Origin: a virus
Length of the DNA stretch: 51,103 nt
Virus record (IMG/VR): IMGVR_UViG_3300045988_112499
Strand: one strand, 5' to 3'
Shown: positions 1 through 51,103 of the stretch, piece after piece
Position numbering within the stretch: the stretch's first letter is position 1
How the letters are laid out: every line of letters begins with the position of its first letter
Program-made: the position numbers and the translations under genes
The notes under the pieces: generated by a model
What the model was told of the DNA's origin: nothing
What the model saw: only the letters and a program-made list of their open reading frames with translations
The model's database searches: none

Positions 1-89
1 CCCAAGAGTGGAAGCCTCCTAAACGCCTAATTTTATCTTGGTAGCGGGACCCGGGATTGAACCGGGGACCTCATGATTATGAACTCTAA
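1..89. repeat. Terminal direct repeat, left copy
   Basis: Bases 1-89 are identical base for base to 51015-51103. Confidence 0.95.
39..89 (-). tRNA. Partial tRNA gene, 3' portion only (T arm, acceptor 3' strand, discriminator A, encoded CCA)
   Basis: Minus strand reads TTCAT-AATC-ATGAG-GTC-CCCGG-TTCAATC-CCGGG-TCCCGCT-A-CCA; no complementary 5' acceptor strand exists in the window. Confidence 0.7.
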
Positions 90-177
90 GGTCTTTTCCT
101 TCTATCTAATTGCAAAGAAATAACTTGCAGACTTTCCCTTTTTTCTCCGTACTACTATCGTAACACTTTTGCGCTTT

Positions 178-206
178 TTAAAAATAATCCCCGGATTTCT
201 CCGGGG
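178..206 (-). terminator. Rho-independent terminator after the lysis operon
   Basis: CCCCGGA (189-195) / TCCGGGG (200-206) stem with a 4-nt loop, followed on the minus strand by a T-rich run (plus-strand A-rich run at 178-187). Confidence 0.6.
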
Positions 207-263
207 AATTGGAACACCGGGCCGCAACTCCCGGCGAACGCAACATTGATGCAAAGATATGCT

Positions 264-857
264 TTATTTTGAAAAGAACCGCTTGACGTTTTTAAAAATC
301 TCCTTTCGCTTGAAGTAGAGAAATACGCCAACCGCCAATAAAGCCAAATAAAAAATATATCTCCAACGTTTCGGATCGGGAACGGGTGTTTCTTGCTCTT
401 TTTGAATATTGTTATCCTTAAATGATTCATGATTGGTCTTCTCGCTTTCAGAAACGGCCCTATTTTCGACTTTCCCCGTTTTGCTGAATACTTTATTGAC
501 CGACAACATTTCGATTGATTTGACGGCTCCTTTTGGCTTTTTGTTTTCCGGCGGTTTATATTCTGAAGGCAAAGGAATATTATTGGCATGTAGAACGGAA
601 TCTTCGGGTTCTGATCCTGTTTCGTATTCTCTTGCGTTTCGGGCCGGATCAAAATATTCGATTCGGGTGTACGTGATTTCAAGACCGGACATTTTGCTTG
701 TGTCTATCCGGGTTTCAATGAATGATCTTTCATTTTCTTCCTTTGTAGTGTTCTTTTCGGAAGAAAAAGTCATTTCGGACAACTTCTTAACTGAAGAACA
801 CGACAAGCAAAAGAACAAAGACCAAAGTAAAACAAAAATATAAAACAACTTTTGCAT
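264..857 (-). CDS. Putative unimolecular spanin (N-terminal lipoprotein-like signal plus C-terminal TM helix)
   Basis: N-terminus MQKLFYIFVLLWSLFFCLSCSS; C-terminus WRYIFYLALLAVGVFLYFKRK; last gene of the holin-endolysin cassette. Confidence 0.45.
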   Translation of the reverse strand: MQKLFYIFVLLWSLFFCLSCSSVKKLSEMTFSSEKNTTKEENERSFIETRIDTSKMSGLEITYTRIEYFDPARNAREYETGSEPEDSVLHANNIPLPSEYKPPENKKPKGAVKSIEMLSVNKVFSKTGKVENRAVSESEKTNHESFKDNNIQKEQETPVPDPKRWRYIFYLALLAVGVFLYFKRKEIFKNVKRFFSK

Positions 858-859
858 AA

Positions 860-1438
860 CTACAAGTTTTTAAGTTCTGATAATCTATTCAACCACCCTT
901 TGCGGAAACGTTTTTGGGTGTATTTTAGAAGTTCGGCTTCTGTTGCTTTTCGGCCGATCTTTTTTTCATACTCTGAAACGGAACGTTCGACAATGTTGTT
1001 GATAAACTTCACACGTTCGTCATATATTGCCAAAAACAAGGATTTGGGATCGGCAAAGTTTACCGCTTCGATAGTCTTAGGGCCAACGATACCGTCAACA
1101 TCAACACCAAGAAGACGTTGCGGAATTTTTATTCCATGCGATCCCGAAGCCCAAACCCAATCAACCAAAATATTTGCGATTTTTTGGTCGTTAATAGTGT
1201 CCGCTTTCCAACGGTTCCAATAATGGGGAACCAACACCCGGTCCCGGACATCTTCATTCGTCAACAATTTTAGATCATCAACGTCAATGTCCCCGTCACC
1301 GTCCTTGTCATACCCAACTTGTCGCCAAGTTGTTATTGTAACGCCTTTGTTTGTTGCGCCGCCCCGATCCGTTGGATCATTTACGAAACCACCTTCCCAA
1401 CGCAAAATGAATGGTAACAAAATATTAGCATTTGCCAT
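860..1438 (-). CDS. Endolysin, GH108-type muramidase with C-terminal peptidoglycan-binding domain
   Basis: [24 protein letters not shown] matches the GH108 EGG...D.GG.T..G signature; 14-nt overlap with the holin gene. Confidence 0.8.
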
Positions 1439-1919
1439 TATCGCCCCCTTTCTTTAATTCGTGCAAATCAATGTCAAAGTGTCTTTCGGTTTTATCAACC
1501 ATGATTCTTTGTGCTATTTTAGCCCATTTTGAATCATTGCAAGACGATTCATTTTCCAACATTGACCAAACTTGCCAAAAGCATACAGCCCCGGCGACAA
1601 TGTTTGCCAACTTCACGGGCAATCCTTCAAGAATGTATGTTTGTATCAAAAACGCAAGAACGGTCAAAGCGTAGACTTTAATCAAAGTTACAAAGACACG
1701 TCCGGCATAGTTGCTCTTAAACTTACCGTCATTTGCTCCGGGGAATTTCTTTTTTACTCTTCGGGATAAAGACCAAGCCGTCCAACAATCCATGAAGACC
1801 GCCAACGTGCAAATCAAAATGAACGGAACGGTTGGTTCAAGGAAAGCACACACCGCACCGAATACACCGAATAAGTATTTGCCGACTGAATTAAAAATCG
1901 CTTTCAAAATTTCTTCCAT
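1425..1919 (-). CDS. Holin (multi-TM)
   Basis: Several hydrophobic helices ([46 protein letters not shown]); immediately upstream of the endolysin. Confidence 0.6.
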
Positions 1920-1922
1920 GAT

Positions 1923-2321
1923 TTATGTAAATTGAAAACACTTGCCAACCTTGACAATAGTAGTGTCCATAGGGTACAAGTTAAGAAGCGGCAATCCTTT
2001 GGATTCACGATCTTTATTGATGATTGGAATACGTTGTTCGGCTTCCTGTATAGCACCAATTAGAACGTCTGATCCTGTAAAACAAGACCGTCTTTGCCCT
2101 TTCGGATTTCCGTCTTCTCCTTTTTCCCAAGACCCGTCCGGCAACCAAGTTGGGAAACATACTTGCATTTGCATACGCAAACCGCTTGAATTTTTCCCCG
2201 GAAAATTCGTCGGTTTGATAATTGTTTTTTCAATCAAGATGTGTTGTCCGAAAAGTTCGTCCATTTCGATTCCCTTTCCGACAACAACATCGGTTGTAAC
2301 CCCAAGATCACTAAATTTCAT
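1923..2321 (-). CDS. Hypothetical protein
   Basis: 132-aa ORF tightly packed between DGR-side genes and the holin; no recognisable motif. Confidence 0.5.
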   Translation of the reverse strand: MKFSDLGVTTDVVVGKGIEMDELFGQHILIEKTIIKPTNFPGKNSSGLRMQMQVCFPTWLPDGSWEKGEDGNPKGQRRSCFTGSDVLIGAIQEAEQRIPIINKDRESKGLPLLNLYPMDTTIVKVGKCFQFT

Positions 2322-2339
2322 TGTTGAAAGTATTAAAAG

Positions 2340-2723
2340 TTATTGAATAAGTTGACCCGAATAGTTTAGAAAGTCGGATTCAACCATTTGTTTAATTTCT
2401 TCTACTTTGTTCAAATAAGCAATATACTTGTCTTGCAAAGTTTTATCCTCTGAAATCCCAAGTTCAAAACGCTTGTTGTCATTTGCAAGGTCTATTTCTT
2501 GCGTCACGTCCCAAGTGTTTGAAATTACGGCCTTTTTTACGGTTTTTGATGTTGGTATCCCCCACACCTTTACGCTTTCACATTCCCAAGACTTCTTGAC
2601 GGGAACATTTTCTTGATCAACTTCTTGCGGCTGATCAACTTCTTTGAAATCGTAGTTGTAAAACCATGAACCATTGCCAAGATTTTGAAATACATTTGGC
2701 TTATCGTCTGAAACTGATTTCAT
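2340..2723 (-). CDS. Hypothetical acidic protein downstream of the DGR RT
   Basis: 127-aa ORF overlapping the RT 3' end by 23 nt; not helical-bundle-like. Confidence 0.5.
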   Translation of the reverse strand: MKSVSDDKPNVFQNLGNGSWFYNYDFKEVDQPQEVDQENVPVKKSWECESVKVWGIPTSKTVKKAVISNTWDVTQEIDLANDNKRFELGISEDKTLQDKYIAYLNKVEEIKQMVESDFLNYSGQLIQ

Positions 2724-3711
2724 ACGCTGAATTTTTTAAAAGTTTGTTTACAAGGTTTATTGAATCGCAATACTTACACCAACCCCACCAACTGCAAATC
2801 TGTTGTTTGAAGGATTCAAATTTTATGTCTGTCTTTTTGTTCAATTCTGCAACCCGGCGGCAAAATCTTTGCTTGATAGACTTTCGTAAAAGTGTGTGAG
2901 TATGAAAGAAGCGGTATCCTAAAAAGTCAATCCCCCGTGAATCGACCGGAAATACTTGAAAATTGTGCTTGATTTTCAATTTCAAATTGTCCCGAAGGTA
3001 AACCCGCATTTCACGCAATAAGGCGTGAAGTGATTCTTTGCTTGAAGATAGAATCACAATATCATCGGCATAGCGATAGAAATATCTTACTTGCTTGACT
3101 TCTTTGATCCAATGATCAAAATAAGCAAGATATAAATTGGCGAAATATTGGGATAAGTAATTCCCAATAGGTACACCGTCGGCCGAATCAATAATTTCGT
3201 CAAGTAACCAAAGCAAGCGTTTATCCTTTATTTTTCTGCGAATAACCTGTTTTAGTATATCGTGATCAATAGAAGGATAAAACTTGCGAACATCTATCTT
3301 TAGACAATAAATTGTGCCTTCCGGGTCTGTCTTTAAATCATATTTGACCCGTTTAGCGGCTGCATGTATTCCCCTATTCTTGATGCAAGAATAGGTGTCA
3401 TTTGTGAAGACTGAAACCCAAATCGGTTCAAGAACATTCATAATTGCATGATGCGTGATCCTATCCGGGAAATATGGAAGTCTAAAGATTTGCCGTTCTT
3501 TTGGTTCATAAATTGTGAAGACATCATACTGTGACGTCTTGTATGTTTGAGTTAAAAGCATTTCTTGAAGACGCAAAAGATTCTCGTCACGGTTTTTGTC
3601 GTGCCGTTGGACCCCGTAAGATCGAAGCTTTCTTCTGCGGGCTTTTTCATCGGCCAATCGCAAATTCTCAATGCTACAAATCTGATCATACAAATTTCCA
3701 AGTCTTTTCAT
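2701..3711 (-). CDS. DGR reverse transcriptase
   Basis: YADD catalytic motif (RYADDIVILS) and the DGR-type IGNYLSQYFANLYL motif; adjacent TR/VR pair. Confidence 0.95.
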   Translation of the reverse strand: MKRLGNLYDQICSIENLRLADEKARRRKLRSYGVQRHDKNRDENLLRLQEMLLTQTYKTSQYDVFTIYEPKERQIFRLPYFPDRITHHAIMNVLEPIWVSVFTNDTYSCIKNRGIHAAAKRVKYDLKTDPEGTIYCLKIDVRKFYPSIDHDILKQVIRRKIKDKRLLWLLDEIIDSADGVPIGNYLSQYFANLYLAYFDHWIKEVKQVRYFYRYADDIVILSSSKESLHALLREMRVYLRDNLKLKIKHNFQVFPVDSRGIDFLGYRFFHTHTLLRKSIKQRFCRRVAELNKKTDIKFESFKQQICSWWGWCKYCDSINLVNKLLKNSAYEISFRR

Positions 3712-3727
3712 TTATCTTCATATTATT

Positions 3728-3746
3728 GTATATCAGTGTGATATAC
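3728..3746. promoter_or_regulatory. Dispersed palindrome copy 1: G TATATCA GTG TGATATA C
   Basis: 16 nt upstream of the RT start codon, inside the TR-RT spacer. Confidence 0.8.
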
Positions 3747-3837
3747 GTTTGCTTATATAATGGGGGTCTTCGGGCTTTGATACCCTACCAACACCGTTTT
3801 ATAAAATTTATTTTTTGCCCTTGGTTTCCCAAGTCAT

Positions 3838-3856
3838 GCAAAACAAACTGTTTTGC
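3838..3856. other. Hairpin in the TR-RT spacer
   Basis: GCAAAAC (3838-3844) / GTTTTGC (3850-3856) with a 5-nt loop. Confidence 0.4.
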
Positions 3857-3890
3857 TTTTGTGGCAAGGTTTCCGTCGATGCAATATTTT

Positions 3891-4008
3891 TATAAGCATA
3901 GCTGAGAACCGATATTCGCATTCGTATTCGACGCCGTATTATTCGTATTCGAGTAGCTGACACCTGCATTCGCACCATTATTCGAAGAACCGCTGAACAA
4001 CACACCCC
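3891..4008 (-). repeat. DGR template repeat (TR)
   Basis: 118 bp aligning without gaps to VR1 (offset +193) and over 78 bp to VR2 (offset +37679); 30 adenines on the minus strand; nine AAT codons in the VR reading frame. Confidence 0.95.
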
Positions 4009-4065
4009 GACGACGGACAACCCTTTTATTTCAACTCAAAATTTCAAAATTCAAAAAACGATTCG

Positions 4066-4080
4066 GGGCGTTACACGCCC
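4066..4080 (-). promoter_or_regulatory. GC-rich hairpin immediately 3' of VR1
   Basis: GGGCG (4066-4070) / CGCCC (4076-4080) with a 5-nt loop, spanning the stop codon of the target gene. Confidence 0.5.
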
Positions 4081-5405
4081 GGTAAAAAGCAAAGCCGAGA
4101 ACCGACAGACGCAGCCGCATTCGACGCCGTATTAGCCGTATTCGAGCAGCCGACACCCGCATTCGCACCATAAGACGAAGAACCGCCGAACAACACACCC
4201 CTTTGAGCTTCACCGGAAGCCGGAATATTTGTATAGAAATAATCTGAAAAATATGTCGTCGATCCGGCCCCAACTGCAAGCGGCATGAATTCACCATATT
4301 CACCGATAATCATTTCCTTGATATAACCTTCTTTGCGTGGCAATACGCCCCGTAATTCATAGTTATTATAGTTTGTATCTTGGAAATATTGCGGGTCCTC
4401 ACAAGCGTAAAATTCAGATAATCCCCCGTCGGTTTCTGATTGGATACGGCATTTACAACCGTCAACCCATGACCAAATATGACCGAATGGATTTTCTATT
4501 CCACGATAAGAAGGAACACCAACGGTCAAGATCGTAGTGTCATAATCTTGCGGTAAGTTGTAATTGACAACTCCGGTTGCATTACCTAATGAATTGGTTA
4601 CACCGCAAGGAAGAAGCGGATAATAACCTGTAAAATTGCTCCATTTCGTACTGTTTACCGTAGTAACTCCCGCACCCAAGCCGCCTTGCTTGTATCCTTC
4701 CGAAGTTGGTTGCGCATTGAACGCTAATTGGCAATTAAAGTTTGCATACTCAACGGCACGCAACCAATACAACACACGTTGCACGAAGTATGTGTCGCAA
4801 TTCCAATTGACTGATCCACGATTTCGGGCGTACTTTCTGAAGTTGGTTAAACTGATTGCAGTTGCGGGACGTCCTAATTGCGTTTTGCTTAGTTCGTCCC
4901 AAGCCGTTTGATTTCCCCCGCCCCTGTAATCGGCTGAAGTGTTGACAACTGAAGACAATTTCAATGTCGAACGTTGAAGGGCGGCTTCATACGCTGAAAT
5001 ATACATTTTCGGGATGCGTCTAAATCCGGGCAAAGCGTATATTGACATCAAACAACGGCGTTTAGTTCCTTCCATTTCAAAGCGGACATAGTGTTCCGGT
5101 ATTTCGACCATGACTTGCCCGGTTGCCCCCGTCAGATCAGCCGCCGCACCGTTGTCACGTTTAGTCGAATCATTGGCATGAAGATAATAAACCACGTTTC
5201 CGGCATCATTCAAGATGCAACGGCGCATAAGTGATTGAATAGGCAATGAAACATGAAGTTCCGGTCTGCCTAAACGAGTACAAGCGGAATCGGCAACATT
5301 TGTGTCCCATTCGATCCCATAAAAGTAATTATAGGGGAATTTTGGTTCCGTTCCCCCGATTCCAATTAAGATTCCCATATCAATAGCCCCATTTAAGTTT
5401 GACAT
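4071..5405 (-). CDS. DGR target protein 1, tail-associated receptor-binding candidate with C-terminal C-type-lectin-like VR
   Basis: 444-aa ORF ending in VR1; located directly after the tail-fibre genes. Confidence 0.9.
   Translation of the reverse strand: MSNLNGAIDMGILIGIGGTEPKFPYNYFYGIEWDTNVADSACTRLGRPELHVSLPIQSLMRRCILNDAGNVVYYLHANDSTKRDNGAAADLTGATGQVMVEIPEHYVRFEMEGTKRRCLMSIYALPGFRRIPKMYISAYEAALQRSTLKLSSVVNTSADYRGGGNQTAWDELSKTQLGRPATAISLTNFRKYARNRGSVNWNCDTYFVQRVLYWLRAVEYANFNCQLAFNAQPTSEGYKQGGLGAGVTTVNSTKWSNFTGYYPLLPCGVTNSLGNATGVVNYNLPQDYDTTILTVGVPSYRGIENPFGHIWSWVDGCKCRIQSETDGGLSEFYACEDPQYFQDTNYNNYELRGVLPRKEGYIKEMIIGEYGEFMPLAVGAGSTTYFSDYFYTNIPASGEAQRGVLFGGSSSYGANAGVGCSNTANTASNAAASVGSRLCFLPGV
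4084..4201 (-). repeat. DGR variable repeat 1 (VR1)
   Basis: 19 mismatches to TR, every one at a plus-strand T (minus-strand A) of TR; encodes the C-terminal GVLFGGSSSYGANAGVGCSNTANTASNAAASVGSRLCF. Confidence 0.95.
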
Positions 5406-5652
5406 TTGACAATGAAGTTTGCTTCACTGCCTTTATAATTTCCGGGTTCCAACCCGGATAAAGCCTTGTTTCAATGAAGGTCCCGTCGTCCATTCCGGCG
5501 GGCGTAACTTCAAGATAGACGTCTTCATTTCCTTCATTCTTTAAAAGGAAGGCTTGACCGTCCGGCAATGAAAAGTTGCTATCTTGCAACCCTTCAATAT
5601 TGCCAAGCTTGGCAACTTGCGGACTTACCATTTCACCACTTCTTGTGTTCAT
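5380..5652 (-). CDS. Hypothetical protein upstream of the DGR target
   Basis: 90-aa ORF overlapping the target gene start by 26 nt. Confidence 0.5.
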   Translation of the reverse strand: MNTRSGEMVSPQVAKLGNIEGLQDSNFSLPDGQAFLLKNEGNEDVYLEVTPAGMDDGTFIETRLYPGWNPEIIKAVKQTSLSNVKLKWGY

Positions 5653-5685
5653 AAGTTGAAAATTTTAGTTCAAAAATAGGTTGTA

Positions 5686-5704
5686 TTATATCACTGTGAT
5701 ATAT
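5686..5704. promoter_or_regulatory. Dispersed palindrome copy 2: T TATATCA CTG TGATATA T
   Basis: 33 nt upstream of the ATG at 5652; followed on the minus strand by TATTTTTG. Confidence 0.8.
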
Positions 5705-5734
5705 TGTTGAATAAAAAAAGCGTAAGTTTCCCGC

Positions 5735-6127
5735 TTAGATCAACGATTCAAGACGGTTGATTTCATCTCTAATTGATTGACGTTCTTTGTGTAATTCGTC
5801 AACATCATAGGGCATTTGTTCACCAATCAAAGAAGCTTCTTGGCATTTGATCACTTTATAATCTGAAGACGATAATACTTCTTTCAAATTATCAATCTTC
5901 TTTTGAGTATAAACCGAATCAACCTTCACTTCCCAATATTGTACAAGTTTTCCGTTTTCTTCTTTGTAGGAATCAACGGCAACTTCACCGTCTTGAACGG
6001 TTGGTTGTATCGACGAAACAAGATTGAGAAACCCGGCATTTCTCAAATTCGCCATTTTTACACCGTTGTTCGGATCACAAAACCGAACATCAATCATTCC
6101 TTCGTTATCAATTTTTGCTAATTCCAT
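5735..6127 (-). CDS. Hypothetical protein (tail module)
   Basis: Start moved to the ATG at 6127 (MELAKIDNEG...) to avoid overlap with the upstream gene. Confidence 0.5.
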   Translation of the reverse strand: MELAKIDNEGMIDVRFCDPNNGVKMANLRNAGFLNLVSSIQPTVQDGEVAVDSYKEENGKLVQYWEVKVDSVYTQKKIDNLKEVLSSSDYKVIKCQEASLIGEQMPYDVDELHKERQSIRDEINRLESLI

Positions 6128-6138
6128 AATTTTAATTT

Positions 6139-9100
6139 TTAAGTACCATATCTTACTGTATAATAATGGCCATTGCAATACCTTAAAACCAAACTGTCGC
6201 CTTGTGCCATGTCAAGCCAACCATTCCCGCCGTTTATGCGTTCGGCGTTATTATCTACTAATACGCCGTCGTCACAACCGGAAAGTTTTATTCGATTGCT
6301 GTTTCCCAACCAACCAATTTGAATATAAAGCAAGAATGATATGTCCTTGCCCGATAATTCAGAGACGGTTCTATTCATATATGCCCGTCCGGGTAATCTT
6401 ACATTTCTATATGCGGCCCCAATTGAACCGAAGAAGAAGTTGTTCGTTATACCGATATATTCTTCAATGATGTCGGTATATGCTTCACCGTGATAAGTGT
6501 CGTCAAAATGTGCATTACCCCCAATTGAGAAAGAATTTCCGTCTACTTGCAAAGCCCTTTGGGTGTACCAAGATGAATTATTCCTTGGTCTAAATTTTGT
6601 ATATAAACCAATTCCACTATTATATGAACTTCCCGAATATTCAAAACGGCCAAGACCCATTAATCCACTTGATGCGGGGAACACGTTTGCGCCTATTCCG
6701 GCCCACAAATTGGTTTTTGAGAATTTTATAAAATCGGATAACAATGCAAGACCATTGTATTTGCCTTCCATTTCAGAAGATTCAGAAACACCGATTCTTC
6801 CTTGCCCGATTTCAAAACCGCCAATGCTGCCGGATATTGCCTTGATAATGCCTTCAATTGTTGCTTTTGATGCAATTATTGATCCGTCTTGTAAAACACG
6901 GAAAGGGGCCGTATTTCTATTCTCTTTTGAAGCCCCGGCCCAAAAACGAACCGAAGAAGCTTCCGTTCCTTCGCCTGTTATTCCTGCAAGGATAGAACCG
7001 CCCGATCCTGCAAGTTGTACCGTGCCGGAAGTGACAATACCCCCGTCAATGACTGTTTTTGTATTGTCATAATTCACGGCAATGACCCAATCGTTGATGC
7101 TATATGATTGTCCAACAACTTTTGCGGTTTGGCATCGCCGCAAATCGGCTCCATTTACCCACAAATCGCCAATGTCATACGGGGCGTATGGCGTTGAGAC
7201 GAAGACACGACGTTTGCCGTCGGCGGTGTCTTGTGCTTTACTTGCTGCTTCGTATGCGTCCAAGGCTGTTTGATCAACGCTCCTTTGCCAATAGTATAGA
7301 ACATTCGTTTTGGTTGTCCATTCTGAAGAATTATAACTTCCGGTTGTCCTTGTTGTGTTAGCTATTTTTATATACAAGTCTTGAATGAAGCAATCCCCGA
7401 TTGTATAAGTGTTTGGCGTATTGATAAAAAGGGTTACACCGTCGGCCAAATAACTAACAACCTTTGCAGAAACAAACAACAAGTTTTCGTCGTCCTTTTC
7501 ATTCCAATAGTAAGAAATTATAGGGTTTCCGTTGTTGTCATACTCAACTTTTTTGCTATAAATATATAGCTTCTTTGCGGCGGTATTATAATATAAATCA
7601 CTTACATGTGCTTCTTTCAATGTAGAAGTGTTCCAACTTGAAGCGGGTGCATTACTGATCGTTGGTGCGGTTCCTTTTTTCCAAAAATGAATCCCGTTTT
7701 TGCTAATGACATTTTTAAATTGAGAAACGTTTCCTTTCACATAGAAATACAATTTCTTATCCGTCGGGGTGTACCATGTGTCACCAACATGCTTCACTTG
7801 ACTTTCAACGGTTGTCCAAGTTGTTGCGGGGTCTGATTCTTGAAACCAAGATTCGATCTTTCCGTCAATTTGATTCGTGAAGTCTTCAACAGTATTGGCG
7901 AATACTCCGTTTATGAAGGCCGTCAAAGCGGCATCCGAAGTGTATTTTGATGCCTTTTCCCAATCGCTTGAAGTATATGAACCGGACAAACGATTCGTTT
8001 TACAACGCATAATATCCCCCGAAGCACCTTGGACCCATAGGTCCCCGACTTCATACGGCGGGATTGGTGTAGAAGTGAATATTCTTCTTTTTTCCCGTGC
8101 TAATGCAAGGGCATCATTGGCAAGGGCCAAGGCGTTTGCAACTTCTGAATCTTGAAGTTCTTTCCATTTATAAACCGTTCCTTCTTTTACCCAACGAAAA
8201 ACTTTTCCGGTTTCGGTATTATAAAACAAGTCCCCCAAATGGTTTTCTTTCAAGGTTGTCGTTGTCCATTCTTTGGCCGGAATATTGCTTGTCGTTGGAT
8301 CGTATTCATAAAAGAATTGTTCAATTTGCCCGTCAAGTTGTGCCCGCAAATCATTCAATATGCCCGGCAAAGTGTTGTCGATATAATTCTTTGCGTCAAG
8401 GGATTCTTGCCCTAATTCTTCAAGCGTTTTTTCTTGGCCGTTTGAATCAAACACGATCTTCCCGCCAATTTCCCCGGCGTCGAGATCAAAATATGTGCTT
8501 CCGTCGGGCGATTGAATACGTCCTGTTTTGATAAATCTTCCGTTGACGGTTGTAAAACCATAGGTCAAGGAAACGGACCGGACATGTAACATTGTATCTA
8601 CCGAATTAACAACTCCGATCCAAAAATGATAATTCATTGCATCTTCTTCAACGCCAATTTGTTGCGGTGTGAAAACTATTGTTCCGGTATTTCCTTGTTT
8701 CAAGACTTTCGCATAAATATAATAAGCTTGTGAATCAGACAAGAAGGTTGTGTCCCCGTCCGATAAGGTCCAAGAACGGGGCATTTCTTCAATAGCATAA
8801 TGCGTCAAAATACCGCCTTTTACCCGCATAAGGTTTTTATTTCCATTGAAATTTGGCTGAAATACGGTTCCAACCAATCCAAATTGCATTGATTTTGCGC
8901 CAACTGACAACATCAAAGTATCAACCGAATTGGGCTTGATCTTATCAGTGTAATAATCACCTTCGGGATCAAAGACCATATTTAAAACTTCTTGCGCTGA
9001 TAACCAATCACGACGGGCCTTTGCAGGGTCTTTCAAATTATTGATAGTCAATATTTTGTCAATGTCAATCAAATCCGATATAACACGGGTATATGTTGAC

Positions 9101-10536
9101 CTTTCAACCGAAACATCTGCAATTGTCAAAGTGTATTTGTATTCGTCGATCAAATCCCTTGTGAATGATTTGACACGGATAGATTTATCAACGTCTATGT
9201 CCGTATCAATCACCGGGATATAATCACCAACCCAAATTGCGTTCGATGTTGTACCAAGGCCCGCAATACTTTTTAAAAAGAATTCGTCAAGTGTCAATGA
9301 GTATTGCACCTTTGGTTGGCAATTCTGCTGAAGAAATTTTGTTCCGGCTTCTAACAACTTTTTTTCGGCTTCGTCAATGTATGATTGTGGCAAAGCAATG
9401 TCAATCAACACATATTCGTCACCTATTCCGAATTGAAATGCGGAAGATGTTTCGGAAGGGAAAGACATATCCCTGTTATCGGTTATTTTTTTTAGCGTGA
9501 AGGTATGCGTTGCGTGATCATAAGCATGAATTTCAAATTCATATCCGGCCAAATTCCCCGTATTGAAATGTACCTTTGCCGACACCCCGTTCAATAAGTA
9601 TTTTGTTGTTTTCCCGTCTGATTCAGTTTCATTCAAGTTGAACATTGTAGAATCGGAAAACTTTAAAACACTGTCCCCCAAGGCTGATATTGTTCCGGTG
9701 CGGTGTGGGTAAATATCATCAAAGTTCTTTGTGTTTTCCCAAATACCATATTGCGCAATTGCTTTGGCATCTTCAAGAAAACTTTGTGCCTTGGTTTTAT
9801 TGGGAAGACAAAGTTTTGTGCAACGGTATTTTGATGTTATATTTTTAGTTGATCCGTAGCATTTTAATCGGGTGACTATGTTTGAGGAAGACACCTTTTC
9901 CCTTGTCAATTCGTAGATTCCCAATCCTTTTCCATATTTGAAAGTGAAAGGGAAAGTCTTTCCTACATTGGTGATGTTTATTGTACATACACCGTTTGCC
10001 GATTGGATAATCTCAAATTCAAGCCCGTATTCGTCACAAACATTTTGAAGTACTGAAAGGCAATTGTCGGAATCTCCGAAAGTCAATGTCTTTGTGTCTG
10101 TGTCCGGACAAGAACCAAGAACCCATTTTCCGGGAAATATTCGGGATATATTGGCAATTAACACTTGCATGAAACGGCGTAAATCACCTGTCAATGAATC
10201 CCCTTGAACGTCAACACCTGTTGTGTCAATTGTGACATCATAAGAAGCACGGGCAAGGTCATATTGCACGCCTTCAAATTGCAAGTCATATTGAAAGTTA
10301 TATGCCGATTCTTTTTTGACTTTAGGCAACACATTCAACGTATATCTTCGGCCGAATATTTCAATCCTGTCACCAATTTCGTATGCTTGTGGGAAAGGAG
10401 ATTGAACCGTTATATCAACAGTGTCGGCCCCCAATAATTCGACCTTTTGTTTTGCGCTTGAAATTCGTGTTGTGGTTCCCCTGTTTTGAAGGGGAACCCG
10501 TGAACCGTCACGCCGAATAATTATAATTTGTTCCAT
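6139..10536 (-). CDS. Large tail fibre / host-specificity protein
   Basis: 1465 aa, downstream of the tape measure and distal tail genes; internal repeated modules (GDLWV...RC.T twice, W.T...H.GD.Y three times). Confidence 0.75.
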   Translation of the reverse strand: MEQIIIIRRDGSRVPLQNRGTTTRISSAKQKVELLGADTVDITVQSPFPQAYEIGDRIEIFGRRYTLNVLPKVKKESAYNFQYDLQFEGVQYDLARASYDVTIDTTGVDVQGDSLTGDLRRFMQVLIANISRIFPGKWVLGSCPDTDTKTLTFGDSDNCLSVLQNVCDEYGLEFEIIQSANGVCTINITNVGKTFPFTFKYGKGLGIYELTREKVSSSNIVTRLKCYGSTKNITSKYRCTKLCLPNKTKAQSFLEDAKAIAQYGIWENTKNFDDIYPHRTGTISALGDSVLKFSDSTMFNLNETESDGKTTKYLLNGVSAKVHFNTGNLAGYEFEIHAYDHATHTFTLKKITDNRDMSFPSETSSAFQFGIGDEYVLIDIALPQSYIDEAEKKLLEAGTKFLQQNCQPKVQYSLTLDEFFLKSIAGLGTTSNAIWVGDYIPVIDTDIDVDKSIRVKSFTRDLIDEYKYTLTIADVSVERSTYTRVISDLIDIDKILTINNLKDPAKARRDWLSAQEVLNMVFDPEGDYYTDKIKPNSVDTLMLSVGAKSMQFGLVGTVFQPNFNGNKNLMRVKGGILTHYAIEEMPRSWTLSDGDTTFLSDSQAYYIYAKVLKQGNTGTIVFTPQQIGVEEDAMNYHFWIGVVNSVDTMLHVRSVSLTYGFTTVNGRFIKTGRIQSPDGSTYFDLDAGEIGGKIVFDSNGQEKTLEELGQESLDAKNYIDNTLPGILNDLRAQLDGQIEQFFYEYDPTTSNIPAKEWTTTTLKENHLGDLFYNTETGKVFRWVKEGTVYKWKELQDSEVANALALANDALALAREKRRIFTSTPIPPYEVGDLWVQGASGDIMRCKTNRLSGSYTSSDWEKASKYTSDAALTAFINGVFANTVEDFTNQIDGKIESWFQESDPATTWTTVESQVKHVGDTWYTPTDKKLYFYVKGNVSQFKNVISKNGIHFWKKGTAPTISNAPASSWNTSTLKEAHVSDLYYNTAAKKLYIYSKKVEYDNNGNPIISYYWNEKDDENLLFVSAKVVSYLADGVTLFINTPNTYTIGDCFIQDLYIKIANTTRTTGSYNSSEWTTKTNVLYYWQRSVDQTALDAYEAASKAQDTADGKRRVFVSTPYAPYDIGDLWVNGADLRRCQTAKVVGQSYSINDWVIAVNYDNTKTVIDGGIVTSGTVQLAGSGGSILAGITGEGTEASSVRFWAGASKENRNTAPFRVLQDGSIIASKATIEGIIKAISGSIGGFEIGQGRIGVSESSEMEGKYNGLALLSDFIKFSKTNLWAGIGANVFPASSGLMGLGRFEYSGSSYNSGIGLYTKFRPRNNSSWYTQRALQVDGNSFSIGGNAHFDDTYHGEAYTDIIEEYIGITNNFFFGSIGAAYRNVRLPGRAYMNRTVSELSGKDISFLLYIQIGWLGNSNRIKLSGCDDGVLVDNNAERINGGNGWLDMAQGDSLVLRYCNGHYYTVRYGT

Positions 10537-11729
10537 ACTACAATTGCATTTGTTTCAAACTTTTCAATTTCGTCAATACACCCGGCTACAATGATGTAGT
10601 AATCACCGTTTGACTTGAATGTATGATTGACAACCAAGTCTTCGCCGTAAATGTCTGTCTGAACTTCACCGTCACCCCAATAGATGTCAACAAGCTTTGT
10701 TGTTGTGATTTTGATAGAGCAATTTTGCGTTGATTCTCCGACACGAATAAACTTTAGTACTTTTTTTACCGGGGACGGCTCCTTCAATTTCAAAGTGAAA
10801 GTTCCTATCATTAAACTATCATCCCAAGTCTTTTTGATTGCGATTGCATCTTCTGAATATACTTCATAGACAAGCGGTTTTGTTGGGTGAATATCAACCA
10901 TAAGGCGGTGTGTGCCCGCTTTGTCGAAGATTTGGAAAAAGCGGTTCACTTTACTTGCAAAGTCGCCTTTCCCTTCTACGGCTTTAATAAAGCAAGACAA
11001 GGTGATTTCCCGACTTTCGTAAAACTTGTGATTCAGATCAACGCATGTTCCGTGATAGTTGTCCCATGATACGGACATCGGGGATTTCATTTTTGGCCGA
11101 TCTGTCAACCCGTCGGAACCGGAAACATATACGCCGTATTCTTTCAGATCAACACCGTCAATGTAATATGTCAATTGTTTGACATTTGACATTTCTTCGA
11201 TCAAGTCTTCTTGGGAAAGGGCAATATTATAAAGCTTCATGTCGTCAACACAACCTTTCCCATATTCACCCCCGAAATAATCTTGATTCAATGAGACGCC
11301 TAACAATGTGCCGGAACGGTTTATTGTCTTCACAAGTGCGGTATTTACATAGAAATTGTATTGCGTCCCCCTTTTGGTCATAGCAACGGAAACCCAATTG
11401 CCGCATGATAATTCAATCGGGATTTCGGAATATTGATCAATGCCGTCAAAGGCAAGAAGCCAAATAACTTTTGAAGGGCTTCCCGCTTCAATCGACATTG
11501 GATTGACCCAACATAAGATTGAAAATTCGCCCGAAAGATTCAATACGTTTTTAGAAATCTTACATGTGTCTTTGCCGGAAAACTGAATTGCATTTCCAAT
11601 CTTACCGGAAACAAACTTTGCACCGGACACAATGCCGTCCGCACGATTGGCCGAATAGTCATAAGCGATCAACGAACCGTCCGATTCATCGAAAGGTAAA
11701 TTCAAAATAACATTCTTTGTATTTGCCAT
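10521..11729 (-). CDS. Tail protein with N-terminal LamG-like lectin domain (distal tail protein candidate)
   Basis: DDMKLYNIALSQEDL resembles the LamG C-terminal signature (D.vRiYnRALS..Ei); start set to the ATG at 11729 (the track start is TTG). Confidence 0.6.
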   Translation of the reverse strand: MANTKNVILNLPFDESDGSLIAYDYSANRADGIVSGAKFVSGKIGNAIQFSGKDTCKISKNVLNLSGEFSILCWVNPMSIEAGSPSKVIWLLAFDGIDQYSEIPIELSCGNWVSVAMTKRGTQYNFYVNTALVKTINRSGTLLGVSLNQDYFGGEYGKGCVDDMKLYNIALSQEDLIEEMSNVKQLTYYIDGVDLKEYGVYVSGSDGLTDRPKMKSPMSVSWDNYHGTCVDLNHKFYESREITLSCFIKAVEGKGDFASKVNRFFQIFDKAGTHRLMVDIHPTKPLVYEVYSEDAIAIKKTWDDSLMIGTFTLKLKEPSPVKKVLKFIRVGESTQNCSIKITTTKLVDIYWGDGEVQTDIYGEDLVVNHTFKSNGDYYIIVAGCIDEIEKFETNAIVVWNKL

Positions 11730-11730
11730 T

Positions 11731-12240
11731 TTAGTAAGTTTTTTTGTGTTTTTCAATAACTTTGATCACGGCCCTTTCTGAAGATTCTGTCTTCAAAGTA
11801 CCGCCGTAATGGTTTACGCATACTTTTGAATCGGCCGAAGCGATTACATGAAGTTTAGAATCGTCAAACATGTCGATCATGACAAATGAATTTCCCTTTG
11901 CAATAATGATCAAGTCTGATTCATGTTTCACAAAGATTTCAGATACACCAAAGTTGTTGATTTCGACCCGGCCAATACAACGGCCAAGGGCGACAACACG
12001 GCGATCATTGGCCGTGTTTAATGATTCATCAAGGTGCACCCCGTATTCTTCCATTCTGCCAATGAAATTTTCACGGATATAGTCATTCGTAGGGAAATCA
12101 TTTGAAAGACAAAAGTCAATTCCACGAACATACATTTCAAGTAATCGGTCTTTATCGTCAAGCGTTTTCATTTGGTCAAACCATTCTTGACAAATCCCTT
12201 TCTTTTTTGCTATCAAAGCAAGTTCTTTTCCTATTTTCAT
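11731..12240 (-). CDS. Hypothetical tail-module protein
   Basis: 169-aa ORF between the tape measure and the LamG tail protein. Confidence 0.5.
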   Translation of the reverse strand: MKIGKELALIAKKKGICQEWFDQMKTLDDKDRLLEMYVRGIDFCLSNDFPTNDYIRENFIGRMEEYGVHLDESLNTANDRRVVALGRCIGRVEINNFGVSEIFVKHESDLIIIAKGNSFVMIDMFDDSKLHVIASADSKVCVNHYGGTLKTESSERAVIKVIEKHKKTY

Positions 12241-12246
12241 AACTTA

Positions 12247-12265
12247 ATATATTACTGTGATATAC
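12247..12265. promoter_or_regulatory. Dispersed palindrome copy 3: A TATATTA CTG TGATATA C
   Basis: 7 nt upstream of the ATG at 12240, between the tape measure stop and the next gene. Confidence 0.75.
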
Positions 12266-12266
12266 T

Positions 12267-15200
12267 TTAAGATAAACCCATTGCACGCAAAGAATCTGAT
12301 TGCCTGTCACCTTTTAGTAAGTCAACGATTTGTGTCAATTTGGAAAGGTGAACGTTGTACGACGTATTTAAAGCAACCCTATTTAGTGCGATCAATTGTT
12401 GGCGAAGAATGTTGATTGATTCCATTTGATTGATTCGCATTGCGTTCATTTGTCCGGCGACAATGCTTGCGGTTTCTTCCGAAACGCCTTGAATACCACC
12501 TTGCAACGTCGTGTCCGGTTCCGATATTTCGTCTTTTAGGTCTTTGAAAAGGTCTTCGTACACTCCAAGGGCTTGCGTGAAGTTTTTCCCAATGGAAGAA
12601 ATTTGATTTTTGAAGCGTGCTTGTTCTTCCGGGGTCAAACCGTCAAAAACAAACGTATCACCGTTCCAATACCCCATTGACTTTTCAAGACCGTCAAGCG
12701 CACCTTGAAGTTGCTTTTCAAGAAAGTTTTTCTTCAACTGATTCAAAACGGCTTGTTTCATTATTGAATCGGCCGTTTCTCCGAAAGCCGTTGCAGCGTC
12801 TTCACCTTTTCCGAAGGCTTCAACGATAGCATCGCCCAATTGATCCGCAAAGTCTTTTGCATTGCTTTGAAGAATGTCTTCCGATATGGATTTCAACATG
12901 TCTTCAATGTCACGCCCTAATTGATCATATTGTTCTTGATATTGACGCACCTTGTCACCGTCTGTCTTCTTCTTGTCTTCTTCAAGGCGTTTCATTTCAA
13001 GCAAGTGTTCCCGTTGGGCTTCCATGTTATGAATTGCGGCTTTCTGATTTTTATATACTTCACCGCCAAGGGCTTTGTCAATGGCCCAAGATAGTTGATT
13101 GTAGGCGTTCGTCAAATCTTTCACGGCGTCACCATGTTTGTTGATCGACTTATCAATGTGCTTGTCGTGAATACGATTCAACGTTGTCAATAGCTTGAAC
13201 GGCATTGAAATTGTGTCTTGGATCGCTCCCATGACATTACCACTTTTCAGATTTTCCCAACCGGACATTGCCGTTTCATTAACGGCGTCAATACAGTCGG
13301 CCCAATCTTGTAGATTGTCGGACGCATCAGAATGACCGATTGAATCTTGATAATCGGCAATAGTTCGCAATGTGCCGGAAACGGCTTGCAAGGTTTGATA
13401 TACCGCCGTGATGATTGCATCAACCATTGATAAGGCCCCGGCCGCACCCCCGGCGGCCCCTTCCATTGCTCCTTGTGCTTCTCCCGCATTTCCTGCAACT
13501 TCCCCGGACGTCCCGGCAATATCGGCCATGTCACCTTTAGCCCCGGAAAATATGGTCTTGAAACTATCAAGCTTTGTTTGAAAGTCACCTTCACCAAAGA
13601 TCATGTTCATAAAGCCGCCCCCCTTGGAATTTCCGAATATAGATTCCATTCCCCGGCCTTGATAAGCGGAGTCGGCTTGTTTGTTAATTTTGTCAATCAG
13701 TTCCTTATACTGATCGTATGTCAATTTGCCGGAATTATAGGCTTCTTGCATCATGCTCAACAATGCTTTTCGTGTAGCTTCAAAGGTATTGATTGACAAT
13801 GTTTGTATTTTACCAAAGAAATCCTTGTATTGCTTTGTTTCTTGAAGGATTTCCATGTCTCGTTGGCCTTCTAATTGCTTGGCGGCGGTTTCATTGCCTT
13901 TGATCCGTTCGGCGGCAATAAGTTTGTTGTAATACGTCGTTATTTCAAGGCGACGGCCTTCAAATGATCCAAGGGTGTTGATCGCTTCTTTATTCAAATC
14001 TTCTAATTCATCAAAACTTCGTATCCCGGCTTCGTGCATCTTGGATAACAAGGACATTGCGCTTTCAATTTGCTTCTTTTCTTCGGCGTTTTGTGTTTCC
14101 GTAGCCCTACGGCGTAATAAGGTCATTTGATCTTGATATTGAACTTCTGCTGACAATTTACGATCCAAATATTCAGTATAAGAACGAAGCATTTCGGTTG
14201 TTTCTTCCTGTGCCTGTTTGTTGACATCTTCTTCCGCTTTATCCAAAATATCTTTTTGAGCGTTATCAAGATCGGACCCGTCGCCGGATAATTCCTTTCG
14301 TTTTTGGGCGATAATATCAAGCATTTGAACGATAGATGTAGCGGAATTCATTTGCTTCTTTAGGGCTTCATCGAAACTTTGAAGAACCGTTTTTTTTGAT
14401 TCCTCGGCAATCTGATCATTCAGCGTCTTCAGCTTTTTATTCTGATCGGCGGTCCTTGTATCAAGCGACATTAATTGATCCCTTTGTTTTTTGAGATAAT
14501 CAAGATATGTTTTCCCTTCTTTCAACAAAGAAGCAAATTCAGATTCGGCCGCCTTCTTAACGCCCGGATCATTGGAGTTGACCCACTTTAAATATTGTTG
14601 ATAAAGCTTTTTGCGTTTTTCAAGGCTTTCTTTGTAGGGGTCCTTTTCTTTCTTGTTGCTCGTTTGGTCAATTTTATTGAGAAGGGATTCTTGCGTTTTG
14701 ATTTGTTTCAATAACGCTTTGCGGTCTGTATCATTAGCGGCGTCTCTGTATTTTTCTTTTAGGCGGGAAATACTTTGTTCAAGGGCCGCAATTGATCCTT
14801 CAACAATGTTATTAGTTGAAACGCCAATTTCTTTCAATATTGCTTTTTCTTTGGCCGTGAATTCTGCTGACTTTTTAAATAGGTCAAGACCTTCTTTTTC
14901 AAGCTTTTCTTTGGCTTCTTTCAATTTAGTATAATCTTCATTGTCAACATAGTAAACTTCTGTTGTCATTCCGTATGATCCTTTACCGGGCGAACCTTGA
15001 ACCATTTTATTGCGGGTTCTTGCTACCTTTTCCGGTGTGTTTTCCATTTCAAGTTGCTTCAATAAAGCTTCTTTGTATTTGGTTGCAGCAATTTCAGCCG
15101 AAGCCATTGCCTTGGCTTTCTGAACCATTGCCAAGATAAATTTATTCTTTTGTCCTTCACTGCTTAGTATGGTTTCGGCTTCTTTCACATCATTGATCTT

Positions 15201-16487
15201 GACGCCAAGTTCTTTGAAGCGATCAGCATTTTCAATAATGAATTTTTCTTTGTCTTTTAGGTTGTCACCTAATCGGGACCAAGCAACCGATAATTCTTCG
15301 ATAGCTGCAATAGGTTTGGCCGCACAATCGACAACGGCTTTATTGAATTCTTCAGTTGCTTTTTGGGCTTCTTTGGATTTGCTTATATATTTGGAAACCA
15401 ATACAATAATTGCCGTGATAGCTGCCGATAAACCAAATGTTAAGGTTGCTAACAATGCTTGTGCGGCAACCGTAGAAACCCCAAGGGCTGCCGCCAATCC
15501 GCTTGTTGCTGTTGCAAGCAATGTTTTGGCTTTGGCGACAACAACAAGGGTGAAGGCCGAATCTTTGTTCAACATCTGTTCGATTTGCTGAAGGCCGATT
15601 GTTATTGCCATAAGTGATTGAACCTTCAACATTATCTTTTGAAGGTTTTCATTTTCTCCGGCAAATAATCCGATTGCACCTTGGGCGGCTGAAAAAGCCC
15701 CGGTTATACCTGTCAAACCGGAAATAATGCCTTGCATACCTTTTTGATCATGTGCAAGAATATTGGCTTGCGCTGTTGCGTCTGCCATTGCATCCGTTAA
15801 TGTTGCAAGCTCATTCCGTGCGTTTTCATACTCGATTGTATTACGTTTTCCGGCGGCTTCCATTTCAATAATGGTTTCCTTTAATTCACGAATACGGGTA
15901 CGGAATGAAACATGTGCTTTTTCGGCGGTTTGCACTTGGCTTTCAAGGATTTTTAAAGCTTCAGTTTCGGCGGCTAATTCTGCTTTTACTTCGGCCGCCT
16001 GTTGTCTCATTTCCGATTGGGCCTTACCGGGGGCCAACTTTCCAATTTCAGCATCAAGGTTTTTGACTTGATTTTCAAGTTCTGCAATCACTTCTTTTTG
16101 AATCCGAATATTTTCATTCGTGACGTCAAAGGTGTCATAAGTTCTTGTCACTTGCGATTCAAGTACTTTCAAAGCTTCTTTTTCGGCTTCAAGTTCTTGT
16201 TTGGCCGATTTTGCTTGTGCTATAATCTTTGCCTGTCCTTCCCCCGGACCGATCTTGTCAATTTGTTGTTCAAGGTTGACAACTTCTTTTTCAAGTTGGT
16301 CGATAACATCTTTTTGAATCTTTATGTTTTCGGCTGTTACTTCAAACGCATCGTCAATTTTTTCACTTTCCGCAACGGTTGCGGAAGAAAAACCTTTCAC
16401 ACGTCTTTCGGCTTCGCTTATTGCTCCGATCAACTGTTCATTGTTTAGTAATGCTTCAAATTCAAGCGATCCACCTTCTATGTTCAT
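12267..16487 (-). CDS. Tape measure protein
   Basis: 1406 aa, long coiled-coil regions, central hydrophobic segments (LTFGLSAAITAIIVLVSKY); position after the tail chaperone. Confidence 0.85.
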   Translation of the reverse strand: MNIEGGSLEFEALLNNEQLIGAISEAERRVKGFSSATVAESEKIDDAFEVTAENIKIQKDVIDQLEKEVVNLEQQIDKIGPGEGQAKIIAQAKSAKQELEAEKEALKVLESQVTRTYDTFDVTNENIRIQKEVIAELENQVKNLDAEIGKLAPGKAQSEMRQQAAEVKAELAAETEALKILESQVQTAEKAHVSFRTRIRELKETIIEMEAAGKRNTIEYENARNELATLTDAMADATAQANILAHDQKGMQGIISGLTGITGAFSAAQGAIGLFAGENENLQKIMLKVQSLMAITIGLQQIEQMLNKDSAFTLVVVAKAKTLLATATSGLAAALGVSTVAAQALLATLTFGLSAAITAIIVLVSKYISKSKEAQKATEEFNKAVVDCAAKPIAAIEELSVAWSRLGDNLKDKEKFIIENADRFKELGVKINDVKEAETILSSEGQKNKFILAMVQKAKAMASAEIAATKYKEALLKQLEMENTPEKVARTRNKMVQGSPGKGSYGMTTEVYYVDNEDYTKLKEAKEKLEKEGLDLFKKSAEFTAKEKAILKEIGVSTNNIVEGSIAALEQSISRLKEKYRDAANDTDRKALLKQIKTQESLLNKIDQTSNKKEKDPYKESLEKRKKLYQQYLKWVNSNDPGVKKAAESEFASLLKEGKTYLDYLKKQRDQLMSLDTRTADQNKKLKTLNDQIAEESKKTVLQSFDEALKKQMNSATSIVQMLDIIAQKRKELSGDGSDLDNAQKDILDKAEEDVNKQAQEETTEMLRSYTEYLDRKLSAEVQYQDQMTLLRRRATETQNAEEKKQIESAMSLLSKMHEAGIRSFDELEDLNKEAINTLGSFEGRRLEITTYYNKLIAAERIKGNETAAKQLEGQRDMEILQETKQYKDFFGKIQTLSINTFEATRKALLSMMQEAYNSGKLTYDQYKELIDKINKQADSAYQGRGMESIFGNSKGGGFMNMIFGEGDFQTKLDSFKTIFSGAKGDMADIAGTSGEVAGNAGEAQGAMEGAAGGAAGALSMVDAIITAVYQTLQAVSGTLRTIADYQDSIGHSDASDNLQDWADCIDAVNETAMSGWENLKSGNVMGAIQDTISMPFKLLTTLNRIHDKHIDKSINKHGDAVKDLTNAYNQLSWAIDKALGGEVYKNQKAAIHNMEAQREHLLEMKRLEEDKKKTDGDKVRQYQEQYDQLGRDIEDMLKSISEDILQSNAKDFADQLGDAIVEAFGKGEDAATAFGETADSIMKQAVLNQLKKNFLEKQLQGALDGLEKSMGYWNGDTFVFDGLTPEEQARFKNQISSIGKNFTQALGVYEDLFKDLKDEISEPDTTLQGGIQGVSEETASIVAGQMNAMRINQMESINILRQQLIALNRVALNTSYNVHLSKLTQIVDLLKGDRQSDSLRAMGLS

Positions 16488-16489
16488 AG

Positions 16490-16837
16490 TTACATCATAT
16501 TGTTGATAAAGTTCATAATATTGTCGGCGTTTTCACTATTCAAAGCGATTTCTTCTTCTCCTTTGTCTTCTGAATCGTAAGAAGGCAAATCAACCATAAT
16601 TCTTTGAACAATCGCCCATGCAATGCCATTATGCAAATAATCCCAAGACCAACCGAAATGCGCACAAATCGCACCCCTTCGGCCGTATGGACTATTTAAG
16701 CCCCGTTGTCCTCTATCCGATTCGGCATTGTTGTTCTTGCTCCCGACATTAATCGAATAGAGTTCATAAAATCCCCAAGATTGGACATTGTGTTTACAAG
16801 AAGTGTCAATTGCATAAGTTTTGACGGTTTGACATTT
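16490..16837 (-). CDS. -1 frame extension of the tail chaperone (gpGT-like frameshift product, C-terminal part)
   Basis: The -1 frame is open for 115 codons from 16837 to the stop at 16490-16492. It has no ATG until 33 codons from its end, fills the 16488-16695 gap and ends 2 nt from the tape measure ATG. Confidence 0.4.
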   Translation of the reverse strand, partial: KCQTVKTYAIDTSCKHNVQSWGFYELYSINVGSKNNNAESDRGQRGLNSPYGRRGAICAHFGWSWDYLHNGIAWAIVQRIMVDLPSYDSEDKGEEEIALNSENADNIMNFINNMM

Positions 16838-17259
16838 TCAGCGAACAAACGTGTCAATTCTCCCAATCGCTTATTATCTGGAATGTACTTCACTTGATTT
16901 CCGCTTTGAATTGCCTTCATGTAATCTTGACCAAGCACGGCAAGGGCGATGATCTTGGCGCAACGCAAGGCATGTTGATTGGTTAATTTCCTTGCTTCTG
17001 ACAATCCGGCATCGGAAGACACAATTGTTTCATCAATGATCATTTCAACCGCTTCGGAAGAAATGCGATCCAATGTTGATAATGTGGGTTCTTGGATTCG
17101 GAATTTTAGTTTTTCCTTAGTGGGAATTCTCTTTTTAAATATACCGAATAGCCCCTTTGGACGTCGATAGATCGTTCTTTCAACATCAAACGACACACCA
17201 CGATTAACAAGAAGGTTCAGTTCTTGCTTTTCGGCTTCAATTTTTTGTTCGTCTGTCAT
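16696..17259 (-). CDS. Tail assembly chaperone (gpG-like)
   Basis: Position between the major tail and tape measure genes; followed by a start-less open -1 frame. Confidence 0.55.
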   Translation of the reverse strand: MTDEQKIEAEKQELNLLVNRGVSFDVERTIYRRPKGLFGIFKKRIPTKEKLKFRIQEPTLSTLDRISSEAVEMIIDETIVSSDAGLSEARKLTNQHALRCAKIIALAVLGQDYMKAIQSGNQVKYIPDNKRLGELTRLFAENVKPSKLMQLTLLVNTMSNLGDFMNSIRLMSGARTTMPNRIEDNGA

Positions 17260-17261
17260 AT

Positions 17262-17305
17262 CTTTAAATTAAAGAAGCCCCCGAAAACAAAGGCTTGGGG
17301 GCTTC
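17262..17305 (-). terminator. Hairpin terminator/attenuator after the major tail gene
   Basis: GAAGCCCCC (17274-17282) / GGGGGCTTC (17297-17305), followed on the minus strand by TTTAATTT. Confidence 0.6.
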
Positions 17306-17330
17306 GGGTTAATTACTGATTGGGGACCTT

Positions 17331-17831
17331 TTATTTGGCTGTTTTTGCCTTGGCCCAAATAGCCTTGCCGGATGATACGGCGCAAGGTGTTACGGTGAAA
17401 TCTACAAGGAAAATTCCTTTTGCTGAAAAATCAGCATTGATCACCGCTTCAACGTCTGCATTTGGGATCGAAATATCAAGCCCTTGTTCGGTTTCCACTT
17501 TCAATGCTACATTTGCAACGACTTCGGTTCCGTCGAATCCCCAACCCTTTGCGGCATCGGAAGAACCACCGACATACTTTGCAAGGAAAGCTTCGTCCGG
17601 GTCCATGATCGAGAAAGTAAGGGCCGGAATCTTCTTTGCTTTCTTGCGGACTTCCGGGGCCGATCTACCTTCTTCAAAATGTTCGGTCACATCTGAAGCG
17701 TCTTGCGCCATTTTACAAGTATCCTTGTACGTTTTACCGATTTTGGTCAATGCCGCCGTTGGCATTGTTCCGTCGGGTGCGGCCGTACCTACCATAATTT
17801 GAGAAAGACCTAATGTTATAAGTGAAGCCAT
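17331..17831 (-). CDS. Major tail protein
   Basis: 166-aa ORF directly upstream of chaperone/TMP and followed by a strong hairpin. Confidence 0.6.
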   Translation of the reverse strand: MASLITLGLSQIMVGTAAPDGTMPTAALTKIGKTYKDTCKMAQDASDVTEHFEEGRSAPEVRKKAKKIPALTFSIMDPDEAFLAKYVGGSSDAAKGWGFDGTEVVANVALKVETEQGLDISIPNADVEAVINADFSAKGIFLVDFTVTPCAVSSGKAIWAKAKTAK

Positions 17832-17843
17832 TTCTTTAAATTT

Positions 17844-18254
17844 TTAATGAATAATCCAATCAATCCGTATGTTGACATAATGTTGTGACAAAGACGGTTC
17901 GTTCAATACCGTTTGATTAGTCACTACCATTGCCAACCCGTCAAATTTGGCGGCCTTCAATGTCTTCAAGACAATCGTTGATATTGCTTTAAGACGTTTC
18001 CGGTTTGCCTTTTTTTGTTTCTTCTTTTTGATCTGAACTTCCATGTCAGAGACATGAATGTTGACGTTTGAAGTTCCTAATTGCGGCAAATATTCTTGTG
18101 TCAAGTCTATTGAATTGACAACAATGTCTTCGTCTTGTGAATCGTCGGGCCTTTCACCAAGTGAATAGACGTCGCCGGAAATTTCCGAAACGACTTCCGG
18201 TGATCCTTTCAGTAAATTGAAAAGCATTGTATCAAGATCAAAAGTTTGTTTCAT
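17844..18254 (-). CDS. Tail completion / neck protein candidate
   Basis: Position between head-tail joining genes and the major tail gene. Confidence 0.4.
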   Translation of the reverse strand: MKQTFDLDTMLFNLLKGSPEVVSEISGDVYSLGERPDDSQDEDIVVNSIDLTQEYLPQLGTSNVNIHVSDMEVQIKKKKQKKANRKRLKAISTIVLKTLKAAKFDGLAMVVTNQTVLNEPSLSQHYVNIRIDWIIH

Positions 18255-18718
18255 TCTGTTGTCGCTTTTTCTATGTTAGAAACTAATTTTTGCAACATCT
18301 TTGGCAATTCCTGTTGTGCAAGGTGTTCGGCTGAAGTCAGTACGTCCCGGCCCTTAGATTCGACATACAAGGCGTAATTCATTCCGGCCGTGACAACTAA
18401 GACAACCCCTTCGGGATATTTCGATCCAATCGTCTTTGCAAGCTTTTGGCCTTCTTTGATTCCGGTATTACCTTCTTTCACTTGTGCAAAGTTGTCATGG
18501 ACTGCAACGCCGTCGGAAAAGACTACATATCCGATTGAAGACCTTAGATTCCCGGTTTGATCAGTGAACCCAACATTCGCCGGGATAAGTCTTGCATGTT
18601 CTACACACATTTCACCAAGGTATTGAAGACGTTCGATTTGCTTCTTAACGATAACGTCAAGAAACGCCGCAAAACGTCGTGAAACGTCTTCTTGATTGAA
18701 TGTTGGATTTATACCCAT
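18251..18718 (-). CDS. Head-tail joining protein (HK97 gp10-like candidate)
   Basis: Position and size; start set to the ATG at 18718 (the track start is TTG). Confidence 0.45.
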   Translation of the reverse strand: MGINPTFNQEDVSRRFAAFLDVIVKKQIERLQYLGEMCVEHARLIPANVGFTDQTGNLRSSIGYVVFSDGVAVHDNFAQVKEGNTGIKEGQKLAKTIGSKYPEGVVLVVTAGMNYALYVESKGRDVLTSAEHLAQQELPKMLQKLVSNIEKATTE

Positions 18719-19050
18719 AACCGACAATGTAATTGTCCGGGATCATATTTCAATGCCGGACCTGTTATTCTGATAATACCTTCCGAAGATTTACTTTCAG
18801 AAACAAGAATTTGGGTTCCTTCGCTGATTCTTGGTGTGCCTTTGGGTAAATGGACCAAAGAAGAAAAGACCGTAACTTTCCCGTCAATACCTTGGATTGT
18901 CGCCCCTTTGCCGTTTGTTTCCTCACGACACATTGAATGAAATTTCCAAGTTGGGGAATTGTCGATCCAATTTCCTTCTTCGTCTCGTTTGCTGTCTTCT
19001 CCATTCCCAAAGACTTGCACAAACAAAAAATGATTGTATTGTGTTACCAT
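18709..19050 (-). CDS. Head closure / head-tail adaptor candidate
   Basis: 113-aa ORF in the connector gene series. Confidence 0.4.
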   Translation of the reverse strand: MVTQYNHFLFVQVFGNGEDSKRDEEGNWIDNSPTWKFHSMCREETNGKGATIQGIDGKVTVFSSLVHLPKGTPRISEGTQILVSESKSSEGIIRITGPALKYDPGQLHCRLWV

Positions 19051-19361
19051 GAATTACTGCGATTTCTTACTTTGGGTTTACCACCCAAAATGTTTTCTTT
19101 TCCAAGTTCTTTGCAAAGTGCATTATACCACATTTTCAAAGCGTCCATATTCCACGAAAGGGAAAAACCACCTTCGGAAATATTAGCAACGGGCAAGATT
19201 TCCGACATTGATTTGTATATAGCATTTTTGCACATCGAAACATTGAAGTTTGCTTCTTCAAGTCCGGGGTGTTCGGCCAAAATCAAATCAATATCATCTT
19301 CGGTCAAATTGAACCGGGATAATGTCTTTGTCAAATATTCCTTGTTGCTCTGTATTGCCAT
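19044..19361 (-). CDS. Head-tail connector (gp6-like) candidate
   Basis: 105-aa ORF, first gene after the capsid gene. Confidence 0.4.
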   Translation of the reverse strand: MAIQSNKEYLTKTLSRFNLTEDDIDLILAEHPGLEEANFNVSMCKNAIYKSMSEILPVANISEGGFSLSWNMDALKMWYNALCKELGKENILGGKPKVRNRSNSW

Positions 19362-19375
19362 AGGTCAAAGATTTA

Positions 19376-19402
19376 GGCGGGCGTTGTATTGGAACGCCCG
19401 CC
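19376..19402 (-). terminator. Strong hairpin after the major capsid gene
   Basis: GGCGGGCGTT (19376-19385) / AACGCCCGCC (19393-19402), 10-bp perfect stem with a 7-nt loop. Confidence 0.6.
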
Positions 19403-19407
19403 GATTC

Positions 19408-20508
19408 TTATTTTGTCCAAGATGTTGCGTTAACTTGCATAAGCAAGGAACGTCCCGCCAAATTCCAAGCCGGGAAAAGGTTTGCGATTCCTTCGGTTAC
19501 TTCTTTCACCGGGGATTCTTCGGAATACTTCTTGATCAAAGTATGTCCGTTCATAGCCTTTTCAGCAACGGAGTTTTTTAAGTTCATATCAATAGGCTTT
19601 TTCCAATAGGTTTTGCCAAGAACCTTGCTTTCGGAAAACAAGATCACGTCGTCTTCAAATGGGTTTGAAGTTTCACGATCTCCGTTTGCAAGTTCGATTG
19701 TGATTTCTTGGTCAATAACTATGATTTGAAGGCCCTTGAAGGTTTCCTTTTTCTTAGCCAAGTAAGCGTTGACCGTTGTAAGGTCCGGGGCGTCACAAGT
19801 GTTTGTGACATTCTGAACGAATGTTGCGCATTTCTTCACAACTTCTTCTTGTGAAGCAAGCTTTTCAAAGGTTTCCACATTCATAAATGCAAACTTGTAT
19901 GTTGCGCCGAACAACTTCTTTCCAAGTTTCATTGCTTTGGGGAAATCCTTTGTTAAAGGCTTACCACTAACACCCGAAGTGTATGAAGATTCGACGCCGA
20001 TCTTCTGATCTTTCGACATCATATAATCGACATCATATTCAGTGACAACGGCGGCGTTGTTGCTGTTTGTGAACTTCACTTTTCCCAATGAAATTTCTTT
20101 CAATGCGATCCATTCAGCACGGGCGGCCACGCCGTCCCAACAAAACTTGGTGTCTTCGGCCCAAAACTCAACCAATGCCCGCAAATCGGGATTCGTTGAA
20201 GACATTGCAACCATAATGTCGTAATCCGTCAATTCATCTTCCTGTTTCTCACGGGAAATCATGATTTTAGGAATGTCACCTTGAATTCTTGAAATTGCTT
20301 CACGAATCTTTTTAGGAGCCGTTGAACCCCTTGAAACAAGGTCGGCCGCAATTTTCAATCCCGCTTGTGCTTCAAGCATCTTCCATGTAAGGAAGGGTGT
20401 TTCCGTCAAGGGAAACAATGTTGGATAATAATAGGGCTTCAAGTCGTAAGTGTTGATCACGGCTTGCATGTCCTTTTCATTCAACCCAACCATTAAAGTT
20501 TTATTCAT
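19408..20508 (-). CDS. Major capsid protein (lambda gpE-like family)
   Basis: 366 aa, position after scaffold/decoration genes; N-terminal region resembles Phage_cap_E-type coat proteins. Confidence 0.75.
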   Translation of the reverse strand: MNKTLMVGLNEKDMQAVINTYDLKPYYYPTLFPLTETPFLTWKMLEAQAGLKIAADLVSRGSTAPKKIREAISRIQGDIPKIMISREKQEDELTDYDIMVAMSSTNPDLRALVEFWAEDTKFCWDGVAARAEWIALKEISLGKVKFTNSNNAAVVTEYDVDYMMSKDQKIGVESSYTSGVSGKPLTKDFPKAMKLGKKLFGATYKFAFMNVETFEKLASQEEVVKKCATFVQNVTNTCDAPDLTTVNAYLAKKKETFKGLQIIVIDQEITIELANGDRETSNPFEDDVILFSESKVLGKTYWKKPIDMNLKNSVAEKAMNGHTLIKKYSEESPVKEVTEGIANLFPAWNLAGRSLLMQVNATSWTK

Positions 20509-20529
20509 ATTCCTTTAAGGATTAAGAGA

Positions 20530-21096
20530 TTAAACAATGTATGAAACCCCTTTCATGGTTGATTCGATTGTGTCGTTTACAACCGGGGCGTTACCTCTGC
20601 GTACTACTGCGTGAAGCCATGCAGAAACGAAAAGGTTGTCACCTTCTTCGACATCTTCATTGGAACCCGCAACCGAATTCGCTTTATACTTCACGGTTTT
20701 TGCTGCACCATTGGAAAGGAAAGCACATGTTCCCGATTTAACTTCGGCCCCAAGTGTTGCCGACAAGGTGATCACGTCCTTTGCTGGATCGCTCTTGTCA
20801 ATTGCGGTGATCTGCTTTCCTACACATGATTCGGTTGCAAAATAATCTCCGGTTTTGAAGTGATGCCCTTTCGCAACTTCGTAATCCGTAGCCGTTGCAT
20901 TTGCTGTTGTGACAATCAATGCGGTCTTTTGTACATGATACATACCGTCAGAACCGGGACCGATTGGCGTTCCTTCAAAAAGGACCTTGCCGCCAAGTTC
21001 GGACGTGTTAATCGTCACACCGCCCGGAACGTCTGCGATCCGGTGCAAGATAGATTTGATTACACGTTTGTCTTTTTGTCTTTTGACTTGTAACAT
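20530..21096 (-). CDS. Head decoration protein candidate
   Basis: 188-aa ORF between the scaffold and capsid genes. Confidence 0.35.
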   Translation of the reverse strand: MLQVKRQKDKRVIKSILHRIADVPGGVTINTSELGGKVLFEGTPIGPGSDGMYHVQKTALIVTTANATATDYEVAKGHHFKTGDYFATESCVGKQITAIDKSDPAKDVITLSATLGAEVKSGTCAFLSNGAAKTVKYKANSVAGSNEDVEEGDNLFVSAWLHAVVRRGNAPVVNDTIESTMKGVSYIV

Positions 21097-21117
21097 TTGC
21101 GTAAATGATTAAAAAGA

Positions 21118-21816
21118 TTAAACTTCTTTTCCCCCAAGGGAATTTTCTTTCTCTGTTTGGCTTTGAATGAAGGAAGCAACGCCGGATGAAACGCCGTCAT
21201 TGTTTTTCTGACCGAACATCGGTTTCCCTTGTTCGCCAAGCCCTTTATTTGCCAAATCTTGATTGAAAGCCGCAATGTCCGTTTCGGTTTCTGTCAAGTA
21301 TTCATTGAAGGCGTTATCGTCGGTAAATGACATACGGTTGAAATCCTTCAGTACTTTCGCTTTGAAGGTTTCGTCTTTGCATGATCCCAACTTTTCCGTC
21401 AACATTTGAAGCCTTGATTCTGAAATCTTTGATCCCCTAAGTGCGGCAATTTCGTCATTAAGTGGCTTAACCACTTCTGCAACGGCTGCTTTTATGGCGG
21501 CTTGCAAGTCGTCCGGGTTTGTCTTCTTGGTTGGATCGTCTGCCGGGGTCTGATCGTCCAATTCGACAAACTTGAACTTCTTTTTCAAATTGCCTTCATA
21601 GGTCTTGTTTGCTTCGGACACCTCTTTGTCCACATCTTTACGGTAATCTTTTACCGTTTCGGTCACTTTCTCGACATCAAGCTTGTCGATAAGTGCTTGC
21701 GCTTCTTCTTGGCTTGTAACTTGAAGGGCGATCATTCGGGCCAACTGTGCCAAGCCGTCTTTCCGCACGCCTGCAAACTTTGCTTGCAGTAATGCAAGGA
21801 TTTGTTGATAATTCAT
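21118..21816 (-). CDS. Scaffolding protein
   Basis: Acidic, helical/coiled-coil 232-aa protein upstream of the capsid gene. Confidence 0.55.
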   Translation of the reverse strand: MNYQQILALLQAKFAGVRKDGLAQLARMIALQVTSQEEAQALIDKLDVEKVTETVKDYRKDVDKEVSEANKTYEGNLKKKFKFVELDDQTPADDPTKKTNPDDLQAAIKAAVAEVVKPLNDEIAALRGSKISESRLQMLTEKLGSCKDETFKAKVLKDFNRMSFTDDNAFNEYLTETETDIAAFNQDLANKGLGEQGKPMFGQKNNDGVSSGVASFIQSQTEKENSLGGKEV

Positions 21817-21860
21817 GTGTTCAAAAAATTAGGTTTTTAATCGTTCAGCGACAAAAATAG

Positions 21861-21879
21861 GTATATCACTGTGATATAC
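21861..21879. promoter_or_regulatory. Dispersed palindrome copy 4: G TATATCA CTG TGATATA C (perfect 9+1+9)
   Basis: 44 nt upstream of the scaffold ATG at 21816; followed on the minus strand by CTATTTTTG. Confidence 0.8.
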
Positions 21880-21921
21880 TTTAAGGAATCGCTTTGTTTT
21901 GGCGCAATAGTTATCAACATT

Positions 21922-21937
21922 TTTGCATTGCATTTGC
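21922..21937 (-). repeat. TGCAATGCA motif, variant A copy
   Basis: Reverse complement of 47897-47912; in the divergent intergenic region between the scaffold gene and the moron. Confidence 0.7.
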
Positions 21938-22015
21938 ATAGCAATTGTTTTATTAAATAGACTTATTGTTTTGATTTTGTTGGCTATTTAATAATTTACC
22001 GAATGGTATTTTATA

Positions 22016-22023
22016 TATATTTG
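22016..22023 (+). promoter_or_regulatory. Bacteroides-type -7 box (TATATTTG) for the plus-strand moron
   Basis: Matches TAnnTTTG, about 50 nt upstream of the ATG at 22074. Confidence 0.4.
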
Positions 22024-22073
22024 CAAAATAGCTTAAATCAAGTCAAACTTTTATTTTTTAACTTAATAACATC

Positions 22074-22565
22074 ATGAAGCGAATATCATTACTCATTGTT
22101 TTTATCTATATGTGTTCTATGTTTACTTTCGCCCAAAAGATAAACAGAAATATTTTGTGTTGCACCTTGGGTGAAACCACTGAAGCGCAATTATCCAATT
22201 GTATAAAAGAAAATAATTATACCTTGGAAAGTGAATATGTATCCAATGGATTGAAGTATTATCGAATAGCTAATATAACTTTTGCTAATAAAGACTATTC
22301 AGAGGGTTTGTTTTGTTTTTATAAAGGGAAACTTCTATTTATAAACTTTTTCGTAGAAAACAATCTTTATTTTAACGGTTTAAAAGATGCGTTGACAAAG
22401 AAATATAAACCTTATCTACAAAAGGAAACAAACGAAGGGTCTGTTTCTTTTGACGACGGTACAACAATGATTTGGTTGGATGATTTGTCGGGTAGTACGA
22501 CATTGAAGTATGTCGATAAAAAAATATCAGAGCAAATCAAGTCGGATACTTCAAACGAATTATAG
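22074..22565 (+). CDS. Secreted protein (moron)
   Basis: N-terminal signal peptide MKRISLLIVFIYMCSMFTFAQ; opposite strand to the flanking head genes. Confidence 0.6.
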   Translation: MKRISLLIVFIYMCSMFTFAQKINRNILCCTLGETTEAQLSNCIKENNYTLESEYVSNGLKYYRIANITFANKDYSEGLFCFYKGKLLFINFFVENNLYFNGLKDALTKKYKPYLQKETNEGSVSFDDGTTMIWLDDLSGSTTLKYVDKKISEQIKSDTSNEL

Positions 22566-22600
22566 TTGCTTCATGTGCATATCTTTTGTATAACCTACAT

Positions 22601-22619
22601 GTATTTCAGTGTGATATAC
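22601..22619. promoter_or_regulatory. Dispersed palindrome copy 5: G TATTTCA GTG TGATATA C
   Basis: In the gap between plus-strand moron genes (22566-22766). Confidence 0.7.
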
Positions 22620-22766
22620 CAAAGCCGATCCATACTTTTGCAAAAGAATGTTCTTCGGAGTGGTTGCCGAACAATAACATATTTGAAAGGTGTTTTTCCG
22701 TATTGATCCCGTCAACCACAATTGGGACAATCAGAATTACACCTTTCTTCTTTTAAACTTATCTGT

Positions 22767-23039
22767 ATGGATCAATCAATTATTCCCTTATCGGAGAAGA
22801 CCGCCAATGATCTTTGTGAAGCTTTACAAAATTGTAGCTATTCAATGAAGTCGCTTGCAAATTCTTTCGGCCAAGCATCGAAAAATCTTGCAGTCAATAA
22901 AGTAACAATTGATATTACTAAGTATCAAGTGAAAGTCTGTATGTCCAACATTCTAATACGTTGGTATTGGAAACGCAAATTGCGTCGGGCCGAAATACGT
23001 TTGTCTAATCTTGAAAATATTATTGCAAATGAACGGTAA
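22767..23039 (+). CDS. Hypothetical protein
   Basis: ATG at 22767 (the track start at 22722 is TTG). Confidence 0.4.
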   Translation: MDQSIIPLSEKTANDLCEALQNCSYSMKSLANSFGQASKNLAVNKVTIDITKYQVKVCMSNILIRWYWKRKLRRAEIRLSNLENIIANER

Positions 23040-23259
23040 CGGGCTGATCCATATTGAATTCAAATCCGGCGGCCATGATTATTTCGGATCAATAGCGGCC
23101 CTTTTTGACACCTATGCCCCCGAAACATTGGGGGTATCAAAACAACGCTTGTATGACTGCAAGATCACGCCGGATCGCCCCTACCGGAATAAGATTTGCA
23201 CCATACGGAAAGGAAGCATTAAGAGAAAGAAGGGGAATCGAACAACTTCAAAATCATAA
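23029..23259 (+). CDS. Hypothetical basic protein
   Basis: ATG at 23029 (MNGNGLIHIEF...); basic C-terminus KGSIKRKKGNR. Confidence 0.4.
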   Translation: MNGNGLIHIEFKSGGHDYFGSIAALFDTYAPETLGVSKQRLYDCKITPDRPYRNKICTIRKGSIKRKKGNRTTSKS

Positions 23260-23263
23260 AGTT

Positions 23264-23542
23264 ATGAATTACAGGGATTTAAAAGGTAAAACGATCTTTG
23301 ATTTCGCTAAAGACGAAAGGATCATTGAAGAAATTGTTGATTTCAAACCTTCGGATAAGGGATTGAAAGACAATTACTTGAAAAGTCACCCAATCAACAT
23401 TGCACGTGACATTTATGAATATGCGTGCACGGTGAAGAATAAAGAACTTCGTCAAGCCGCCTTATTGTATGGTGACGAACTTCAAGAAGAAATGGAAGAA
23501 AGGGCCGAAGAAGCGGCAAAAGAAGGAATCATTGTTGATTGA
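23264..23542 (+). CDS. Hypothetical acidic protein
   Basis: ATG at 23264 (MNYRDLKGK...); the upstream TTG-started part overlaps the previous ORF. Confidence 0.45.
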   Translation: MNYRDLKGKTIFDFAKDERIIEEIVDFKPSDKGLKDNYLKSHPINIARDIYEYACTVKNKELRQAALLYGDELQEEMEERAEEAAKEGIIVD

Positions 23543-23545
23543 AAG

Positions 23546-23571
23546 AAAGGGGGCTTTATTTGGCCCCCTTT
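23546..23571. terminator. Bidirectional terminator between convergent genes
   Basis: AAAGGGGGC (23546-23554) / GCCCCCTTT (23563-23571) with an 8-nt loop; the right arm overlaps the last codons of the MuF gene. Confidence 0.65.
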
Positions 23572-25829
23572 AAATTATAATGTTTCAAGTAATAATCAAA
23601 TGAATCTTCACCGCTATAACAGAACTTTATGATTCTCTTAATGTCTGTTTTCGTGAACTTACGTCCTGTATCCGGGTTTATACGATTTTTGAATCCTTCG
23701 GATACTCCGTCGATCAATCCGGTCATTTGATCCGTGTATCTGCCTTCAAACAAATGCTTCTTCACAATCGACAACACCTTGCTTCGATCCAATCCCAAGA
23801 CATCAATCAACCTGTCATAATTGCAAACCATATCATTATAAGCCGTTGAACTTCTGTTTGTGGTGAATTCTGTGTGTGGAGTGTCTTTTGCGCCTAATGC
23901 TTTGTAAAATTCCGGCAATGTCTTTCGGGCTACAAACTCATTTGCCAACTCCATGAAACGGCGTTCAAGTGTAGACAAGAACATGTTTCCCTGCTTGTTA
24001 CGGTTGTGCGTGATTTCATGCCAAAGCGTTGCCATTGCATCGGCTTCATTGAAGGTTATATCAATACCGTTTTTGACTTTGTTCATTGCGGAAACACACA
24101 ATTCCAATCGGTCTTGTGCTAAACTGATTTTTCCTTTCATATCGGTTGAACCGTTGTTGTTTCGGTTTTTGTCAACTGCCAAAGTATCGAAGCCATGTTC
24201 AAACCAACCTTCCTTGGTTCCAACCGTCTTGATTTCGTCCCTCACATGTTCCGGCGTCTGTATCTTTGCACCTTTACTTTGATTCAATACAGCGTTTGCA
24301 ATGTCACTTTCCAAAGATTGAATTGAAGTGTTGATTGAAGTCGTAATGTTTGGGTTTCCGATTATTGCCGGATTGTTTTGCAATGATTTGGACCATGACT
24401 TCAATTGCGCCCCATTAACCCCCAATTTTTCGGCCTTACCGATAAGCGATTGAATCTTACCCAATAGATTGTAATAGTTAGTTTCATGCTTGGTGATCTG
24501 ATCTTCAAGGGCCTTTATAATTCGGCGTAATTGGACCGGATCATTATTCGGACGAACAACATTCAACATTTCAGTCGAAACGCCCCACATAAGGCAACGG
24601 GGCTTCAATGCTGCGATTTCGGCATCTATTGCGGCCAATTCTGCAACTTTCGGATCGACTTTGGGTTTTTCGATTTTAGGTTTGATCAAATTCAACCCAC
24701 CGGAAATTCGCCCGCCTTTGAAATTATCTTTGATAAAGTAGGGGATCGAAGACCAACCTTCGGCGGCTTCTTCGTGTTCTTTGATCCATTGCTTGAACTT
24801 GTCGGGAACCTCGGAAACAAGGTTGCGTGACGCATACTTTTTATATTCCGTTCCTTTCAATGCCGCCTTCATTTCATCAAGTTCTTGATTGTCGAATTCG
24901 TCCGGGTCTTGAAGAATAGGGACCATTAAACAACGGCATTGCGGATGCCAACCTTTGAAGACGAAACTTTTTGGGTATCGTCCGGCCAAGGTGTCGCAAA
25001 TGTCCACAAATGGAACCTTCTTTCCCGTTTTTGGATCGGTTGTTGTGTGATTGTTGGAAAGTCGTATTTCAAAGCCAACAACGAAGTCAAGATTCGCCCA
25101 CCGAAGCCGTTCCGATTCTCTGTAAGCCATGTTTATTTCGGATCGGGTCAACCGCATTGCATTTTTGTAAGAGGACCGATAAACGCCTTGGCCGGGATGA
25201 AATGCGGCGGCGGCCTTAGATAAATGAAGTTGCCCCCTTTTATCACGTACCCGCCGGAACAAACGATCCGGGTCAATAAGGCTTCCCCGCAAGTCTTTCG
25301 ACAACTGTTGTGCGGATCGGCCTTCACCGATTCCGACATCAATTCCAAATTCCATTGTTTTTTTGAATTGCCCGGCGTATTTCCAAACCCGCTTGGATAG
25401 ATCAAGGCCGTTGACCTTTCGTTTCTGAAATGCGTCAAGGGCGTCAAGGTTGCGATCTTGCATCTTGGACAACATGCGTTTCCCAACCTTTGACGTGTTC
25501 ATAATCGACTGAAGGAATTCGTCGTTCTTCTTACATGCGTACAACCATTCATTCCGGGAACCTTTTTCAATTACCGCTTGCATATTTGAAGCAAGGCCAT
25601 TGATGATGTTTTGGGCCGTTGCTGAAGTTGAAGGATAATCGGCAAAAGAAAAAGGCTTGTCCGGGTCTATATTGGTACGCATGGCAAGTCGGGCGAATTC
25701 GGCAATAGCTTCATTATAAAGCTTGTCGATCACTGCAACATAAGCTTCCGTCTTTTGATAATGTGAAGCGTCCCAACCTTGCACGGAAAAGCGTTTATTT
25801 GGGCCGTCTTGCTTCTTTGCCCGTGTCAT
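23556..25829 (-). CDS. Head morphogenesis protein (SPP1 gp7 / Mu F family) with long C-terminal extension carrying HExxH
   Basis: GWHPQCRCLMVPI is typical of the MuF domain; C-terminal LWHEITHN (24006-24020) with Glu residues 14, 19 and 23 aa downstream. Confidence 0.75.
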   Translation of the reverse strand: MTRAKKQDGPNKRFSVQGWDASHYQKTEAYVAVIDKLYNEAIAEFARLAMRTNIDPDKPFSFADYPSTSATAQNIINGLASNMQAVIEKGSRNEWLYACKKNDEFLQSIMNTSKVGKRMLSKMQDRNLDALDAFQKRKVNGLDLSKRVWKYAGQFKKTMEFGIDVGIGEGRSAQQLSKDLRGSLIDPDRLFRRVRDKRGQLHLSKAAAAFHPGQGVYRSSYKNAMRLTRSEINMAYRESERLRWANLDFVVGFEIRLSNNHTTTDPKTGKKVPFVDICDTLAGRYPKSFVFKGWHPQCRCLMVPILQDPDEFDNQELDEMKAALKGTEYKKYASRNLVSEVPDKFKQWIKEHEEAAEGWSSIPYFIKDNFKGGRISGGLNLIKPKIEKPKVDPKVAELAAIDAEIAALKPRCLMWGVSTEMLNVVRPNNDPVQLRRIIKALEDQITKHETNYYNLLGKIQSLIGKAEKLGVNGAQLKSWSKSLQNNPAIIGNPNITTSINTSIQSLESDIANAVLNQSKGAKIQTPEHVRDEIKTVGTKEGWFEHGFDTLAVDKNRNNNGSTDMKGKISLAQDRLELCVSAMNKVKNGIDITFNEADAMATLWHEITHNRNKQGNMFLSTLERRFMELANEFVARKTLPEFYKALGAKDTPHTEFTTNRSSTAYNDMVCNYDRLIDVLGLDRSKVLSIVKKHLFEGRYTDQMTGLIDGVSEGFKNRINPDTGRKFTKTDIKRIIKFCYSGEDSFDYYLKHYNLKGAK

Positions 25830-26008
25830 GGTTGTTTCTCCTTATAATAGTCGCAAGGGCGTCCATTTGCGCCGTATGCGACTTTAAAACCATACGGGTT
25901 TCGTACTTTGTTGAAGCAATCAATCATGAAATTGCTTACCACACTACCACCCCAAACGCATTTCTTGCAATCGACAAGGGGTTTCACTTTTGTTGTTCTC
26001 CCTGCCAT
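25826..26008 (-). CDS. Small Cys-containing hypothetical protein
   Basis: 60-aa ORF coupled between the portal and MuF genes. Confidence 0.4.
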   Translation of the reverse strand: MAGRTTKVKPLVDCKKCVWGGSVVSNFMIDCFNKVRNPYGFKVAYGANGRPCDYYKEKQP

Positions 26009-26011
26009 TGT

Positions 26012-27478
26012 TTATGCTTCTGTTGGTTCGTTAATAAAGAATGAAGCGGCCCGGTCGGATTCGGCTTGCATTTGAGCAAAGTCGGCATCCGGGTCCTTGG
26101 ATAATCGTGCAAGTTTTGCCGAAAGCTTTTGAGAAACAAGCGGTTTTCCACCGTTGGCCGTTGTCCATTTTGTCACTTCGGCTTGATCATCTTCGATCAT
26201 ATACGGGGTGATTTCCGGTTCGATCTGCAACATGTTTGCGTCATTCTGAAGCTTCATGTTAAATTGCCCGACATAGGCTTTTATTACATTGACACGACGT
26301 TGCAAGTATTCGTCAAACACTTCTTGATGATCTGCAACCTTCAAATGTGCATCCATGAACAAAAGCTTCAAAGCAACACCGGAAATTGCGCCAAGACCTT
26401 TTACGGCATCGAATGAAATATCCGGGGTTTGTGTAATGGTGTAGATCATACGAAGCAAGGTTTCGATCTCCAATTTGACCGATTCCGGGGCGTTCTGCCA
26501 AGAAAGGTATTGCGCCGTTGCGCCGTCTTCACCTTCAATGATTGATCCGGTTTCGCCTTTCTTGCTGAACCCTTTGACTTCACCTTGAACGAAGATTTTT
26601 GGCGAAGCATGATAATCGTTGGTATCTGCAAAGTTGGAAAGAAGCTTTTCAAGACGATCAATAAGAACTTGCACGTCGGCCCATTCAACGTGTTCTTGGC
26701 AACCGAAGACAACGGGAATCTTCCCAATCGCAATGTTCTTTGGATAACCTTCTACAAGGTCATATCCATTTGATCCGATTTCCCAAAGGAAGTGTTGCTT
26801 GTCTGTGTATGTCTCAAAGAAAGTATGTGAAACCTTCTTTTCGTCAACCCGAACGAATTCACGGGAAAAGGCAACCATGTCCCCGGATTCATCGAAGTAG
26901 GGGTAAAGCGTATCGCCCAATAACGGGGAAAAGACCGCAACACGCAATTTGAACTTTGACTTGAACCCGTAATCTTCGTTTTCTTTTTCAACCGGATACC
27001 ATAATTCGGCACATTCTGTGCAACTGAAGATGTTGCGGGCGATCTTTCGGTTCAAAGACTTGTCCTTGACGTCAAACAAGATGCGCTTGACTGCCTTTAA
27101 AACTGTTTCTTGTGATTCCCCTTTGGTTTCCGCATTTAGTTCAACGGGATTGCCAAAGATGAAAGCAACGGCCCGTTTAACAATCAGCTTTTGAAGGGAT
27201 AGAGCAATACGGGCGACGGGTTCCCACCGATACCCTGTTTGTTCTTCCCCGTTGACGGCTGTCACCACTGTTGTTGTGTTGTCGTCTTCTGTAAGATCGT
27301 CTTTGTCGATTTTGACTTTTTTGTCTGGACGATTGATCTTGTTGAATACTTCGTGTTGAAGTGGGTCAAGGTCTTTGATTGCACCTTTGGCGTCCGGTAA
27401 TGGAATACCACGTTTTGACTTCAATTCCGTGATAACATCGGTTTGATTGTCTTTTTTGAAAACTTCTTCTATTGTCAT
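26012..27478 (-). CDS. Portal protein
   Basis: 488 aa, directly after the large terminase and before MuF. Confidence 0.8.
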   Translation of the reverse strand: MTIEEVFKKDNQTDVITELKSKRGIPLPDAKGAIKDLDPLQHEVFNKINRPDKKVKIDKDDLTEDDNTTTVVTAVNGEEQTGYRWEPVARIALSLQKLIVKRAVAFIFGNPVELNAETKGESQETVLKAVKRILFDVKDKSLNRKIARNIFSCTECAELWYPVEKENEDYGFKSKFKLRVAVFSPLLGDTLYPYFDESGDMVAFSREFVRVDEKKVSHTFFETYTDKQHFLWEIGSNGYDLVEGYPKNIAIGKIPVVFGCQEHVEWADVQVLIDRLEKLLSNFADTNDYHASPKIFVQGEVKGFSKKGETGSIIEGEDGATAQYLSWQNAPESVKLEIETLLRMIYTITQTPDISFDAVKGLGAISGVALKLLFMDAHLKVADHQEVFDEYLQRRVNVIKAYVGQFNMKLQNDANMLQIEPEITPYMIEDDQAEVTKWTTANGGKPLVSQKLSAKLARLSKDPDADFAQMQAESDRAASFFINEPTEA

Positions 27479-27491
27479 AATTTAAAATTTA

Positions 27492-27510
27492 GTATATCAG
27501 TGTGATATAG
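27492..27510. promoter_or_regulatory. Dispersed palindrome copy 6: G TATATCA GTG TGATATA G
   Basis: 13 nt upstream of the portal ATG at 27478, after the terL stop. Confidence 0.8.
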
Positions 27511-27526
27511 TTTAGGGCATGAAAAA

Positions 27527-29020
27527 TCAAGCAAACAGACCGCCCAAACTCTGTTGCTTGCTTCCTTTTCTCTTTTCGACGGTTCCGGTCAATGCGTCCG
27601 GGGCGTCGTCATGGTCATTCTTTCCGACCTTCATGTAATTTGTTATAGCCTTGTAGAATTCCGGCCACATGTGTTCCCACCCCTTCGGGAAATAGAGCAA
27701 GTTTTGAACGGCCGCCGAATGTTGGTAAATGCGGATAGCCTTGTTATCCTTTTGATGAAACCACTTGATCTTGGTCTTGTTGTTCCCCATGATCCGACAT
27801 TGTGTGCCAACATTACGGGCGAAGCCACGCCCGCCGTTGTTCGATTCGATCACCGCTTCTTGGATATTATGCTTCGATAACATTTCGGCCGTTTTCGGTT
27901 CGGTGTACTCCATTCCCTTTTGCGTATATAAGACATCAAGTACATAGTTCCCGGCTTCCGTTTCGACATAACAGATTGAACACAAGAAGTCTTTCCCTTC
28001 GTCGGCCGTATCCGTGTAGTTCTTGCGGATCATTCGTTTGCAATATGGAATTACTTCATATTCGTTGAAAGGATTTTCATACATCAAGCCTTCAACGGGT
28101 TTCGGGTCTTGCTGATAAAGGGATTCAAATACATGCGGGTTTCGCTTTCTTGTAGACTGAAGCTTCGCAAGGTTGTGTCTTTCGGGCCAAAGGGCTTCAC
28201 CTTCTTCACGGGGATCATATTCACTTGGCGCACCAACTTTGATTGCTTGGTACACGACGACAACCCAACCGTCGGGATTGTCTTCAGAGTAACGCCCTTG
28301 TTGTTCCAATAGCCGCCCGGCCAAATCATGCTCGTGCCAACGGGTGAACACGATCAATTGTTGGCTATCATTGTGAAGGCGGGTTTCTGCAACTGTGTCG
28401 TACCAATCTTCAATTGCTTCACGGACAACCGGGGACCAAGCGGATTTGGCATCTTTGTAAATATCGTCCATGATCAGCATGTCAACGGGTTCGCCTGTCA
28501 ACGGACCGCCGACACCAACGGTCTTGACCGAACCACGGCGGCCGACAATTTCAAATTCATCGGCATTTCTTAACCACGATCCGGCAATGGTTGTCACATT
28601 GGAAGAATTCAAGCACGTGTCGGGGAATATTTCGTGATATTCCGGTGAATCAATCACCCTTTGGATTTCACGGTTGAACTTTCGGGCCTTCGGTGCATTA
28701 TAGGAAACAACGGCGATCTTTGTATCCGGCTTCCTTCCCAATACATAAGAAGGCAAACGCCGGGTTGATCCTTCCGATTTACCATGTTGCGGGGGCATGA
28801 AGACCATTAGTTTTTTGATCTTGCCTTCCGCAAAGTCGTTCAGAACTTTGTAATAACGTCTATGAAAGTCGGCGGGCTTGAAAGTCTGCATTGTTGAAGA
28901 CGTAAACGACAAAAGGTTAGTCCGGCTTTGCCGAATCAACCTTTCACGTAAAGCCTTGAAGTATTGCAACTTCTCCCTTCGTGATACTCTATTGCCTTTA
29001 TTTGCTTTTGCTGCTTTCAT
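27527..29020 (-). CDS. terL: Terminase large subunit
   Basis: Walker A-like PPQHGKSE, Walker B-like VDMLIMDDIY; 497 aa. Confidence 0.9.
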   Translation of the reverse strand: MKAAKANKGNRVSRREKLQYFKALRERLIRQSRTNLLSFTSSTMQTFKPADFHRRYYKVLNDFAEGKIKKLMVFMPPQHGKSEGSTRRLPSYVLGRKPDTKIAVVSYNAPKARKFNREIQRVIDSPEYHEIFPDTCLNSSNVTTIAGSWLRNADEFEIVGRRGSVKTVGVGGPLTGEPVDMLIMDDIYKDAKSAWSPVVREAIEDWYDTVAETRLHNDSQQLIVFTRWHEHDLAGRLLEQQGRYSEDNPDGWVVVVYQAIKVGAPSEYDPREEGEALWPERHNLAKLQSTRKRNPHVFESLYQQDPKPVEGLMYENPFNEYEVIPYCKRMIRKNYTDTADEGKDFLCSICYVETEAGNYVLDVLYTQKGMEYTEPKTAEMLSKHNIQEAVIESNNGGRGFARNVGTQCRIMGNNKTKIKWFHQKDNKAIRIYQHSAAVQNLLYFPKGWEHMWPEFYKAITNYMKVGKNDHDDAPDALTGTVEKRKGSKQQSLGGLFA

Positions 29021-29547
29021 TTACCGTTTGCAAGTCTCCTTTCTATGTCTGCGATTTTTGCGTCCAATTCTTCATCCGTAAGATTTCCGAATAAGTCTTT
29101 CCCGTCTTTTCCGGTGACTTCGGCCGATTGACGATTCTTGAAGTTGTCCGGGTCCCCGTTTGTAAGGGTGAATATGATTGCGGCCGTGTCCGGCTGAATG
29201 TGCTTTTTGATGATCGTTTGTTCTTTAACTTTAGGCTTTACCACCTTCTTACCTGTCTTTGGGTCAATTTCGGATTCCTTGGAATCAACATACACCGTTT
29301 TACTTTCGTCAACGGTGTAGCCTTGAATCTTCTTCAACAAAGACTTCTTTGCTTCAGTGACAAAGAATTCCATTCTTGCGGCTTCTGCCTTTTTTATGCA
29401 CTCCGAAAACTCCGGTTTGCTTGCCTTCCATTCATGAAACGTGCTTTCGGAAATACCGGAAAGGCGGCAAACTTCAGCTATTGTGTAGCTATCGGCCCGG
29501 ATAAGGGAACATATCGTTTCAACGATCTTTGTGTTATACTTTGCCAT
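29017..29547 (-). CDS. terS: Terminase small subunit (HTH)
   Basis: N-terminal HTH (YTIAEVCRLSGISESTFHEW); 4-nt overlap with terL. Confidence 0.6.
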   Translation of the reverse strand: MAKYNTKIVETICSLIRADSYTIAEVCRLSGISESTFHEWKASKPEFSECIKKAEAARMEFFVTEAKKSLLKKIQGYTVDESKTVYVDSKESEIDPKTGKKVVKPKVKEQTIIKKHIQPDTAAIIFTLTNGDPDNFKNRQSAEVTGKDGKDLFGNLTDEELDAKIADIERRLANGK

Positions 29548-29551
29548 TGTT

Positions 29552-30112
29552 TTACTCTTTTAGTTCACATTTGAAGCCCCGGTCTTGCAGTTCGGAAAAG
29601 AGCATTGATAGTTTAGCAACGTCGCCACATTCCACGATCAAGCGGGTGTCGATCACTTTCTTTTCTTCTTCCGGTTCTTCTTCTTCATCCGGCTGAACTT
29701 CAAATTCGGGGATTCCCCAATCAACCGGGTCGATTTCCCATTCTTTTGCGATTTGCTGAACGTTTTCTTCATCCCATTCAATATTGGCTTTGGCTGAAGC
29801 ATTATCGGCAATAGCCAATTCCCGGCCAAATTTTGAATCAAGATCAACATCGGTTCTTTTCACTGCGACAATCTGATCCCCGGTTGTTTCAACGACAATC
29901 ACATTTTCAAGGCCAATTGCGGCCGCATTTTCGACGGTTTTGTTTCCGGCGATAATTCGGTTGTTCTTATCCAAAAGAATTGAACGTCCGGCCCCAAATT
30001 GGCGTAGGGACGTTTCGACAAGGTGTTGTCCGTATTCGGTTCCTTTGTTGGCGTTGATGTTGTCCGGGATCAACTTGTCAATCTTGGTTTCGGTGATCTT
30101 GTTTGTTTTCAT
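29552..30112 (-). CDS. ParB-like nuclease domain protein
   Basis: N-terminal ParB/Srx-like region (GAGRSILLDKNNRIIAGNKTVENA), acidic C-terminus. Confidence 0.6.
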   Translation of the reverse strand: MKTNKITETKIDKLIPDNINANKGTEYGQHLVETSLRQFGAGRSILLDKNNRIIAGNKTVENAAAIGLENVIVVETTGDQIVAVKRTDVDLDSKFGRELAIADNASAKANIEWDEENVQQIAKEWEIDPVDWGIPEFEVQPDEEEEPEEEKKVIDTRLIVECGDVAKLSMLFSELQDRGFKCELKE

Positions 30113-30627
30113 AGCTTGAAAAGTGAATGGATAAAGGGTGAAAGAAAAAAGAATGTCAATGCAAAGGCTATCAATGCGCCGATAACAGTGAACACAAAAT
30201 CAAGCAATTCGACACAACCATGTCCCCGGCTGTCTCGATATTCCTTTGCGGCCCCGGAACAAACACCAAGAGCAAAACCAAGCCAAGGGAACCACAACCC
30301 GAAGACAAGAGAAATGATAAATCCTGCAAGGGTGTGAAGGCGTTTATCTTTGGTAAAAATTGAAAGGACCTTTTCTTTGATTGAAGGTTGATTGAAAACG
30401 GTTTTTGATCCGTCGATCCAAACCGGGGGTTGAGTATTGCCGGAACGAACCGACAACCAAACGTTCCCAAATAGAAGAATTGAAAGACGTTCTTTGATTG
30501 AAGGCTTCCAACATGAAATGCACTGTTTCCCGTCATTCCACACTGACAAAGACGAACATTCTTCATTTGTCATGTCTTCGGGCTTCTGAAGCACTTTTGT
30601 TGCTTCTTTGAAATTCTTTGGTTTCAT
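30109..30627 (-). CDS. Membrane protein
   Basis: C-terminal hydrophobic helices (LAGFIISLVFGLWFPWLGFALGV, VIGALIAFALTFFFL). Confidence 0.45.
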   Translation of the reverse strand: MKPKNFKEATKVLQKPEDMTNEECSSLSVWNDGKQCISCWKPSIKERLSILLFGNVWLSVRSGNTQPPVWIDGSKTVFNQPSIKEKVLSIFTKDKRLHTLAGFIISLVFGLWFPWLGFALGVCSGAAKEYRDSRGHGCVELLDFVFTVIGALIAFALTFFFLSPFIHSLFKL

Positions 30628-30670
30628 ATCGTTGATTATTAGCGTTAATAATCTGCGAAAATAAAGAAAG

Positions 30671-30689
30671 GTATATCACACTGATATAC
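30671..30689. promoter_or_regulatory. Dispersed palindrome copy 7: G TATATCA CAC TGATATA C
   Basis: 43 nt upstream of the ATG at 30627; exact reverse complement of the copy 1 core. Confidence 0.8.
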
Positions 30690-30720
30690 CTTTCGGCGAA
30701 AAGATATGAAACATTTATCC

Positions 30721-31209
30721 TTATACCTTCATGCGAATCGGAAATCCGGCAAAGTTCCAAGCAAGAAGGGCGGCGTCCCTTGCATCTTGATTCGTTCGTT
30801 TTTTGATCCCGGTGAAGTACGCCAATTCTTCATGGGTGATTTTCCCTTCTTTCCCTTTCCAATGCTTTTTCAAAGGGAAATGCGGCAAGACCTCAATTCT
30901 ATAATGCTTGCACATTTCAATGATTTTTCGTCCGGTTTCATGGTTGGACCCAACGTTCTTTGCTATCTTTTCAGCCCGGCGGCCTTGGTAGTTATGATAA
31001 TTACTTTTTCCGACAAGCCAACCCGCTTCAACGAGAACAATCAAAGATTCCCCGTTTTTGGCGCAACCTTCTTTTACACATTGCAGATAATCCAATAATT
31101 CGGGGAAAGGAAGGGTTTGAATATTGAATGATCTTGTCTTTGTGTCTAAGCGGGCGACGCCGGATTCTTCCGTGTCCGGGTCAATTGCTATGATTATATC
31201 ATACTTCAT
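30721..31209 (-). CDS. RuvC-like Holliday junction resolvase
   Basis: IIIAIDPD, VLVEAGW and NQDARDAALLAW match the RuvC-fold acidic catalytic motifs. Confidence 0.6.
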   Translation of the reverse strand: MKYDIIIAIDPDTEESGVARLDTKTRSFNIQTLPFPELLDYLQCVKEGCAKNGESLIVLVEAGWLVGKSNYHNYQGRRAEKIAKNVGSNHETGRKIIEMCKHYRIEVLPHFPLKKHWKGKEGKITHEELAYFTGIKKRTNQDARDAALLAWNFAGFPIRMKV

Positions 31210-31221
31210 TGTCTGATCGTC

Positions 31222-31635
31222 TTAGAATGGTAGATCATCGGCCGGGTTATCACTTGATGTTGGAGTAGGGGCCGCCGTTGAATTACTTTGCGCCGGGGCT
31301 GCCTGTTGGTTCCCTTCTCCTTTCATTCCACAAAGAAATACTTCACTTGCTTCTACATTGATCGCAATTTGTTTGTTTCCGGCCTTATCGTCATACATCT
31401 TCACGTCTTCCCGGCCATGAACAAAGACTTTGACCCCGGATTTCAAAAGGGGAAAGACATTTCCACCTTCACCGTACCAAAGAACGGAAATCCAAACGGG
31501 GACTTTTACTTTGTTTCCTTGACTGTCTTTTGTGAATTTTTCGTGTGCAACTGAAAAGGCTACATACTTTTTGCCGTTAAATTCTCTGATAACGGCATCG
31601 GAACCAAGGTTTCCAATAACTTGAACATTTAGCAT
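31222..31635 (-). CDS. ssb: Single-stranded DNA-binding protein
   Basis: OB-fold N-terminus (VQVIGNLGSDAV), low-complexity linker, acidic tip DDLPF. Confidence 0.85.
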   Translation of the reverse strand: MLNVQVIGNLGSDAVIREFNGKKYVAFSVAHEKFTKDSQGNKVKVPVWISVLWYGEGGNVFPLLKSGVKVFVHGREDVKMYDDKAGNKQIAINVEASEVFLCGMKGEGNQQAAPAQSNSTAAPTPTSSDNPADDLPF

Positions 31636-31829
31636 AACTGTTTTAATTTAATGATTTCTAATTTGTTAGTTTCTTTATTGATCTTTGCGACATACACAAG
31701 TGTTGCGCATGTATCCGGCCCAACTGCAAGATCAACGTAAATTTTTCGTCGGGCCAATCTTTGATTAACTTTTCGTAAAAGCCGGATCGCAAACTTTCGG
31801 GCACGCTTTTCAATCTTTTCCTTTCTCAT
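31629..31829 (-). CDS. Possible small basic protein
   Basis: Internal ATG of track ORF 31629..32057 (MRKEKIEKRARKF...); fills an otherwise empty gap. Confidence 0.25.
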   Translation of the reverse strand: MRKEKIEKRARKFAIRLLRKVNQRLARRKIYVDLAVGPDTCATLVYVAKINKETNKLEIIKLKQLC

Positions 31830-32079
31830 AGAATTGCGGGTATTTATTGCGCAAGATTGAATCAGCCTTGAACATCGCTTCTTCTGAAGCTTTTTCAAAT
31901 GCTTCTCCGAAGCGGTTGTCACGTTTTGGACCAATACTTCTTGGCAATGGTGAAACTTCTGAAATGTGTCTTTCCTTCCCGGTTGTAAGAAGGAAAGATC
32001 GGTTGTCGTTGTAGTGATAACTTTTGCAACTGCAAAGCAAAAGCAATGCAAATGCAATGCAATAGAATACTTTTTTCAT
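31810..32079 (-). CDS. Small lipoprotein
   Basis: MKKVFYCIAFALLLLCSC signal with a lipobox-like LLCSC. Confidence 0.5.
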   Translation of the reverse strand: MKKVFYCIAFALLLLCSCKSYHYNDNRSFLLTTGKERHISEVSPLPRSIGPKRDNRFGEAFEKASEEAMFKADSILRNKYPQFYEKGKD

Positions 32080-32333
32080 TTTCTTGGTGTCTCCATTTTT
32101 TTGATAATTTGTTTAAACTCTTTGTTACTCATATTGTTAGGAACGAATTGTTCTTTGACGCAATTAAAAGGGCGAATATGATATTTCAATACTTCCTTTG
32201 CTTCTTCCCTTGCTTTTTCCGCACACATTTCAATGTATTCTTCATCGGTCATGTTGTAGTCGGTGATTGTATCAACGACGGAAGAAAAGCGGCATAAAAG
32301 GCCGTTTGGCTGTCTTGCAATAAAACTTCCCAT
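32076..32333 (-). CDS. Hypothetical protein
   Basis: 85-aa ORF, 4-nt overlap with the downstream gene. Confidence 0.4.
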   Translation of the reverse strand: MGSFIARQPNGLLCRFSSVVDTITDYNMTDEEYIEMCAEKAREEAKEVLKYHIRPFNCVKEQFVPNNMSNKEFKQIIKKMETPRK

Positions 32334-32338
32334 GATTT

Positions 32339-32674
32339 TTATAATTTACAATAGAATCGCCTGTATCTAAACGCTTGTAGAAGTGTCTCAATATCGTATA
32401 TTTTGAAAGGTTTTAATAACTCCTTTAATTGTTTTTCAATCGCATCTTCGGGAAGATAGCCCGTTTCAATATCAAAGACAATCCTAAATCGGTTATCAGT
32501 ATTTGCACCGATGATGAACCCGCTTTTTGAACATACGTTGAATGACATTTCGATAGTTTCGATATATGAACTATCGGCATGGCCTTCACACCCTAAAATC
32601 TTGATTTTATCAAGTCTTATCATGTCAATTGGATTCATCCTTTCGCTATCATAGAATGTGCTTCTTATTTTCAT
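32339..32674 (-). CDS. Hypothetical protein
   Basis: ATG at 32674 (the track start is TTG). Confidence 0.4.
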   Translation of the reverse strand: MKIRSTFYDSERMNPIDMIRLDKIKILGCEGHADSSYIETIEMSFNVCSKSGFIIGANTDNRFRIVFDIETGYLPEDAIEKQLKELLKPFKIYDIETLLQAFRYRRFYCKL

Positions 32675-32690
32675 ATACGTTATTGTTACG

Positions 32691-32933
32691 TTAATCAAGT
32701 TGTTTGTAACTAAATGCGGGCAATTTTTTAGGCTTTGGGCATTCTTTTATGTAGGTTCTATCGTTTGTAATAACATCCCGAAAAATGCTTTTCTTTAATG
32801 CTTTCTTTATCTTTCTCGGAAGTCTTATTAATTTTTTATATCCGTATACGCCGCCTTCATTAGTCCACATATTGAAATTTATTCTTAAACTTGCGTATAT
32901 TGCTGATTTGTTTTGAAATTCAATTTCATTCAT
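32691..32933 (-). CDS. Hypothetical protein
   Basis: 80-aa ORF with an ATG start. Confidence 0.4.
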   Translation of the reverse strand: MNEIEFQNKSAIYASLRINFNMWTNEGGVYGYKKLIRLPRKIKKALKKSIFRDVITNDRTYIKECPKPKKLPAFSYKQLD

Positions 32934-32952
32934 TTCTAATTTATGTTGAATG

Positions 32953-33258
32953 TTATTTATTCAGTTCGTCAATAAACGTTGTTGTATGCCAACATTTTAG
33001 ACATCTTCCGTCTTTCCCTGTCTCTTTAACCATGCAAATACAAGGACATGTTTCTATATGGGCTTTAATAGCTTTTTGTATCTTCTTTTCTTCCGCATCT
33101 TTGACAAATGCCGCCGTAGCTTTTTCCCATGTACATTTCACTTCTTCACGTGCCATATTTACGGCCGTTAGTGCTATTTCAGAAAATACAACGGTTTGAT
33201 TTCCTGTTACTTCTATATCAGTAAGTGAATTGTTTTTGATTAAATCTTCTGCTGTCAT
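32953..33258 (-). CDS. Hypothetical Cys-rich protein
   Basis: ATG at 33258; CPCICMV...CLKCWH cysteine cluster. Confidence 0.4.
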   Translation of the reverse strand: MTAEDLIKNNSLTDIEVTGNQTVVFSEIALTAVNMAREEVKCTWEKATAAFVKDAEEKKIQKAIKAHIETCPCICMVKETGKDGRCLKCWHTTTFIDELNK

Positions 33259-33262
33259 AATC

Positions 33263-34153
33263 TTAATATTTAAAATTTTCAAACTTACAACTTTTAAAAA
33301 TTTGTCTTTTGTTTACCCACCAAGCGAAATGTCTTTGGTCATTGGTGGGCGGTTGATTTGTGTCTAAATCTCTGTAAGGCATTGCGAAAGGAACACAACC
33401 CAATGAATCAAGATATAAAGCCCGTTTTTCAGCATCTTCGATTTGTCCGTCTTTCACAAGCATATAAAAGAAAAGTTTATAGCTTGGGATTCCGGCTTCT
33501 TTCAAATATGCGATTGCGGTTGTGACTTCATCGGTTATTGCTGAATGATCATAAGCCATTCGCAAATATCGTTTCCATTTGACATGCGAAAGTAAGTGAG
33601 CGATATTCTTATCTTTTGCAATAATACGGCAATCAAGACCTTGGTTAAAATCAACTTTCACATTTAAAGAAATGATCTTTTCGATTTGATTCAATCCCCA
33701 ATCCGACGCAATTACATTGTTATCCATTAGTGTAGCCGATTGACGCCCGCTTAAAAACTCGGTAATGTCGGCATGTTTCCGAATAAAACCTTCCTTTCGG
33801 GGCACAATACAAAAACTACATTGATTGACGCATCCCCTTGTTAAGAACCCGTAGGCATCATTATACATTGGATAAAGTGAATAATCCGGGCAAATGTGCT
33901 CAACTTCATTTGGCAAAGTCTGATCATACATTTTGTAACCGGACCCACCTTTAACAACTTCATCCGCTTGAATGACACGTAGATCGTCGGGCGTGAAAGC
34001 AAAAACTTTACTCATGTAAACACGATCATAGTGTTCAATCCCGGAATACCATTCAACCGAATCACCTTCCCTTTTATGCCATGAAGATAGTTTCATCAAT
34101 GCAAGATTGGGAAAGTTATGTCCGTCAACGTCGATCAGCCCAATTTTTGACAT
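33263..34153 (-). CDS. Radical SAM enzyme (type B)
   Basis: CVNQCSFC = CxxxCxxC cluster motif; 296 aa. Confidence 0.7.
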   Translation of the reverse strand: MSKIGLIDVDGHNFPNLALMKLSSWHKREGDSVEWYSGIEHYDRVYMSKVFAFTPDDLRVIQADEVVKGGSGYKMYDQTLPNEVEHICPDYSLYPMYNDAYGFLTRGCVNQCSFCIVPRKEGFIRKHADITEFLSGRQSATLMDNNVIASDWGLNQIEKIISLNVKVDFNQGLDCRIIAKDKNIAHLLSHVKWKRYLRMAYDHSAITDEVTTAIAYLKEAGIPSYKLFFYMLVKDGQIEDAEKRALYLDSLGCVPFAMPYRDLDTNQPPTNDQRHFAWWVNKRQIFKSCKFENFKY

Positions 34154-34165
34154 TTTATTTTGCTT

Positions 34166-35008
34166 TTAAATTTTGAAAAGATTGTAGTTAGAAGAAACAC
34201 AATTGCCGGGTAAATCTTCCCGGTTGATCCCGGCCTGTTTCAACAATGTGTCTTTGAAGTAAAATCGGCTAAACGGAAACATTAGTGTTGTCATTTCGAC
34301 GAAACATTCAAGGTCTTGTTTAGGATAACGTTTGCCGGACAATAGGCCAACTTTATATAAGTCGCATATACCATTTGTCAAATTCATCATTGCAAGACTT
34401 TGGGGAATATCAATCACGGGTTCAATGCTCGCCCAAGTTTTGAAGCCAAGATCGTGAAGGTCTTTCATCATTTGAATTCTTTCCATATTAGAAGCCGCAC
34501 CGGGTTCAAGATCGTCGCTTCCGGTAAGGGTGAACCCAAAAGCAATTGATTCTTTATAAGCCACGAAACGAATGTTGTCAAATGTTGCATTACATATTGG
34601 CCCGTAGGTGACATTTCCAAAGATACTATTGAAAAAGTCCGTTCGCTTTGTAAGAATCGTCACATTGACATTGTTTTGCACACAAATCGCAATTGCTTCT
34701 TTGGTCAATTCAATGGTTTCGGGCAACATTGGATCAGTTGTGAACGAAAAGAATAATCCGTTTTTCTGAAGGTCTTCCAAATTCTGTTGAAGTTCTTTTT
34801 TGAACACTTCTTTTGCGTGATCAACGTCTTTGAAACATTTCTTCAATTCCGGGTGATCAATACCAAGGACCTTTGCGCCGATCCCTTTTTTCAAATAACA
34901 ATATTCGCAACCGTTGGAACACCCAACAAAGAAGTTACAAGCATAAGTTGCATATTCTCCGGCTTTCCCCGTAGGGCAATAAATTGCTTTTCCACTAAAT
35001 TTATTCAT
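34166..35008 (-). CDS. Radical SAM enzyme, SplB/COG1533-like
   Basis: GCSNGCEYCY = CxxxCxxC followed by Y; FSFTTDP and ILTKR resemble COG1533 blocks. Confidence 0.65.
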   Translation of the reverse strand: MNKFSGKAIYCPTGKAGEYATYACNFFVGCSNGCEYCYLKKGIGAKVLGIDHPELKKCFKDVDHAKEVFKKELQQNLEDLQKNGLFFSFTTDPMLPETIELTKEAIAICVQNNVNVTILTKRTDFFNSIFGNVTYGPICNATFDNIRFVAYKESIAFGFTLTGSDDLEPGAASNMERIQMMKDLHDLGFKTWASIEPVIDIPQSLAMMNLTNGICDLYKVGLLSGKRYPKQDLECFVEMTTLMFPFSRFYFKDTLLKQAGINREDLPGNCVSSNYNLFKI

Positions 35009-35013
35009 GATAT

Positions 35014-35211
35014 TTATTCTGACTTTATTACTATATGATTACTTACTTTCGGTTCAATAATGATTCGACCGTCTGAAGCATAAACTTCTAAATCTCCAAA
35101 CTGATCTAAACAAATACGATATTGATTCCCTTTCCCGTCAAAGACATAGACCCCGTTTCTTGCTTCTTGCGTTTCGGGTTCGGAATTAAATTCAATTGCT
35201 TGTATCTTCAT
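35014..35211 (-). CDS. Hypothetical small protein
   Basis: 65-aa ORF tightly packed. Confidence 0.4.
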   Translation of the reverse strand: MKIQAIEFNSEPETQEARNGVYVFDGKGNQYRICLDQFGDLEVYASDGRIIIEPKVSNHIVIKSE

Positions 35212-35223
35212 AAATAGTTGATT

Positions 35224-36387
35224 TTAAAGTGAAAAGTATTTTCTTAACATAATATCATCTACAATATTTAATCGTGCGGCCGGAATCGCTTCTTTCTGAT
35301 AACCAACTTTTAAGATTCCTTTATGACAAACATTTCCATAAGCAACAAGGCTATTTTTTTGACAATCGGTTAAAGGAATATCTTTTCGGTTGAATATGCT
35401 TTCGTCATAACCCGAATAAAGAATCCAATTCCCGTGTATTTTCACCCACCCGTGTTCTTCCAACCAACGATCCGGGTTTTCTCCAATATCGGTTCCTTTT
35501 TCGACTTTGTATTTTTCCCGAATGGCATCAGCAAGATTCATGTGTAGCATGTTGGAAATTTCCCCATTTAGCCCGTAGAAGAAACCGTTTGGATCAAGCC
35601 ACCCGGCCGAATAATTCAGTTTTATATCTGAAGGTTGAATGATGTTTCTTAGTTCTTTTTCAATATCTTGGGCGGCTTCAATGTGTTTTTTTATCTCTTC
35701 GTCTTCTTCTCTTATAGTTGCTTCAATCAATTCGTAATCGTATTCAATCAAAGCTTTTAACTTCATTTCTATTCGGTTTATAATTGGGTAACGTGTCCCA
35801 GGAACACACCCATTGAAAGGATTGATTTGTTGGGGATAAGTATGTTCAAGAAAGTCGAAGACGTTGAAAAGTTTATAAGTCTTCCGCAAATAAGCATCGG
35901 ACAATTTGAACATGCGCCGCATATTTTCAACCCTTGGGTCACTATCAATAATATCTTCAATCTCTGTAATATCGTTCTTAATAATGAACTTTCCAAGTGC
36001 TTGATAATTGAATTCAAAGTCAAAAGAACCTCTATGTATGGAAATGCTACGTTGTAATTCTTCAAGTCCTAAGCGAATACGATCTCCGCTTCGTCTTATC
36101 TCTTTATGTTGGAATAAGTACCAATCAACAAAATCGGGCTTTGGGTAGTCAGAATGTTTGTTTTCATCACGGGAAACTACATTTACGTTCACTCCGTCGT
36201 CTTCTACTTCGATAACAAGTTCACCACTCAACAACTTAATTGCCATTTCAACCGGAAGATCATTTAAAGACATTGTAAATGTTTCGATAGCCTTTTTAGG
36301 ATCAAGGTTACACAAAAGGTGTTCTTGTGCTATTTGTGCCAACAATTTTCCTGCGCTTTTATCAAGGGTAAAATGAAGATTTGCCAT
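35224..36387 (-). CDS. Hypothetical protein (387 aa)
   Basis: Long ORF with no recognised motif. Confidence 0.55.
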   Translation of the reverse strand: MANLHFTLDKSAGKLLAQIAQEHLLCNLDPKKAIETFTMSLNDLPVEMAIKLLSGELVIEVEDDGVNVNVVSRDENKHSDYPKPDFVDWYLFQHKEIRRSGDRIRLGLEELQRSISIHRGSFDFEFNYQALGKFIIKNDITEIEDIIDSDPRVENMRRMFKLSDAYLRKTYKLFNVFDFLEHTYPQQINPFNGCVPGTRYPIINRIEMKLKALIEYDYELIEATIREEDEEIKKHIEAAQDIEKELRNIIQPSDIKLNYSAGWLDPNGFFYGLNGEISNMLHMNLADAIREKYKVEKGTDIGENPDRWLEEHGWVKIHGNWILYSGYDESIFNRKDIPLTDCQKNSLVAYGNVCHKGILKVGYQKEAIPAARLNIVDDIMLRKYFSL

Positions 36388-36407
36388 AATTGTTTCAATC
36401 TTAATTA

Positions 36408-36872
36408 TTAATATTTGAATTCTGTAAAATGAACAATTGCCATTGTTTGCGAATTGTCATAAGGAAGGAACCATTCTTTGAAGACATCGAAGGGAAATCC
36501 GTCGTTTTGGGCTGCTTCACTCAACTTCGACATTTTGAATCTTTGTGATTCATTGTCCCAAACTTGGCAAACATCTTCTTTCCATGATTCGGCATCACCA
36601 ATGATCAATGGTTGAATACTGATCTTGTCAAATCGGGCAATCTCAATTTGCTTTGATCGGTACGGCATACCTTCCCATTGTCTGGTCGAAAGGTAAGCTT
36701 TGCCGGAATTGATCAATTCGGCCTTCTTTTGCCACCAAGCAAGATTGGCACGGATTGTATGTTTCTTTTCACCGGAAGACAACTTTTTAGCAAAGTTTGT
36801 CGGTTCCCCGGCGTTTGACATTCTTTTTGGAAATGCTTTTGAAAGCATCAAAACAACTTTTTTCTTTTCCAT
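36408..36872 (-). CDS. Hypothetical protein (possible ASCH/PUA-like)
   Basis: Start set to the ATG at 36872 (MEKKKVV...); KKHTIRAN resembles ASCH-type proteins (weak). Confidence 0.4.
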   Translation of the reverse strand: MEKKKVVLMLSKAFPKRMSNAGEPTNFAKKLSSGEKKHTIRANLAWWQKKAELINSGKAYLSTRQWEGMPYRSKQIEIARFDKISIQPLIIGDAESWKEDVCQVWDNESQRFKMSKLSEAAQNDGFPFDVFKEWFLPYDNSQTMAIVHFTEFKY

Positions 36873-36887
36873 GATTTTAAGTGGTTG

Positions 36888-36903
36888 TATGCAATTGCAT
36901 TGC
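36888..36903 (-). repeat. TGCAATGCA motif, variant B copy
   Basis: Reverse complement of 48053-48068; just upstream of the ATG at 36872. Confidence 0.7.
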
Positions 36904-36910
36904 AAATGAT

Positions 36911-37174
36911 TTACTTTTGATTTACTTTTGCTTGTTTCCCGAAAATATCGTTGTCTATTACCTTGTATCCTTTTTCTTCAAGGAACCGATCAACGACCGG
37001 GACATTTAGGCGGGTTTCTCCGTTATGCTTGAACCAACCCGGAAGTCCTTTCACGTCGGCCCAAAATTTGAAAGATTGAGAATTGGCGACTTGCTGCTTG
37101 AACCCGTAGAACTCGACAAAGCCGAAGTCACGGCGTTCACCTTTCGGATTTATCAAAGTGATCGGTTGTGCCAT
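36911..37174 (-). CDS. Hypothetical protein
   Basis: 87-aa ORF. Confidence 0.45.
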   Translation of the reverse strand: MAQPITLINPKGERRDFGFVEFYGFKQQVANSQSFKFWADVKGLPGWFKHNGETRLNVPVVDRFLEEKGYKVIDNDIFGKQAKVNQK

Positions 37175-37395
37175 TATCGCAAACTTTCAATTCTATTGCG
37201 GAATCGGGCCGCATATTCTTCGTTTTTGTTTTCCGGGGAAACAAGGATCACCGTATTAGCGTCGATTCTCAAACAAACTTTTCCTTTATCCCGTTTTCTC
37301 AATTCTTCCAAGTCAATTGATCCATTCTTGGAAATATCGGCCTTTTGGGGCCGTTTCTGACCTTCGGCGGTCAAACCTTCATTTTTTCTTGGCAT
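37174..37395 (-). CDS. Hypothetical basic protein
   Basis: 73-aa ORF; its start codon abuts palindrome copy 8. Confidence 0.4.
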   Translation of the reverse strand: MPRKNEGLTAEGQKRPQKADISKNGSIDLEELRKRDKGKVCLRIDANTVILVSPENKNEEYAARFRNRIESLR

Positions 37396-37412
37396 ATATT
37401 ACTGTGATATAG
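37394..37412. promoter_or_regulatory. Dispersed palindrome copy 8: A TATATTA CTG TGATATA G
   Basis: Spans the stop codon of 37399..38004 and touches the ATG at 37395. Confidence 0.7.
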
Positions 37413-38004
37413 GTTGTTTTAAAATTTTGTTTATACGAATTGCGATTGCCCGAAATGTTGGGTTGTATTTTACTTCATCGTCGTACTTGTTCAGATAATG
37501 AAGCATTGTTGTATGATCCCGGTGAATATACCGGGCAATTTCTTTCAACTTCATTCCGGTCTTTCGACAATGATAAGTGAATATCATGCGAGCGAAGAAG
37601 GAATCACGACACCGGACTTCGGTTGTGTATTCTTCAAATTTCAATCCCATGACTTCTTGTATCGCCCCTTTGATTTTAAAAATTGTTATTGCAAGATATT
37701 TTTCGGATTCTTCTTTTGTTTGGAACAAAACTTTCATCCCTCTAACATCGGCAATGTGCTTTTCGATCATTGCCCCTTTGCTTTCGATCCAATTATCAAG
37801 CATATAAATTGAATCACATTCAAAAAGCAATTTCAGATCAAACAACATGTGTGATTCCCAAGGAGCATCGACACCCAAACGAAGTTCAAACGGGTTGACA
37901 ACATCATGTCCAAGACCTTGCAAGTATGATTCCGCTTGCTTGAATTTCTTCTTTGCTTCTTCTGAAGGAAGGCCGGAAATTTTGCCCGAAATATAAGTCT
38001 TCAT
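37399..38004 (-). CDS. Fusion of a DUF4406/nucleoside 2-deoxyribosyltransferase-like domain with a DnaA C-terminal (domain IV) HTH
   Basis: N-terminus MKTYISGKISGLP...; C-terminus ARMIFTYHCRKTGMKLKEIARYIHRDHTTMLHYLNKY resembles DnaA domain IV. Confidence 0.55.
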   Translation of the reverse strand: MKTYISGKISGLPSEEAKKKFKQAESYLQGLGHDVVNPFELRLGVDAPWESHMLFDLKLLFECDSIYMLDNWIESKGAMIEKHIADVRGMKVLFQTKEESEKYLAITIFKIKGAIQEVMGLKFEEYTTEVRCRDSFFARMIFTYHCRKTGMKLKEIARYIHRDHTTMLHYLNKYDDEVKYNPTFRAIAIRINKILKQPISQ

Positions 38005-38014
38005 AATTGTTATT

Positions 38015-38749
38015 TTATTTATTATCAATTGAATATGTTTTTCGGCGGTCTTTGCCTTTTATCTCAAAGTAATTGCACATTTCATTCAAGCGGCTTGCAA
38101 CTCGATCCCCGTATCGGTCGATCAATACTTTATGGCTCATGGGAAGGTTAGACGTTATAAGGGTTATTTTATCGGTGAAATCCCCCCTATATTCAAGCAA
38201 TTGTTGTATAACCCCCATGCGATTACCCATGTACAGGCTTTCAATCGGTTCAGAACTTGAACCCAAGTCTTGAATTCCAAGAATAGCCCTTTTTTTATAT
38301 TTGTCAATGGACCCTTTTTCGGTAAATTCTTCGCAAATTGTATCGGAACGAAAACAGGGCCAACGAAGGCAAAATTGTTCATTACCGATTGTCACTTGTA
38401 CATTGTCAATATCGCAATACGCCGACATTATTTCCAAAGCCCAAGACTTACCGCTTCCGGTGTTTCCTGCAATGTATATTCCGGCGGTCAATCTTCCGGG
38501 AATTATCTCTTTTGTCGCCGGATCAACACATTTAAAGTCTTGATCCCCGTGAATCCAACGGATCAAATTTTCATATACAAATCGGTTTTCGTTGTCAATA
38601 CAGAACTTCGGGTTTCGGTCTTTTCCGATTGCTTCAACAACTTGCATTGCAAAAGGCAATTGGTAAGGCAAATATGAATTGCGTCTAATTGTATGAAAGA
38701 AACCTTTATTTCTTATATTCCCGATAATGCTTCCTATTGGTCTTTCCAT
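38015..38749 (-). CDS. P-loop ATPase, DnaC/IstB-like helicase loader candidate
   Basis: Walker A GNTGSGKS; follows the replication organiser gene. Confidence 0.6.
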   Translation of the reverse strand: MERPIGSIIGNIRNKGFFHTIRRNSYLPYQLPFAMQVVEAIGKDRNPKFCIDNENRFVYENLIRWIHGDQDFKCVDPATKEIIPGRLTAGIYIAGNTGSGKSWALEIMSAYCDIDNVQVTIGNEQFCLRWPCFRSDTICEEFTEKGSIDKYKKRAILGIQDLGSSSEPIESLYMGNRMGVIQQLLEYRGDFTDKITLITSNLPMSHKVLIDRYGDRVASRLNEMCNYFEIKGKDRRKTYSIDNK

Positions 38750-39528
38750 ATATCATTCACTTGTTGATCATTACTTGTTGGACCGGGTTTCACGTTCTTG
38801 TTATCATAATTTCCTTCAAGGACCTTGACCCAATTCTTTTCATTTGCAAATAACCAATCGAAAGTTGCCTTCCAACCTCTTTGATTGTCGCCCCGGCAAA
38901 ACTTTGAAGCTTCCATTTTGACGAAGACTTCCTTCAGCGTTTCAAGGCTTCCTTGCATTTCTTCAAGACGAATCCGAATTTTATTTTTCCGGGCATCTGA
39001 TAGTTTGACTATTGCCGAATAAGACGGGCAATGTGTTTGATATAATTCAACCACCGCTTTGAAATCAACGTCGTTCCCCTTTTTCTTCCCGTTTCCGACG
39101 ATTTCTTCGCTTTGCTGACTACTTGGTTGATCGGGCGTTGAATCTTCGGGAACGGGGCTTTCTTGGGGTTCTTCGGTTTGTTCTTCTAAACGCCAACGGC
39201 TTTGCGCTGCTTGTCTGCGCTTGTCTGCGATATTTGCCCTTTTCTTTAGTCTTTTATTGACTGATTCGGACCAATAAAATTGCCCGTCATTCTTGAATAA
39301 ACCGAATTCAAACACGACATCTTTTATCATTTTGGCATCACCATGTAATTGATATGCGAGCGCACCAACCTTTGACACCTCTAACATTCCGTTTTGCTCG
39401 TATAAATTTTCAATGATGCACCAATAGGCCCCCAACCCTTCAAGACCGTATTTTTGTTGCACTGCAACCAATTTAGGATCATTTCGGGCGTTGAAATCAT
39501 GCGAGAAAAAATAGGTTTCTTTTGCCAT
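38734..39528 (-). CDS. Replication organiser (DUF4373 / Lin1244-like N-terminal domain)
   Basis: MAKETYFFSHDFNARNDPKL...; start set to the ATG at 39528. Confidence 0.6.
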   Translation of the reverse strand: MAKETYFFSHDFNARNDPKLVAVQQKYGLEGLGAYWCIIENLYEQNGMLEVSKVGALAYQLHGDAKMIKDVVFEFGLFKNDGQFYWSESVNKRLKKRANIADKRRQAAQSRWRLEEQTEEPQESPVPEDSTPDQPSSQQSEEIVGNGKKKGNDVDFKAVVELYQTHCPSYSAIVKLSDARKNKIRIRLEEMQGSLETLKEVFVKMEASKFCRGDNQRGWKATFDWLFANEKNWVKVLEGNYDNKNVKPGPTSNDQQVNDIWKDQ

Positions 39529-39603
39529 TGTCAATTCATTTAAAAAGTTCTGTAATTTTATCCCCCGATCCGGTAAAAGACTGGGGGAAAGGAAAAGCAA
39601 TGA

Positions 39604-40350
39604 TTATTGTTCAATGATTGCGATTTCCGGCGCAATTTCCCGGATTGCGTCAAGTTGTTCGTCGATCACTTTATCCCGAAGGTCTTCCAAGGCTTGACAT
39701 GCACCCGGTGACATAAGATACAACTTCACGCTTCTTCCATTGATTGAAGCATAGAATTCAACTTCAAGGTCTTCGGCCGGACGTCCTTTGAAAAGTGGAA
39801 TTCTCAATTTGAAAGCACCCGGCAAATTGGAAGTAACAACGCCGGAATAATTATCGGCAAAGCTTCCGTTATCCGCTTTTTGCTTTTCAATTGTAGTGTT
39901 GACTTTTGCTTCAAAGTTCTTTAAATCGGTGACAAGTTTCATGTTTTCCGATTTGTCCGGGAAGAAGGCACGATTCATTTTAAAGAATTGTCCAAGTTCG
40001 TTCGGGTCCCAAGCACAAGCATTGTCATTGATCCCAAATTCTTTGAATTTCGGGTGTTTCTGAAGTGTTCCAAGAACTTTGCCTTCTTTGTATTGATCAT
40101 TTTCACAGATCACTAACTTGATTGTCAGATTTTCACGGTTTACGAGCACATGACAACGCTTTTGGTTGATTTGATCTTCTTCGGACAATCTCTTTGTCAA
40201 GAATTCAAGTGGTGCGCCAATAGTCCCGGATAAATCAACTCTGATTGGGGCCTTTACTTCCAATTCGTTTACTTCACTAACTTCACGAACAACTAATTCG
40301 GCTTTTGTAACTCCTTGACCTAAAACAACTTGTAATTTTTCATTTTCCAT
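39604..40350 (-). CDS. Hypothetical protein (248 aa)
   Basis: Long ORF in the early block. Confidence 0.5.
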   Translation of the reverse strand: MENEKLQVVLGQGVTKAELVVREVSEVNELEVKAPIRVDLSGTIGAPLEFLTKRLSEEDQINQKRCHVLVNRENLTIKLVICENDQYKEGKVLGTLQKHPKFKEFGINDNACAWDPNELGQFFKMNRAFFPDKSENMKLVTDLKNFEAKVNTTIEKQKADNGSFADNYSGVVTSNLPGAFKLRIPLFKGRPAEDLEVEFYASINGRSVKLYLMSPGACQALEDLRDKVIDEQLDAIREIAPEIAIIEQ

Positions 40351-40361
40351 GACTTAAAAAT

Positions 40362-40655
40362 TTAATCGTTAATAACTTGAATTTCATTTACTTGCCCCTT
40401 GAAAGCCTTGCAAGGCTTGAAATGCGGAACAATTGTTTCGGGAACCACAACCGAAGTTCCGGCCGTGATATTCCGTGCAACTTTCGCTTGTCGTCGCTTT
40501 GGGGAAAGGGTTCCAAAACCACGAATGAAAATTGAATCACCATTTGCGATTGTTTCTTTCGCAACATCAAACGCCGTATTGATCGCATGTTCAACGTCGA
40601 TCTTGTTGATTTCAGCACGTTCGGCAATTGTGTTGATAAGTTCTTGCTTTGTCAT
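40362..40655 (-). CDS. HU/IHF-family DNA-binding protein
   Basis: MTKQELI...FIRGFGTL...R.ARN..TG...VP....P.FKP pattern. Confidence 0.85.
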   Translation of the reverse strand: MTKQELINTIAERAEINKIDVEHAINTAFDVAKETIANGDSIFIRGFGTLSPKRRQAKVARNITAGTSVVVPETIVPHFKPCKAFKGQVNEIQVIND

Positions 40656-40668
40656 AATTATATGATTT

Positions 40669-41097
40669 TTAATCGTTTGTCCCCGTTCTATTCATTTGAA
40701 AGATTGTTGTTTGAAGTTCATCCGGGAAAGCCGGGCGGGATTCCACAAGATCACCTTGTTCGTCGTAGAAACCAACCATTCGTTCTTCGTTATCGACAAA
40801 CTTGAAAAGTCTACCGGAAACGACTTGACCTTTCTTCTTGATACACTTCAAAAGTTGCTTTCCTTCTTTGGCTAAAGGGTCAATCTTGTCCTTGTATTCC
40901 TTCATTTTAGCCTTCTTTTCTTCGTCAAGGTCTGCAACTTCAACGTCAACATCAATCTTTCGATCTTTCTTTTCCTTCAGTTCTTGCGGGGTGAATCGTT
41001 TGAAATACTCTTTGTTTTCAACACTGTCCGCATTGTCTTCTAAGAAGGCAATTCTTTCTTCATCGGTTTCGTACTCTTTACCGTATTCCTTTTTCAT
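40669..41097 (-). CDS. Hypothetical acidic protein
   Basis: 142-aa ORF. Confidence 0.5.
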   Translation of the reverse strand: MKKEYGKEYETDEERIAFLEDNADSVENKEYFKRFTPQELKEKKDRKIDVDVEVADLDEEKKAKMKEYKDKIDPLAKEGKQLLKCIKKKGQVVSGRLFKFVDNEERMVGFYDEQGDLVESRPAFPDELQTTIFQMNRTGTND

Positions 41098-41098
41098 T

Positions 41099-41482
41099 TT
41101 ATTTGATTATTAAGTGAAACATGTCAATGTGAAAATGGTATTTGTTCAACAGAATGAACGCTAAGATCAGTAATGTGACAATACTGTCAACATAACGCCA
41201 CCAAAGCCAACGTTTTGGGATAAATGCAAGAAGAATGATCAAAGCAAATAAAACCCATTGTGAAGACATCAACCCGACAAGGCAATAGATCAAATAAATG
41301 ATCCCAATTGATTGATACAAAGTCATGCTTGCGCCGATTTCATCAAAGGACAATTTACCTTTTTTCTCCTTGTTCAACTTCTTTAATCTCTTGACGGCTG
41401 AATGAATGTTCTTTTGTGAGAACAAGACGATCAGTTCGACGAAGATGAAGAAGGCAATCAAAATATAAAATACATGTGTCAT
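41099..41482 (-). CDS. Membrane protein (about 4 TM)
   Basis: Hydrophobic helices throughout. Confidence 0.5.
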   Translation of the reverse strand: MTHVFYILIAFFIFVELIVLFSQKNIHSAVKRLKKLNKEKKGKLSFDEIGASMTLYQSIGIIYLIYCLVGLMSSQWVLFALIILLAFIPKRWLWWRYVDSIVTLLILAFILLNKYHFHIDMFHLIIK

Positions 41483-41493
41483 TGTCTTCGGTT

Positions 41494-41982
41494 TTAGGCG
41501 TTCAACAATAAAGAATCATTAAAAAGGTCGGTGAATGTCTGGCCGAAGTAGATTGCGAGTTCTCGATTTTTTAAGCAAAGCCGAGAACCGACAGACGCAG
41601 CCGCATGCGACGCCGTAGCATTCGTACTCGAGCAGCCGACACCCGCAGGGTTGGACATGTCGAACCAAGGATAATACTTGTATTCGTCGGAATCTTGCCA
41701 ATTGGGTTTCCAACCTTCGTTCAATGCTTCGGCAATGACGATCAACTTATAATTGGCAATGATTGCCTTTTGGTGTTTACGGGGCAAGCCTTTCACTTCG
41801 GGAACATTTGTTGAAATACCCAAAACTTGACAAGCGTCTTCAAATGATTTCACCCGGTCGGTGATGTTGTCGTATAATGCGACTTGTTTTCCGAATAGAT
41901 CGGATAAAACTTGTTTGCCTTCTTTTCCGGCATTGCGGAAAGCAACTAAAAGCGAATCTTGTTTAATTTGTAAAGTTCTCAT
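41494..41982 (-). CDS. DGR target protein 2 (small, remote)
   Basis: Contains VR2 in frame (PAGVGCSSTNATASHAAASVGSRLCL); ATG at 41982 (the track start is TTG). Confidence 0.8.
   Translation of the reverse strand: MRTLQIKQDSLLVAFRNAGKEGKQVLSDLFGKQVALYDNITDRVKSFEDACQVLGISTNVPEVKGLPRKHQKAIIANYKLIVIAEALNEGWKPNWQDSDEYKYYPWFDMSNPAGVGCSSTNATASHAAASVGSRLCLKNRELAIYFGQTFTDLFNDSLLLNA
41572..41649 (-). repeat. DGR variable repeat 2 (VR2)
   Basis: 78-bp ungapped match to TR 3893-3970 with 17 mismatches, all at TR plus-strand T (minus-strand A) positions. Confidence 0.9.
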
Positions 41983-41984
41983 TT

Positions 41985-42725
41985 TCAAAATGGTGTTTTA
42001 TTAAAATTTAAAATCATTCCTTTCTCTGCAATGTGAACCGTTTTTCCGGTTGCTTGGTGAATACCTTCACGGAATTCGACCGCATTGCTATTCCCGTCGG
42101 ATAAATGAATCAAAACGATATTGTTGACGGCTTTCAAATCGTTAGAAAGAAGGGCGTCCCGGCATGTGTCAAAAGACATGTGACTTTGCAATGTCCTATC
42201 CCGTAACGCTTTGGGGATTCTCCCTTCCGCAATGTTCCTTTCAAGAATGTCAAGGCGGTAATTGGCTTCAATCAACACGTTTGACAAGTTTTGAAATCGG
42301 TTCGGCAAATAATACGTATCCGTTGCGAATAGCACATTTCCCGTTTCTTCATGTTGGATCAGATAACCGAACGGTTCGGCGCAATCATGCTTTGTATGAA
42401 ATGGCAATACTTTGAAACGTCCGATCATATACACTTTCCCGGCTTCCAACGGGTGCGGTTCGTGATAACCTTGCCCGTTCATTGCTTGGATTGTTCCGGC
42501 TGAAGCATATACCGGAACGGACGTTTTCAATACTTCGTTGATCGCTTTACAATGATCCTTGTGTTCATGGGTGATCAGACACCCGGCGACTTTTTGTAAG
42601 TTAAAGTCGATTGCTTTCTTTACTTCAATGAAGGAAATGCCACATTCAAGAATAAGGGCTTCCGTTTCGTTTTCAAGGACATAGCAATTTCCCTTTGAAG
42701 AAGAACCAAGAATCTTCAGTTTCAT
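41985..42725 (-). CDS. Metallo-beta-lactamase-fold hydrolase/nuclease
   Basis: ITHEHKDH = HxHxDH motif. Confidence 0.8.
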   Translation of the reverse strand: MKLKILGSSSKGNCYVLENETEALILECGISFIEVKKAIDFNLQKVAGCLITHEHKDHCKAINEVLKTSVPVYASAGTIQAMNGQGYHEPHPLEAGKVYMIGRFKVLPFHTKHDCAEPFGYLIQHEETGNVLFATDTYYLPNRFQNLSNVLIEANYRLDILERNIAEGRIPKALRDRTLQSHMSFDTCRDALLSNDLKAVNNIVLIHLSDGNSNAVEFREGIHQATGKTVHIAEKGMILNFNKTPF

Positions 42726-42727
42726 AA

Positions 42728-43621
42728 TTAAAAGCCGGGGCCGTTTGCTTTAGGCGCATTGTTGCCCGGTTGATTCTGATTGTTCCCTTGGTCCGTTGGC
42801 TGATCTTCCGGTTGTGCCGGATCGGTTGCGGTTGGTGCATCATCAATATTGATTGTGCCTTTGTTGGCATTTTCTGCCTTCTCCTTTTCAACGGTATCGG
42901 TGACGTCTATATATTCAGCGTCAACAATGTCGTGCATTTCTTCAACCGTTTTCATACCCATTGACAATTCGGGCGCATAAGCGTTGGTCCACATTGAAGC
43001 GGCACGATAAGTCAACATTTGCCGGGTCATGGTTTGCCATTTGGAACCATTTTTGGTGTACCAACCTTCTTGAACTGCAAGTTTTACGTCAACCGGGGTT
43101 GATTCAAGAATGTCGGTTGATCCTTTCTTTGTAGTGTACGCAATACATTGGATATTGTCAATTTGGGTTCCGTCGAATACTTCAACCTTGGCTTCATTGC
43201 GATAATACCCTTTGCCGCCATTTTGTCCGGGCGTCCAAATCTTGTTGTATGTGGTGTATTCCACTTTCCCAAGTCTTCCAAGATTGGTGAATTTGTACTG
43301 AAGTGGATTGAATCGTCCGCATGTGTTTACGGTTGCGATCAAGAATTTTGAGGACCAAGCCGGGCGGCCGTAGATTGGCGTCATGTTCTGCATGATCATA
43401 AGCGGATCGGCCCCAATACGCATTGCGATTGATATTGCTATCATACAATTTGCCGTAGCTTTGTCGATAGGGTTCTTATCACTCACTTTGTACATGTCCG
43501 GGACAAGTTCAGAGTTGGCGAACATCTTGCAAACACGTTGCATCGTTTCAAACTGTGTCGGATCGAAGAAGTTGAATGTCACAACGTTCGTTCCTTGATC
43601 CATTTTTTGAAGTTCATTCAT
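42728..43621 (-). CDS. recT: RecT-like single-strand annealing recombinase
   Basis: SKWQTMTRQMLTYRAASMW resembles the RecT family; neighbours are nuclease/ATPase/SSB genes. Confidence 0.6.
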   Translation of the reverse strand: MNELQKMDQGTNVVTFNFFDPTQFETMQRVCKMFANSELVPDMYKVSDKNPIDKATANCMIAISIAMRIGADPLMIMQNMTPIYGRPAWSSKFLIATVNTCGRFNPLQYKFTNLGRLGKVEYTTYNKIWTPGQNGGKGYYRNEAKVEVFDGTQIDNIQCIAYTTKKGSTDILESTPVDVKLAVQEGWYTKNGSKWQTMTRQMLTYRAASMWTNAYAPELSMGMKTVEEMHDIVDAEYIDVTDTVEKEKAENANKGTINIDDAPTATDPAQPEDQPTDQGNNQNQPGNNAPKANGPGF

Positions 43622-43634
43622 TGTTGCGGTAATT

Positions 43635-44036
43635 TTAAAGAGTTATTTTATAGAGTTTCAAACCTTGGTAGTCAACCGGGTCTTTGGAAACTGAAAAGAC
43701 TATCTTTTTGTCATTCAGATCAATGTTCATTGACTTTGCCATTCTTTCAAGCACTTTTTGTGCTCCGTTTATCCGCATTGATGTTGCGATTTTAGGATCG
43801 TTCAATCGACATGTATATCCTTTGTAATCGTTTGAAGGGGCCAAATACCAATTGTTTTCTATTTGGCTACATACAAGAAGGATTTTCGCTTCGGTCACTT
43901 TTTCACCGAATAACTTGTTTTTTAATTCGGTTGAAATGTAGGCGTTTCCATGTTTGAAGTTGATTGACAAGTGAAACCCTTTGCGCACTCGTTGCGGTTG
44001 TTCGGATTCTCCGAAAATTAGAATTTGATCTTCCAT
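43635..44036 (-). CDS. Hypothetical protein
   Basis: 133-aa ORF. Confidence 0.5.
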   Translation of the reverse strand: MEDQILIFGESEQPQRVRKGFHLSINFKHGNAYISTELKNKLFGEKVTEAKILLVCSQIENNWYLAPSNDYKGYTCRLNDPKIATSMRINGAQKVLERMAKSMNIDLNDKKIVFSVSKDPVDYQGLKLYKITL

Positions 44037-44044
44037 GATTTTAA

Positions 44045-46036
44045 TTATTTAATAGTTAATGATTTATCGGTTGAAACTATAAGATTGATAATTTGGCTTT
44101 CAGTTGGGATCAACTGATTGACTGATTCACGGCCGTCAATGAATATCGGGGCCGTAACATTGTGGAACCGACAAAGGGCGTTGATAATATCCAACCCGGC
44201 GTTGATCTTTTCGGCCGTATTGGTTGAAGAAATAGGAACCCCGGCTTTGTTGGTTGCGATACATGCTTCAAATTCACCGCCGTCAATGGTCTTATCGAAC
44301 AATTCAAATTTGACGATAGAAAACAAGTTATTGATCCGTGATTCACATTCATTGATTTTGGTTTTCGTGAAATCCATGATCGTAAATTCCTTCTTTTCAA
44401 GGTCTGCAATCTGTTGGGCCAATTCGTCGGATTTCTTTTCAAGATCGTTGATTTCCTGTGTGTACTTGGCAATCCTTTCTTTATCAGACAATTCGGCCTT
44501 CAGTTCGTCCCGGCGGGATTCAAGCGTCTTCTTTTGTTCTTTCAAATCTGAAGTATCGACGGGCTTCACTTCTTCAATCGTTGCTTGAATAGTCTTGATC
44601 TGATTATCAAGTTCTTGCCATTCCGGTAATTCTTCAGCGATAACCGGGGCCGGGGAAACAATAGACATTTCGGCAAGCATATCTTCAAACTCTTTGACCG
44701 ATTTTTCAGCGTTGGCAACTTTAATCTTTTGATCTGTCAATTCGTTTTCGGCGGCAATAAGTTCTTTTTGTCGTTCTTCTAATACTTTTGAAAGGTTTGT
44801 GCCTTCTTCTTTGATACGGTCTAAGTTCGCTTGTTTGGTATCCCAAAATGATTGTTTGGCTTTTGATTGGTTTTCAGCATGAAGAAGCTTTGCAGCCGGA
44901 TCGCCACAAGGACCGCCGAAGACGGGGCAAGTCAAACAACCTTCTTTGACATCATAGGTTTTCGCTTCTTCTGCAAACCATTCTTTCCGCTTGTTTTCAA
45001 CCTTTTCATCCTGTTTGCTGATCACATCTTTCAGTGAAGAAACGGTTTGTTCTTGCGTTTTGAATGAAGAACGTACAGAAGAAAGGGTGATCCGTGCTTC
45101 GTTTAGTTTCCCTTCTGTTTCACGGCGTTTTGAATTTTGGGTGTTGGCATCATTGGCGGCCTTTTCCTTTGCTTCATGAACAACGGTTTGTTGTTTGGTC
45201 TTCAAGTCATTGATTTGACCTTGCTTCTTCTGAATTTCCTCATATTGTCCACGAATAGCGGTTGACTTGTCAGTCATGGACTTTTCAACCCTTTCAATTT
45301 CACTTTCAACGGCTTCCAATTCTGTTTGAAGGGCGTCAAAGTCTTTGGCTTCCGGCATCAACTTTCTTGTCTGATCAATACGTGAAGGGATCAATTTCAA
45401 ATCATTGTTCAACTCTGTTTTCTTAGCTGAAATTTCCCTTTTGTATTGGGTCAAGGTCTTTCCGATAATTGAATCAAGAAGGGCTTTGAATTCCGGCTTT
45501 GAAGCCGCAATTTGTTCGTCACTGATTGTCCCGGCAATGTAGAATAATTGCGAACGCTGATCTTGCCATTTCAGAGAAAGGAAGAAAGAAGGATTGGTGA
45601 TCATCTTGAAAACGGTTTCATCAATGATCGAATCAACCTTGGCCGCATATTCTTTGGCCGTACCGCATTTCACGTTATTGATATAAAACATAGTTTCACA
45701 CCCGTCGTATGTTTCAACGGCCGTTCCACGTTTGCGAACCCATTTTTGATGCAAGACACGCTTCAAGGTGATTTCTTCGCTGTTTACATCAAGCACGCCG
45801 CATACTTCAGCGTCAACACGATCAACACGTTTGCCATTTTCAATTGGTATGATATTATAATCTTTGCGGTCAAGAGAATCTTTGCCGAAAAGCAACCAAA
45901 TAAAGGCGTCAAACATTGTTGATTTTCCGGTTGCATTTGCACCACAAATGCTTGTTTCATTGGAAAAGTCGATTGACCTTTCCTTTTGTCCCTTCCAATT
46001 AACAAGGGATAATCTTTTTAAAATTACATTCTTCAT
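44045..46036 (-). CDS. SMC/RecF/SbcC-like AAA ATPase with long coiled coil
   Basis: N-terminal Walker A GANATGKST, central coiled coil, C-terminal ABC-like region. Confidence 0.75.
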   Translation of the reverse strand: MKNVILKRLSLVNWKGQKERSIDFSNETSICGANATGKSTMFDAFIWLLFGKDSLDRKDYNIIPIENGKRVDRVDAEVCGVLDVNSEEITLKRVLHQKWVRKRGTAVETYDGCETMFYINNVKCGTAKEYAAKVDSIIDETVFKMITNPSFFLSLKWQDQRSQLFYIAGTISDEQIAASKPEFKALLDSIIGKTLTQYKREISAKKTELNNDLKLIPSRIDQTRKLMPEAKDFDALQTELEAVESEIERVEKSMTDKSTAIRGQYEEIQKKQGQINDLKTKQQTVVHEAKEKAANDANTQNSKRRETEGKLNEARITLSSVRSSFKTQEQTVSSLKDVISKQDEKVENKRKEWFAEEAKTYDVKEGCLTCPVFGGPCGDPAAKLLHAENQSKAKQSFWDTKQANLDRIKEEGTNLSKVLEERQKELIAAENELTDQKIKVANAEKSVKEFEDMLAEMSIVSPAPVIAEELPEWQELDNQIKTIQATIEEVKPVDTSDLKEQKKTLESRRDELKAELSDKERIAKYTQEINDLEKKSDELAQQIADLEKKEFTIMDFTKTKINECESRINNLFSIVKFELFDKTIDGGEFEACIATNKAGVPISSTNTAEKINAGLDIINALCRFHNVTAPIFIDGRESVNQLIPTESQIINLIVSTDKSLTIK

Positions 46037-46089
46037 ATTGTTGCGGGTATTAAATAATTATTCTTTTTCATATTTGACTATTTAATTTG

Positions 46090-46380
46090 TTAATCCTTAG
46101 ATAGATAACTTGCTCGATTGCAAGTTTTGGCAACGGCTTCAATTTGTATGCGGTCAATCCTTACACTTGAATTTCGGTCCCCGTCTTTGATTTCGTCAAC
46201 AAGACCTTCTTCGATCCAACGATCAACGGTTCCTTCTCCATATATTCGGTAAGCTTCACGCAACTTTAGATAGGGCTTTAGGCATCCGGCTTTCGCAAGT
46301 GCCCGTTGTGCTCCTAATTCGGCGGCGTCAATCAGAGCGTTCAGATATTCCGTTTCGGTTTTCGGCAATTGTATCCCCAT
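46090..46380 (-). CDS. Small DNA-binding protein candidate (excisionase/HTH-like)
   Basis: LKLREAYRIYGEGTVDRWIEEGLV resembles excisionase-type HTH (weak). Confidence 0.35.
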   Translation of the reverse strand: MGIQLPKTETEYLNALIDAAELGAQRALAKAGCLKPYLKLREAYRIYGEGTVDRWIEEGLVDEIKDGDRNSSVRIDRIQIEAVAKTCNRASYLSKD

Positions 46381-46567
46381 TGTCTTTTTGCTTTTTTTCT
46401 AATGCTTTTATCAGCCGGGAAGCGTTATACAAATTCGCAATAACAAATCCATAATAAACGACATAAGCAATTGTCGAATCATCAACGGGGTTCCCGAATA
46501 AAAGCAATAAGAATACGGCGAAATATAGGCCGATGAATAAAAATTTGACTGTTGCGTTACATTTCAT
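46328..46567 (-). CDS. Small membrane protein
   Basis: Two hydrophobic helices. Confidence 0.35.
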   Translation of the reverse strand: MKCNATVKFLFIGLYFAVFLLLLFGNPVDDSTIAYVVYYGFVIANLYNASRLIKALEKKQKDNGDTIAENRNGISERSD

Positions 46568-46585
46568 AATCGTTGCGGTATTATG

Positions 46586-46975
46586 TTATAATTCAAGTAA
46601 ATAGTCAAAGTCTGTTTCACTTTTCCTTCTCGCCCTTCTTGCACGACATTCGACCTTCTTTCCCGATCTAAATGTTCTCAAATTTTGTGCGTTGGTGAAT
46701 TCAGTTGAAACAACCAAAAGAAGTAATACAAGTGTTACGACTTTTCTTTTTAAAGGAGATAGATCAAACGATATGTTGAAATGCACGCAAAACCACCATG
46801 CGGAAAGTTCATTTGACTTTGTAACCCCGGTTTTCTCATAAATAGACCGGGCGTGATTTTCGACCGTTCGGTTGTCGATAAATAGCCGTGAAGCAATTTC
46901 TTTTTTGCTTGCTCCCCAAGCGATCAATTCGGCAACTTCGGATTCCCGCTTTGTTAGCATTGCAGTTGCGTTCAT
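46586..46975 (-). CDS. LuxR-type HTH regulator with C-terminal TM segment
   Basis: LTKRESEVAELIAWGASKKEIASRLFIDNRTVENHARSIYEKTGV is a GerE/LuxR HTH; VVTLVLLLLVVS is hydrophobic; ATG at 46975. Confidence 0.7.
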   Translation of the reverse strand: MNATAMLTKRESEVAELIAWGASKKEIASRLFIDNRTVENHARSIYEKTGVTKSNELSAWWFCVHFNISFDLSPLKRKVVTLVLLLLVVSTEFTNAQNLRTFRSGKKVECRARRARRKSETDFDYLLEL

Positions 46976-46976
46976 A

Positions 46977-47189
46977 TCATTCCCCCCAAACTTCCTTGAT
47001 TCCATACTTGGCGAAGGTTTCTTCAATCGCCTTTGCTTCACTCACTTTGGGTTCGACCTTTCCATTTAGCCGATTCAGCCAAGCCACATTCGTTGTAATT
47101 CCAAGCGTGATCATTATTTCATGCTTTACGTTTGAAATGTCTTTTTGCATGACTTGTGAAAACCCTTTCTTGAAAGAAAATCCTTCCAT
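46977..47189 (-). CDS. Cro-position small protein
   Basis: First gene of the leftward early operon, divergent from the repressor. Confidence 0.4.
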   Translation of the reverse strand: MEGFSFKKGFSQVMQKDISNVKHEIMITLGITTNVAWLNRLNGKVEPKVSEAKAIEETFAKYGIKEVWGE

Positions 47190-47279
47190 AACTTATTCTT
47201 ATTTAAAAATTTGACGTATATTCGCTATTTGTTGATGATTACTTTCTCTTTACCTTTGCAAAGTTAAAGTTTCATGCTG

Positions 47280-47312
47280 CAAATATAAAGCATTATGCGT
47301 GAATAAAGCAAA
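47280..47312 (-). promoter_or_regulatory. Leftward early promoter (Bacteroides-type -33 TTTG / -7 TATATTTG)
   Basis: Minus strand reads TTTG-21 nt-TATATTTG; the spacer contains operator half-site 47293-47303. Confidence 0.5.
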
Positions 47313-47347
47313 CTTTTCACGCATAAATTTTAAGCATAATGCGTAAA
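47291..47347. promoter_or_regulatory. Operator-like repeats of the lysogeny switch
   Basis: TTATGCGTGAA (47293-47303) and its exact reverse complement TTCACGCATAA (47316-47326), plus a third related site CATAATGCGTAAA (47335-47347). Confidence 0.6.
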
Positions 47348-47357
47348 TATTTTATAA

Positions 47358-47855
47358 ATGACTGATAGTGAACGTATTAAAACAGTGTTAAAATATTCGG
47401 GAATGTCTGCGAATAAGTTTGCAAAGCATGTTGGGTTAAAATCTCCGCAAGTTTTGTATGATGTTACCAACGGAAGAAATGGAATATCTAAAGACTTAGC
47501 GGATAAAATTACAGCAAAATGCGTGAATATAAGTTTGTCGTGGCTTCTCACCGATGAAGGCGAAATGTTGAAATCTGAATCCATGAACGAACAAAGTTCA
47601 GATTCTTCTACCGTGTTACCGTCAATTGAAACAAAAAGATTGATTGAACTTGGTGCGGAAGCTTTTGAAAAGAAGTTGCTTGATATGTTTCAGAAAGGGG
47701 AAATTTATTCGGCGGCTACCGTAAAAGAGAAAGATTTGTTGATCCATGAATTATTGATCAAGGTTGGAAAGCTTGAAGCAAAAGTCGAAGAACTTGAAAA
47801 GGAAAAAGGCAATGTCCGAACGGACGAAAATGCAACATGTGCAAATGTCGGGTAA
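47358..47855 (+). CDS. CI-like repressor (N-terminal HTH, C-terminal coiled coil; no S24 peptidase domain)
   Basis: SANKFAKHVGLKSPQVLYDVTNGRNGISKDLADKI...LSWLLTDEG; divergent from the early operon. Confidence 0.65.
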   Translation: MTDSERIKTVLKYSGMSANKFAKHVGLKSPQVLYDVTNGRNGISKDLADKITAKCVNISLSWLLTDEGEMLKSESMNEQSSDSSTVLPSIETKRLIELGAEAFEKKLLDMFQKGEIYSAATVKEKDLLIHELLIKVGKLEAKVEELEKEKGNVRTDENATCANVG

Positions 47856-47896
47856 TCAATGCCTTGGGGGAATTACGTGTTGTTCCTAAATATTAA

Positions 47897-47912
47897 GCAA
47901 ATGCAATGCAAA
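47897..47912 (+). repeat. TGCAATGCA motif, variant A (GCAAATGCAATGCAAA)
   Basis: Identical 16-mer on the opposite strand at 21922-21937; 15/16 match at 32048-32062. Confidence 0.7.
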
Positions 47913-48052
47913 TGTGATTTTTTGCATAACAAAGGCCTTTTTTTAGTAAAAATACTGTATAAAAATTGTAAATAATTAGAAAATGTCAATTTTGTAATGA
48001 AAAAGATAATAAGTTGGTATTTAGTGAATTGCAATTTTGAAATTAAGCAAAA

Positions 48053-48068
48053 GCAATGCAATTGCATA
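48053..48068 (+). repeat. TGCAATGCA motif, variant B (GCAATGCAATTGCATA)
   Basis: Identical 16-mer on the opposite strand at 36888-36903; contains the 10-bp palindrome TGCAATTGCA. Confidence 0.7.
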
Positions 48069-48112
48069 ACGTTTGCAATGCAAGTCGTTTTACTCTAAAG
48101 GAAAGATATATA

Positions 48113-48130
48113 GAATATATAAATATATTC
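48113..48130. promoter_or_regulatory. AT-rich perfect palindrome GAATATAT-AA-ATATATTC
   Basis: 8-bp arms; flanked by direct repeats TTAC(T/C)CTAAAGG at 48090-48101 and 48150-48161, and by the palindrome GTAATAAC-TAAC-GTTATTAC at 48134-48153. Confidence 0.5.
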
Positions 48131-48179
48131 TTTGTAATAACTAACGTTATTACCCTAAAGGTGGAAACTCAAAAGAAAT

Positions 48180-48362
48180 ATGGATATGATAAAAGTTGAA
48201 ATAGAAGGGTATTATAATCGGCCGGAATTTTACCCATATATGCCGAATGAAATTTTCGACAAGCTTGAAGCGGCCGCAATGCAAGGCGAAGATTTGGCCG
48301 AACTGCCAAAAGAACTATTTGAAAGAATGGTTGCAGACTATGAAAGTGAAAAGAAGAAATAA
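48180..48362 (+). CDS. Hypothetical small acidic protein
   Basis: 60-aa ORF with an ATG start. Confidence 0.4.
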   Translation: MDMIKVEIEGYYNRPEFYPYMPNEIFDKLEAAAMQGEDLAELPKELFERMVADYESEKKK

Positions 48363-48377
48363 TTTTGAAAAGTAAGA

Positions 48378-48662
48378 ATGGAAGCAAAAACAGTAAGGCC
48401 GCAGGCCAAATCAATACAAGGACGTTTTTTTGAAGCGATCAACACTTTGATTGCTTCCGGTAAACTTGAAGGGATGAAAACGTTCTGCAATTTATATGAT
48501 CTTCATCAACCCAAATATTCCCGGTTGAGATCGGCAACAATGGACACAACAAAAGAATGTCCATACAAGTTGATTGATATTGATGCGCTTGCTTACTTAG
48601 TCAAAGACTTTGGCGTTTCTTCTGATTGGCTTTTGCTTGGTCGGGGAAAGATGTTTAAATAG
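48378..48662 (+). CDS. Second HTH regulator
   Basis: C-terminal VSSDWLLLGRGKMF resembles the same HTH class as the repressor (LSWLLTDEGEM). Confidence 0.55.
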   Translation: MEAKTVRPQAKSIQGRFFEAINTLIASGKLEGMKTFCNLYDLHQPKYSRLRSATMDTTKECPYKLIDIDALAYLVKDFGVSSDWLLLGRGKMFK

Positions 48663-48669
48663 TTAGATT

Positions 48670-49170
48670 ATGAGTATTGAAGATGAATTAAACGGATCAA
48701 ACCCTTGGGCGAATGACGACATGTATTCTTCGCTAACGATTAAAGAATTGGGTGAATTTCAAAAATGGTTTTTTGAGAATTGTATTTGTTTTGATACACA
48801 TATCAATTATGACCCTTTAATTAAATTGTGTGATCCTCTTTTAGGATCGGGTTGTTATGGGAACGGACAATTTCTTTCATTGACCGAAGGGTTGGAATAT
48901 GCTGAAGGGGTAGTTTCCCCCGACGGTAATTATACAGGTGGACATATTGCGCATGGCTTTAATGTGAAAAACGGGAATATCGCCGATTTTTCATTCAAGA
49001 AGATCACAAAGGAATCACCACAATTCCTTTCCGCAATGCCGGGCAAGTATTATGGGATAATCATTCCCAATGACTTTATAGCGAAAATGCAAGAAGGGAA
49101 TAAAACGCCGTATGAACTTCACAAACCGTTATTGATTGATTATTGGCGTGAACAAACCAAGGGAAGTTAA
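48670..49170 (+). CDS. Hypothetical protein (166 aa)
   Basis: ATG-started ORF convergent with the int operon. Confidence 0.5.
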   Translation: MSIEDELNGSNPWANDDMYSSLTIKELGEFQKWFFENCICFDTHINYDPLIKLCDPLLGSGCYGNGQFLSLTEGLEYAEGVVSPDGNYTGGHIAHGFNVKNGNIADFSFKKITKESPQFLSAMPGKYYGIIIPNDFIAKMQEGNKTPYELHKPLLIDYWREQTKGS

Positions 49171-49589
49171 ATCATTCCTTCCCTTACCATTTTCTTATAG
49201 GATGCAATAAGGCGGGTTATTGCTTTATTTGTTAGTTTATCACGACCACCGATTCCCAAGAATTCAACATCGAATCTTTCGGAAGCGGCGGTTTTATTTT
49301 TCGCCTGCTTTATATTCAAATATTTGGATTTTGACTTTCCTGTATCTTTCCAATCCATATCAACATTATGAAGTAATTGGAATATAAATCTCAATGCTTG
49401 CAAGGCGACTTTTCCCCCGGCTTCATTACCATGATTGTTTTTCACTTTCATGACTAATTTGAGAAGGACAAGAATCATTTGTTCAATTCCCAAATATCCT
49501 TCACCTTCAACCTTTTCAGATTCGTCAATAATGTTTCCTAACTGATATTGACAACGAAAATAATGTCTTTTAGAATTCTTTGTTTTCAT
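49167..49589 (-). CDS. Hypothetical protein co-transcribed with the integrase
   Basis: 140-aa ORF overlapping the integrase 3' end by 20 nt. Confidence 0.45.
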   Translation of the reverse strand: MKTKNSKRHYFRCQYQLGNIIDESEKVEGEGYLGIEQMILVLLKLVMKVKNNHGNEAGGKVALQALRFIFQLLHNVDMDWKDTGKSKSKYLNIKQAKNKTAASERFDVEFLGIGGRDKLTNKAITRLIASYKKMVREGMI

Positions 49590-50880
49590 ATATTAAAAAG
49601 TTAAGTACCTTTCTATTTGCTTCGTCAATTAAGGACCAATCCTTTGCAATGTAGACATCTGCCATTTTTAAACCTTCATCAACATGGTTCAAGGAAAGAT
49701 TGATGTCGTCTTTGGAAACTCCGCAATTGTTCCGGGCGATTGTGGCCCAACTATGCCGGGCGTAATACGTCGTTAAATTTTCTTCTATCCCGCATTTTGC
49801 GGCAAGTTTCTTTAATCCCTTATTGACGTTGTTTCCGAATGTATGTGAATCGCAATATCTCTTAGAGAAATCAAACAGATAGTCACCGGATTTGGCCCGA
49901 TATTTTTCTATAAGTGGCACGACTTCGGGTTCTACCTTGATCGAAATGAAAGCTTGGTCCCGGCGACGCCCTTTTGTTTTTCGGCGTTTATATGAAAGCC
50001 GTCCTTCTCTGAAGTCTGAAACTTGCATGTCGTAAAGATCGGCCATATTGATGCCAACAAGGTAAAATGATAGCATAAAAACGTCACGGGCAAACTTTGT
50101 GCGTTCAAACTCCAACTCGTTTTCGTTTATCTGTGATATTGCTTTTATTTGATCGGGCTTCAAATTTCGTTTGTCGGGTTCCGGCGGTTTTTGAAGTTTG
50201 TATTTTCTGAAAGGGTAGTGAGCAATCAAAACTTCATCTTTTTCGTCGTCATTGTATTCGTTGATTGCAGCATTGAACAATATACGTACATTGGTCATGT
50301 AGTCAAAGACGCCAACATCGGATAATGGCTTTTTCTTGGTAGTCACCATTTTCCCAAATTGATTTTTTCTTTTAATTGTTCTTTCGCTCCGAAGATGTTT
50401 TTCAAATTGCCTTAAAAATTTTGATGTTATTTCGGTGATAGCGATTCTTTCCCTTCCGTTACAAAAGTCAATAATTGCATTTGTTGCGGTTTCCAAGGTT
50501 TGCGCCGTTGAAATTCTACCTTCGTTTCTTAACCGTTCGCAATGCTTGCGAGAAAATGCAATGAAATCAATTGAGGAATCGGAACCGGGCGTTGTTTGCT
50601 TTTCAAAATATTCGGCAAGTTCTTTGGCCGTATATAATTCTATGCGCAAACCAAGCTTTTGCGATTTTAGTTCTTCGTATTTGGCAATCCTTCGATCAAG
50701 TTCACGAATGATGAATGAATCCTTCAGAACAAACGCTTTCTTGTTAATCTGTTTGTCCGTGACATAGAATTCAGTTTTTATATATCCGTATTGCCGTTTC
50801 CAACAAACCCGGATCGAAACGGGGTATTTCTCGTCGGCCCGTCTTTGGTGTTTGAAAATACATATTTTGAATGTTGCCAT
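49570..50880 (-). CDS. int: Tyrosine recombinase / phage integrase with N-terminal arm-binding domain
   Basis: N-terminus MATFKICIFKHQRRADEKYPVSIRV (Bacteroides-type arm-binding); C-terminus YYARHSWAT...LNHV...ADVYIAKD; adjacent to the tRNA fragment. Confidence 0.9.
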   Translation of the reverse strand: MATFKICIFKHQRRADEKYPVSIRVCWKRQYGYIKTEFYVTDKQINKKAFVLKDSFIIRELDRRIAKYEELKSQKLGLRIELYTAKELAEYFEKQTTPGSDSSIDFIAFSRKHCERLRNEGRISTAQTLETATNAIIDFCNGRERIAITEITSKFLRQFEKHLRSERTIKRKNQFGKMVTTKKKPLSDVGVFDYMTNVRILFNAAINEYNDDEKDEVLIAHYPFRKYKLQKPPEPDKRNLKPDQIKAISQINENELEFERTKFARDVFMLSFYLVGINMADLYDMQVSDFREGRLSYKRRKTKGRRRDQAFISIKVEPEVVPLIEKYRAKSGDYLFDFSKRYCDSHTFGNNVNKGLKKLAAKCGIEENLTTYYARHSWATIARNNCGVSKDDINLSLNHVDEGLKMADVYIAKDWSLIDEANRKVLNFLIYENKEF

Positions 50881-51014
50881 ATAGTTTTTGAAGATTCCGT
50901 GCTACAGTCGTAACACAATTTCCCGCAAATCTACTCAAATTTGAAGGCGTTTGAAATAGCGTAAATTCGTCATGAATGTCGTAAAAACCTTGCGAAACCC
51001 CATGAAAAAAGGCG

Positions 51015-51103
51015 CCCAAGAGTGGAAGCCTCCTAAACGCCTAATTTTATCTTGGTAGCGGGACCCGGGATTGAACCGGGGACCTCATGATTATGAACTC
51101 TAA
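51015..51103. repeat. Terminal direct repeat, right copy
   Basis: Identical to 1-89; about 135 bp upstream of the integrase start codon (50880). Confidence 0.95.
51053..51103 (-). tRNA. Partial tRNA gene, 3' portion (second copy, integrase-proximal)
   Basis: Same sequence as 39-89; same orientation as the integrase gene and upstream of it, the classical tRNA-int arrangement. Confidence 0.7.

Follow-up and report, generated by a model that had tools for sequence, protein, structure and literature searches.

Evidence for an accessory-free diversity-generating retroelement with two target genes in a temperate Bacteroides phage

Results and Discussion

A repeat pair and a reverse transcriptase gene next to the tail genes of a 51,103-nt virus sequence (IMG/VR record IMGVR_UViG_3300045988_112499; this whole stretch of DNA is called the window below) raise the question of whether they form a diversity-generating retroelement (DGR), and if so, whether the element is still at work and on which genes. 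From sequence comparison we concluded that the window very probably carries an active DGR of a 51-kb temperate, siphovirus-like phage of Bacteroides (B. uniformis type), in which target, template repeat (TR), spacer and reverse transcriptase (RT) follow each other, no accessory gene is present, and one extra target lies about 12 kb off on the circular genome. The initial annotation had read the locus as a DGR and in this was right; the second variable repeat (VR2), the absence of Avd, the fixed differences in the IMH zone and the structured spacer RNA had escaped it.

Mismatches between the repeats fall on template adenines

The TR is found at 3891-4008 on the minus strand; it is non-coding and has 30 adenines on the transcribed strand. 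Variable repeat 1 (VR1), on the same strand at 4084-4201, comprises a diversified part (4106-4175) and an IMH-like invariant 3' part (4084-4105). The two repeats align without gaps at an offset of 193 over 118 bp and show 19 mismatches, every one of which is at a plus-strand T of the TR, corresponding to an A on the coding strand. With a TR base content of 30 T, 34 A, 33 C and 21 G, the probability that 19 of 19 mismatches land on T is 1.3e-14 (hypergeometric). Our re-alignment thus gave no mismatch at a non-adenine position, as the initial annotation had claimed, and its count of nine AAT codons was reproduced: translated in the VR frame, the TR reads GVLFSGSSNNGANAGVSYSNTNNTASNTNANIGSQLCL followed by a stop and contains nine Asn, each encoded by AAT. 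A start codon is absent from the TR in this frame. An ORF overlapping the TR (3808-4020) has no family match and was treated as spurious.

Variation in related genomes is confined to the same columns

The phage gene set in the window is complete, including integrase, terminase, portal, major head protein, tape measure, tail genes and endolysin. Relatives are embedded in Bacteroidales contigs that reach 2.67 Mb, in keeping with integrated prophages, and one member of the VR1-protein cluster is from B. uniformis.

Variation restricted to TR-adenine columns in related genomes, which had been named beforehand as a check on the DGR reading, was indeed observed. A relative with 99.7% identity (L006) differs from the window by 20 substitutions across 5.5 kb, and 13 of them are inside the 118-bp VR1, all in TR-T columns; the Fisher P for this concentration is 7e-18. 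The 75-nt core of the TR has 0-1 differences in L006 and two further relatives (L001 and L004). Ten VR1 haplotypes were gathered via the 3' flank only, so that sampling was not conditioned on VR content; all ten are distinct, and 23 of the 24 variable columns in the repeat are TR-T. Scanning metagenomes with the VR1 3' flank as anchor yielded 6 loci, a number that suffices for the haplotype test and not for a frequency spectrum. On a wider scale, 46 TR/VR1 pairs from related IMG/VR phages gave 785 mismatches at TR-T versus 18 elsewhere, and a per-column view of 63 TR/VR pairs from related Bacteroidales phages showed the same adenine-specific pattern. At the protein level, the VR1 protein belongs to a 90% cluster with 1934 members, and variation in 16 proteins of this cluster is almost confined to TR-adenine codons; the clusters of both target proteins are shattered because of this hypervariation. 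Among the sequences compared, variation at exactly the TR-adenine codons is shown at the population level.

The same data bear on whether the element is a fossil, that is, a DGR which was active in ancestors and is switched off or defective in the present genome, the TR/VR differences being historical. Such a state would fit with the absence of Avd, with the 7 of 19 mismatches that are fixed in relatives, and with the fact that this genome is represented by one sequence only. However, the RT ORF is intact with its YADD, and the TR is the same as in relatives at 99.3-99.7% identity, whose VRs all differ mutually. Furthermore, 10 of 10 VR1 haplotypes and 121 of 121 VR2 variants are distinct in a near-clonal population, and since all VR copies are distinct in such a population, their turnover must be above background mutation. 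A fossil is thus very unlikely, and we consider the DGR to be active.

Fixed differences and the 3' ends of the repeats

Seven of the 19 TR/VR1 mismatches are fixed differences and not presently varying sites; those at 3891, 3893, 3899 and 3903 are in the 3' IMH zone, and those at 3958, 3965 and 3994 are outside it. The IMH*-like 3' end of the TR (3891-3912, minus strand) ends in ...TCGGTTCTCAGCTATGCTT. This 3' end is fixed by class, with CAGCTATGCTT in 75 of 75 TR copies versus CGGCTTTGCTT in 152 of 152 VR copies, and columns 3899 and 3903 show zero variation within either class. Although a change at the TR adenine 3965 is synonymous, 61 of 63 VR1 copies have G there, a bias that is explained by neither random A-mutagenesis nor protein-level selection. 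Each fixed difference equals its own 3' neighbour. Primer slippage as the cause of these differences was rejected, as it does not agree with the spectra of substitutions in the variable AAT columns.

Directly 3' of VR1, folding with ViennaRNA revealed a GC-rich hairpin, GGGCGT/ACGCCC (4066-4080, minus strand), with a T run after it. This is a candidate for the target-recognition hairpin of the DGR, for the terminator of the target gene, or for both. Short GC hairpins are present at the equivalent place in other VR1 loci too.

The first target is a tail protein

VR1 forms the C-terminus of the product of target gene 1 (4071-5405, minus strand), an ORF of 444 aa, in agreement with the initial annotation. 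Because the homologues, of 435 aa, begin at the second Met, the ATG at 5378 is preferred and the protein is probably 435 aa in length. It matches phrog_5302 'tail protein' (2.5e-130) and shows 31-45% identity to tail proteins of crAss-like phages. Its predicted model matches the fold of the cr55_1 tail fibre protein (TMq 0.82), and against BFVD it matched a viral protein annotated as Treponema denticola variable protein (TvpA) with an E of 1e-7, as well as CotH-fusion proteins. The gene sits downstream of the tape measure gene and the large tail genes. This position, the phrog_5302 match and the fold matches support the view that the VR1 protein is probably a receptor-binding tail protein. In a Foldseek search of the model against PDB, Mtd (1yu4) came out on top with values that are not significant (E 0.049, TM 0.16-0.18); the VR segment of the model has a pLDDT < 50. 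A C-type lectin fold found no confirmation among solved structures for either target: the PDB sequence and profile searches were empty, and Pfam and NCBIfam gave nothing above threshold for the targets or for the flanking small ORFs.

A second variable repeat lies in a small protein gene

VR2 was located at about 41570-41649 on the minus strand and is homologous to TR 3891-3970. The TR and VR2 differ by 17 mismatches, all 17 at TR-T (P about 5.5e-12). The repeat is part of target gene 2 (41494-41988, minus strand) in the recombination/replication module, which encodes a small protein of 164 aa, or probably 162 aa with the ATG at 41982 as the start. The protein matches phrog_11581 (3.3e-42), a family with > 7,900 homologues in the protein collection, and carries a 27-aa conserved tail after VR2. 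No signal peptide is detectable in it; its structural model is poor (pLDDT 62) and has no meaningful matches.

VR2 has only 78 nt in common with the TR, the hairpin after it is weak, and in the window it has 11 identical substitutions in common with VR1. These features might suggest that the DGR is real with VR1 as its sole functional target, and that VR2 is a passenger which arose when the VR1 3' end was partly duplicated. An origin of the common substitutions in one shared cDNA or in a recent duplication was rejected, since 4 of the 11 sites are fixed in every VR and 7 vary in VR copies elsewhere. Moreover, two genomes with 97-98% identity (L003 and L005) have 13 VR2 differences each, all in TR-T columns. 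The best 120 listed matches of the VR2 protein are 94-96% identical to it and none is the same; the 121 distinct variants, window copy included, vary mainly in TR-A codons, with high-entropy columns only at residues 119-133. In roughly 50 of 75 related loci, target 2 also has a conserved position, flanked by an MBL-fold hydrolase and p142; its family shows 30-45% identity there, always with a VR-type IMH. A passenger is thus extremely unlikely, and VR2 is best regarded as a second working target.

What the second target does is a more tentative matter. It is possible, though on balance doubtful, that it is not part of the virion and works inside the cell, as a DGR-diversified protein of the early recombination/replication module (the SbcC-RecT-...-DnaD block), and that one accessory-free DGR evolves both a receptor-binding protein and an intracellular binder across a lineage of ~50-kb temperate phages of Bacteroidales. 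If this is true, possible targets of the intracellular binder would include host defence and competing phages.

The reverse transcriptase is of the DGR type and has no accessory gene

The RT gene is an intact ORF at 2701-3711 on the minus strand, encoding 336 aa with the catalytic YADD and IGNYLSQYFANLYL; the [I/L]GxxxSQ motif of the DGR type is present as IGNYLSQ. The protein matches RVT_1 (7e-20) and phrog_1423 (1.6e-131), and its best PDB match is the bRT of Bordetella phage BPP-1 (8ub7_A, E 8.6e-54), which is full length and covers residues 2-322. Retron and group II RTs reached only about 1e-19, ~34 orders of magnitude worse, and the earlier assignment of this RT to the DGR type is thereby corroborated. 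The idea of an ordinary duplication diverged by point mutation or recombination, with an RT from another retroelement (group II intron, retron or defence RT), as NCBIfam hits below threshold (group II intron, Drt3a, Drt2 and retron RT models) might hint, has a negligible probability, because those hits are far under the curated cut-offs, the PDB match to BPP-1 bRT is so much better than those to retron and group II RTs, no intron or retron RNA or other family was matched in an Rfam scan of the whole window, and random divergence does not place mismatches at one base of one copy only.

Searches of 48 small ORFs and of the ORFs on either side of the cassette gave no match to Avd (23S rRNA IVP-type) or HRDC. 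A 127-aa ORF downstream of the RT gene (2340-2723) was considered as Avd and rejected; its product is acidic by inspection, matches nothing significantly in Pfam or NCBIfam and falls in phrog_11557 (function unassigned). BPP-1 bRT is inactive without Avd; as none is present here, the mechanism must differ in that respect. An accessory gene is missing in about 26-29% of catalogued DGRs; avd is found in 74% of DGRs, and 29% fall in Architecture A, without accessory genes (Wu et al. 2018, PMC5758913). Since Avd is absent in part of the known DGRs, it is not defining for DGR membership.

Structured spacer RNA and a proposed mechanism

Between the TR and the RT gene lies a non-coding spacer (Sp) of 180 nt (3712-3892, minus strand). 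RNAalifold analysis of 40 related spacers gave six helices with 28 pairs, 14 of which show compensatory changes. Five of the helices are formed within the spacer: H2 (3867-3863/3819-3815), H3 (3854-3851/3843-3840), H4 (3833-3829/3824-3820), H5 (3795-3790/3768-3763) and H6 (3785-3783/3774-3772). In the predicted pairs, 97.9% of cells are paired versus 31-56% when the partners are slid, and none of 500 shuffles reached the observed values. Covariation in this alignment thus shows that the spacer folds into a conserved multi-helix RNA. The remaining helix, H1, would join the TR 3' end (3898-3893, UGCUUA) with Sp 3755-3750 (UAAGCA); five of its pairs are invariant and one covaries (G-C replaced by A-U in 3 sequences), so that this pairing is weakly shown. 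The window contains no tRNAs.

A working model can be proposed from these features. Minus-strand transcription would run through the TR (4008 to 3891) and the 180-nt spacer, and spacer UAAGCA, by analogy with the TR:Sp of BPP-1, may pair with TR UGCUUA as a template:primer duplex. The RT would then copy the TR from about 3899 towards 4008 with misincorporation opposite adenines, as the adenine-only pattern suggests, and the cDNA would take the place of the homologous sequence in VR1 or VR2. Since the transfer of markers would begin only 5' of the invariant block TCGGTTCTC (3904-3912), the 3' end specific to the VRs, CGGCTTTGCTT, would never be overwritten and may give the process its directionality. 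In the tail-protein C-terminus the outcome would be 14 hypervariable codons (9 Asn, 1 Tyr, 3 Thr and 1 Ile in the TR), with about 4e13 possible peptides by our own count, and in the small protein of the non-structural module 11 variable codons, with about 1e10 possible peptides. Diversification presumably retargets binding.

Comparison with known systems

The present DGR falls in Architecture A, and nothing substantive sets it apart. Like other members of this class it has the order target-TR-RT, lacks avd and HRDC, is phage-associated, and has a non-adjacent target within 50 kb in the same prophage (Wu et al. 2018, PMC5758913). Precedent has been published for all of its features, for example accessory-free DGRs and a second, non-structural phage target; it is an ordinary, well-supported DGR, and the current understanding of DGRs is unchanged. 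What it adds is a clean case of a gut-phage DGR, validated by comparison, whose host genus is defined, whose anatomy is complete and for which natural haplotypes abound. Its lineage is a naturally Avd-free system in which covariation supports the spacer RNA and which could be set beside the BPP-1 ribonucleoprotein, and its conserved second target represents an uncharacterised hypervariable protein family in a replication/recombination module. The 27-nt 3' anchor of the TR and VRs retrieves hundreds of related cassettes and is a possible lineage probe.

The BPP-1 DGR (mtd-avd-TR-brt) resembles the present one in an RT homologous over the full length, adenine-specific transfer from TR to VR, a tail protein with a C-terminal VR, fixed 3' differences of the IMH/IMH* type, a GC hairpin that follows the VR, and a structured spacer RNA with a segment pairing with the TR 3' end (bioRxiv 10.1101/2023.10.23.563531). 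It differs in having Avd and lacking the second target. In addition, the candidate primer strand is here in the distal 3' part of the spacer, ~140 nt after the TR, whereas in BPP-1 it is Sp 47-56; the present locus shows no identifiable equivalent of the avd:Sp 'cPRT stop' duplex, and target 1 has no detectable sequence similarity to Mtd.

The DGR of Quimbyvirus ('Quimbyviridae'), also of a Bacteroidales gut phage, has two VRs served by one DGR, one VR after the tail fibre genes and the other in a distal protein that is non-structural by position, and shows adenine-restricted variation among near-identical genomes (Benler et al. 2021, PMC8008677). In contrast to the 51-kb genome and single-ORF RT described here, Quimbyvirus has about 75 kb and a frameshifted RT, and its second target lies among methyltransferase, nuclease and tRNA ligase genes instead of an SbcC-RecT-MBL-hydrolase/replication module (PMC8008677).

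Close to the present element are also the DGRs of crAss-like and Porphyromonas/Bacteroides phages with phrog_5302 tail proteins; the tail proteins that are 31-45% identical to target 1 are those of cr111_1, cr55_1, cr50_1, Bacteroides phage Versailles and Porphyromonas phages. The genomes of crAss-like phages are about 100 kb, in contrast to the 51-kb temperate backbone with integrase found here. Megablast of window parts 1-25000 and 2300-5700 against 50,697 phage records returned no described close relative; the sole match was 261 bp of RT DNA, 76% identical to the RT of crAss-like phage cr52_1.

Repeats and reverse transcriptase of the cassette

The cassette is an accessory-free diversity-generating retroelement (DGR) with two targets and a covariation-supported spacer RNA. 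Re-alignment of the template repeat (TR, 3891-4008) with VR1 (4084-4201), the variable repeat of target 1, gave an ungapped alignment in which the two copies are shifted by 193 bases; all 19 mismatches are at a plus-strand T of the TR, exactly as the initial annotation had described. Given the plus-strand composition of the TR (30 T, 34 A, 33 C and 21 G), the probability that 19 random mismatches would all land on T is 1.3e-14; the adenine-specific pattern is real. Translation of the minus strand of the TR in the VR frame yields GVLFSGSSNNGANAGVSYSNTNNTASNTNANIGSQLCL followed by a stop, and includes the nine AAT codons reported previously.

The RT gene (2701-3711, minus strand) encodes 336 aa and carries both YADD and the DGR-type motif IGNYLSQYFANLYL, as annotated. 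The protein matches Pfam RVT_1 (7e-20) and phrog_1423 (1.6e-131), and is far under the cut-offs of the NCBIfam group II, Drt and retron models. Its closest match among solved structures is 8ub7_A (8.6e-54, residues 2-322), which is labelled just 'Reverse transcriptase' in its record and which we take to be bRT, the DGR RT of Bordetella phage BPP-1; retron and group II intron RTs come next, at about 1e-19. The RT match, the adenine-only mismatches and the variation among relatives described below uphold the DGR identity, and we hold this interpretation with high confidence.

No match to the accessory proteins Avd or HRDC was found in 48 small ORFs or in the ORFs flanking the cassette. It has been reported that 29% of DGRs are without accessory genes (Architecture A; Wu et al. 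2018, PMC5758913). The stretch that separates the RT from the endolysin region contains two small ORFs, neither of them Avd-like: 2340-2723 (minus strand) matches phrog_11557, whose function is not known, and 1923-2321 (minus strand) has only a weak DUF5681 match.

Two target genes

VR1 ends 10 nt ahead of the stop of the target 1 gene (4071-5405, minus strand), whose product matches phrog_5302 'tail protein' (2.5e-130) and shares 31-45% identity with the tail proteins of crAss-like phages, Bacteroides phage Versailles and Porphyromonas phages. The placement of VR1 at the C-terminus of a 444-aa protein after the tail-fibre genes thus stands, and the tail assignment with it; receptor binding itself we infer. 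The AlphaFold model of target 1 (mean pLDDT 75, VR segment below 50) can be superposed on the 'tail fiber protein' of cr55_1 (TMq 0.82, E 9e-42), as well as on numerous 'tail collar fiber' proteins, and matches a viral protein annotated after the Treponema denticola variable protein (E 1e-7). Among solved structures Mtd (1yu4), the variable protein of BPP-1, ranks first with a non-significant E of 0.049; a C-type lectin fold is therefore likely but unproven. A GC hairpin (4066-4080, minus strand) follows VR1, with a T run after it on the coding strand, and could also serve as the gene's intrinsic terminator.

Scanning the window with the TR, with any base permitted at TR T positions, revealed a third repeat copy, VR2, at 41573-41647 (TR-homologous stretch about 41570-41649). 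Compared with TR 3891-3970 it has 17 mismatches, 17 of 17 at TR T positions (P 5.5e-12). VR2 is contained in the target 2 gene (41494-41988, minus strand; 164 aa, shortened to 162 aa if the start is the ATG used by homologues), and a 27-aa tail follows it. This gene for a small protein of the recombination/replication module lies outside 2701-5405, where the DGR had been annotated. Its product matches phrog_11581, of function not known (3.3e-42), and a profile search gave more than 7,900 homologues; the quality of its structure model was too low for use. In roughly 50 of 75 related loci a VR2-type gene is flanked by the MBL-fold hydrolase and p142, in the order SbcC-RecT-MBL-[target]-p142-p248-DnaD, and its products share 30-45% identity with the window's copy.

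Each separate feature of the cassette already has precedent. Non-adjacent targets inside the same prophage have been reported to be frequent in phage-associated DGRs (Wu et al. 2018, PMC5758913), gut-phage DGRs with two targets have been discussed (PMC10743442), and Bacteroides is rich in prophage DGRs (bioRxiv 10.1101/2024.11.15.621889). For Quimbyvirus a two-target DGR has been described in which one target is structural and the other non-structural (PMC8008677); the window's DGR likewise joins a tail protein and a small recombination/replication-module protein.

Variation among relatives

The evidence that the DGR may be active is all comparative and is consistent throughout. A relative 99.7% identical to the window (L006) differs by 20 substitutions over 5.5 kb, 13 of them inside the 118-bp VR1 and all 13 in TR-T columns (Fisher P 7e-18); for a second (L004, 99.3%), 7 of 39 substitutions are in VR1, again all at TR-T (Fisher P 1.5e-5). 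The 75-nt TR core shows 0-1 differences between close relatives and the window. VR1 haplotypes were also gathered by the 44-nt 3' flank alone, so that VR content imposed no conditioning; the 10 obtained are all distinct, and 23 of the 24 variable columns in the repeat are TR-T. VR1 variation in related genomes is thus concentrated in the adenine columns, as the initial annotation had anticipated.

The same was observed at the protein level. Among 16 target 1 proteins compared (96-98% identical, from a cluster of 1934 members), nearly all variation is at residues 411, 412, 415, 420, 422-426, 429-431, 433 and 434, whose codons read AAT, TAC, ACG or ATC in the TR. VR2 of two genomes 97-98% identical to the window (L003 and L005) has 13 differing positions in each, all TR-T. 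The best 120 listed matches of target 2 are 94-96% identical, yet no two are the same; with the window's copy included (121 sequences), all high-entropy columns lie at TR-adenine codons within residues 119-133.

Fixed differences and lineage

The 27-nt TR/VR 3' anchor pattern AAGCANAGCNGAGAACCGANANNCGCA is present in more than 118 IMG/VR stretches as well as 48 genome stretches. Of the mismatches in the first 46 TR/VR1 pairs, 785 are at TR-T and 18 are elsewhere. All 75 TR copies terminate in ...CAGCTATGCTT and all 152 VR copies in ...CGGCTTTGCTT; because these class-specific ends are kept, columns 3899 and 3903 are read from the alignments as fixed differences of the IMH/IMH* type (the 3' end zones of VR and TR), not as current mutagenesis. 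Four of the 19 TR/VR1 mismatches (3891, 3893, 3899 and 3903) fall in this zone, and the first variable column is 3913. In one related genome (L069, IMGVR_UViG_3300000304_000103) the anchor occurs three times, in TR, in VR and in an additional tandem repeat of the VR 3' end, with anchor copies 210 bp apart; the additional repeat has the same downstream flank and encodes just a 56-aa ORF.

Three further mismatches (3958, 3965 and 3994) are T-to-C changes fixed in all close relatives. Selection is plausible at 3958 and 3994, since Ser (AGC) becomes Gly. The change at 3965 (VR1 4158, VR2 41644) affects the third position of an Ala codon, GCA to GCG, and is synonymous, so protein-level selection does not explain its fixation; 61 of 63 VR1 copies and every VR2 copy seen carry G (plus-strand C), while variation is free at the flanking adenine columns.

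Spacer RNA

Forty non-identical spacers between TR and RT aligned well, and RNAalifold predicted 28 pairs in six helices, with compensatory changes in 14 of the 28. In this structure 97.9% of cells are paired, versus 31-56% when partners were slid by 1-3 columns, and 0 of 500 shuffles matched the observed values by any measure. The predicted helix H1 joins UGCUUA at the TR 3' end (3898-3893) to UAAGCA (3755-3750) through five invariant pairs and one covariation, G-C to A-U. In BPP-1 a duplex forms between the TR 3' end and spacer (Sp) positions 47-56, and cDNA synthesis, primed by Sp A56, starts at the base immediately 5' of it (bioRxiv 10.1101/2023.10.23.563531); the window's TR 3' end is also predicted to pair with a spacer segment. 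By analogy, priming from H1 would begin at 3899, which agrees with the non-transfer of 3899 and 3903.

Genome and host

Bases 1-89 recur exactly at 51015-51103, which points to a genome that is circular or terminally redundant, with a unit of 51,014 bp. All listed phage genes are on the minus strand: an integrase (49570-50880); recombination/replication genes (SbcC-like ATPase, RecT, MBL-fold hydrolase, target 2, membrane protein, HU-like protein and DnaD-like initiator); packaging and head genes (terminase, portal, head morphogenesis protein and major head protein); the tape measure protein (12267-16487); large tail proteins (10521-11756 and 6139-10536); and an endolysin (860-1438), listed with target 1, TR and RT.

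The 90% cluster of target 1 includes one protein from Bacteroides uniformis, encoded on a 152-kb contig, and the TR/VR 3' anchor is present in genomes of Prevotella, Bacteroides pyogenes, Muribaculaceae, Alistipes and Parabacteroides, on contigs of up to 2.67 Mb. We concluded from these that the phage is temperate with a Bacteroidales host; its lineage is large and apparently undescribed. The 757-aa head-morphogenesis or minor head protein (23556-25829, minus strand) also matches the Bxa-type ADP-ribosyltransferase family (phrog_16625, 2e-85), and the non-structural small ORFs include two with radical-SAM domains, DUF4406, DUF5131, SSB and a LuxR-type HTH protein.

Follow-up and report, generated by a model that had tools for sequence, protein, structure and literature searches.

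Eight palindromes dispersed over a phage genome as candidate operators of a small HTH protein

The stretch of viral DNA analysed here (51,103 nucleotides of a Bacteroides prophage, IMG/VR record IMGVR_UViG_3300045988_112499, referred to below as the window) carries eight copies of the palindrome TATATCA-N3-TGATATA. We suggest, as a reading to which we give an even chance on sequence grounds, that each is an operator in double-stranded DNA to which a small phage HTH protein, likeliest HTH94, binds as a homodimer; this protein would constitute a second repressor acting from dispersed operators.

A search of the window with TATATCANNNTGATATA, allowing at most one mismatch and using dinucleotide shuffles as control, recovered exactly the eight copies given in the preliminary description, with 0.00 matches expected. 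No extra match appeared when two mismatches were allowed (0.13 expected), and the degenerate form TRTNTYA-N3-TRANAYA retrieved the same eight sites only (0.23 expected). The sites, arm mismatches and two centre classes of that description held, albeit its ranges were one flanking base too long on each side. It had also placed every copy in a non-coding gap or at its edge, and seven of them close upstream of a minus-strand ATG, in line with the measured gaps of 0-45 nt (Table 1). Copies 1-7 are wholly non-coding (chance p about 2e-7, such gaps making up 8.3% of the window by the ORF map), and copy 8 is the exception, sharing bases with the final codons and TAA of 37399-38028 and with the A of the start codon of 37174-37395. 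The repeats of the immunity switch, TTATGCGTGAA and TTCACGCATAA, are unlike the palindrome, as had been noted before.

Table 1. Palindrome copies, neighbouring -7 boxes and the proposed binder gene in the window.
Feature	Position	Strand	Gap to minus-strand ATG (nt)	Context
Copy 1, TATATCAGTGTGATATA	3729..3745	.	17	Junction-type; upstream of reverse-transcriptase gene (2701-3711, minus)
Exact Bacteroidetes -7 box TATTTTTG	5671..5678	-		Promoter assigned to copy 2
Copy 2, perfect 8-1-8 palindrome	5687..5703	.	34	Promoter-type; minus-strand -7 box 8 nt downstream; ATG of 5380-5652
Copy 3, minus-strand right arm TAATATA	12248..12264	.	7	Junction-type; 2 nt past tape-measure stop; ATG of 11731-12240
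Exact -7 box TATTTTTG	21852..21859	-		Head-gene promoter assigned to copy 4
Copy 4, perfect palindrome	21862..21878	.	45	Promoter-type; minus-strand -7 box 2 nt downstream; ATG of scaffold gene
Copy 5, left arm TATTTCA	22602..22618	.		36 nt past stop of moron 22074-22565 (+)
Exact -7 box TACTTTTG	22633..22640	+		14 nt right of copy 5
Copy 6	27493..27509	.	14	Junction-type; between terminase large subunit (17 nt past its stop) and portal genes; portal ATG; no -7 box
Near-consensus -7 box TATTTTCG	30656-30663	-		8 nt downstream of copy 7
Copy 7, centre inverted	30672..30688	.	44	Start of ParB-like/terminase block; ATG of 30109-30627
Copy 8	37395..37411	.	0	Junction-type; holds TAA stop of DUF4406-DnaA_C gene 37399-38028; last base is A of ATG of 73-aa gene 37174-37395
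60-aa ORF	48180..48362	+		Directly upstream of HTH94 gene
HTH94 gene, 94 aa, phrog_9710	48378..48662	+		Five-helix HTH; proposed cognate binder

The sites fall into two types. Promoter-associated sites either precede a Bacteroidetes -7 box (TAnnTTTG) by 2-10 nt or cover the start of a promoter on the reverse strand, and junction sites lie 0-18 nt ahead of the start codon of a co-transcribed gene. Among 172 distinct sites in relatives, 46 have a TAnnTTTG beginning 2-14 nt downstream (mode 3; background 0.6%), and a further 28 have a reverse-strand box, i.e. the site is near the predicted start of that transcript, with a gap of 3 nt in the cases read directly (the 22-nt search window gives no gap distribution). 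On the minus strand of the window, two of the six intergenic exact -7 boxes adjoin copies, namely the boxes already described after copies 2 and 4, and two more form the early promoter in the switch. Copy 5 serves the plus strand, and its equivalent in relatives overlaps the start of a reverse-strand promoter. The earlier statement that the palindrome is no simple promoter core is correct but incomplete, since a subset of the sites lies tightly upstream of -7 boxes, which is the position of an operator.

The element TRTNTYA-N3-TRANAYA, of which TATATCA-N3-TGATATA is one variant, is family-wide: hundreds of related IMG/VR contigs, and published phages of Porphyromonas, Riemerella and Bacteroides, have it at syntenic junctions; the family is large and includes gut and oral phages. 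Porphyromonas phage PP754928 (3 sites, 0 expected), Riemerella phage PJN03 (3 sites, 0.08 expected) and Bacteroides phage Versailles (6 sites, 0.19 expected) each have their own variant. Both arms change symmetrically from lineage to lineage: the window and its closest relative have the half-site TATATCA, the next clade has TGTATCA, and many other relatives have TGTTTYA, TGTATTA or TGTGTTA. The position of copy 4 is the most widely conserved across the family; those of copy 3, after the tape-measure gene, and of copy 8 are also conserved, and the copy 6 junction is kept in nearly all relatives. Two relatives, L211 and L212, have only a regulatory cassette in common with the window, and both carry the motif; L212 shows the layout of the window, with an 8-nt gap and TATATTTG, and no window-like structural genes were seen in it. 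Conservation at syntenic junctions extends to distant relatives, and together with the symmetric arm changes and the imperfect palindromes it supports the earlier suggestion of binding sites for a dimeric phage regulator.

Repeats that merely mark boundaries or link modules, with no dedicated regulator, might instead provide homologies for modular recombination or moron insertion, or be relics of mobile palindromes. All copies are indeed at module boundaries; a low-GC opposite-strand moron lies between copies 4 and 5, the equivalents of which in relatives are only 80-130 bp apart or flank different cassettes, and phages whose late modules are unrelated also have the motif. We nevertheless hold this explanation to be highly improbable: 17 bp is very short for homologous exchange, no REP/RAYT-type transposase was found, the half-sites of one lineage change in concert, which argues for selection by a trans-acting reader, and the spacing to -7 boxes and to start codons, both tight and conserved, argues for a function in expression.

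An RNA processing hairpin, offered as an alternative in the preliminary description, is not supported, since many copies are imperfect and cannot fold into one. Folding of the sense strand gave 0, -1.5, -2.7, -3.6, -3.7, -6.6, -7.1 and -15.2 kcal/mol for the eight copies, with 0 kcal/mol for copy 8, so that seven of the eight are weak (0 to -7 kcal/mol). In 117 of the 172 distinct sites in relatives (68%) the 7-bp A/U-rich stem is broken by one or more true mismatches (in the mRNA the common G-to-A arm variant gives a C.A mismatch), yet the sequence of each half-site is conserved. Since the hairpin is not conserved, the palindrome is best read as a double-stranded DNA site, and judging from these sequences it is very probably one bound by a protein. 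We therefore regard an element acting in RNA, be it an mRNA hairpin for an RNase or an RNA-binding protein, a terminator, a stabiliser or a translational operator near start codons, as very unlikely. The junction sites would suit it, standing as they do, on either strand, shortly before a start codon in the transcribed direction, and so would copy 7, which forms the apex of a 13-bp hairpin (30666-30694, -15.2 kcal/mol) followed by a T-run; in copy 7 and its equivalents this terminator-like stem is built by covarying flanks and reaches -15 to -17 kcal/mol (z = -5 to -6). On the other hand, three class C sites folded to about -0.6 to -2.3 kcal/mol, the loop is variable, and an Rfam search was without match. 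Promoter-type sites are, moreover, upstream of the -7 box and hence absent from the transcript of that promoter, and sites over reverse-strand starts would be cut short in the transcript.

If the palindromes are bound by a phage protein, we lean slightly towards HTH94 as the binder. The earlier list of candidates included this gene, which is present in every motif-bearing phage with the lysogeny region available, appears from the sequences to be the only DNA-binding gene common to all of them, and covaries with the motif. The ParB-N-domain protein discussed below is likewise present in all complete genomes examined, and as it is equally universal, the phyletic pattern alone gives no ground to exclude it. 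The HTH94 gene belongs to the lysogeny operon and strand, with the genes for the CI-like repressor and the integrase, and the order CI, HTH94, integrase is found in PP754928, PJN03, L214, L215 and L221. Among motif-bearing phages the CI-like repressors are of differing types (29-69% identity, some having an S24 peptidase domain and others not), and remoter HTH94 homologues (27-38% identity) occur in phages without the motif in early regions. In the window searches no copy was located near the HTH94 gene, i.e. there was no sign of autoregulation. Relatives have a gene for 59-60 aa in the same place as the 60-aa ORF upstream of HTH94, and its product may be a partner of HTH94.

The AlphaFold model of HTH94 (pLDDT 92.5) places the HTH in helices 33-39 and 44-55, and the modelled fold resembles the N-terminal domain of lambda cI. 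The best TM-scores were to lambda cI N-terminal domain-operator complexes (1LMB, 1RIO; 0.63-0.66), with the 186 and 434 repressors also among the matches; the Foldseek E-values, at best 0.19, were not significant, and no significant sequence similarity to PDB proteins was found. As with the lambda and 434 repressor-operator complexes (1LMB, 2OR1), a predicted five-helix HTH is paired with a 17-bp two-fold symmetric operator, the residue that opens the recognition helix would read a base close to the half-site's outer end, and the half-site of the window contains TATCAC. In contrast to these repressors, HTH94 is without a C-terminal oligomerisation or peptidase domain, its proposed operators are single and dispersed over 34 kb instead of clustered in the switch, and the TATCAC elements are 1 bp apart rather than 5 bp.

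The predicted recognition helix of HTH94 begins with Gln44, in a register with lambda Gln44 that derives from helix boundaries rather than from a structural alignment of individual residues; lambda Gln44 itself reads adenine 2. In the window lineage residue 44 is Gln and 26 of 26 half-sites have T-A-T, a covariation that represents a single evolutionary event, the window and contig 3300029723_000142 being close relatives. In about 84 of 117 HTH94 homologues the residue is Arg and the half-sites have T-G-T; L211 and L212 have Lys, and G in 8 of 8 half-sites. The covariation is not a clean code: L214 has Leu44 and still a G in the half-site, L215 has Pro44 and one site with A, and the Arg-bearing L073 and L099 mix TATATCA and TGTTTTA half-sites. 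The same switch from Arg-G to Gln-A, at the corresponding position of a half-site much like this one, has been established experimentally for ParB/parS versus Noc/NBS, where G to A at half-site position 2 goes with Arg to Gln at the start of the recognition helix (PMC7383237).

This parallel also bears on a possible role as parS/OB-like centromere or silencing sites for the phage ParB-N-domain protein (29552-30112) or a host ParB, with a function in silencing, DNA organisation or packaging like that of KorB on RK2 or SopB on N15. The family half-site TGTWTYAY resembles the half-site TGTTTCAC of parS, to near identity, and the TAT variant of the window parallels the NBS half-site TATTTCCC. KorB-type ParB proteins repress from dispersed palindromes, a precedent for a global repressor on such sites, and the ParB-N-domain gene is just downstream of copy 7. 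The geometry is, however, 8-1-8 as opposed to 8-0-8 in parS. The 186-aa phage protein has no Pfam ParBc match and reads GNKTVEN in place of the CTP-binding GERRxR motif; in its AlphaFold model (pLDDT 70) only an N-terminal domain is ParB-N/sulfiredoxin-like, and no HTH domain is evident. The late region of L212, which is not related to that of the window, carries the motif, and the 14.7 kb of this partial contig show no ParB-like gene; the phage of the window integrates by a tyrosine integrase and so would not need partition, and the Arg-G contact of a host ParB would be lost on TATATCAC. We consider ParB an improbable reader of the sites, and the binder proposed here is outside the ParB family.

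A further candidate is the fusion of DUF4406 and DnaA domain IV encoded at 37399-38028, for which the palindromes would be DnaA-box-like sites (TATATCACA versus TTATNCACA) that couple replication and transcription. Its Pfam Bac_DnaA_C domain has an intact RDHTT signature, copy 8 overlaps the end of its gene, and TATATCACA is on the coding strand in seven of the eight copies. This assignment seems extremely unlikely, given that the CACA part lies in the variable N3 centre in relatives, that the signature helix varies strongly (RDHTT, RDRCT, RSIDS, RDISS) among phages sharing the motif, and that the gene is absent from the motif-bearing PJN03 and Versailles.

Returning to HTH94, we think that the regulator is probably a repressor rather than an activator. 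The spacing between site and -7 box is either 2-5 nt or 7-10 nt, i.e. about half a helical turn apart, and such variation would be tolerable for occlusion, though not for face-specific activation. HTH94 would accordingly be a stoperator-like second repressor, apart from that of the immunity switch. At copies 2, 4, 5 and 7, over consensus host-type -7 boxes or immediately upstream of them, it would block initiation in the operons for head, packaging, tail-fibre/DGR and moron genes; at copies 1, 3, 6 and 8, in the few bases between co-transcribed genes, it would be a roadblock to read-through. Both modes together would keep all late modules silent in the lysogen and early after induction, and repression might be relieved by dilution or titration by replicating genomes after shut-off of the lysogeny operon.

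The opposite sign, a positive regulator of middle or late transcription in which an early protein at the -33 position recruits host RNA polymerase, appears unlikely. Its candidates would be HTH94 or the GerE/LuxR, sigma-region-4-like product of 46586-47041, the gene with which the early operon begins. The promoter-type sites are directly upstream of -7 boxes with no TTTG -33 element evident upstream of them, and the GerE protein is highly conserved in the family and matches a PHROG annotated as sigma factor, its Versailles homologue being annotated alike. However, sequence searches show GerE/LuxR to be missing from the motif-bearing PP754928, PJN03, L073 and L099, and in L214, for which Pfam annotations alone were used, it is not annotated. 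Many sites are near a predicted reverse-strand promoter start, the portal, post-tape-measure and copy 8 junction sites are without any promoter, the -7 boxes are consensus so that the promoters should fire unaided, and HTH94 is encoded in the lysogeny operon.

Phage P1 has roughly 17 dispersed C1 operators. Like these and the stoperators or dispersed operators of Cluster A mycobacteriophages (L5 gp71, Bxb1, TipsytheTRex; PMC6550527, PMC9283540), the palindromes are short phage-specific sites scattered genome-wide, mostly in tiny intergenic gaps, some in promoters and most not; motif and regulator co-diverge by lineage, and the presumed role is silencing of lytic genes in the lysogen via a block of initiation and elongation. 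Stoperators, on the other hand, are asymmetric, 13-14 bp long, oriented with transcription and bound by a monomer, and number 20-30 as against eight 17-bp palindromes here, presumably bound by a dimer. The Cluster A and P1 binder is the immunity repressor, which also acts on the early lytic promoter, whereas in the window the immunity switch is free of copies and the suggested binder would be distinct from the CI-like repressor. The 17-bp repeats TGTTCGG-N3-CCGAACA of Cluster O mycobacteriophages (PMC4351075) have the identical 7-N3-7 layout, many copies mostly between genes or at gene 5' ends, a variable centre and no orientation rule, and the start-associated sequences of Cluster K (PMC3203893) similarly precede start codons by a few bases. 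Clusters O and K are unrelated to the window in sequence, phage and host, and the repeats are without an assigned binder or function, whereas a candidate binder and a relationship to promoters can be proposed here.

The preliminary description had claimed eight copies of the palindrome, and a search of the window with TATATCANNNTGATATA, allowing at most one mismatch, returned exactly these eight (match positions in the table) against 0.00 expected from dinucleotide shuffles. When two mismatches to TATATCANNNTGATATA were allowed, no further copies appeared in the window. The site is a 17-bp palindrome of the form 7-N3-7 (or 8-1-8), the centre triplets being found in either orientation, and its general form TRTNTYA-N3-TRANAYA also has exactly 8 matches in the window against 0.23 expected. 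Nearly all genes of the window are on the minus strand, and read on this strand seven copies follow TATATCACA[G/C]T[G/A]A[T/A]ATA, with the centre of copy 7 inverted. The copies are single and dispersed over 34 kb. The claim that they occupy non-coding gaps was borne out as well: seven of the eight lie wholly within gaps, which make up 8.3% of the window in our own ORF map (P ~2e-7), and copy 8 straddles a stop/start junction, including the TAA of 37399-38028 and touching the ATG of 37174-37395. The start-codon distances, the two centre classes and the difference in sequence between the palindrome and the immunity-switch repeats were likewise verified. Two other sequences, TATCTTACTGTATAATA at 6149-6165 and TGTGTTACCATGAATTA at 19040-19056, are one mismatch from the degenerate family motif and each lies at a gene junction, a number within chance (4.3).

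The window is a temperate siphovirus-like prophage. Its portal gene is followed by head and tail genes, the DGR target gene and the reverse transcriptase, as assigned from the preliminary description, from homology to annotated genes of Porphyromonas phage PP754928 and from the sequences themselves. No Rfam family matched the window at gathering thresholds, and megablast of 12 kb against the phage collection gave no near relatives; relatives were therefore gathered via the portal, SbcC-like, major capsid and DnaA_C fusion proteins.

Positions of genes, palindrome copies (match position, sense-strand RNA fold) and exact -7 boxes (TAnnTTTG, minus strand, in gaps) of the window
Feature	Position	Strand	Remark
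Exact -7 box	252	-	
Palindrome copy 1	3729		RNA fold -7.1 kcal/mol
Palindrome copy 2	5687		RNA fold -3.7 kcal/mol
Palindrome copy 3	12248		RNA fold -1.5 kcal/mol
Palindrome copy 4	21862		RNA fold -6.6 kcal/mol
Palindrome copy 5	22602		RNA fold -2.7 kcal/mol
Portal	26012-27478		
Palindrome copy 6	27493		RNA fold -3.6 kcal/mol
Large terminase	27527-29020		
Small terminase	29017-29547		
ParB-N-like protein	29552-30112		
Palindrome copy 7	30672		RNA fold -15.2 kcal/mol
SSB	31222-31635		
Palindrome copy 8	37395		RNA fold 0 kcal/mol
DUF4406-DnaA_C fusion	37399-38028	-	replication module
Replication genes	38015-39600		
RecT	42728-43621		
SbcC-like ATPase	44045-46036		
GerE/LuxR-type early protein	46586-47041	-	first early gene
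CI-like HTH repressor	47358-47855	+	
Integrase	49570-50880		
Exact -7 boxes, two		-	adjoining copies 2 and 4
Exact -7 boxes, two		-	in immunity switch, early promoter
Exact -7 box		-	upstream of integrase gene

Conservation at syntenic junctions, on which the preliminary description had staked the element, was found in related phages: the same element stands at the same junctions in lineage-specific versions. The half-site is TATATCA in the window and in its closest relative, contig 3300029723_000142, TGTATCA in the next clade, and TGTTTCA, TGTTTTA, TGTATTA or TGTGTTA in one very large clade. Kept positions are as follows. One site directly precedes the portal ATG, at 6-18 nt, and another comes behind the tape-measure gene, with 7-8 nt between it and the following ATG. 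Further sites are located at the stop codon of the DnaA_C fusion and ahead of the ParB-like/packaging block, and a pair encloses the divergent region that precedes the scaffold gene. Three published complete genomes have sites at places equivalent to those of the window: PP754928 (TGTTTTA-N3-TAAAACA, 3 sites, 0 expected by chance), Riemerella phage PJN03 (TGTATC-N5-GATACA, 3 sites, 0.08 expected) and Bacteroides phage Versailles (TGTGTT-N5-AACACA, 6 sites, 0.19 expected). A literature search found no published description of the element. A second conserved repeat, GCAAATGCAATGCAAA(A)ATGTTGATAA ('TGCAATGCAAA'), occurs in the window at 21895-21935 and 47892-48090; in many relatives (L131-L210) it lies 35-60 nt upstream of the scaffold-promoter palindrome, and it recurs between the CI-like gene and the operon of HTH94, a 94-aa protein encoded at 48378-48662 on the plus strand. 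This repeat is possibly a further operator, or else the divergent promoter.

The palindrome could act as DNA or, as an intrinsic terminator or conserved RNA hairpin, in the transcript. The latter reading was not supported, as a stable compensated stem with a U-tract is restricted to copy 7 and the equivalent sites. Covarying flanks (aaagg/ccttt, aaagt/gcttt, aagcc/ggctt) produce a 13-bp stem at these sites, followed by a T-run, a terminator-like arrangement, and copy 7 would be an operator embedded in a terminator-promoter junction. Three sites of the large clade folded with -0.6 to -2.3 kcal/mol. Among 172 distinct sites collected from relatives, 44 have a perfect 7-bp stem, 11 have G.U defects only and 117 have true mismatches; the frequent variant GTAATAC gives a C.A mismatch in mRNA. 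The half-site sequence is conserved (T1, G/A2, T3, W4, T5, Y6, A7) and the centre is variable. Promoter-type sites, i.e. those just upstream of a -7 box or over the start of a reverse-strand promoter, fall outside their own transcript. From the weak folds, the true stem mismatches in 117 of 172 sites, the conserved half-sites and the location of promoter-type sites outside the transcript, we conclude that the conserved unit is a double-stranded DNA site for a two-fold symmetric reader.

The -7 boxes reported after copies 2 and 4 were confirmed. A TAnnTTTG box starts 2-14 nt downstream (mode 3) in 46 of the 172 sites, against a background of 0.6% of windows, and a further 28 have a box on the reverse strand no more than 22 nt downstream. 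The conserved Bacteroidetes -7 box comes 2-5 nt after the scaffold-proximal site and the ATG about 46-48 nt from it, and the packaging-block site has its box after 7-10 nt. At the scaffold-distal sites, read directly, the gap to the reverse box is 3 nt, so that the site lies over the predicted start of the leftward transcript. Copy 5 has a plus-strand -7 box 14 nt off, and copy 7 has TATTTTCG at an 8-nt gap. Junction-type sites, which stand before the ATG of a co-transcribed gene, comprise copies 1, 3, 6 and 8 together with the portal and post-tape-measure sites of relatives; they are without a -7 box, the next start codon follows after 0-18 nt, and some overlap the stop of the preceding gene.

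Some further features adjoin these sites. The C-terminus of the DnaA_C fusion, (I/V)-S-Q-stop, is set by the overlapping copy 8. Just upstream of copy 6, on the minus strand at 27527-27560, a 12-bp GC-containing hairpin GCAAGCAACAGA...TCTGTTTGCTTG followed by ATTTTT looks like a terminator from its sequence; it overlaps the last codons and the stop (27527) of the terminase large subunit gene, and the portal ATG follows about 45 nt on. An exact plus-strand -7 box, TACGTTTG at 3744-3751, overlaps the end of copy 1 and faces the 359-bp gap 3712-4070, which separates the DGR target gene from the reverse-transcriptase gene and in which the DGR template repeat is expected.

The half-sites of a lineage change together, with T-A-T in 26 of 26 in the window lineage and T-G-T elsewhere, and this concerted change points to a phage-encoded partner. 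Host systems were rejected. The palindrome differs in sequence from the Bacteroidetes LexA-like motifs GGA-N5-TCC and CTAA-N5-TTAG (PMC8565304), which disposes of a non-canonical SOS box. As regards a host regulon, 185,579 representative genomes together contain 70 occurrences of the exact 17-mer, scattered over unrelated phyla and at about chance level, without enrichment in Bacteroides and never in a related prophage.

Three phage proteins were also rejected as binders. The GerE/LuxR-type early protein has no match in PP754928 (E = 10), is absent from PJN03 and from the relatives L073 and L099, and the annotation of L214 does not include it. The DnaA_C fusion, and with it a reading of the palindrome as a DnaA box, fails because its signature helix varies (RDHTT, RDRCT, RSIDS, RDISS) within one motif class and because the gene is missing from the motif-bearing PJN03 and Versailles. 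The CI-like repressors are of different types, 29-69% identical, while the motif is constant, and the switch is without a site: a search of 46.5-48.7 kb gave no copy, nor did one that allowed 2 mismatches or used the degenerate motif. Apart from the question of binding, the GerE protein carries, after its HTH, a conserved SAWWF motif and a hydrophobic stretch that resembles a membrane anchor; the protein is strongly conserved across many relatives, and PHROGs links it to a family annotated as sigma factor. The fusion joins DUF4406 (nucleoside 2-deoxyribosyltransferase-like) to DnaA domain IV with an intact RDHTT signature.

The 186-aa ParB-like protein, with the palindromes as parS-like sites, stays a minor rival, since all complete genomes examined contain it. 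The half-site consensus resembles a parS half-site. However, the 17-bp site (8-1-8) always has an extra central base pair compared with the abutting 16-bp parS TGTTTCAC-GTGAAACA, and the protein lacks a Pfam ParBc match, with GNKTVEN in place of GERRxR, the motif of the N-terminal CTPase domain that precedes the HTH domain in ParB-family binders. Its moderate model (pLDDT 70) resembles ParB-N/sulfiredoxin in the first ~75 residues only, and an HTH is not evident.

After this elimination the remaining candidate binder is HTH94 (phrog_9710). What ties it to the palindrome is phyletic co-occurrence and the covariation of Gln/Arg with A/G. HTH94 was found in every motif-bearing phage for which the lysogeny region was available. 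In PP754928, PJN03, L214, L215 and L221 its gene lies between the CI-like and integrase genes on the same strand, and thus belongs to the lysogeny operon. The identical 94-aa protein occurs on at least 1000 public contigs, for which one source names the organism as Bacteroides sp. The relatives L211 and L212 share with the window only a regulatory cassette of HTH94, GerE and integrase, plus the 46090-46380 product in L212, which shows no window-like structural genes. Both carry the motif at gene junctions, and one L212 site has an 8-nt gap plus TATATTTG, arranged as in the window. Riemerella phage CRP12, considered as a case without HTH94, has a distant small HTH gene in the same position and weak motif-like sites only, and so does not serve as a negative case.

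The AlphaFold model of HTH94 (pLDDT 92.5) has five helices (8-26, 33-39, 44-55, 68-78, 82-87), of which 33-39 and 44-55 form the HTH, and no second domain. The top Foldseek ranks were 186 CI, XRE proteins and the 434 repressor, with E-values that are not significant for so small a domain; the highest TM-scores (0.63-0.66) were to the lambda cI N-terminal domain bound to its operator. A profile search against PDB sequences gave insignificant matches only, with the 434 alignment mis-registered.

Residue 44, the predicted start of the recognition helix, is Gln in the window lineage, where half-sites are TAT, Arg in most homologues, where they are TGT, and Lys in L211 and L212, where G is found in 8 of 8 half-sites. 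Arg or Lys with G and Gln with A is the classical side-chain/base code, and in lambda cI adenine 2 of the 17-bp operator is recognised by Gln44, the residue with which helix 3 begins. Experiments on ParB versus Noc, with half-sites TGTTTCAC versus TATTTCCC, document the same change, R173 with G giving way to Q173 with A, in a half-site almost identical to that of the phages and at the matching position (PMC7383237). As judged from the sequences compared, the Gln/A pairing is a single evolutionary event. Within 10 kb around the gene, and with one site each, a Leu44 phage keeps G and a Pro44 phage has A; four further loci of the same extent had no motif sites, and in two Arg44 phages TATATCA halves occur alongside TGTTTTA halves.

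The HTH94 gene is directly preceded by an acidic 60-aa ORF (48180-48362, plus strand), and in L211, L215, L219 and L222 the start of HTH94 is overlapped by a gene of 59-60 aa; the product may be a partner or modulator of HTH94. An A/T-only near-palindrome, TATATAGAATATATAAATATATTC at 48100-48135, about 60 nt upstream of this operon, is loosely motif-like minus the C/G pair; it may have arisen by chance, the DNA being A/T-rich, or may serve as a weak site of autoregulation.

As to the sign of regulation, repression is favoured over activation on several grounds. The palindrome spans roughly -14 to -36 or overlies the transcription start, the spacing to the -7 box is about half a helical turn apart between site classes, other copies are without any promoter, and the candidate binder would be made from the lysogeny operon. 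Late promoters with consensus -7 boxes should moreover be recognised by host sigma-A unaided and would hence need to be held off in the lysogen. At junction-type sites an HTH94 dimer would be a roadblock to transcription, as are stoperators (PMC6550527). Once the lysogeny operon is off, replicating genomes might titrate the repressor, a speculative route to de-repression. The mechanistic steps that go beyond sequence placement, conservation and covariation we infer.

Functionally closest are the dispersed operators or stoperators of Cluster A mycobacteriophages and of P1. Like the Cluster A stoperators, the element is a short motif in many dispersed copies, mostly in short intergenic gaps. Unlike them (asymmetric, oriented and with a monomeric binder), it is palindromic with centres in both orientations; furthermore, the Cluster A binder is the immunity repressor, which also acts on the early lytic promoter operator, whereas here the switch is without a copy. 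With the lambda/434-type (XRE) pairs it shares a predicted five-helix HTH and a two-fold symmetric 17-bp operator (their range 14-17 bp) whose half-sites are about one helical turn apart, but the operators are single and dispersed rather than clustered at a bidirectional switch, and HTH94, with its 94 aa, lacks a C-terminal oligomerisation/cleavage domain. In architecture the site matches the lambda-type 17-bp operators and the 7-N3-7 repeats, as yet uncharacterised, that Cluster O mycobacteriophages carry (PMC4351075).

We infer that the palindromes form an operator network, conserved among temperate phages of Bacteroidales and not annotated before, for which there is a specific candidate repressor. 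These phages are among the commonest prophages of the human gut and mouth, and to our knowledge almost nothing is known of their gene timing. The element is a family-wide regulatory signature that marks late promoters and operon boundaries straight from sequence, and it nominates as candidate reader a 94-aa protein now called 'hypothetical' or, loosely, 'repressor', with a specificity prediction of one residue for one base (Gln44 with A, Arg44 with G). If the repressor model is true, whole-genome silencing by dispersed operators would have a second example beyond actinobacteriophages and P1, with the silencing protein separate from the immunity repressor, and the system would offer orthogonal operator-repressor pairs for Bacteroides engineering. 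A fuller scheme, which we consider rather unlikely to hold as a whole, would have these phages of Bacteroides, Porphyromonas and Riemerella run their late genes without a late activator. Constitutive host-type late promoters would be held off by the 94-aa mini-repressor of the lysogeny operon, bound to parS-like 17-bp operators at every module boundary. Induction would stop repressor synthesis, and replication would multiply operators until the pool is titrated, a genome-copy-number timer for late expression. HTH94 would also be a second, CI-independent layer of superinfection immunity, re-programmed in specificity by a single Arg/Gln change.

Three minor observations concern other parts of the genomes. 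A low-GC (36%) island on the opposite strand, 22000-23556, occupies the space between copies 4 and 5 and continues past copy 5. Within it lies a lipoprotein-like moron (22074-22565, plus strand) with its own -7 box at 22016-22023, followed by ~900 bp with weak plus-strand ORFs only. The cassettes that relatives have here on the reverse strand are different ones, with genes for ADP-ribosylglycohydrolase, radical SAM and methyltransferase proteins among them. In PP754928 the terminase large subunit (17686-20133, 815 aa) matches the 497-aa protein of the window in two blocks about 800 bp apart, which suggests an intein or other insertion. Finally, the 164-aa early protein at 41494-41988 (minus strand) has a C-terminus, NPAGVGCSSTNATASHAAASVGSRLC, closely like the variable-region-like C-terminal segment NAGVGCSNTANTASNAAASVGSRLC of the DGR target protein (4071-5405, minus strand), and may represent either a remote second target of the DGR or a paralogous tip with a C-type-lectin fold.

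Follow-up and report, generated by a model that had tools for sequence, protein, structure and literature searches.

The phage genome analysed here, IMG/VR virus record IMGVR_UViG_3300045988_112499 (the whole 51,103-nt stretch, called the window below), carries a single DGR, and comparison with related genomes indicates that this element has, in addition to the tail protein encoded beside it, a genuine second, remote and actively diversified target: VR2, a short repeat within the gene for a 162-aa protein. Judging from sequence, we put at about 85% the probability that VR2 is a functional target that the phage's single DGR serves in trans. An earlier note on this DNA had proposed a second, remote DGR target outside the structural genes, and this is borne out, as the protein is soluble, non-structural, encoded in the early region and hypervariable at the columns in which the template repeat (TR) has an adenine (TR-A columns). 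All genes of the window lie on the minus strand, and the features that matter here are as follows.

2701–3711, minus strand: DGR reverse transcriptase (RT), 336 aa; Pfam RVT_1, E = 7e-20; IGNYLSQ and YADD motifs in the translation
3893–4008, minus strand: TR, between the tail-protein gene and the RT gene, from repeat alignment
4071–5405, minus strand: primary DGR target, a 444-aa tail protein; phrog_5302 'tail protein', E = 2.5e-130
4086–4201, minus strand: VR1, at the 3' end of the tail-protein gene; 18/18 mismatches at TR A over 116 nt
41494–41982, minus strand: gene of the 162-aa VR2 protein, member of phrog_11581; profile E = 3.2e-42
41558–41589, minus strand: candidate hairpin at the VR2 3' boundary, GGTTCTCGG/TCGAGAACT, with a 14-nt loop; DNA fold -9 kcal/mol, z = -1.9
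41572–41649, minus strand: VR2 as reported; 17/17 mismatches at TR adenines
41573–41592, minus strand: VR2 3' end, GTCGGTTCTCGGCTTTGCTT, an IMH-like element differing from TR ATCGGTTCTCAGCTATGCTT at positions fixed in all VRs
41985–46036, minus strand: early recombination module upstream of the VR2 gene (SbcC-like ATPase, 133-aa ORF, RecT-like protein, MBL hydrolase), from domain search

The cassette has the gene order VR1-TR-RT. By Pfam search and by reading of the translation, the RT is intact, with the IGNYLSQ and YADD motifs that we take to be of the DGR RT type. No Avd accessory protein was found, the small ORFs near the cassette being without a Pfam or NCBIfam match. A conserved 90-aa ORF (5380–5652, minus strand; phrog_26422, E = 1.6e-32), also without a Pfam match, overlaps the start of the tail-target gene, and a small ORF likewise precedes the DGR target gene in phage Versailles; the window ORF could be an unrecognised DGR accessory protein.

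Realignment of VR2 (41572–41649) with TR 3893–3970 confirmed the ungapped match of 78 nt that had been described, with 17 mismatches, every one at a TR adenine. This TR segment holds 24 A in its 78 nt (17/17 mismatches at A, hypergeometric P = 5.5e-12), and the substitutions from TR to VR2 comprise nine A>G, six A>C and two A>T. The repeat is, as claimed, in frame within the 162-aa ORF, which runs over 41494–41982 from an ATG, and with the 89-nt terminal overlap taken into account, the distances given earlier between TR and VR2 hold (37.7 kb on the linear map, 13.3 kb on the circular one). The window ends (1–89 and 51015–51103) are identical over these 89 nt and many database contigs of the phage are 51,014–51,018 nt long, which means that the genome is circular or circularly permuted, so that TR and VR2 really are joined by a short path of 13.3 kb. 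Two of the earlier counts needed correction: 25 codons rather than 26 follow VR2, and VR1 and VR2 differ at nine columns rather than eight, the added one being 4086/41572. The bases at 41648–41649 (TR columns 3969 and 3970) are 'CC' in every VR2 copy and thus belong to the flank, not to the VR. The true TR homology of VR2 spans about 41573–41647 (~75 nt), and its hypervariable zone occupies 41592–41633, some 14 codons corresponding to protein residues 117–131.

The case for active diversification comes from relatives of the phage. An A-masked pattern of the repeat, run on IMG/VR and on JGI/ENA metagenomes, returned 11 TRs, 10 VR1s and 7 VR2s; the A-masked TR pattern had no match in GTDB genomes. 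TR is invariant in 10 of the 11 related genomes. Across the first four VR2 copies, 17 of the 78 columns are polymorphic, all 17 being TR-A columns, and the remainder of the gene is about 97% identical among relatives. The 7 VR2 and 10 VR1 copies together are polymorphic at A columns only, with a single exception that co-varies with the TR of its own genome: contig IMG_000142 has a G in place of A at TR column 3921, and both its VR1 and its VR2 also have G, which fits transfer from TR to both sites. Adenine retention is 47% in VR2 and 51% in VR1. The same picture emerges from the protein, for which a search gave 2,637 matches; variability was taken from the best 120 cluster representatives, all of them 162 aa long and 94–96% identical to the query. 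In these 120 distinct variants, positional entropy is near zero except at residues 117, 119–123, 126–128, 130 and 131, which are exactly the codons with adenines in TR, and the residues seen at the varying sites (N, Y, H, S, D, T, A and others) are those expected from mutagenesis of AAT codons. The earlier question of whether related phages show A-column hypervariability is answered by these comparisons: VR2 is not invariant in relatives and is polymorphic solely at TR-A columns, which argues that it is not a relic.

The arrangement recurs in other phages. Homologues of the 162-aa protein were found by tblastn in Bacteroides phage Versailles, LoVEphage and its relatives, Dulem virus 41 and crAss-like phages; megablast of the 38–46 kb part of the window against the phage collection gave no match. 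The Versailles family member lies in a matching SbcC-RecT-MBL-NinB neighbourhood and contains a 107-nt VR in which 14 of 14 mismatches to that phage's own TR are at A. For the LoVEphage homologue the figure is nine of nine, and in six LoVEphage-type genomes TR is identical; the polymorphic columns of VR1 are precisely the 17 A columns, and the same is true of VR2. The crAss-like phage cr60_1 has an Mtd-like tail protein, an RT and an early-region family member, gp86, whose loop matches the cassette. The family member therefore matches the TR of its own phage, with mismatches mostly or only at adenines, in all four lineages checked (the window phage, Versailles, LoVEphage and cr60_1), and these four fully examined lineages are accordingly DGR-linked.

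These distal targets belong to one family. The window protein matches phrog_11581 ('unknown function') over its full length, as do those of Versailles and LoVEphage (E = 3.2e-42, 1.3e-78 and 1.1e-50, respectively), and an exhaustive HMMER search put the family at 3,118 clusters at 50% identity, of which 1,476 reach E <= 1e-10. Its members are small, soluble and mostly helical phage proteins, in most cases 120–165 aa long. From N to C terminus, the family consensus consists of a helical part, the motif ALNEGWxPxW...E.KYYPWF, a variable stretch of 20–30 residues, VGSRLCFK and a conserved ELAxYxGxxFxxLY helix; the variable loop is thus flanked by an invariant G-S-R-L-C strand, which a conserved C-terminal helix pair follows. 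In four IMG/VR subfamilies, pairs of members with a scaffold identity of at least 92% reach only 60–75% in the loop/VR. The earlier note had VR2 covering only two-thirds of TR; read as a truncation, this does not hold, as a YYPWF-GSRLC spacing of 20–30 residues is the family norm. We also considered whether the 162-aa protein had arisen by in-frame deletion from the 194-aa form found in LoVEphage and Versailles, and dropped this idea because short motif spacing dominates the family and the length of 162 aa is constant among close relatives; a short VR is what family members usually have. Some members are tandem-duplicated, with two complete scaffold-loop-GSRLC units (P0124, P0125, P0128, P0131, P0134 and P0136), and others bear an acidic, low-complexity C-terminal extension of ~120 aa (P0189, P0210, P0242 and P0266). 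The 162-aa protein has no match in Pfam, NCBIfam or PADLOC and no defence or anti-defence annotation.

The VR2 gene lies, as first described, between an MBL-fold hydrolase and a membrane protein, the upstream product matching Pfam Lactamase_B_2 and the downstream 127-aa product being multi-TM. The VR2 gene has its ATG 2 nt beyond the MBL hydrolase stop codon, and 11 nt beyond its own stop codon the following gene begins. The same-strand block runs in the order sigma factor, SbcC-like ATPase, RecT-like protein, MBL hydrolase, VR2 gene and membrane protein, with a replication initiator and a DnaC-like loader further on, and we infer that the VR2 gene is expressed early. In 14 of 46 IMG/VR loci, which come from several subfamilies (loci L006–L009, L027 and L031–L044), the gene immediately upstream of the family member encodes an MBL homologue; the linkage of the family to the recombination module is conserved. 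The earlier note had called a cytoplasmic-looking protein under DGR control unusual. The first part of that description stands, the protein being soluble and without a hydrophobic segment; its rarity does not, since the arrangement already appears in two publications (PMC8008677, PMC12629997) and is present in Versailles and cr60_1 as well.

A truncated C-type-lectin fold, also proposed earlier, found no support. The AlphaFold2 model of the 162-aa protein, built from a 112-sequence alignment, is mostly helical and confident (pLDDT 88.3, pTM 0.78), with VR2 as a lower-confidence loop (pLDDT ~60). Foldseek found no match for it in PDB (best E = 2.2) and, in BFVD, matches only to uncharacterised phage proteins, crAss-like ones included; a model of a family member with a long VR (pLDDT 88.6) likewise reached a best PDB E of 2.2. 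A profile search of PDB sequences with the family gave nothing, and none of 112 family members scanned against Pfam matches an FGE-sulfatase or DUF1566-type family. With two confident models lacking a PDB match below E = 2, in searches run without a positive control of known C-type lectins, and with the Pfam scan and PDB profile search negative as well, we rejected the C-type-lectin fold as unsupported. Profile comparison of the VR2 protein with the tail target aligned 27 residues only, namely the VR and GSRLCF.

The earlier note had also argued that VR1 and VR2 are diversified independently. This does not follow from the window alone, in which the two are unusually alike, and is borne out by comparison across genomes. 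Eleven columns are mutated in both window VRs and all 11 have the same base in VR1 and VR2, so the window by itself gives no proof of independent diversification. When the fixed columns are removed, seven of seven doubly mutated columns are identical (P ~0.0025), a point against fully independent homing. Identity between the window VRs at the variable A columns is 11/17, against a mean of 6.7 (SD 2.2, maximum 10) for 67 between-genome pairs. Two more genomes of the window lineage show VR1-VR2 values of 5/17 (IMG_000142) and 9/17, the two VRs of Versailles have just 2 of 22 columns in common, and in the six LoVEphage genomes similarity is 6.2 within genomes and 5.3 between them (permutation P = 0.14). 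Over the three window-lineage and six LoVEphage genomes there is no significant trend towards within-genome coupling, and the window is an outlier. Elsewhere, VR2 of crAss-like cr60_1 is 91% identical to VR1 (NC_055891.1, 14118–14525 versus 60420–60483), each differing from TR at ~20 adenines, and in PQ571265 six of seven doubly mutated columns are shared between the VRs. Only the A positions of AAT, ACG and ATC codons change, so that agreement in amino acid nearly always entails agreement in codon, and convergent selection and VR-to-VR conversion are therefore inseparable here. The likeness of VR1 and VR2 in the window and in cr60_1 could reflect occasional VR-to-VR conversion or co-selection. 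In the LoVEphage assemblies OY725593.1 and OY731444.1 (L073, L078 and L004), the VR2 genes are 100% identical and the VR1s differ, the TR-plus-VR1 region being 97.3% identical, a hint of unequal turnover in the two targets.

How far do these observations allow other accounts of VR2? If it were a relic in decay, or had arisen from VR1 by a single duplication and were no longer diversified, the agreement of the window VRs at all 11 doubly mutated A columns would be natural, as would a VR2 that spans part of TR only. The comparison across populations refutes this: VR2 of relatives varies at A columns only and exists in 120 distinct variants, the TR marker of IMG_000142 is found in VR2, and a short VR is the family norm. 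We hold a relic or duplication to be extremely unlikely. Another account makes gene conversion from VR1, carried out by the phage's RecT/SbcC recombination functions, the main source of VR2 diversity, in place of TR cDNA that homes to VR2 directly. The 11/17 identity in the window, which exceeds every between-genome pair, the 91% identity of two cr60_1 repeats that both differ from TR at ~20 adenines and the shared columns of PQ571265 all point in this direction, but the coupling is absent from IMG_000142, Versailles and LoVEphage, and convergent selection would look identical given that the same residue nearly always has the same codon; as the main source of VR2 diversity, gene conversion seems to us highly unlikely.

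A further account accepts that VR2 is diversified but sees this as a neutral by-product of homology, or off-target homing, in a loop without an adaptive role. It draws on the want of a known function and on the loop's pLDDT of ~60. Against it, four distant lineages have all retained the arrangement, and in each the VR corresponds to a TR that is that lineage's own and unlike the others; across thousands of clusters, the scaffold that surrounds the loop is invariant and the C-terminal helix conserved; and 120 of 120 variants are full length. We judge it unlikely.

Under the reading that we favour, with VR2 as a second target of the DGR, the RT (2701–3711) would copy TR RNA (3893–4008) into cDNA and misincorporate opposite adenines. 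The mutated cDNA would replace VR1 in the adjacent tail-protein gene, and the same cDNA would replace the homologous ~75 nt of VR2, 37.7 kb off or 13.3 kb on the circular map, thereby rewriting ~11 codons (within residues 117–131) of the 162-aa protein. The shared 3' element GTCGGTTCTCGGCTTTGCTT, with its two fixed differences from TR, is probably the homing (IMH-like) signal. Its two distinguishing positions are part of a set of four TR adenines that are replaced by one and the same base in 17 of 17 VR copies from at least 11 genomes, at the following positions.

TR 3965 (A>G): VR1 4158, VR2 41644
TR 3958 (A>G): VR1 4151, VR2 41637
TR 3903 (A>G): VR1 4096, VR2 41582
TR 3899 (A>T): VR1 4092, VR2 41578

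Columns 3903 and 3899 read G and T, respectively, in all 17 VRs, and A in all 11 TRs. By analogy with phage BPP-1, we interpret GTCGGTTCTCGGCTTTGCTT in the VRs and ATCGGTTCTCAGCTATGCTT in TR as an IMH/IMH*-like asymmetry. The changes at columns 3965 (GCA>GCG) and 3899 (CTA>CTT) are synonymous, so protein-level selection cannot account for those two. The fixed synonymous G at 3965 is present in VR1 too, and the IMH reading covers the 3' pair (3903 and 3899), not the pair that is internal in VR1. A conserved GGGCGT/ACGCCC hairpin follows VR1, at ~4060–4078. At VR2, the candidate stem GGTTCTCGG/TCGAGAACT joins the G-S-R codons to downstream R-E-L codons; among 32 family members, this stem and an alternative, CTTTGCT/AGCAAAG, can pair in 63–72% of cells, versus at most 49% with a slid partner, and neither has covariation greater than that of shuffles.

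A DGR with two targets of this kind has been published. The second target of 'Quimbyvirus'/LoVEphage was described by Benler et al. 2021, who stated that its role 'remains to be investigated' (PMC8008677); the LoVEphage locus that we fetched has exactly the neighbourhood given there. A 2025 Nature paper (PMC12629997), which cites the former work for LoVEphage, describes four prophage species in which a second VR lies distally, close to counter-defence genes, and both papers that noticed the distal target leave its function open. The global DGR survey of Roux et al. 2021 was unable to detect remote targets, and the literature that we searched does not describe the small VR2 protein at the level of family, structure or function. 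What the present analysis adds is the very large size of the family, its unmatched predicted fold and its recurrence across unrelated Bacteroidota phage lineages.

Like Quimbyvirus/LoVEphage, the window phage has one TR and RT beside a tail protein, and its second VR lies at a great distance from the cassette, in a small protein that is non-structural; the distal targets of the two phages are homologous (same PHROG, tblastn E = 6e-13) and show adenine-only mismatches. Unlike it, the window phage is ~51 kb long with a Versailles-like gene order, has its VR2 gene in a SbcC/RecT/MBL recombination operon rather than among methyltransferases, and has a short VR2 of ~75 nt instead of 107 nt; furthermore, the published account calls the target a C-type lectin, which our models do not support. 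With Bordetella phage BPP-1 (Mtd, TR, Brt and Avd), the window phage shares adenine-specific transfer from TR to VR, an invariant TR, the VR1-TR-RT order, a putative IMH-like 3' element whose TR and VR versions are not the same, and a GC-rich hairpin after VR1. It departs from BPP-1 in having two targets, of which one is remote and non-structural, in the failure to detect Avd, in an internal VR2 followed by 25 codons and in a VR2 scaffold that is not a recognisable C-type-lectin fold. Cellular DGRs, such as those of Legionella, Treponema and cyanobacteria (in part after reviews cited in PMC5758913), have remote or multiple targets that are paralogous C-type-lectin or Ig-type surface or signalling proteins. 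There, as here, one TR serves several VRs in trans, but the targets are paralogous, whereas the two targets of the window share only the 27-residue VR segment. In the two-target tentaclin DGRs, for which the resemblance of VR1 and VR2 in the same genome has also been asked about, both targets are structural C-type-lectin proteins inside the cassette (PMC10743442). The likeness lies in two different proteins diversified from one TR and in a VR2 shorter than VR1; the difference is that the VR2 target of the window is remote and non-structural.

DGR-diversified phage proteins are normally receptor-binding parts of the tail. A soluble early protein that is rewritten from the template of a tail protein suggests that phages evolve intracellular recognition at high speed too. 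The distal targets are shown here to belong to one very large protein family whose predicted fold, confident in the models, is unmatched. We offer only tentatively, as a possibility that we lean against, the idea that the VR2 protein is a diversifiable intracellular binder of variable host or competitor factors in takeover or counter-defence. A broader proposal is more doubtful still: phrog_11581 might be a dedicated non-lectin scaffold of intracellular hypervariable binders that unrelated Bacteroidota phages (temperate siphovirus-like phages, LoVEphage and crAss-like phages) have separately wired to their tail-fibre DGRs, acting early against variable host factors, in counter-defence or receptor masking, with a specificity occasionally synchronised with that of the tail protein by VR-to-VR conversion or co-selection. 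The window phage is a gut Bacteroides phage, with Bacteroides uniformis as its likely host, and it is abundant: public assemblies contain hundreds of nearly identical genomes. This makes it a practical system for tests of function.

Finally, we note some features of the genome as a whole. The 89-nt terminal repeat holds a tRNA-like T-arm fragment (GGGATTGAACCGGGGACC) and adjoins the integrase gene (49570–50880); ARAGORN found no complete tRNA in the window. The repeat probably marks the place where the assembly of a circular genome overlaps itself, across the attP core, and the existence of database contigs both of 51,014–51,018 nt and of 120–256 kb suggests that free and integrated forms both exist. 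An 18-nt palindrome, TATATCACTGTGATATAC, is present at eight sites (3729–3746, 5687–5704, 12248–12265, 21862–21879, 22602–22619, 27493–27510, 30672–30689 and 37395–37412), against 0.02 expected by chance. Several of these sites lie directly upstream of minus-strand genes, including the RT gene and the operon with the tail-target gene, and the palindrome is absent from the 38–51 kb early region that contains VR2. It is probably an operator or late-promoter element, in which case the DGR cassette and VR2 would sit in differently regulated units.
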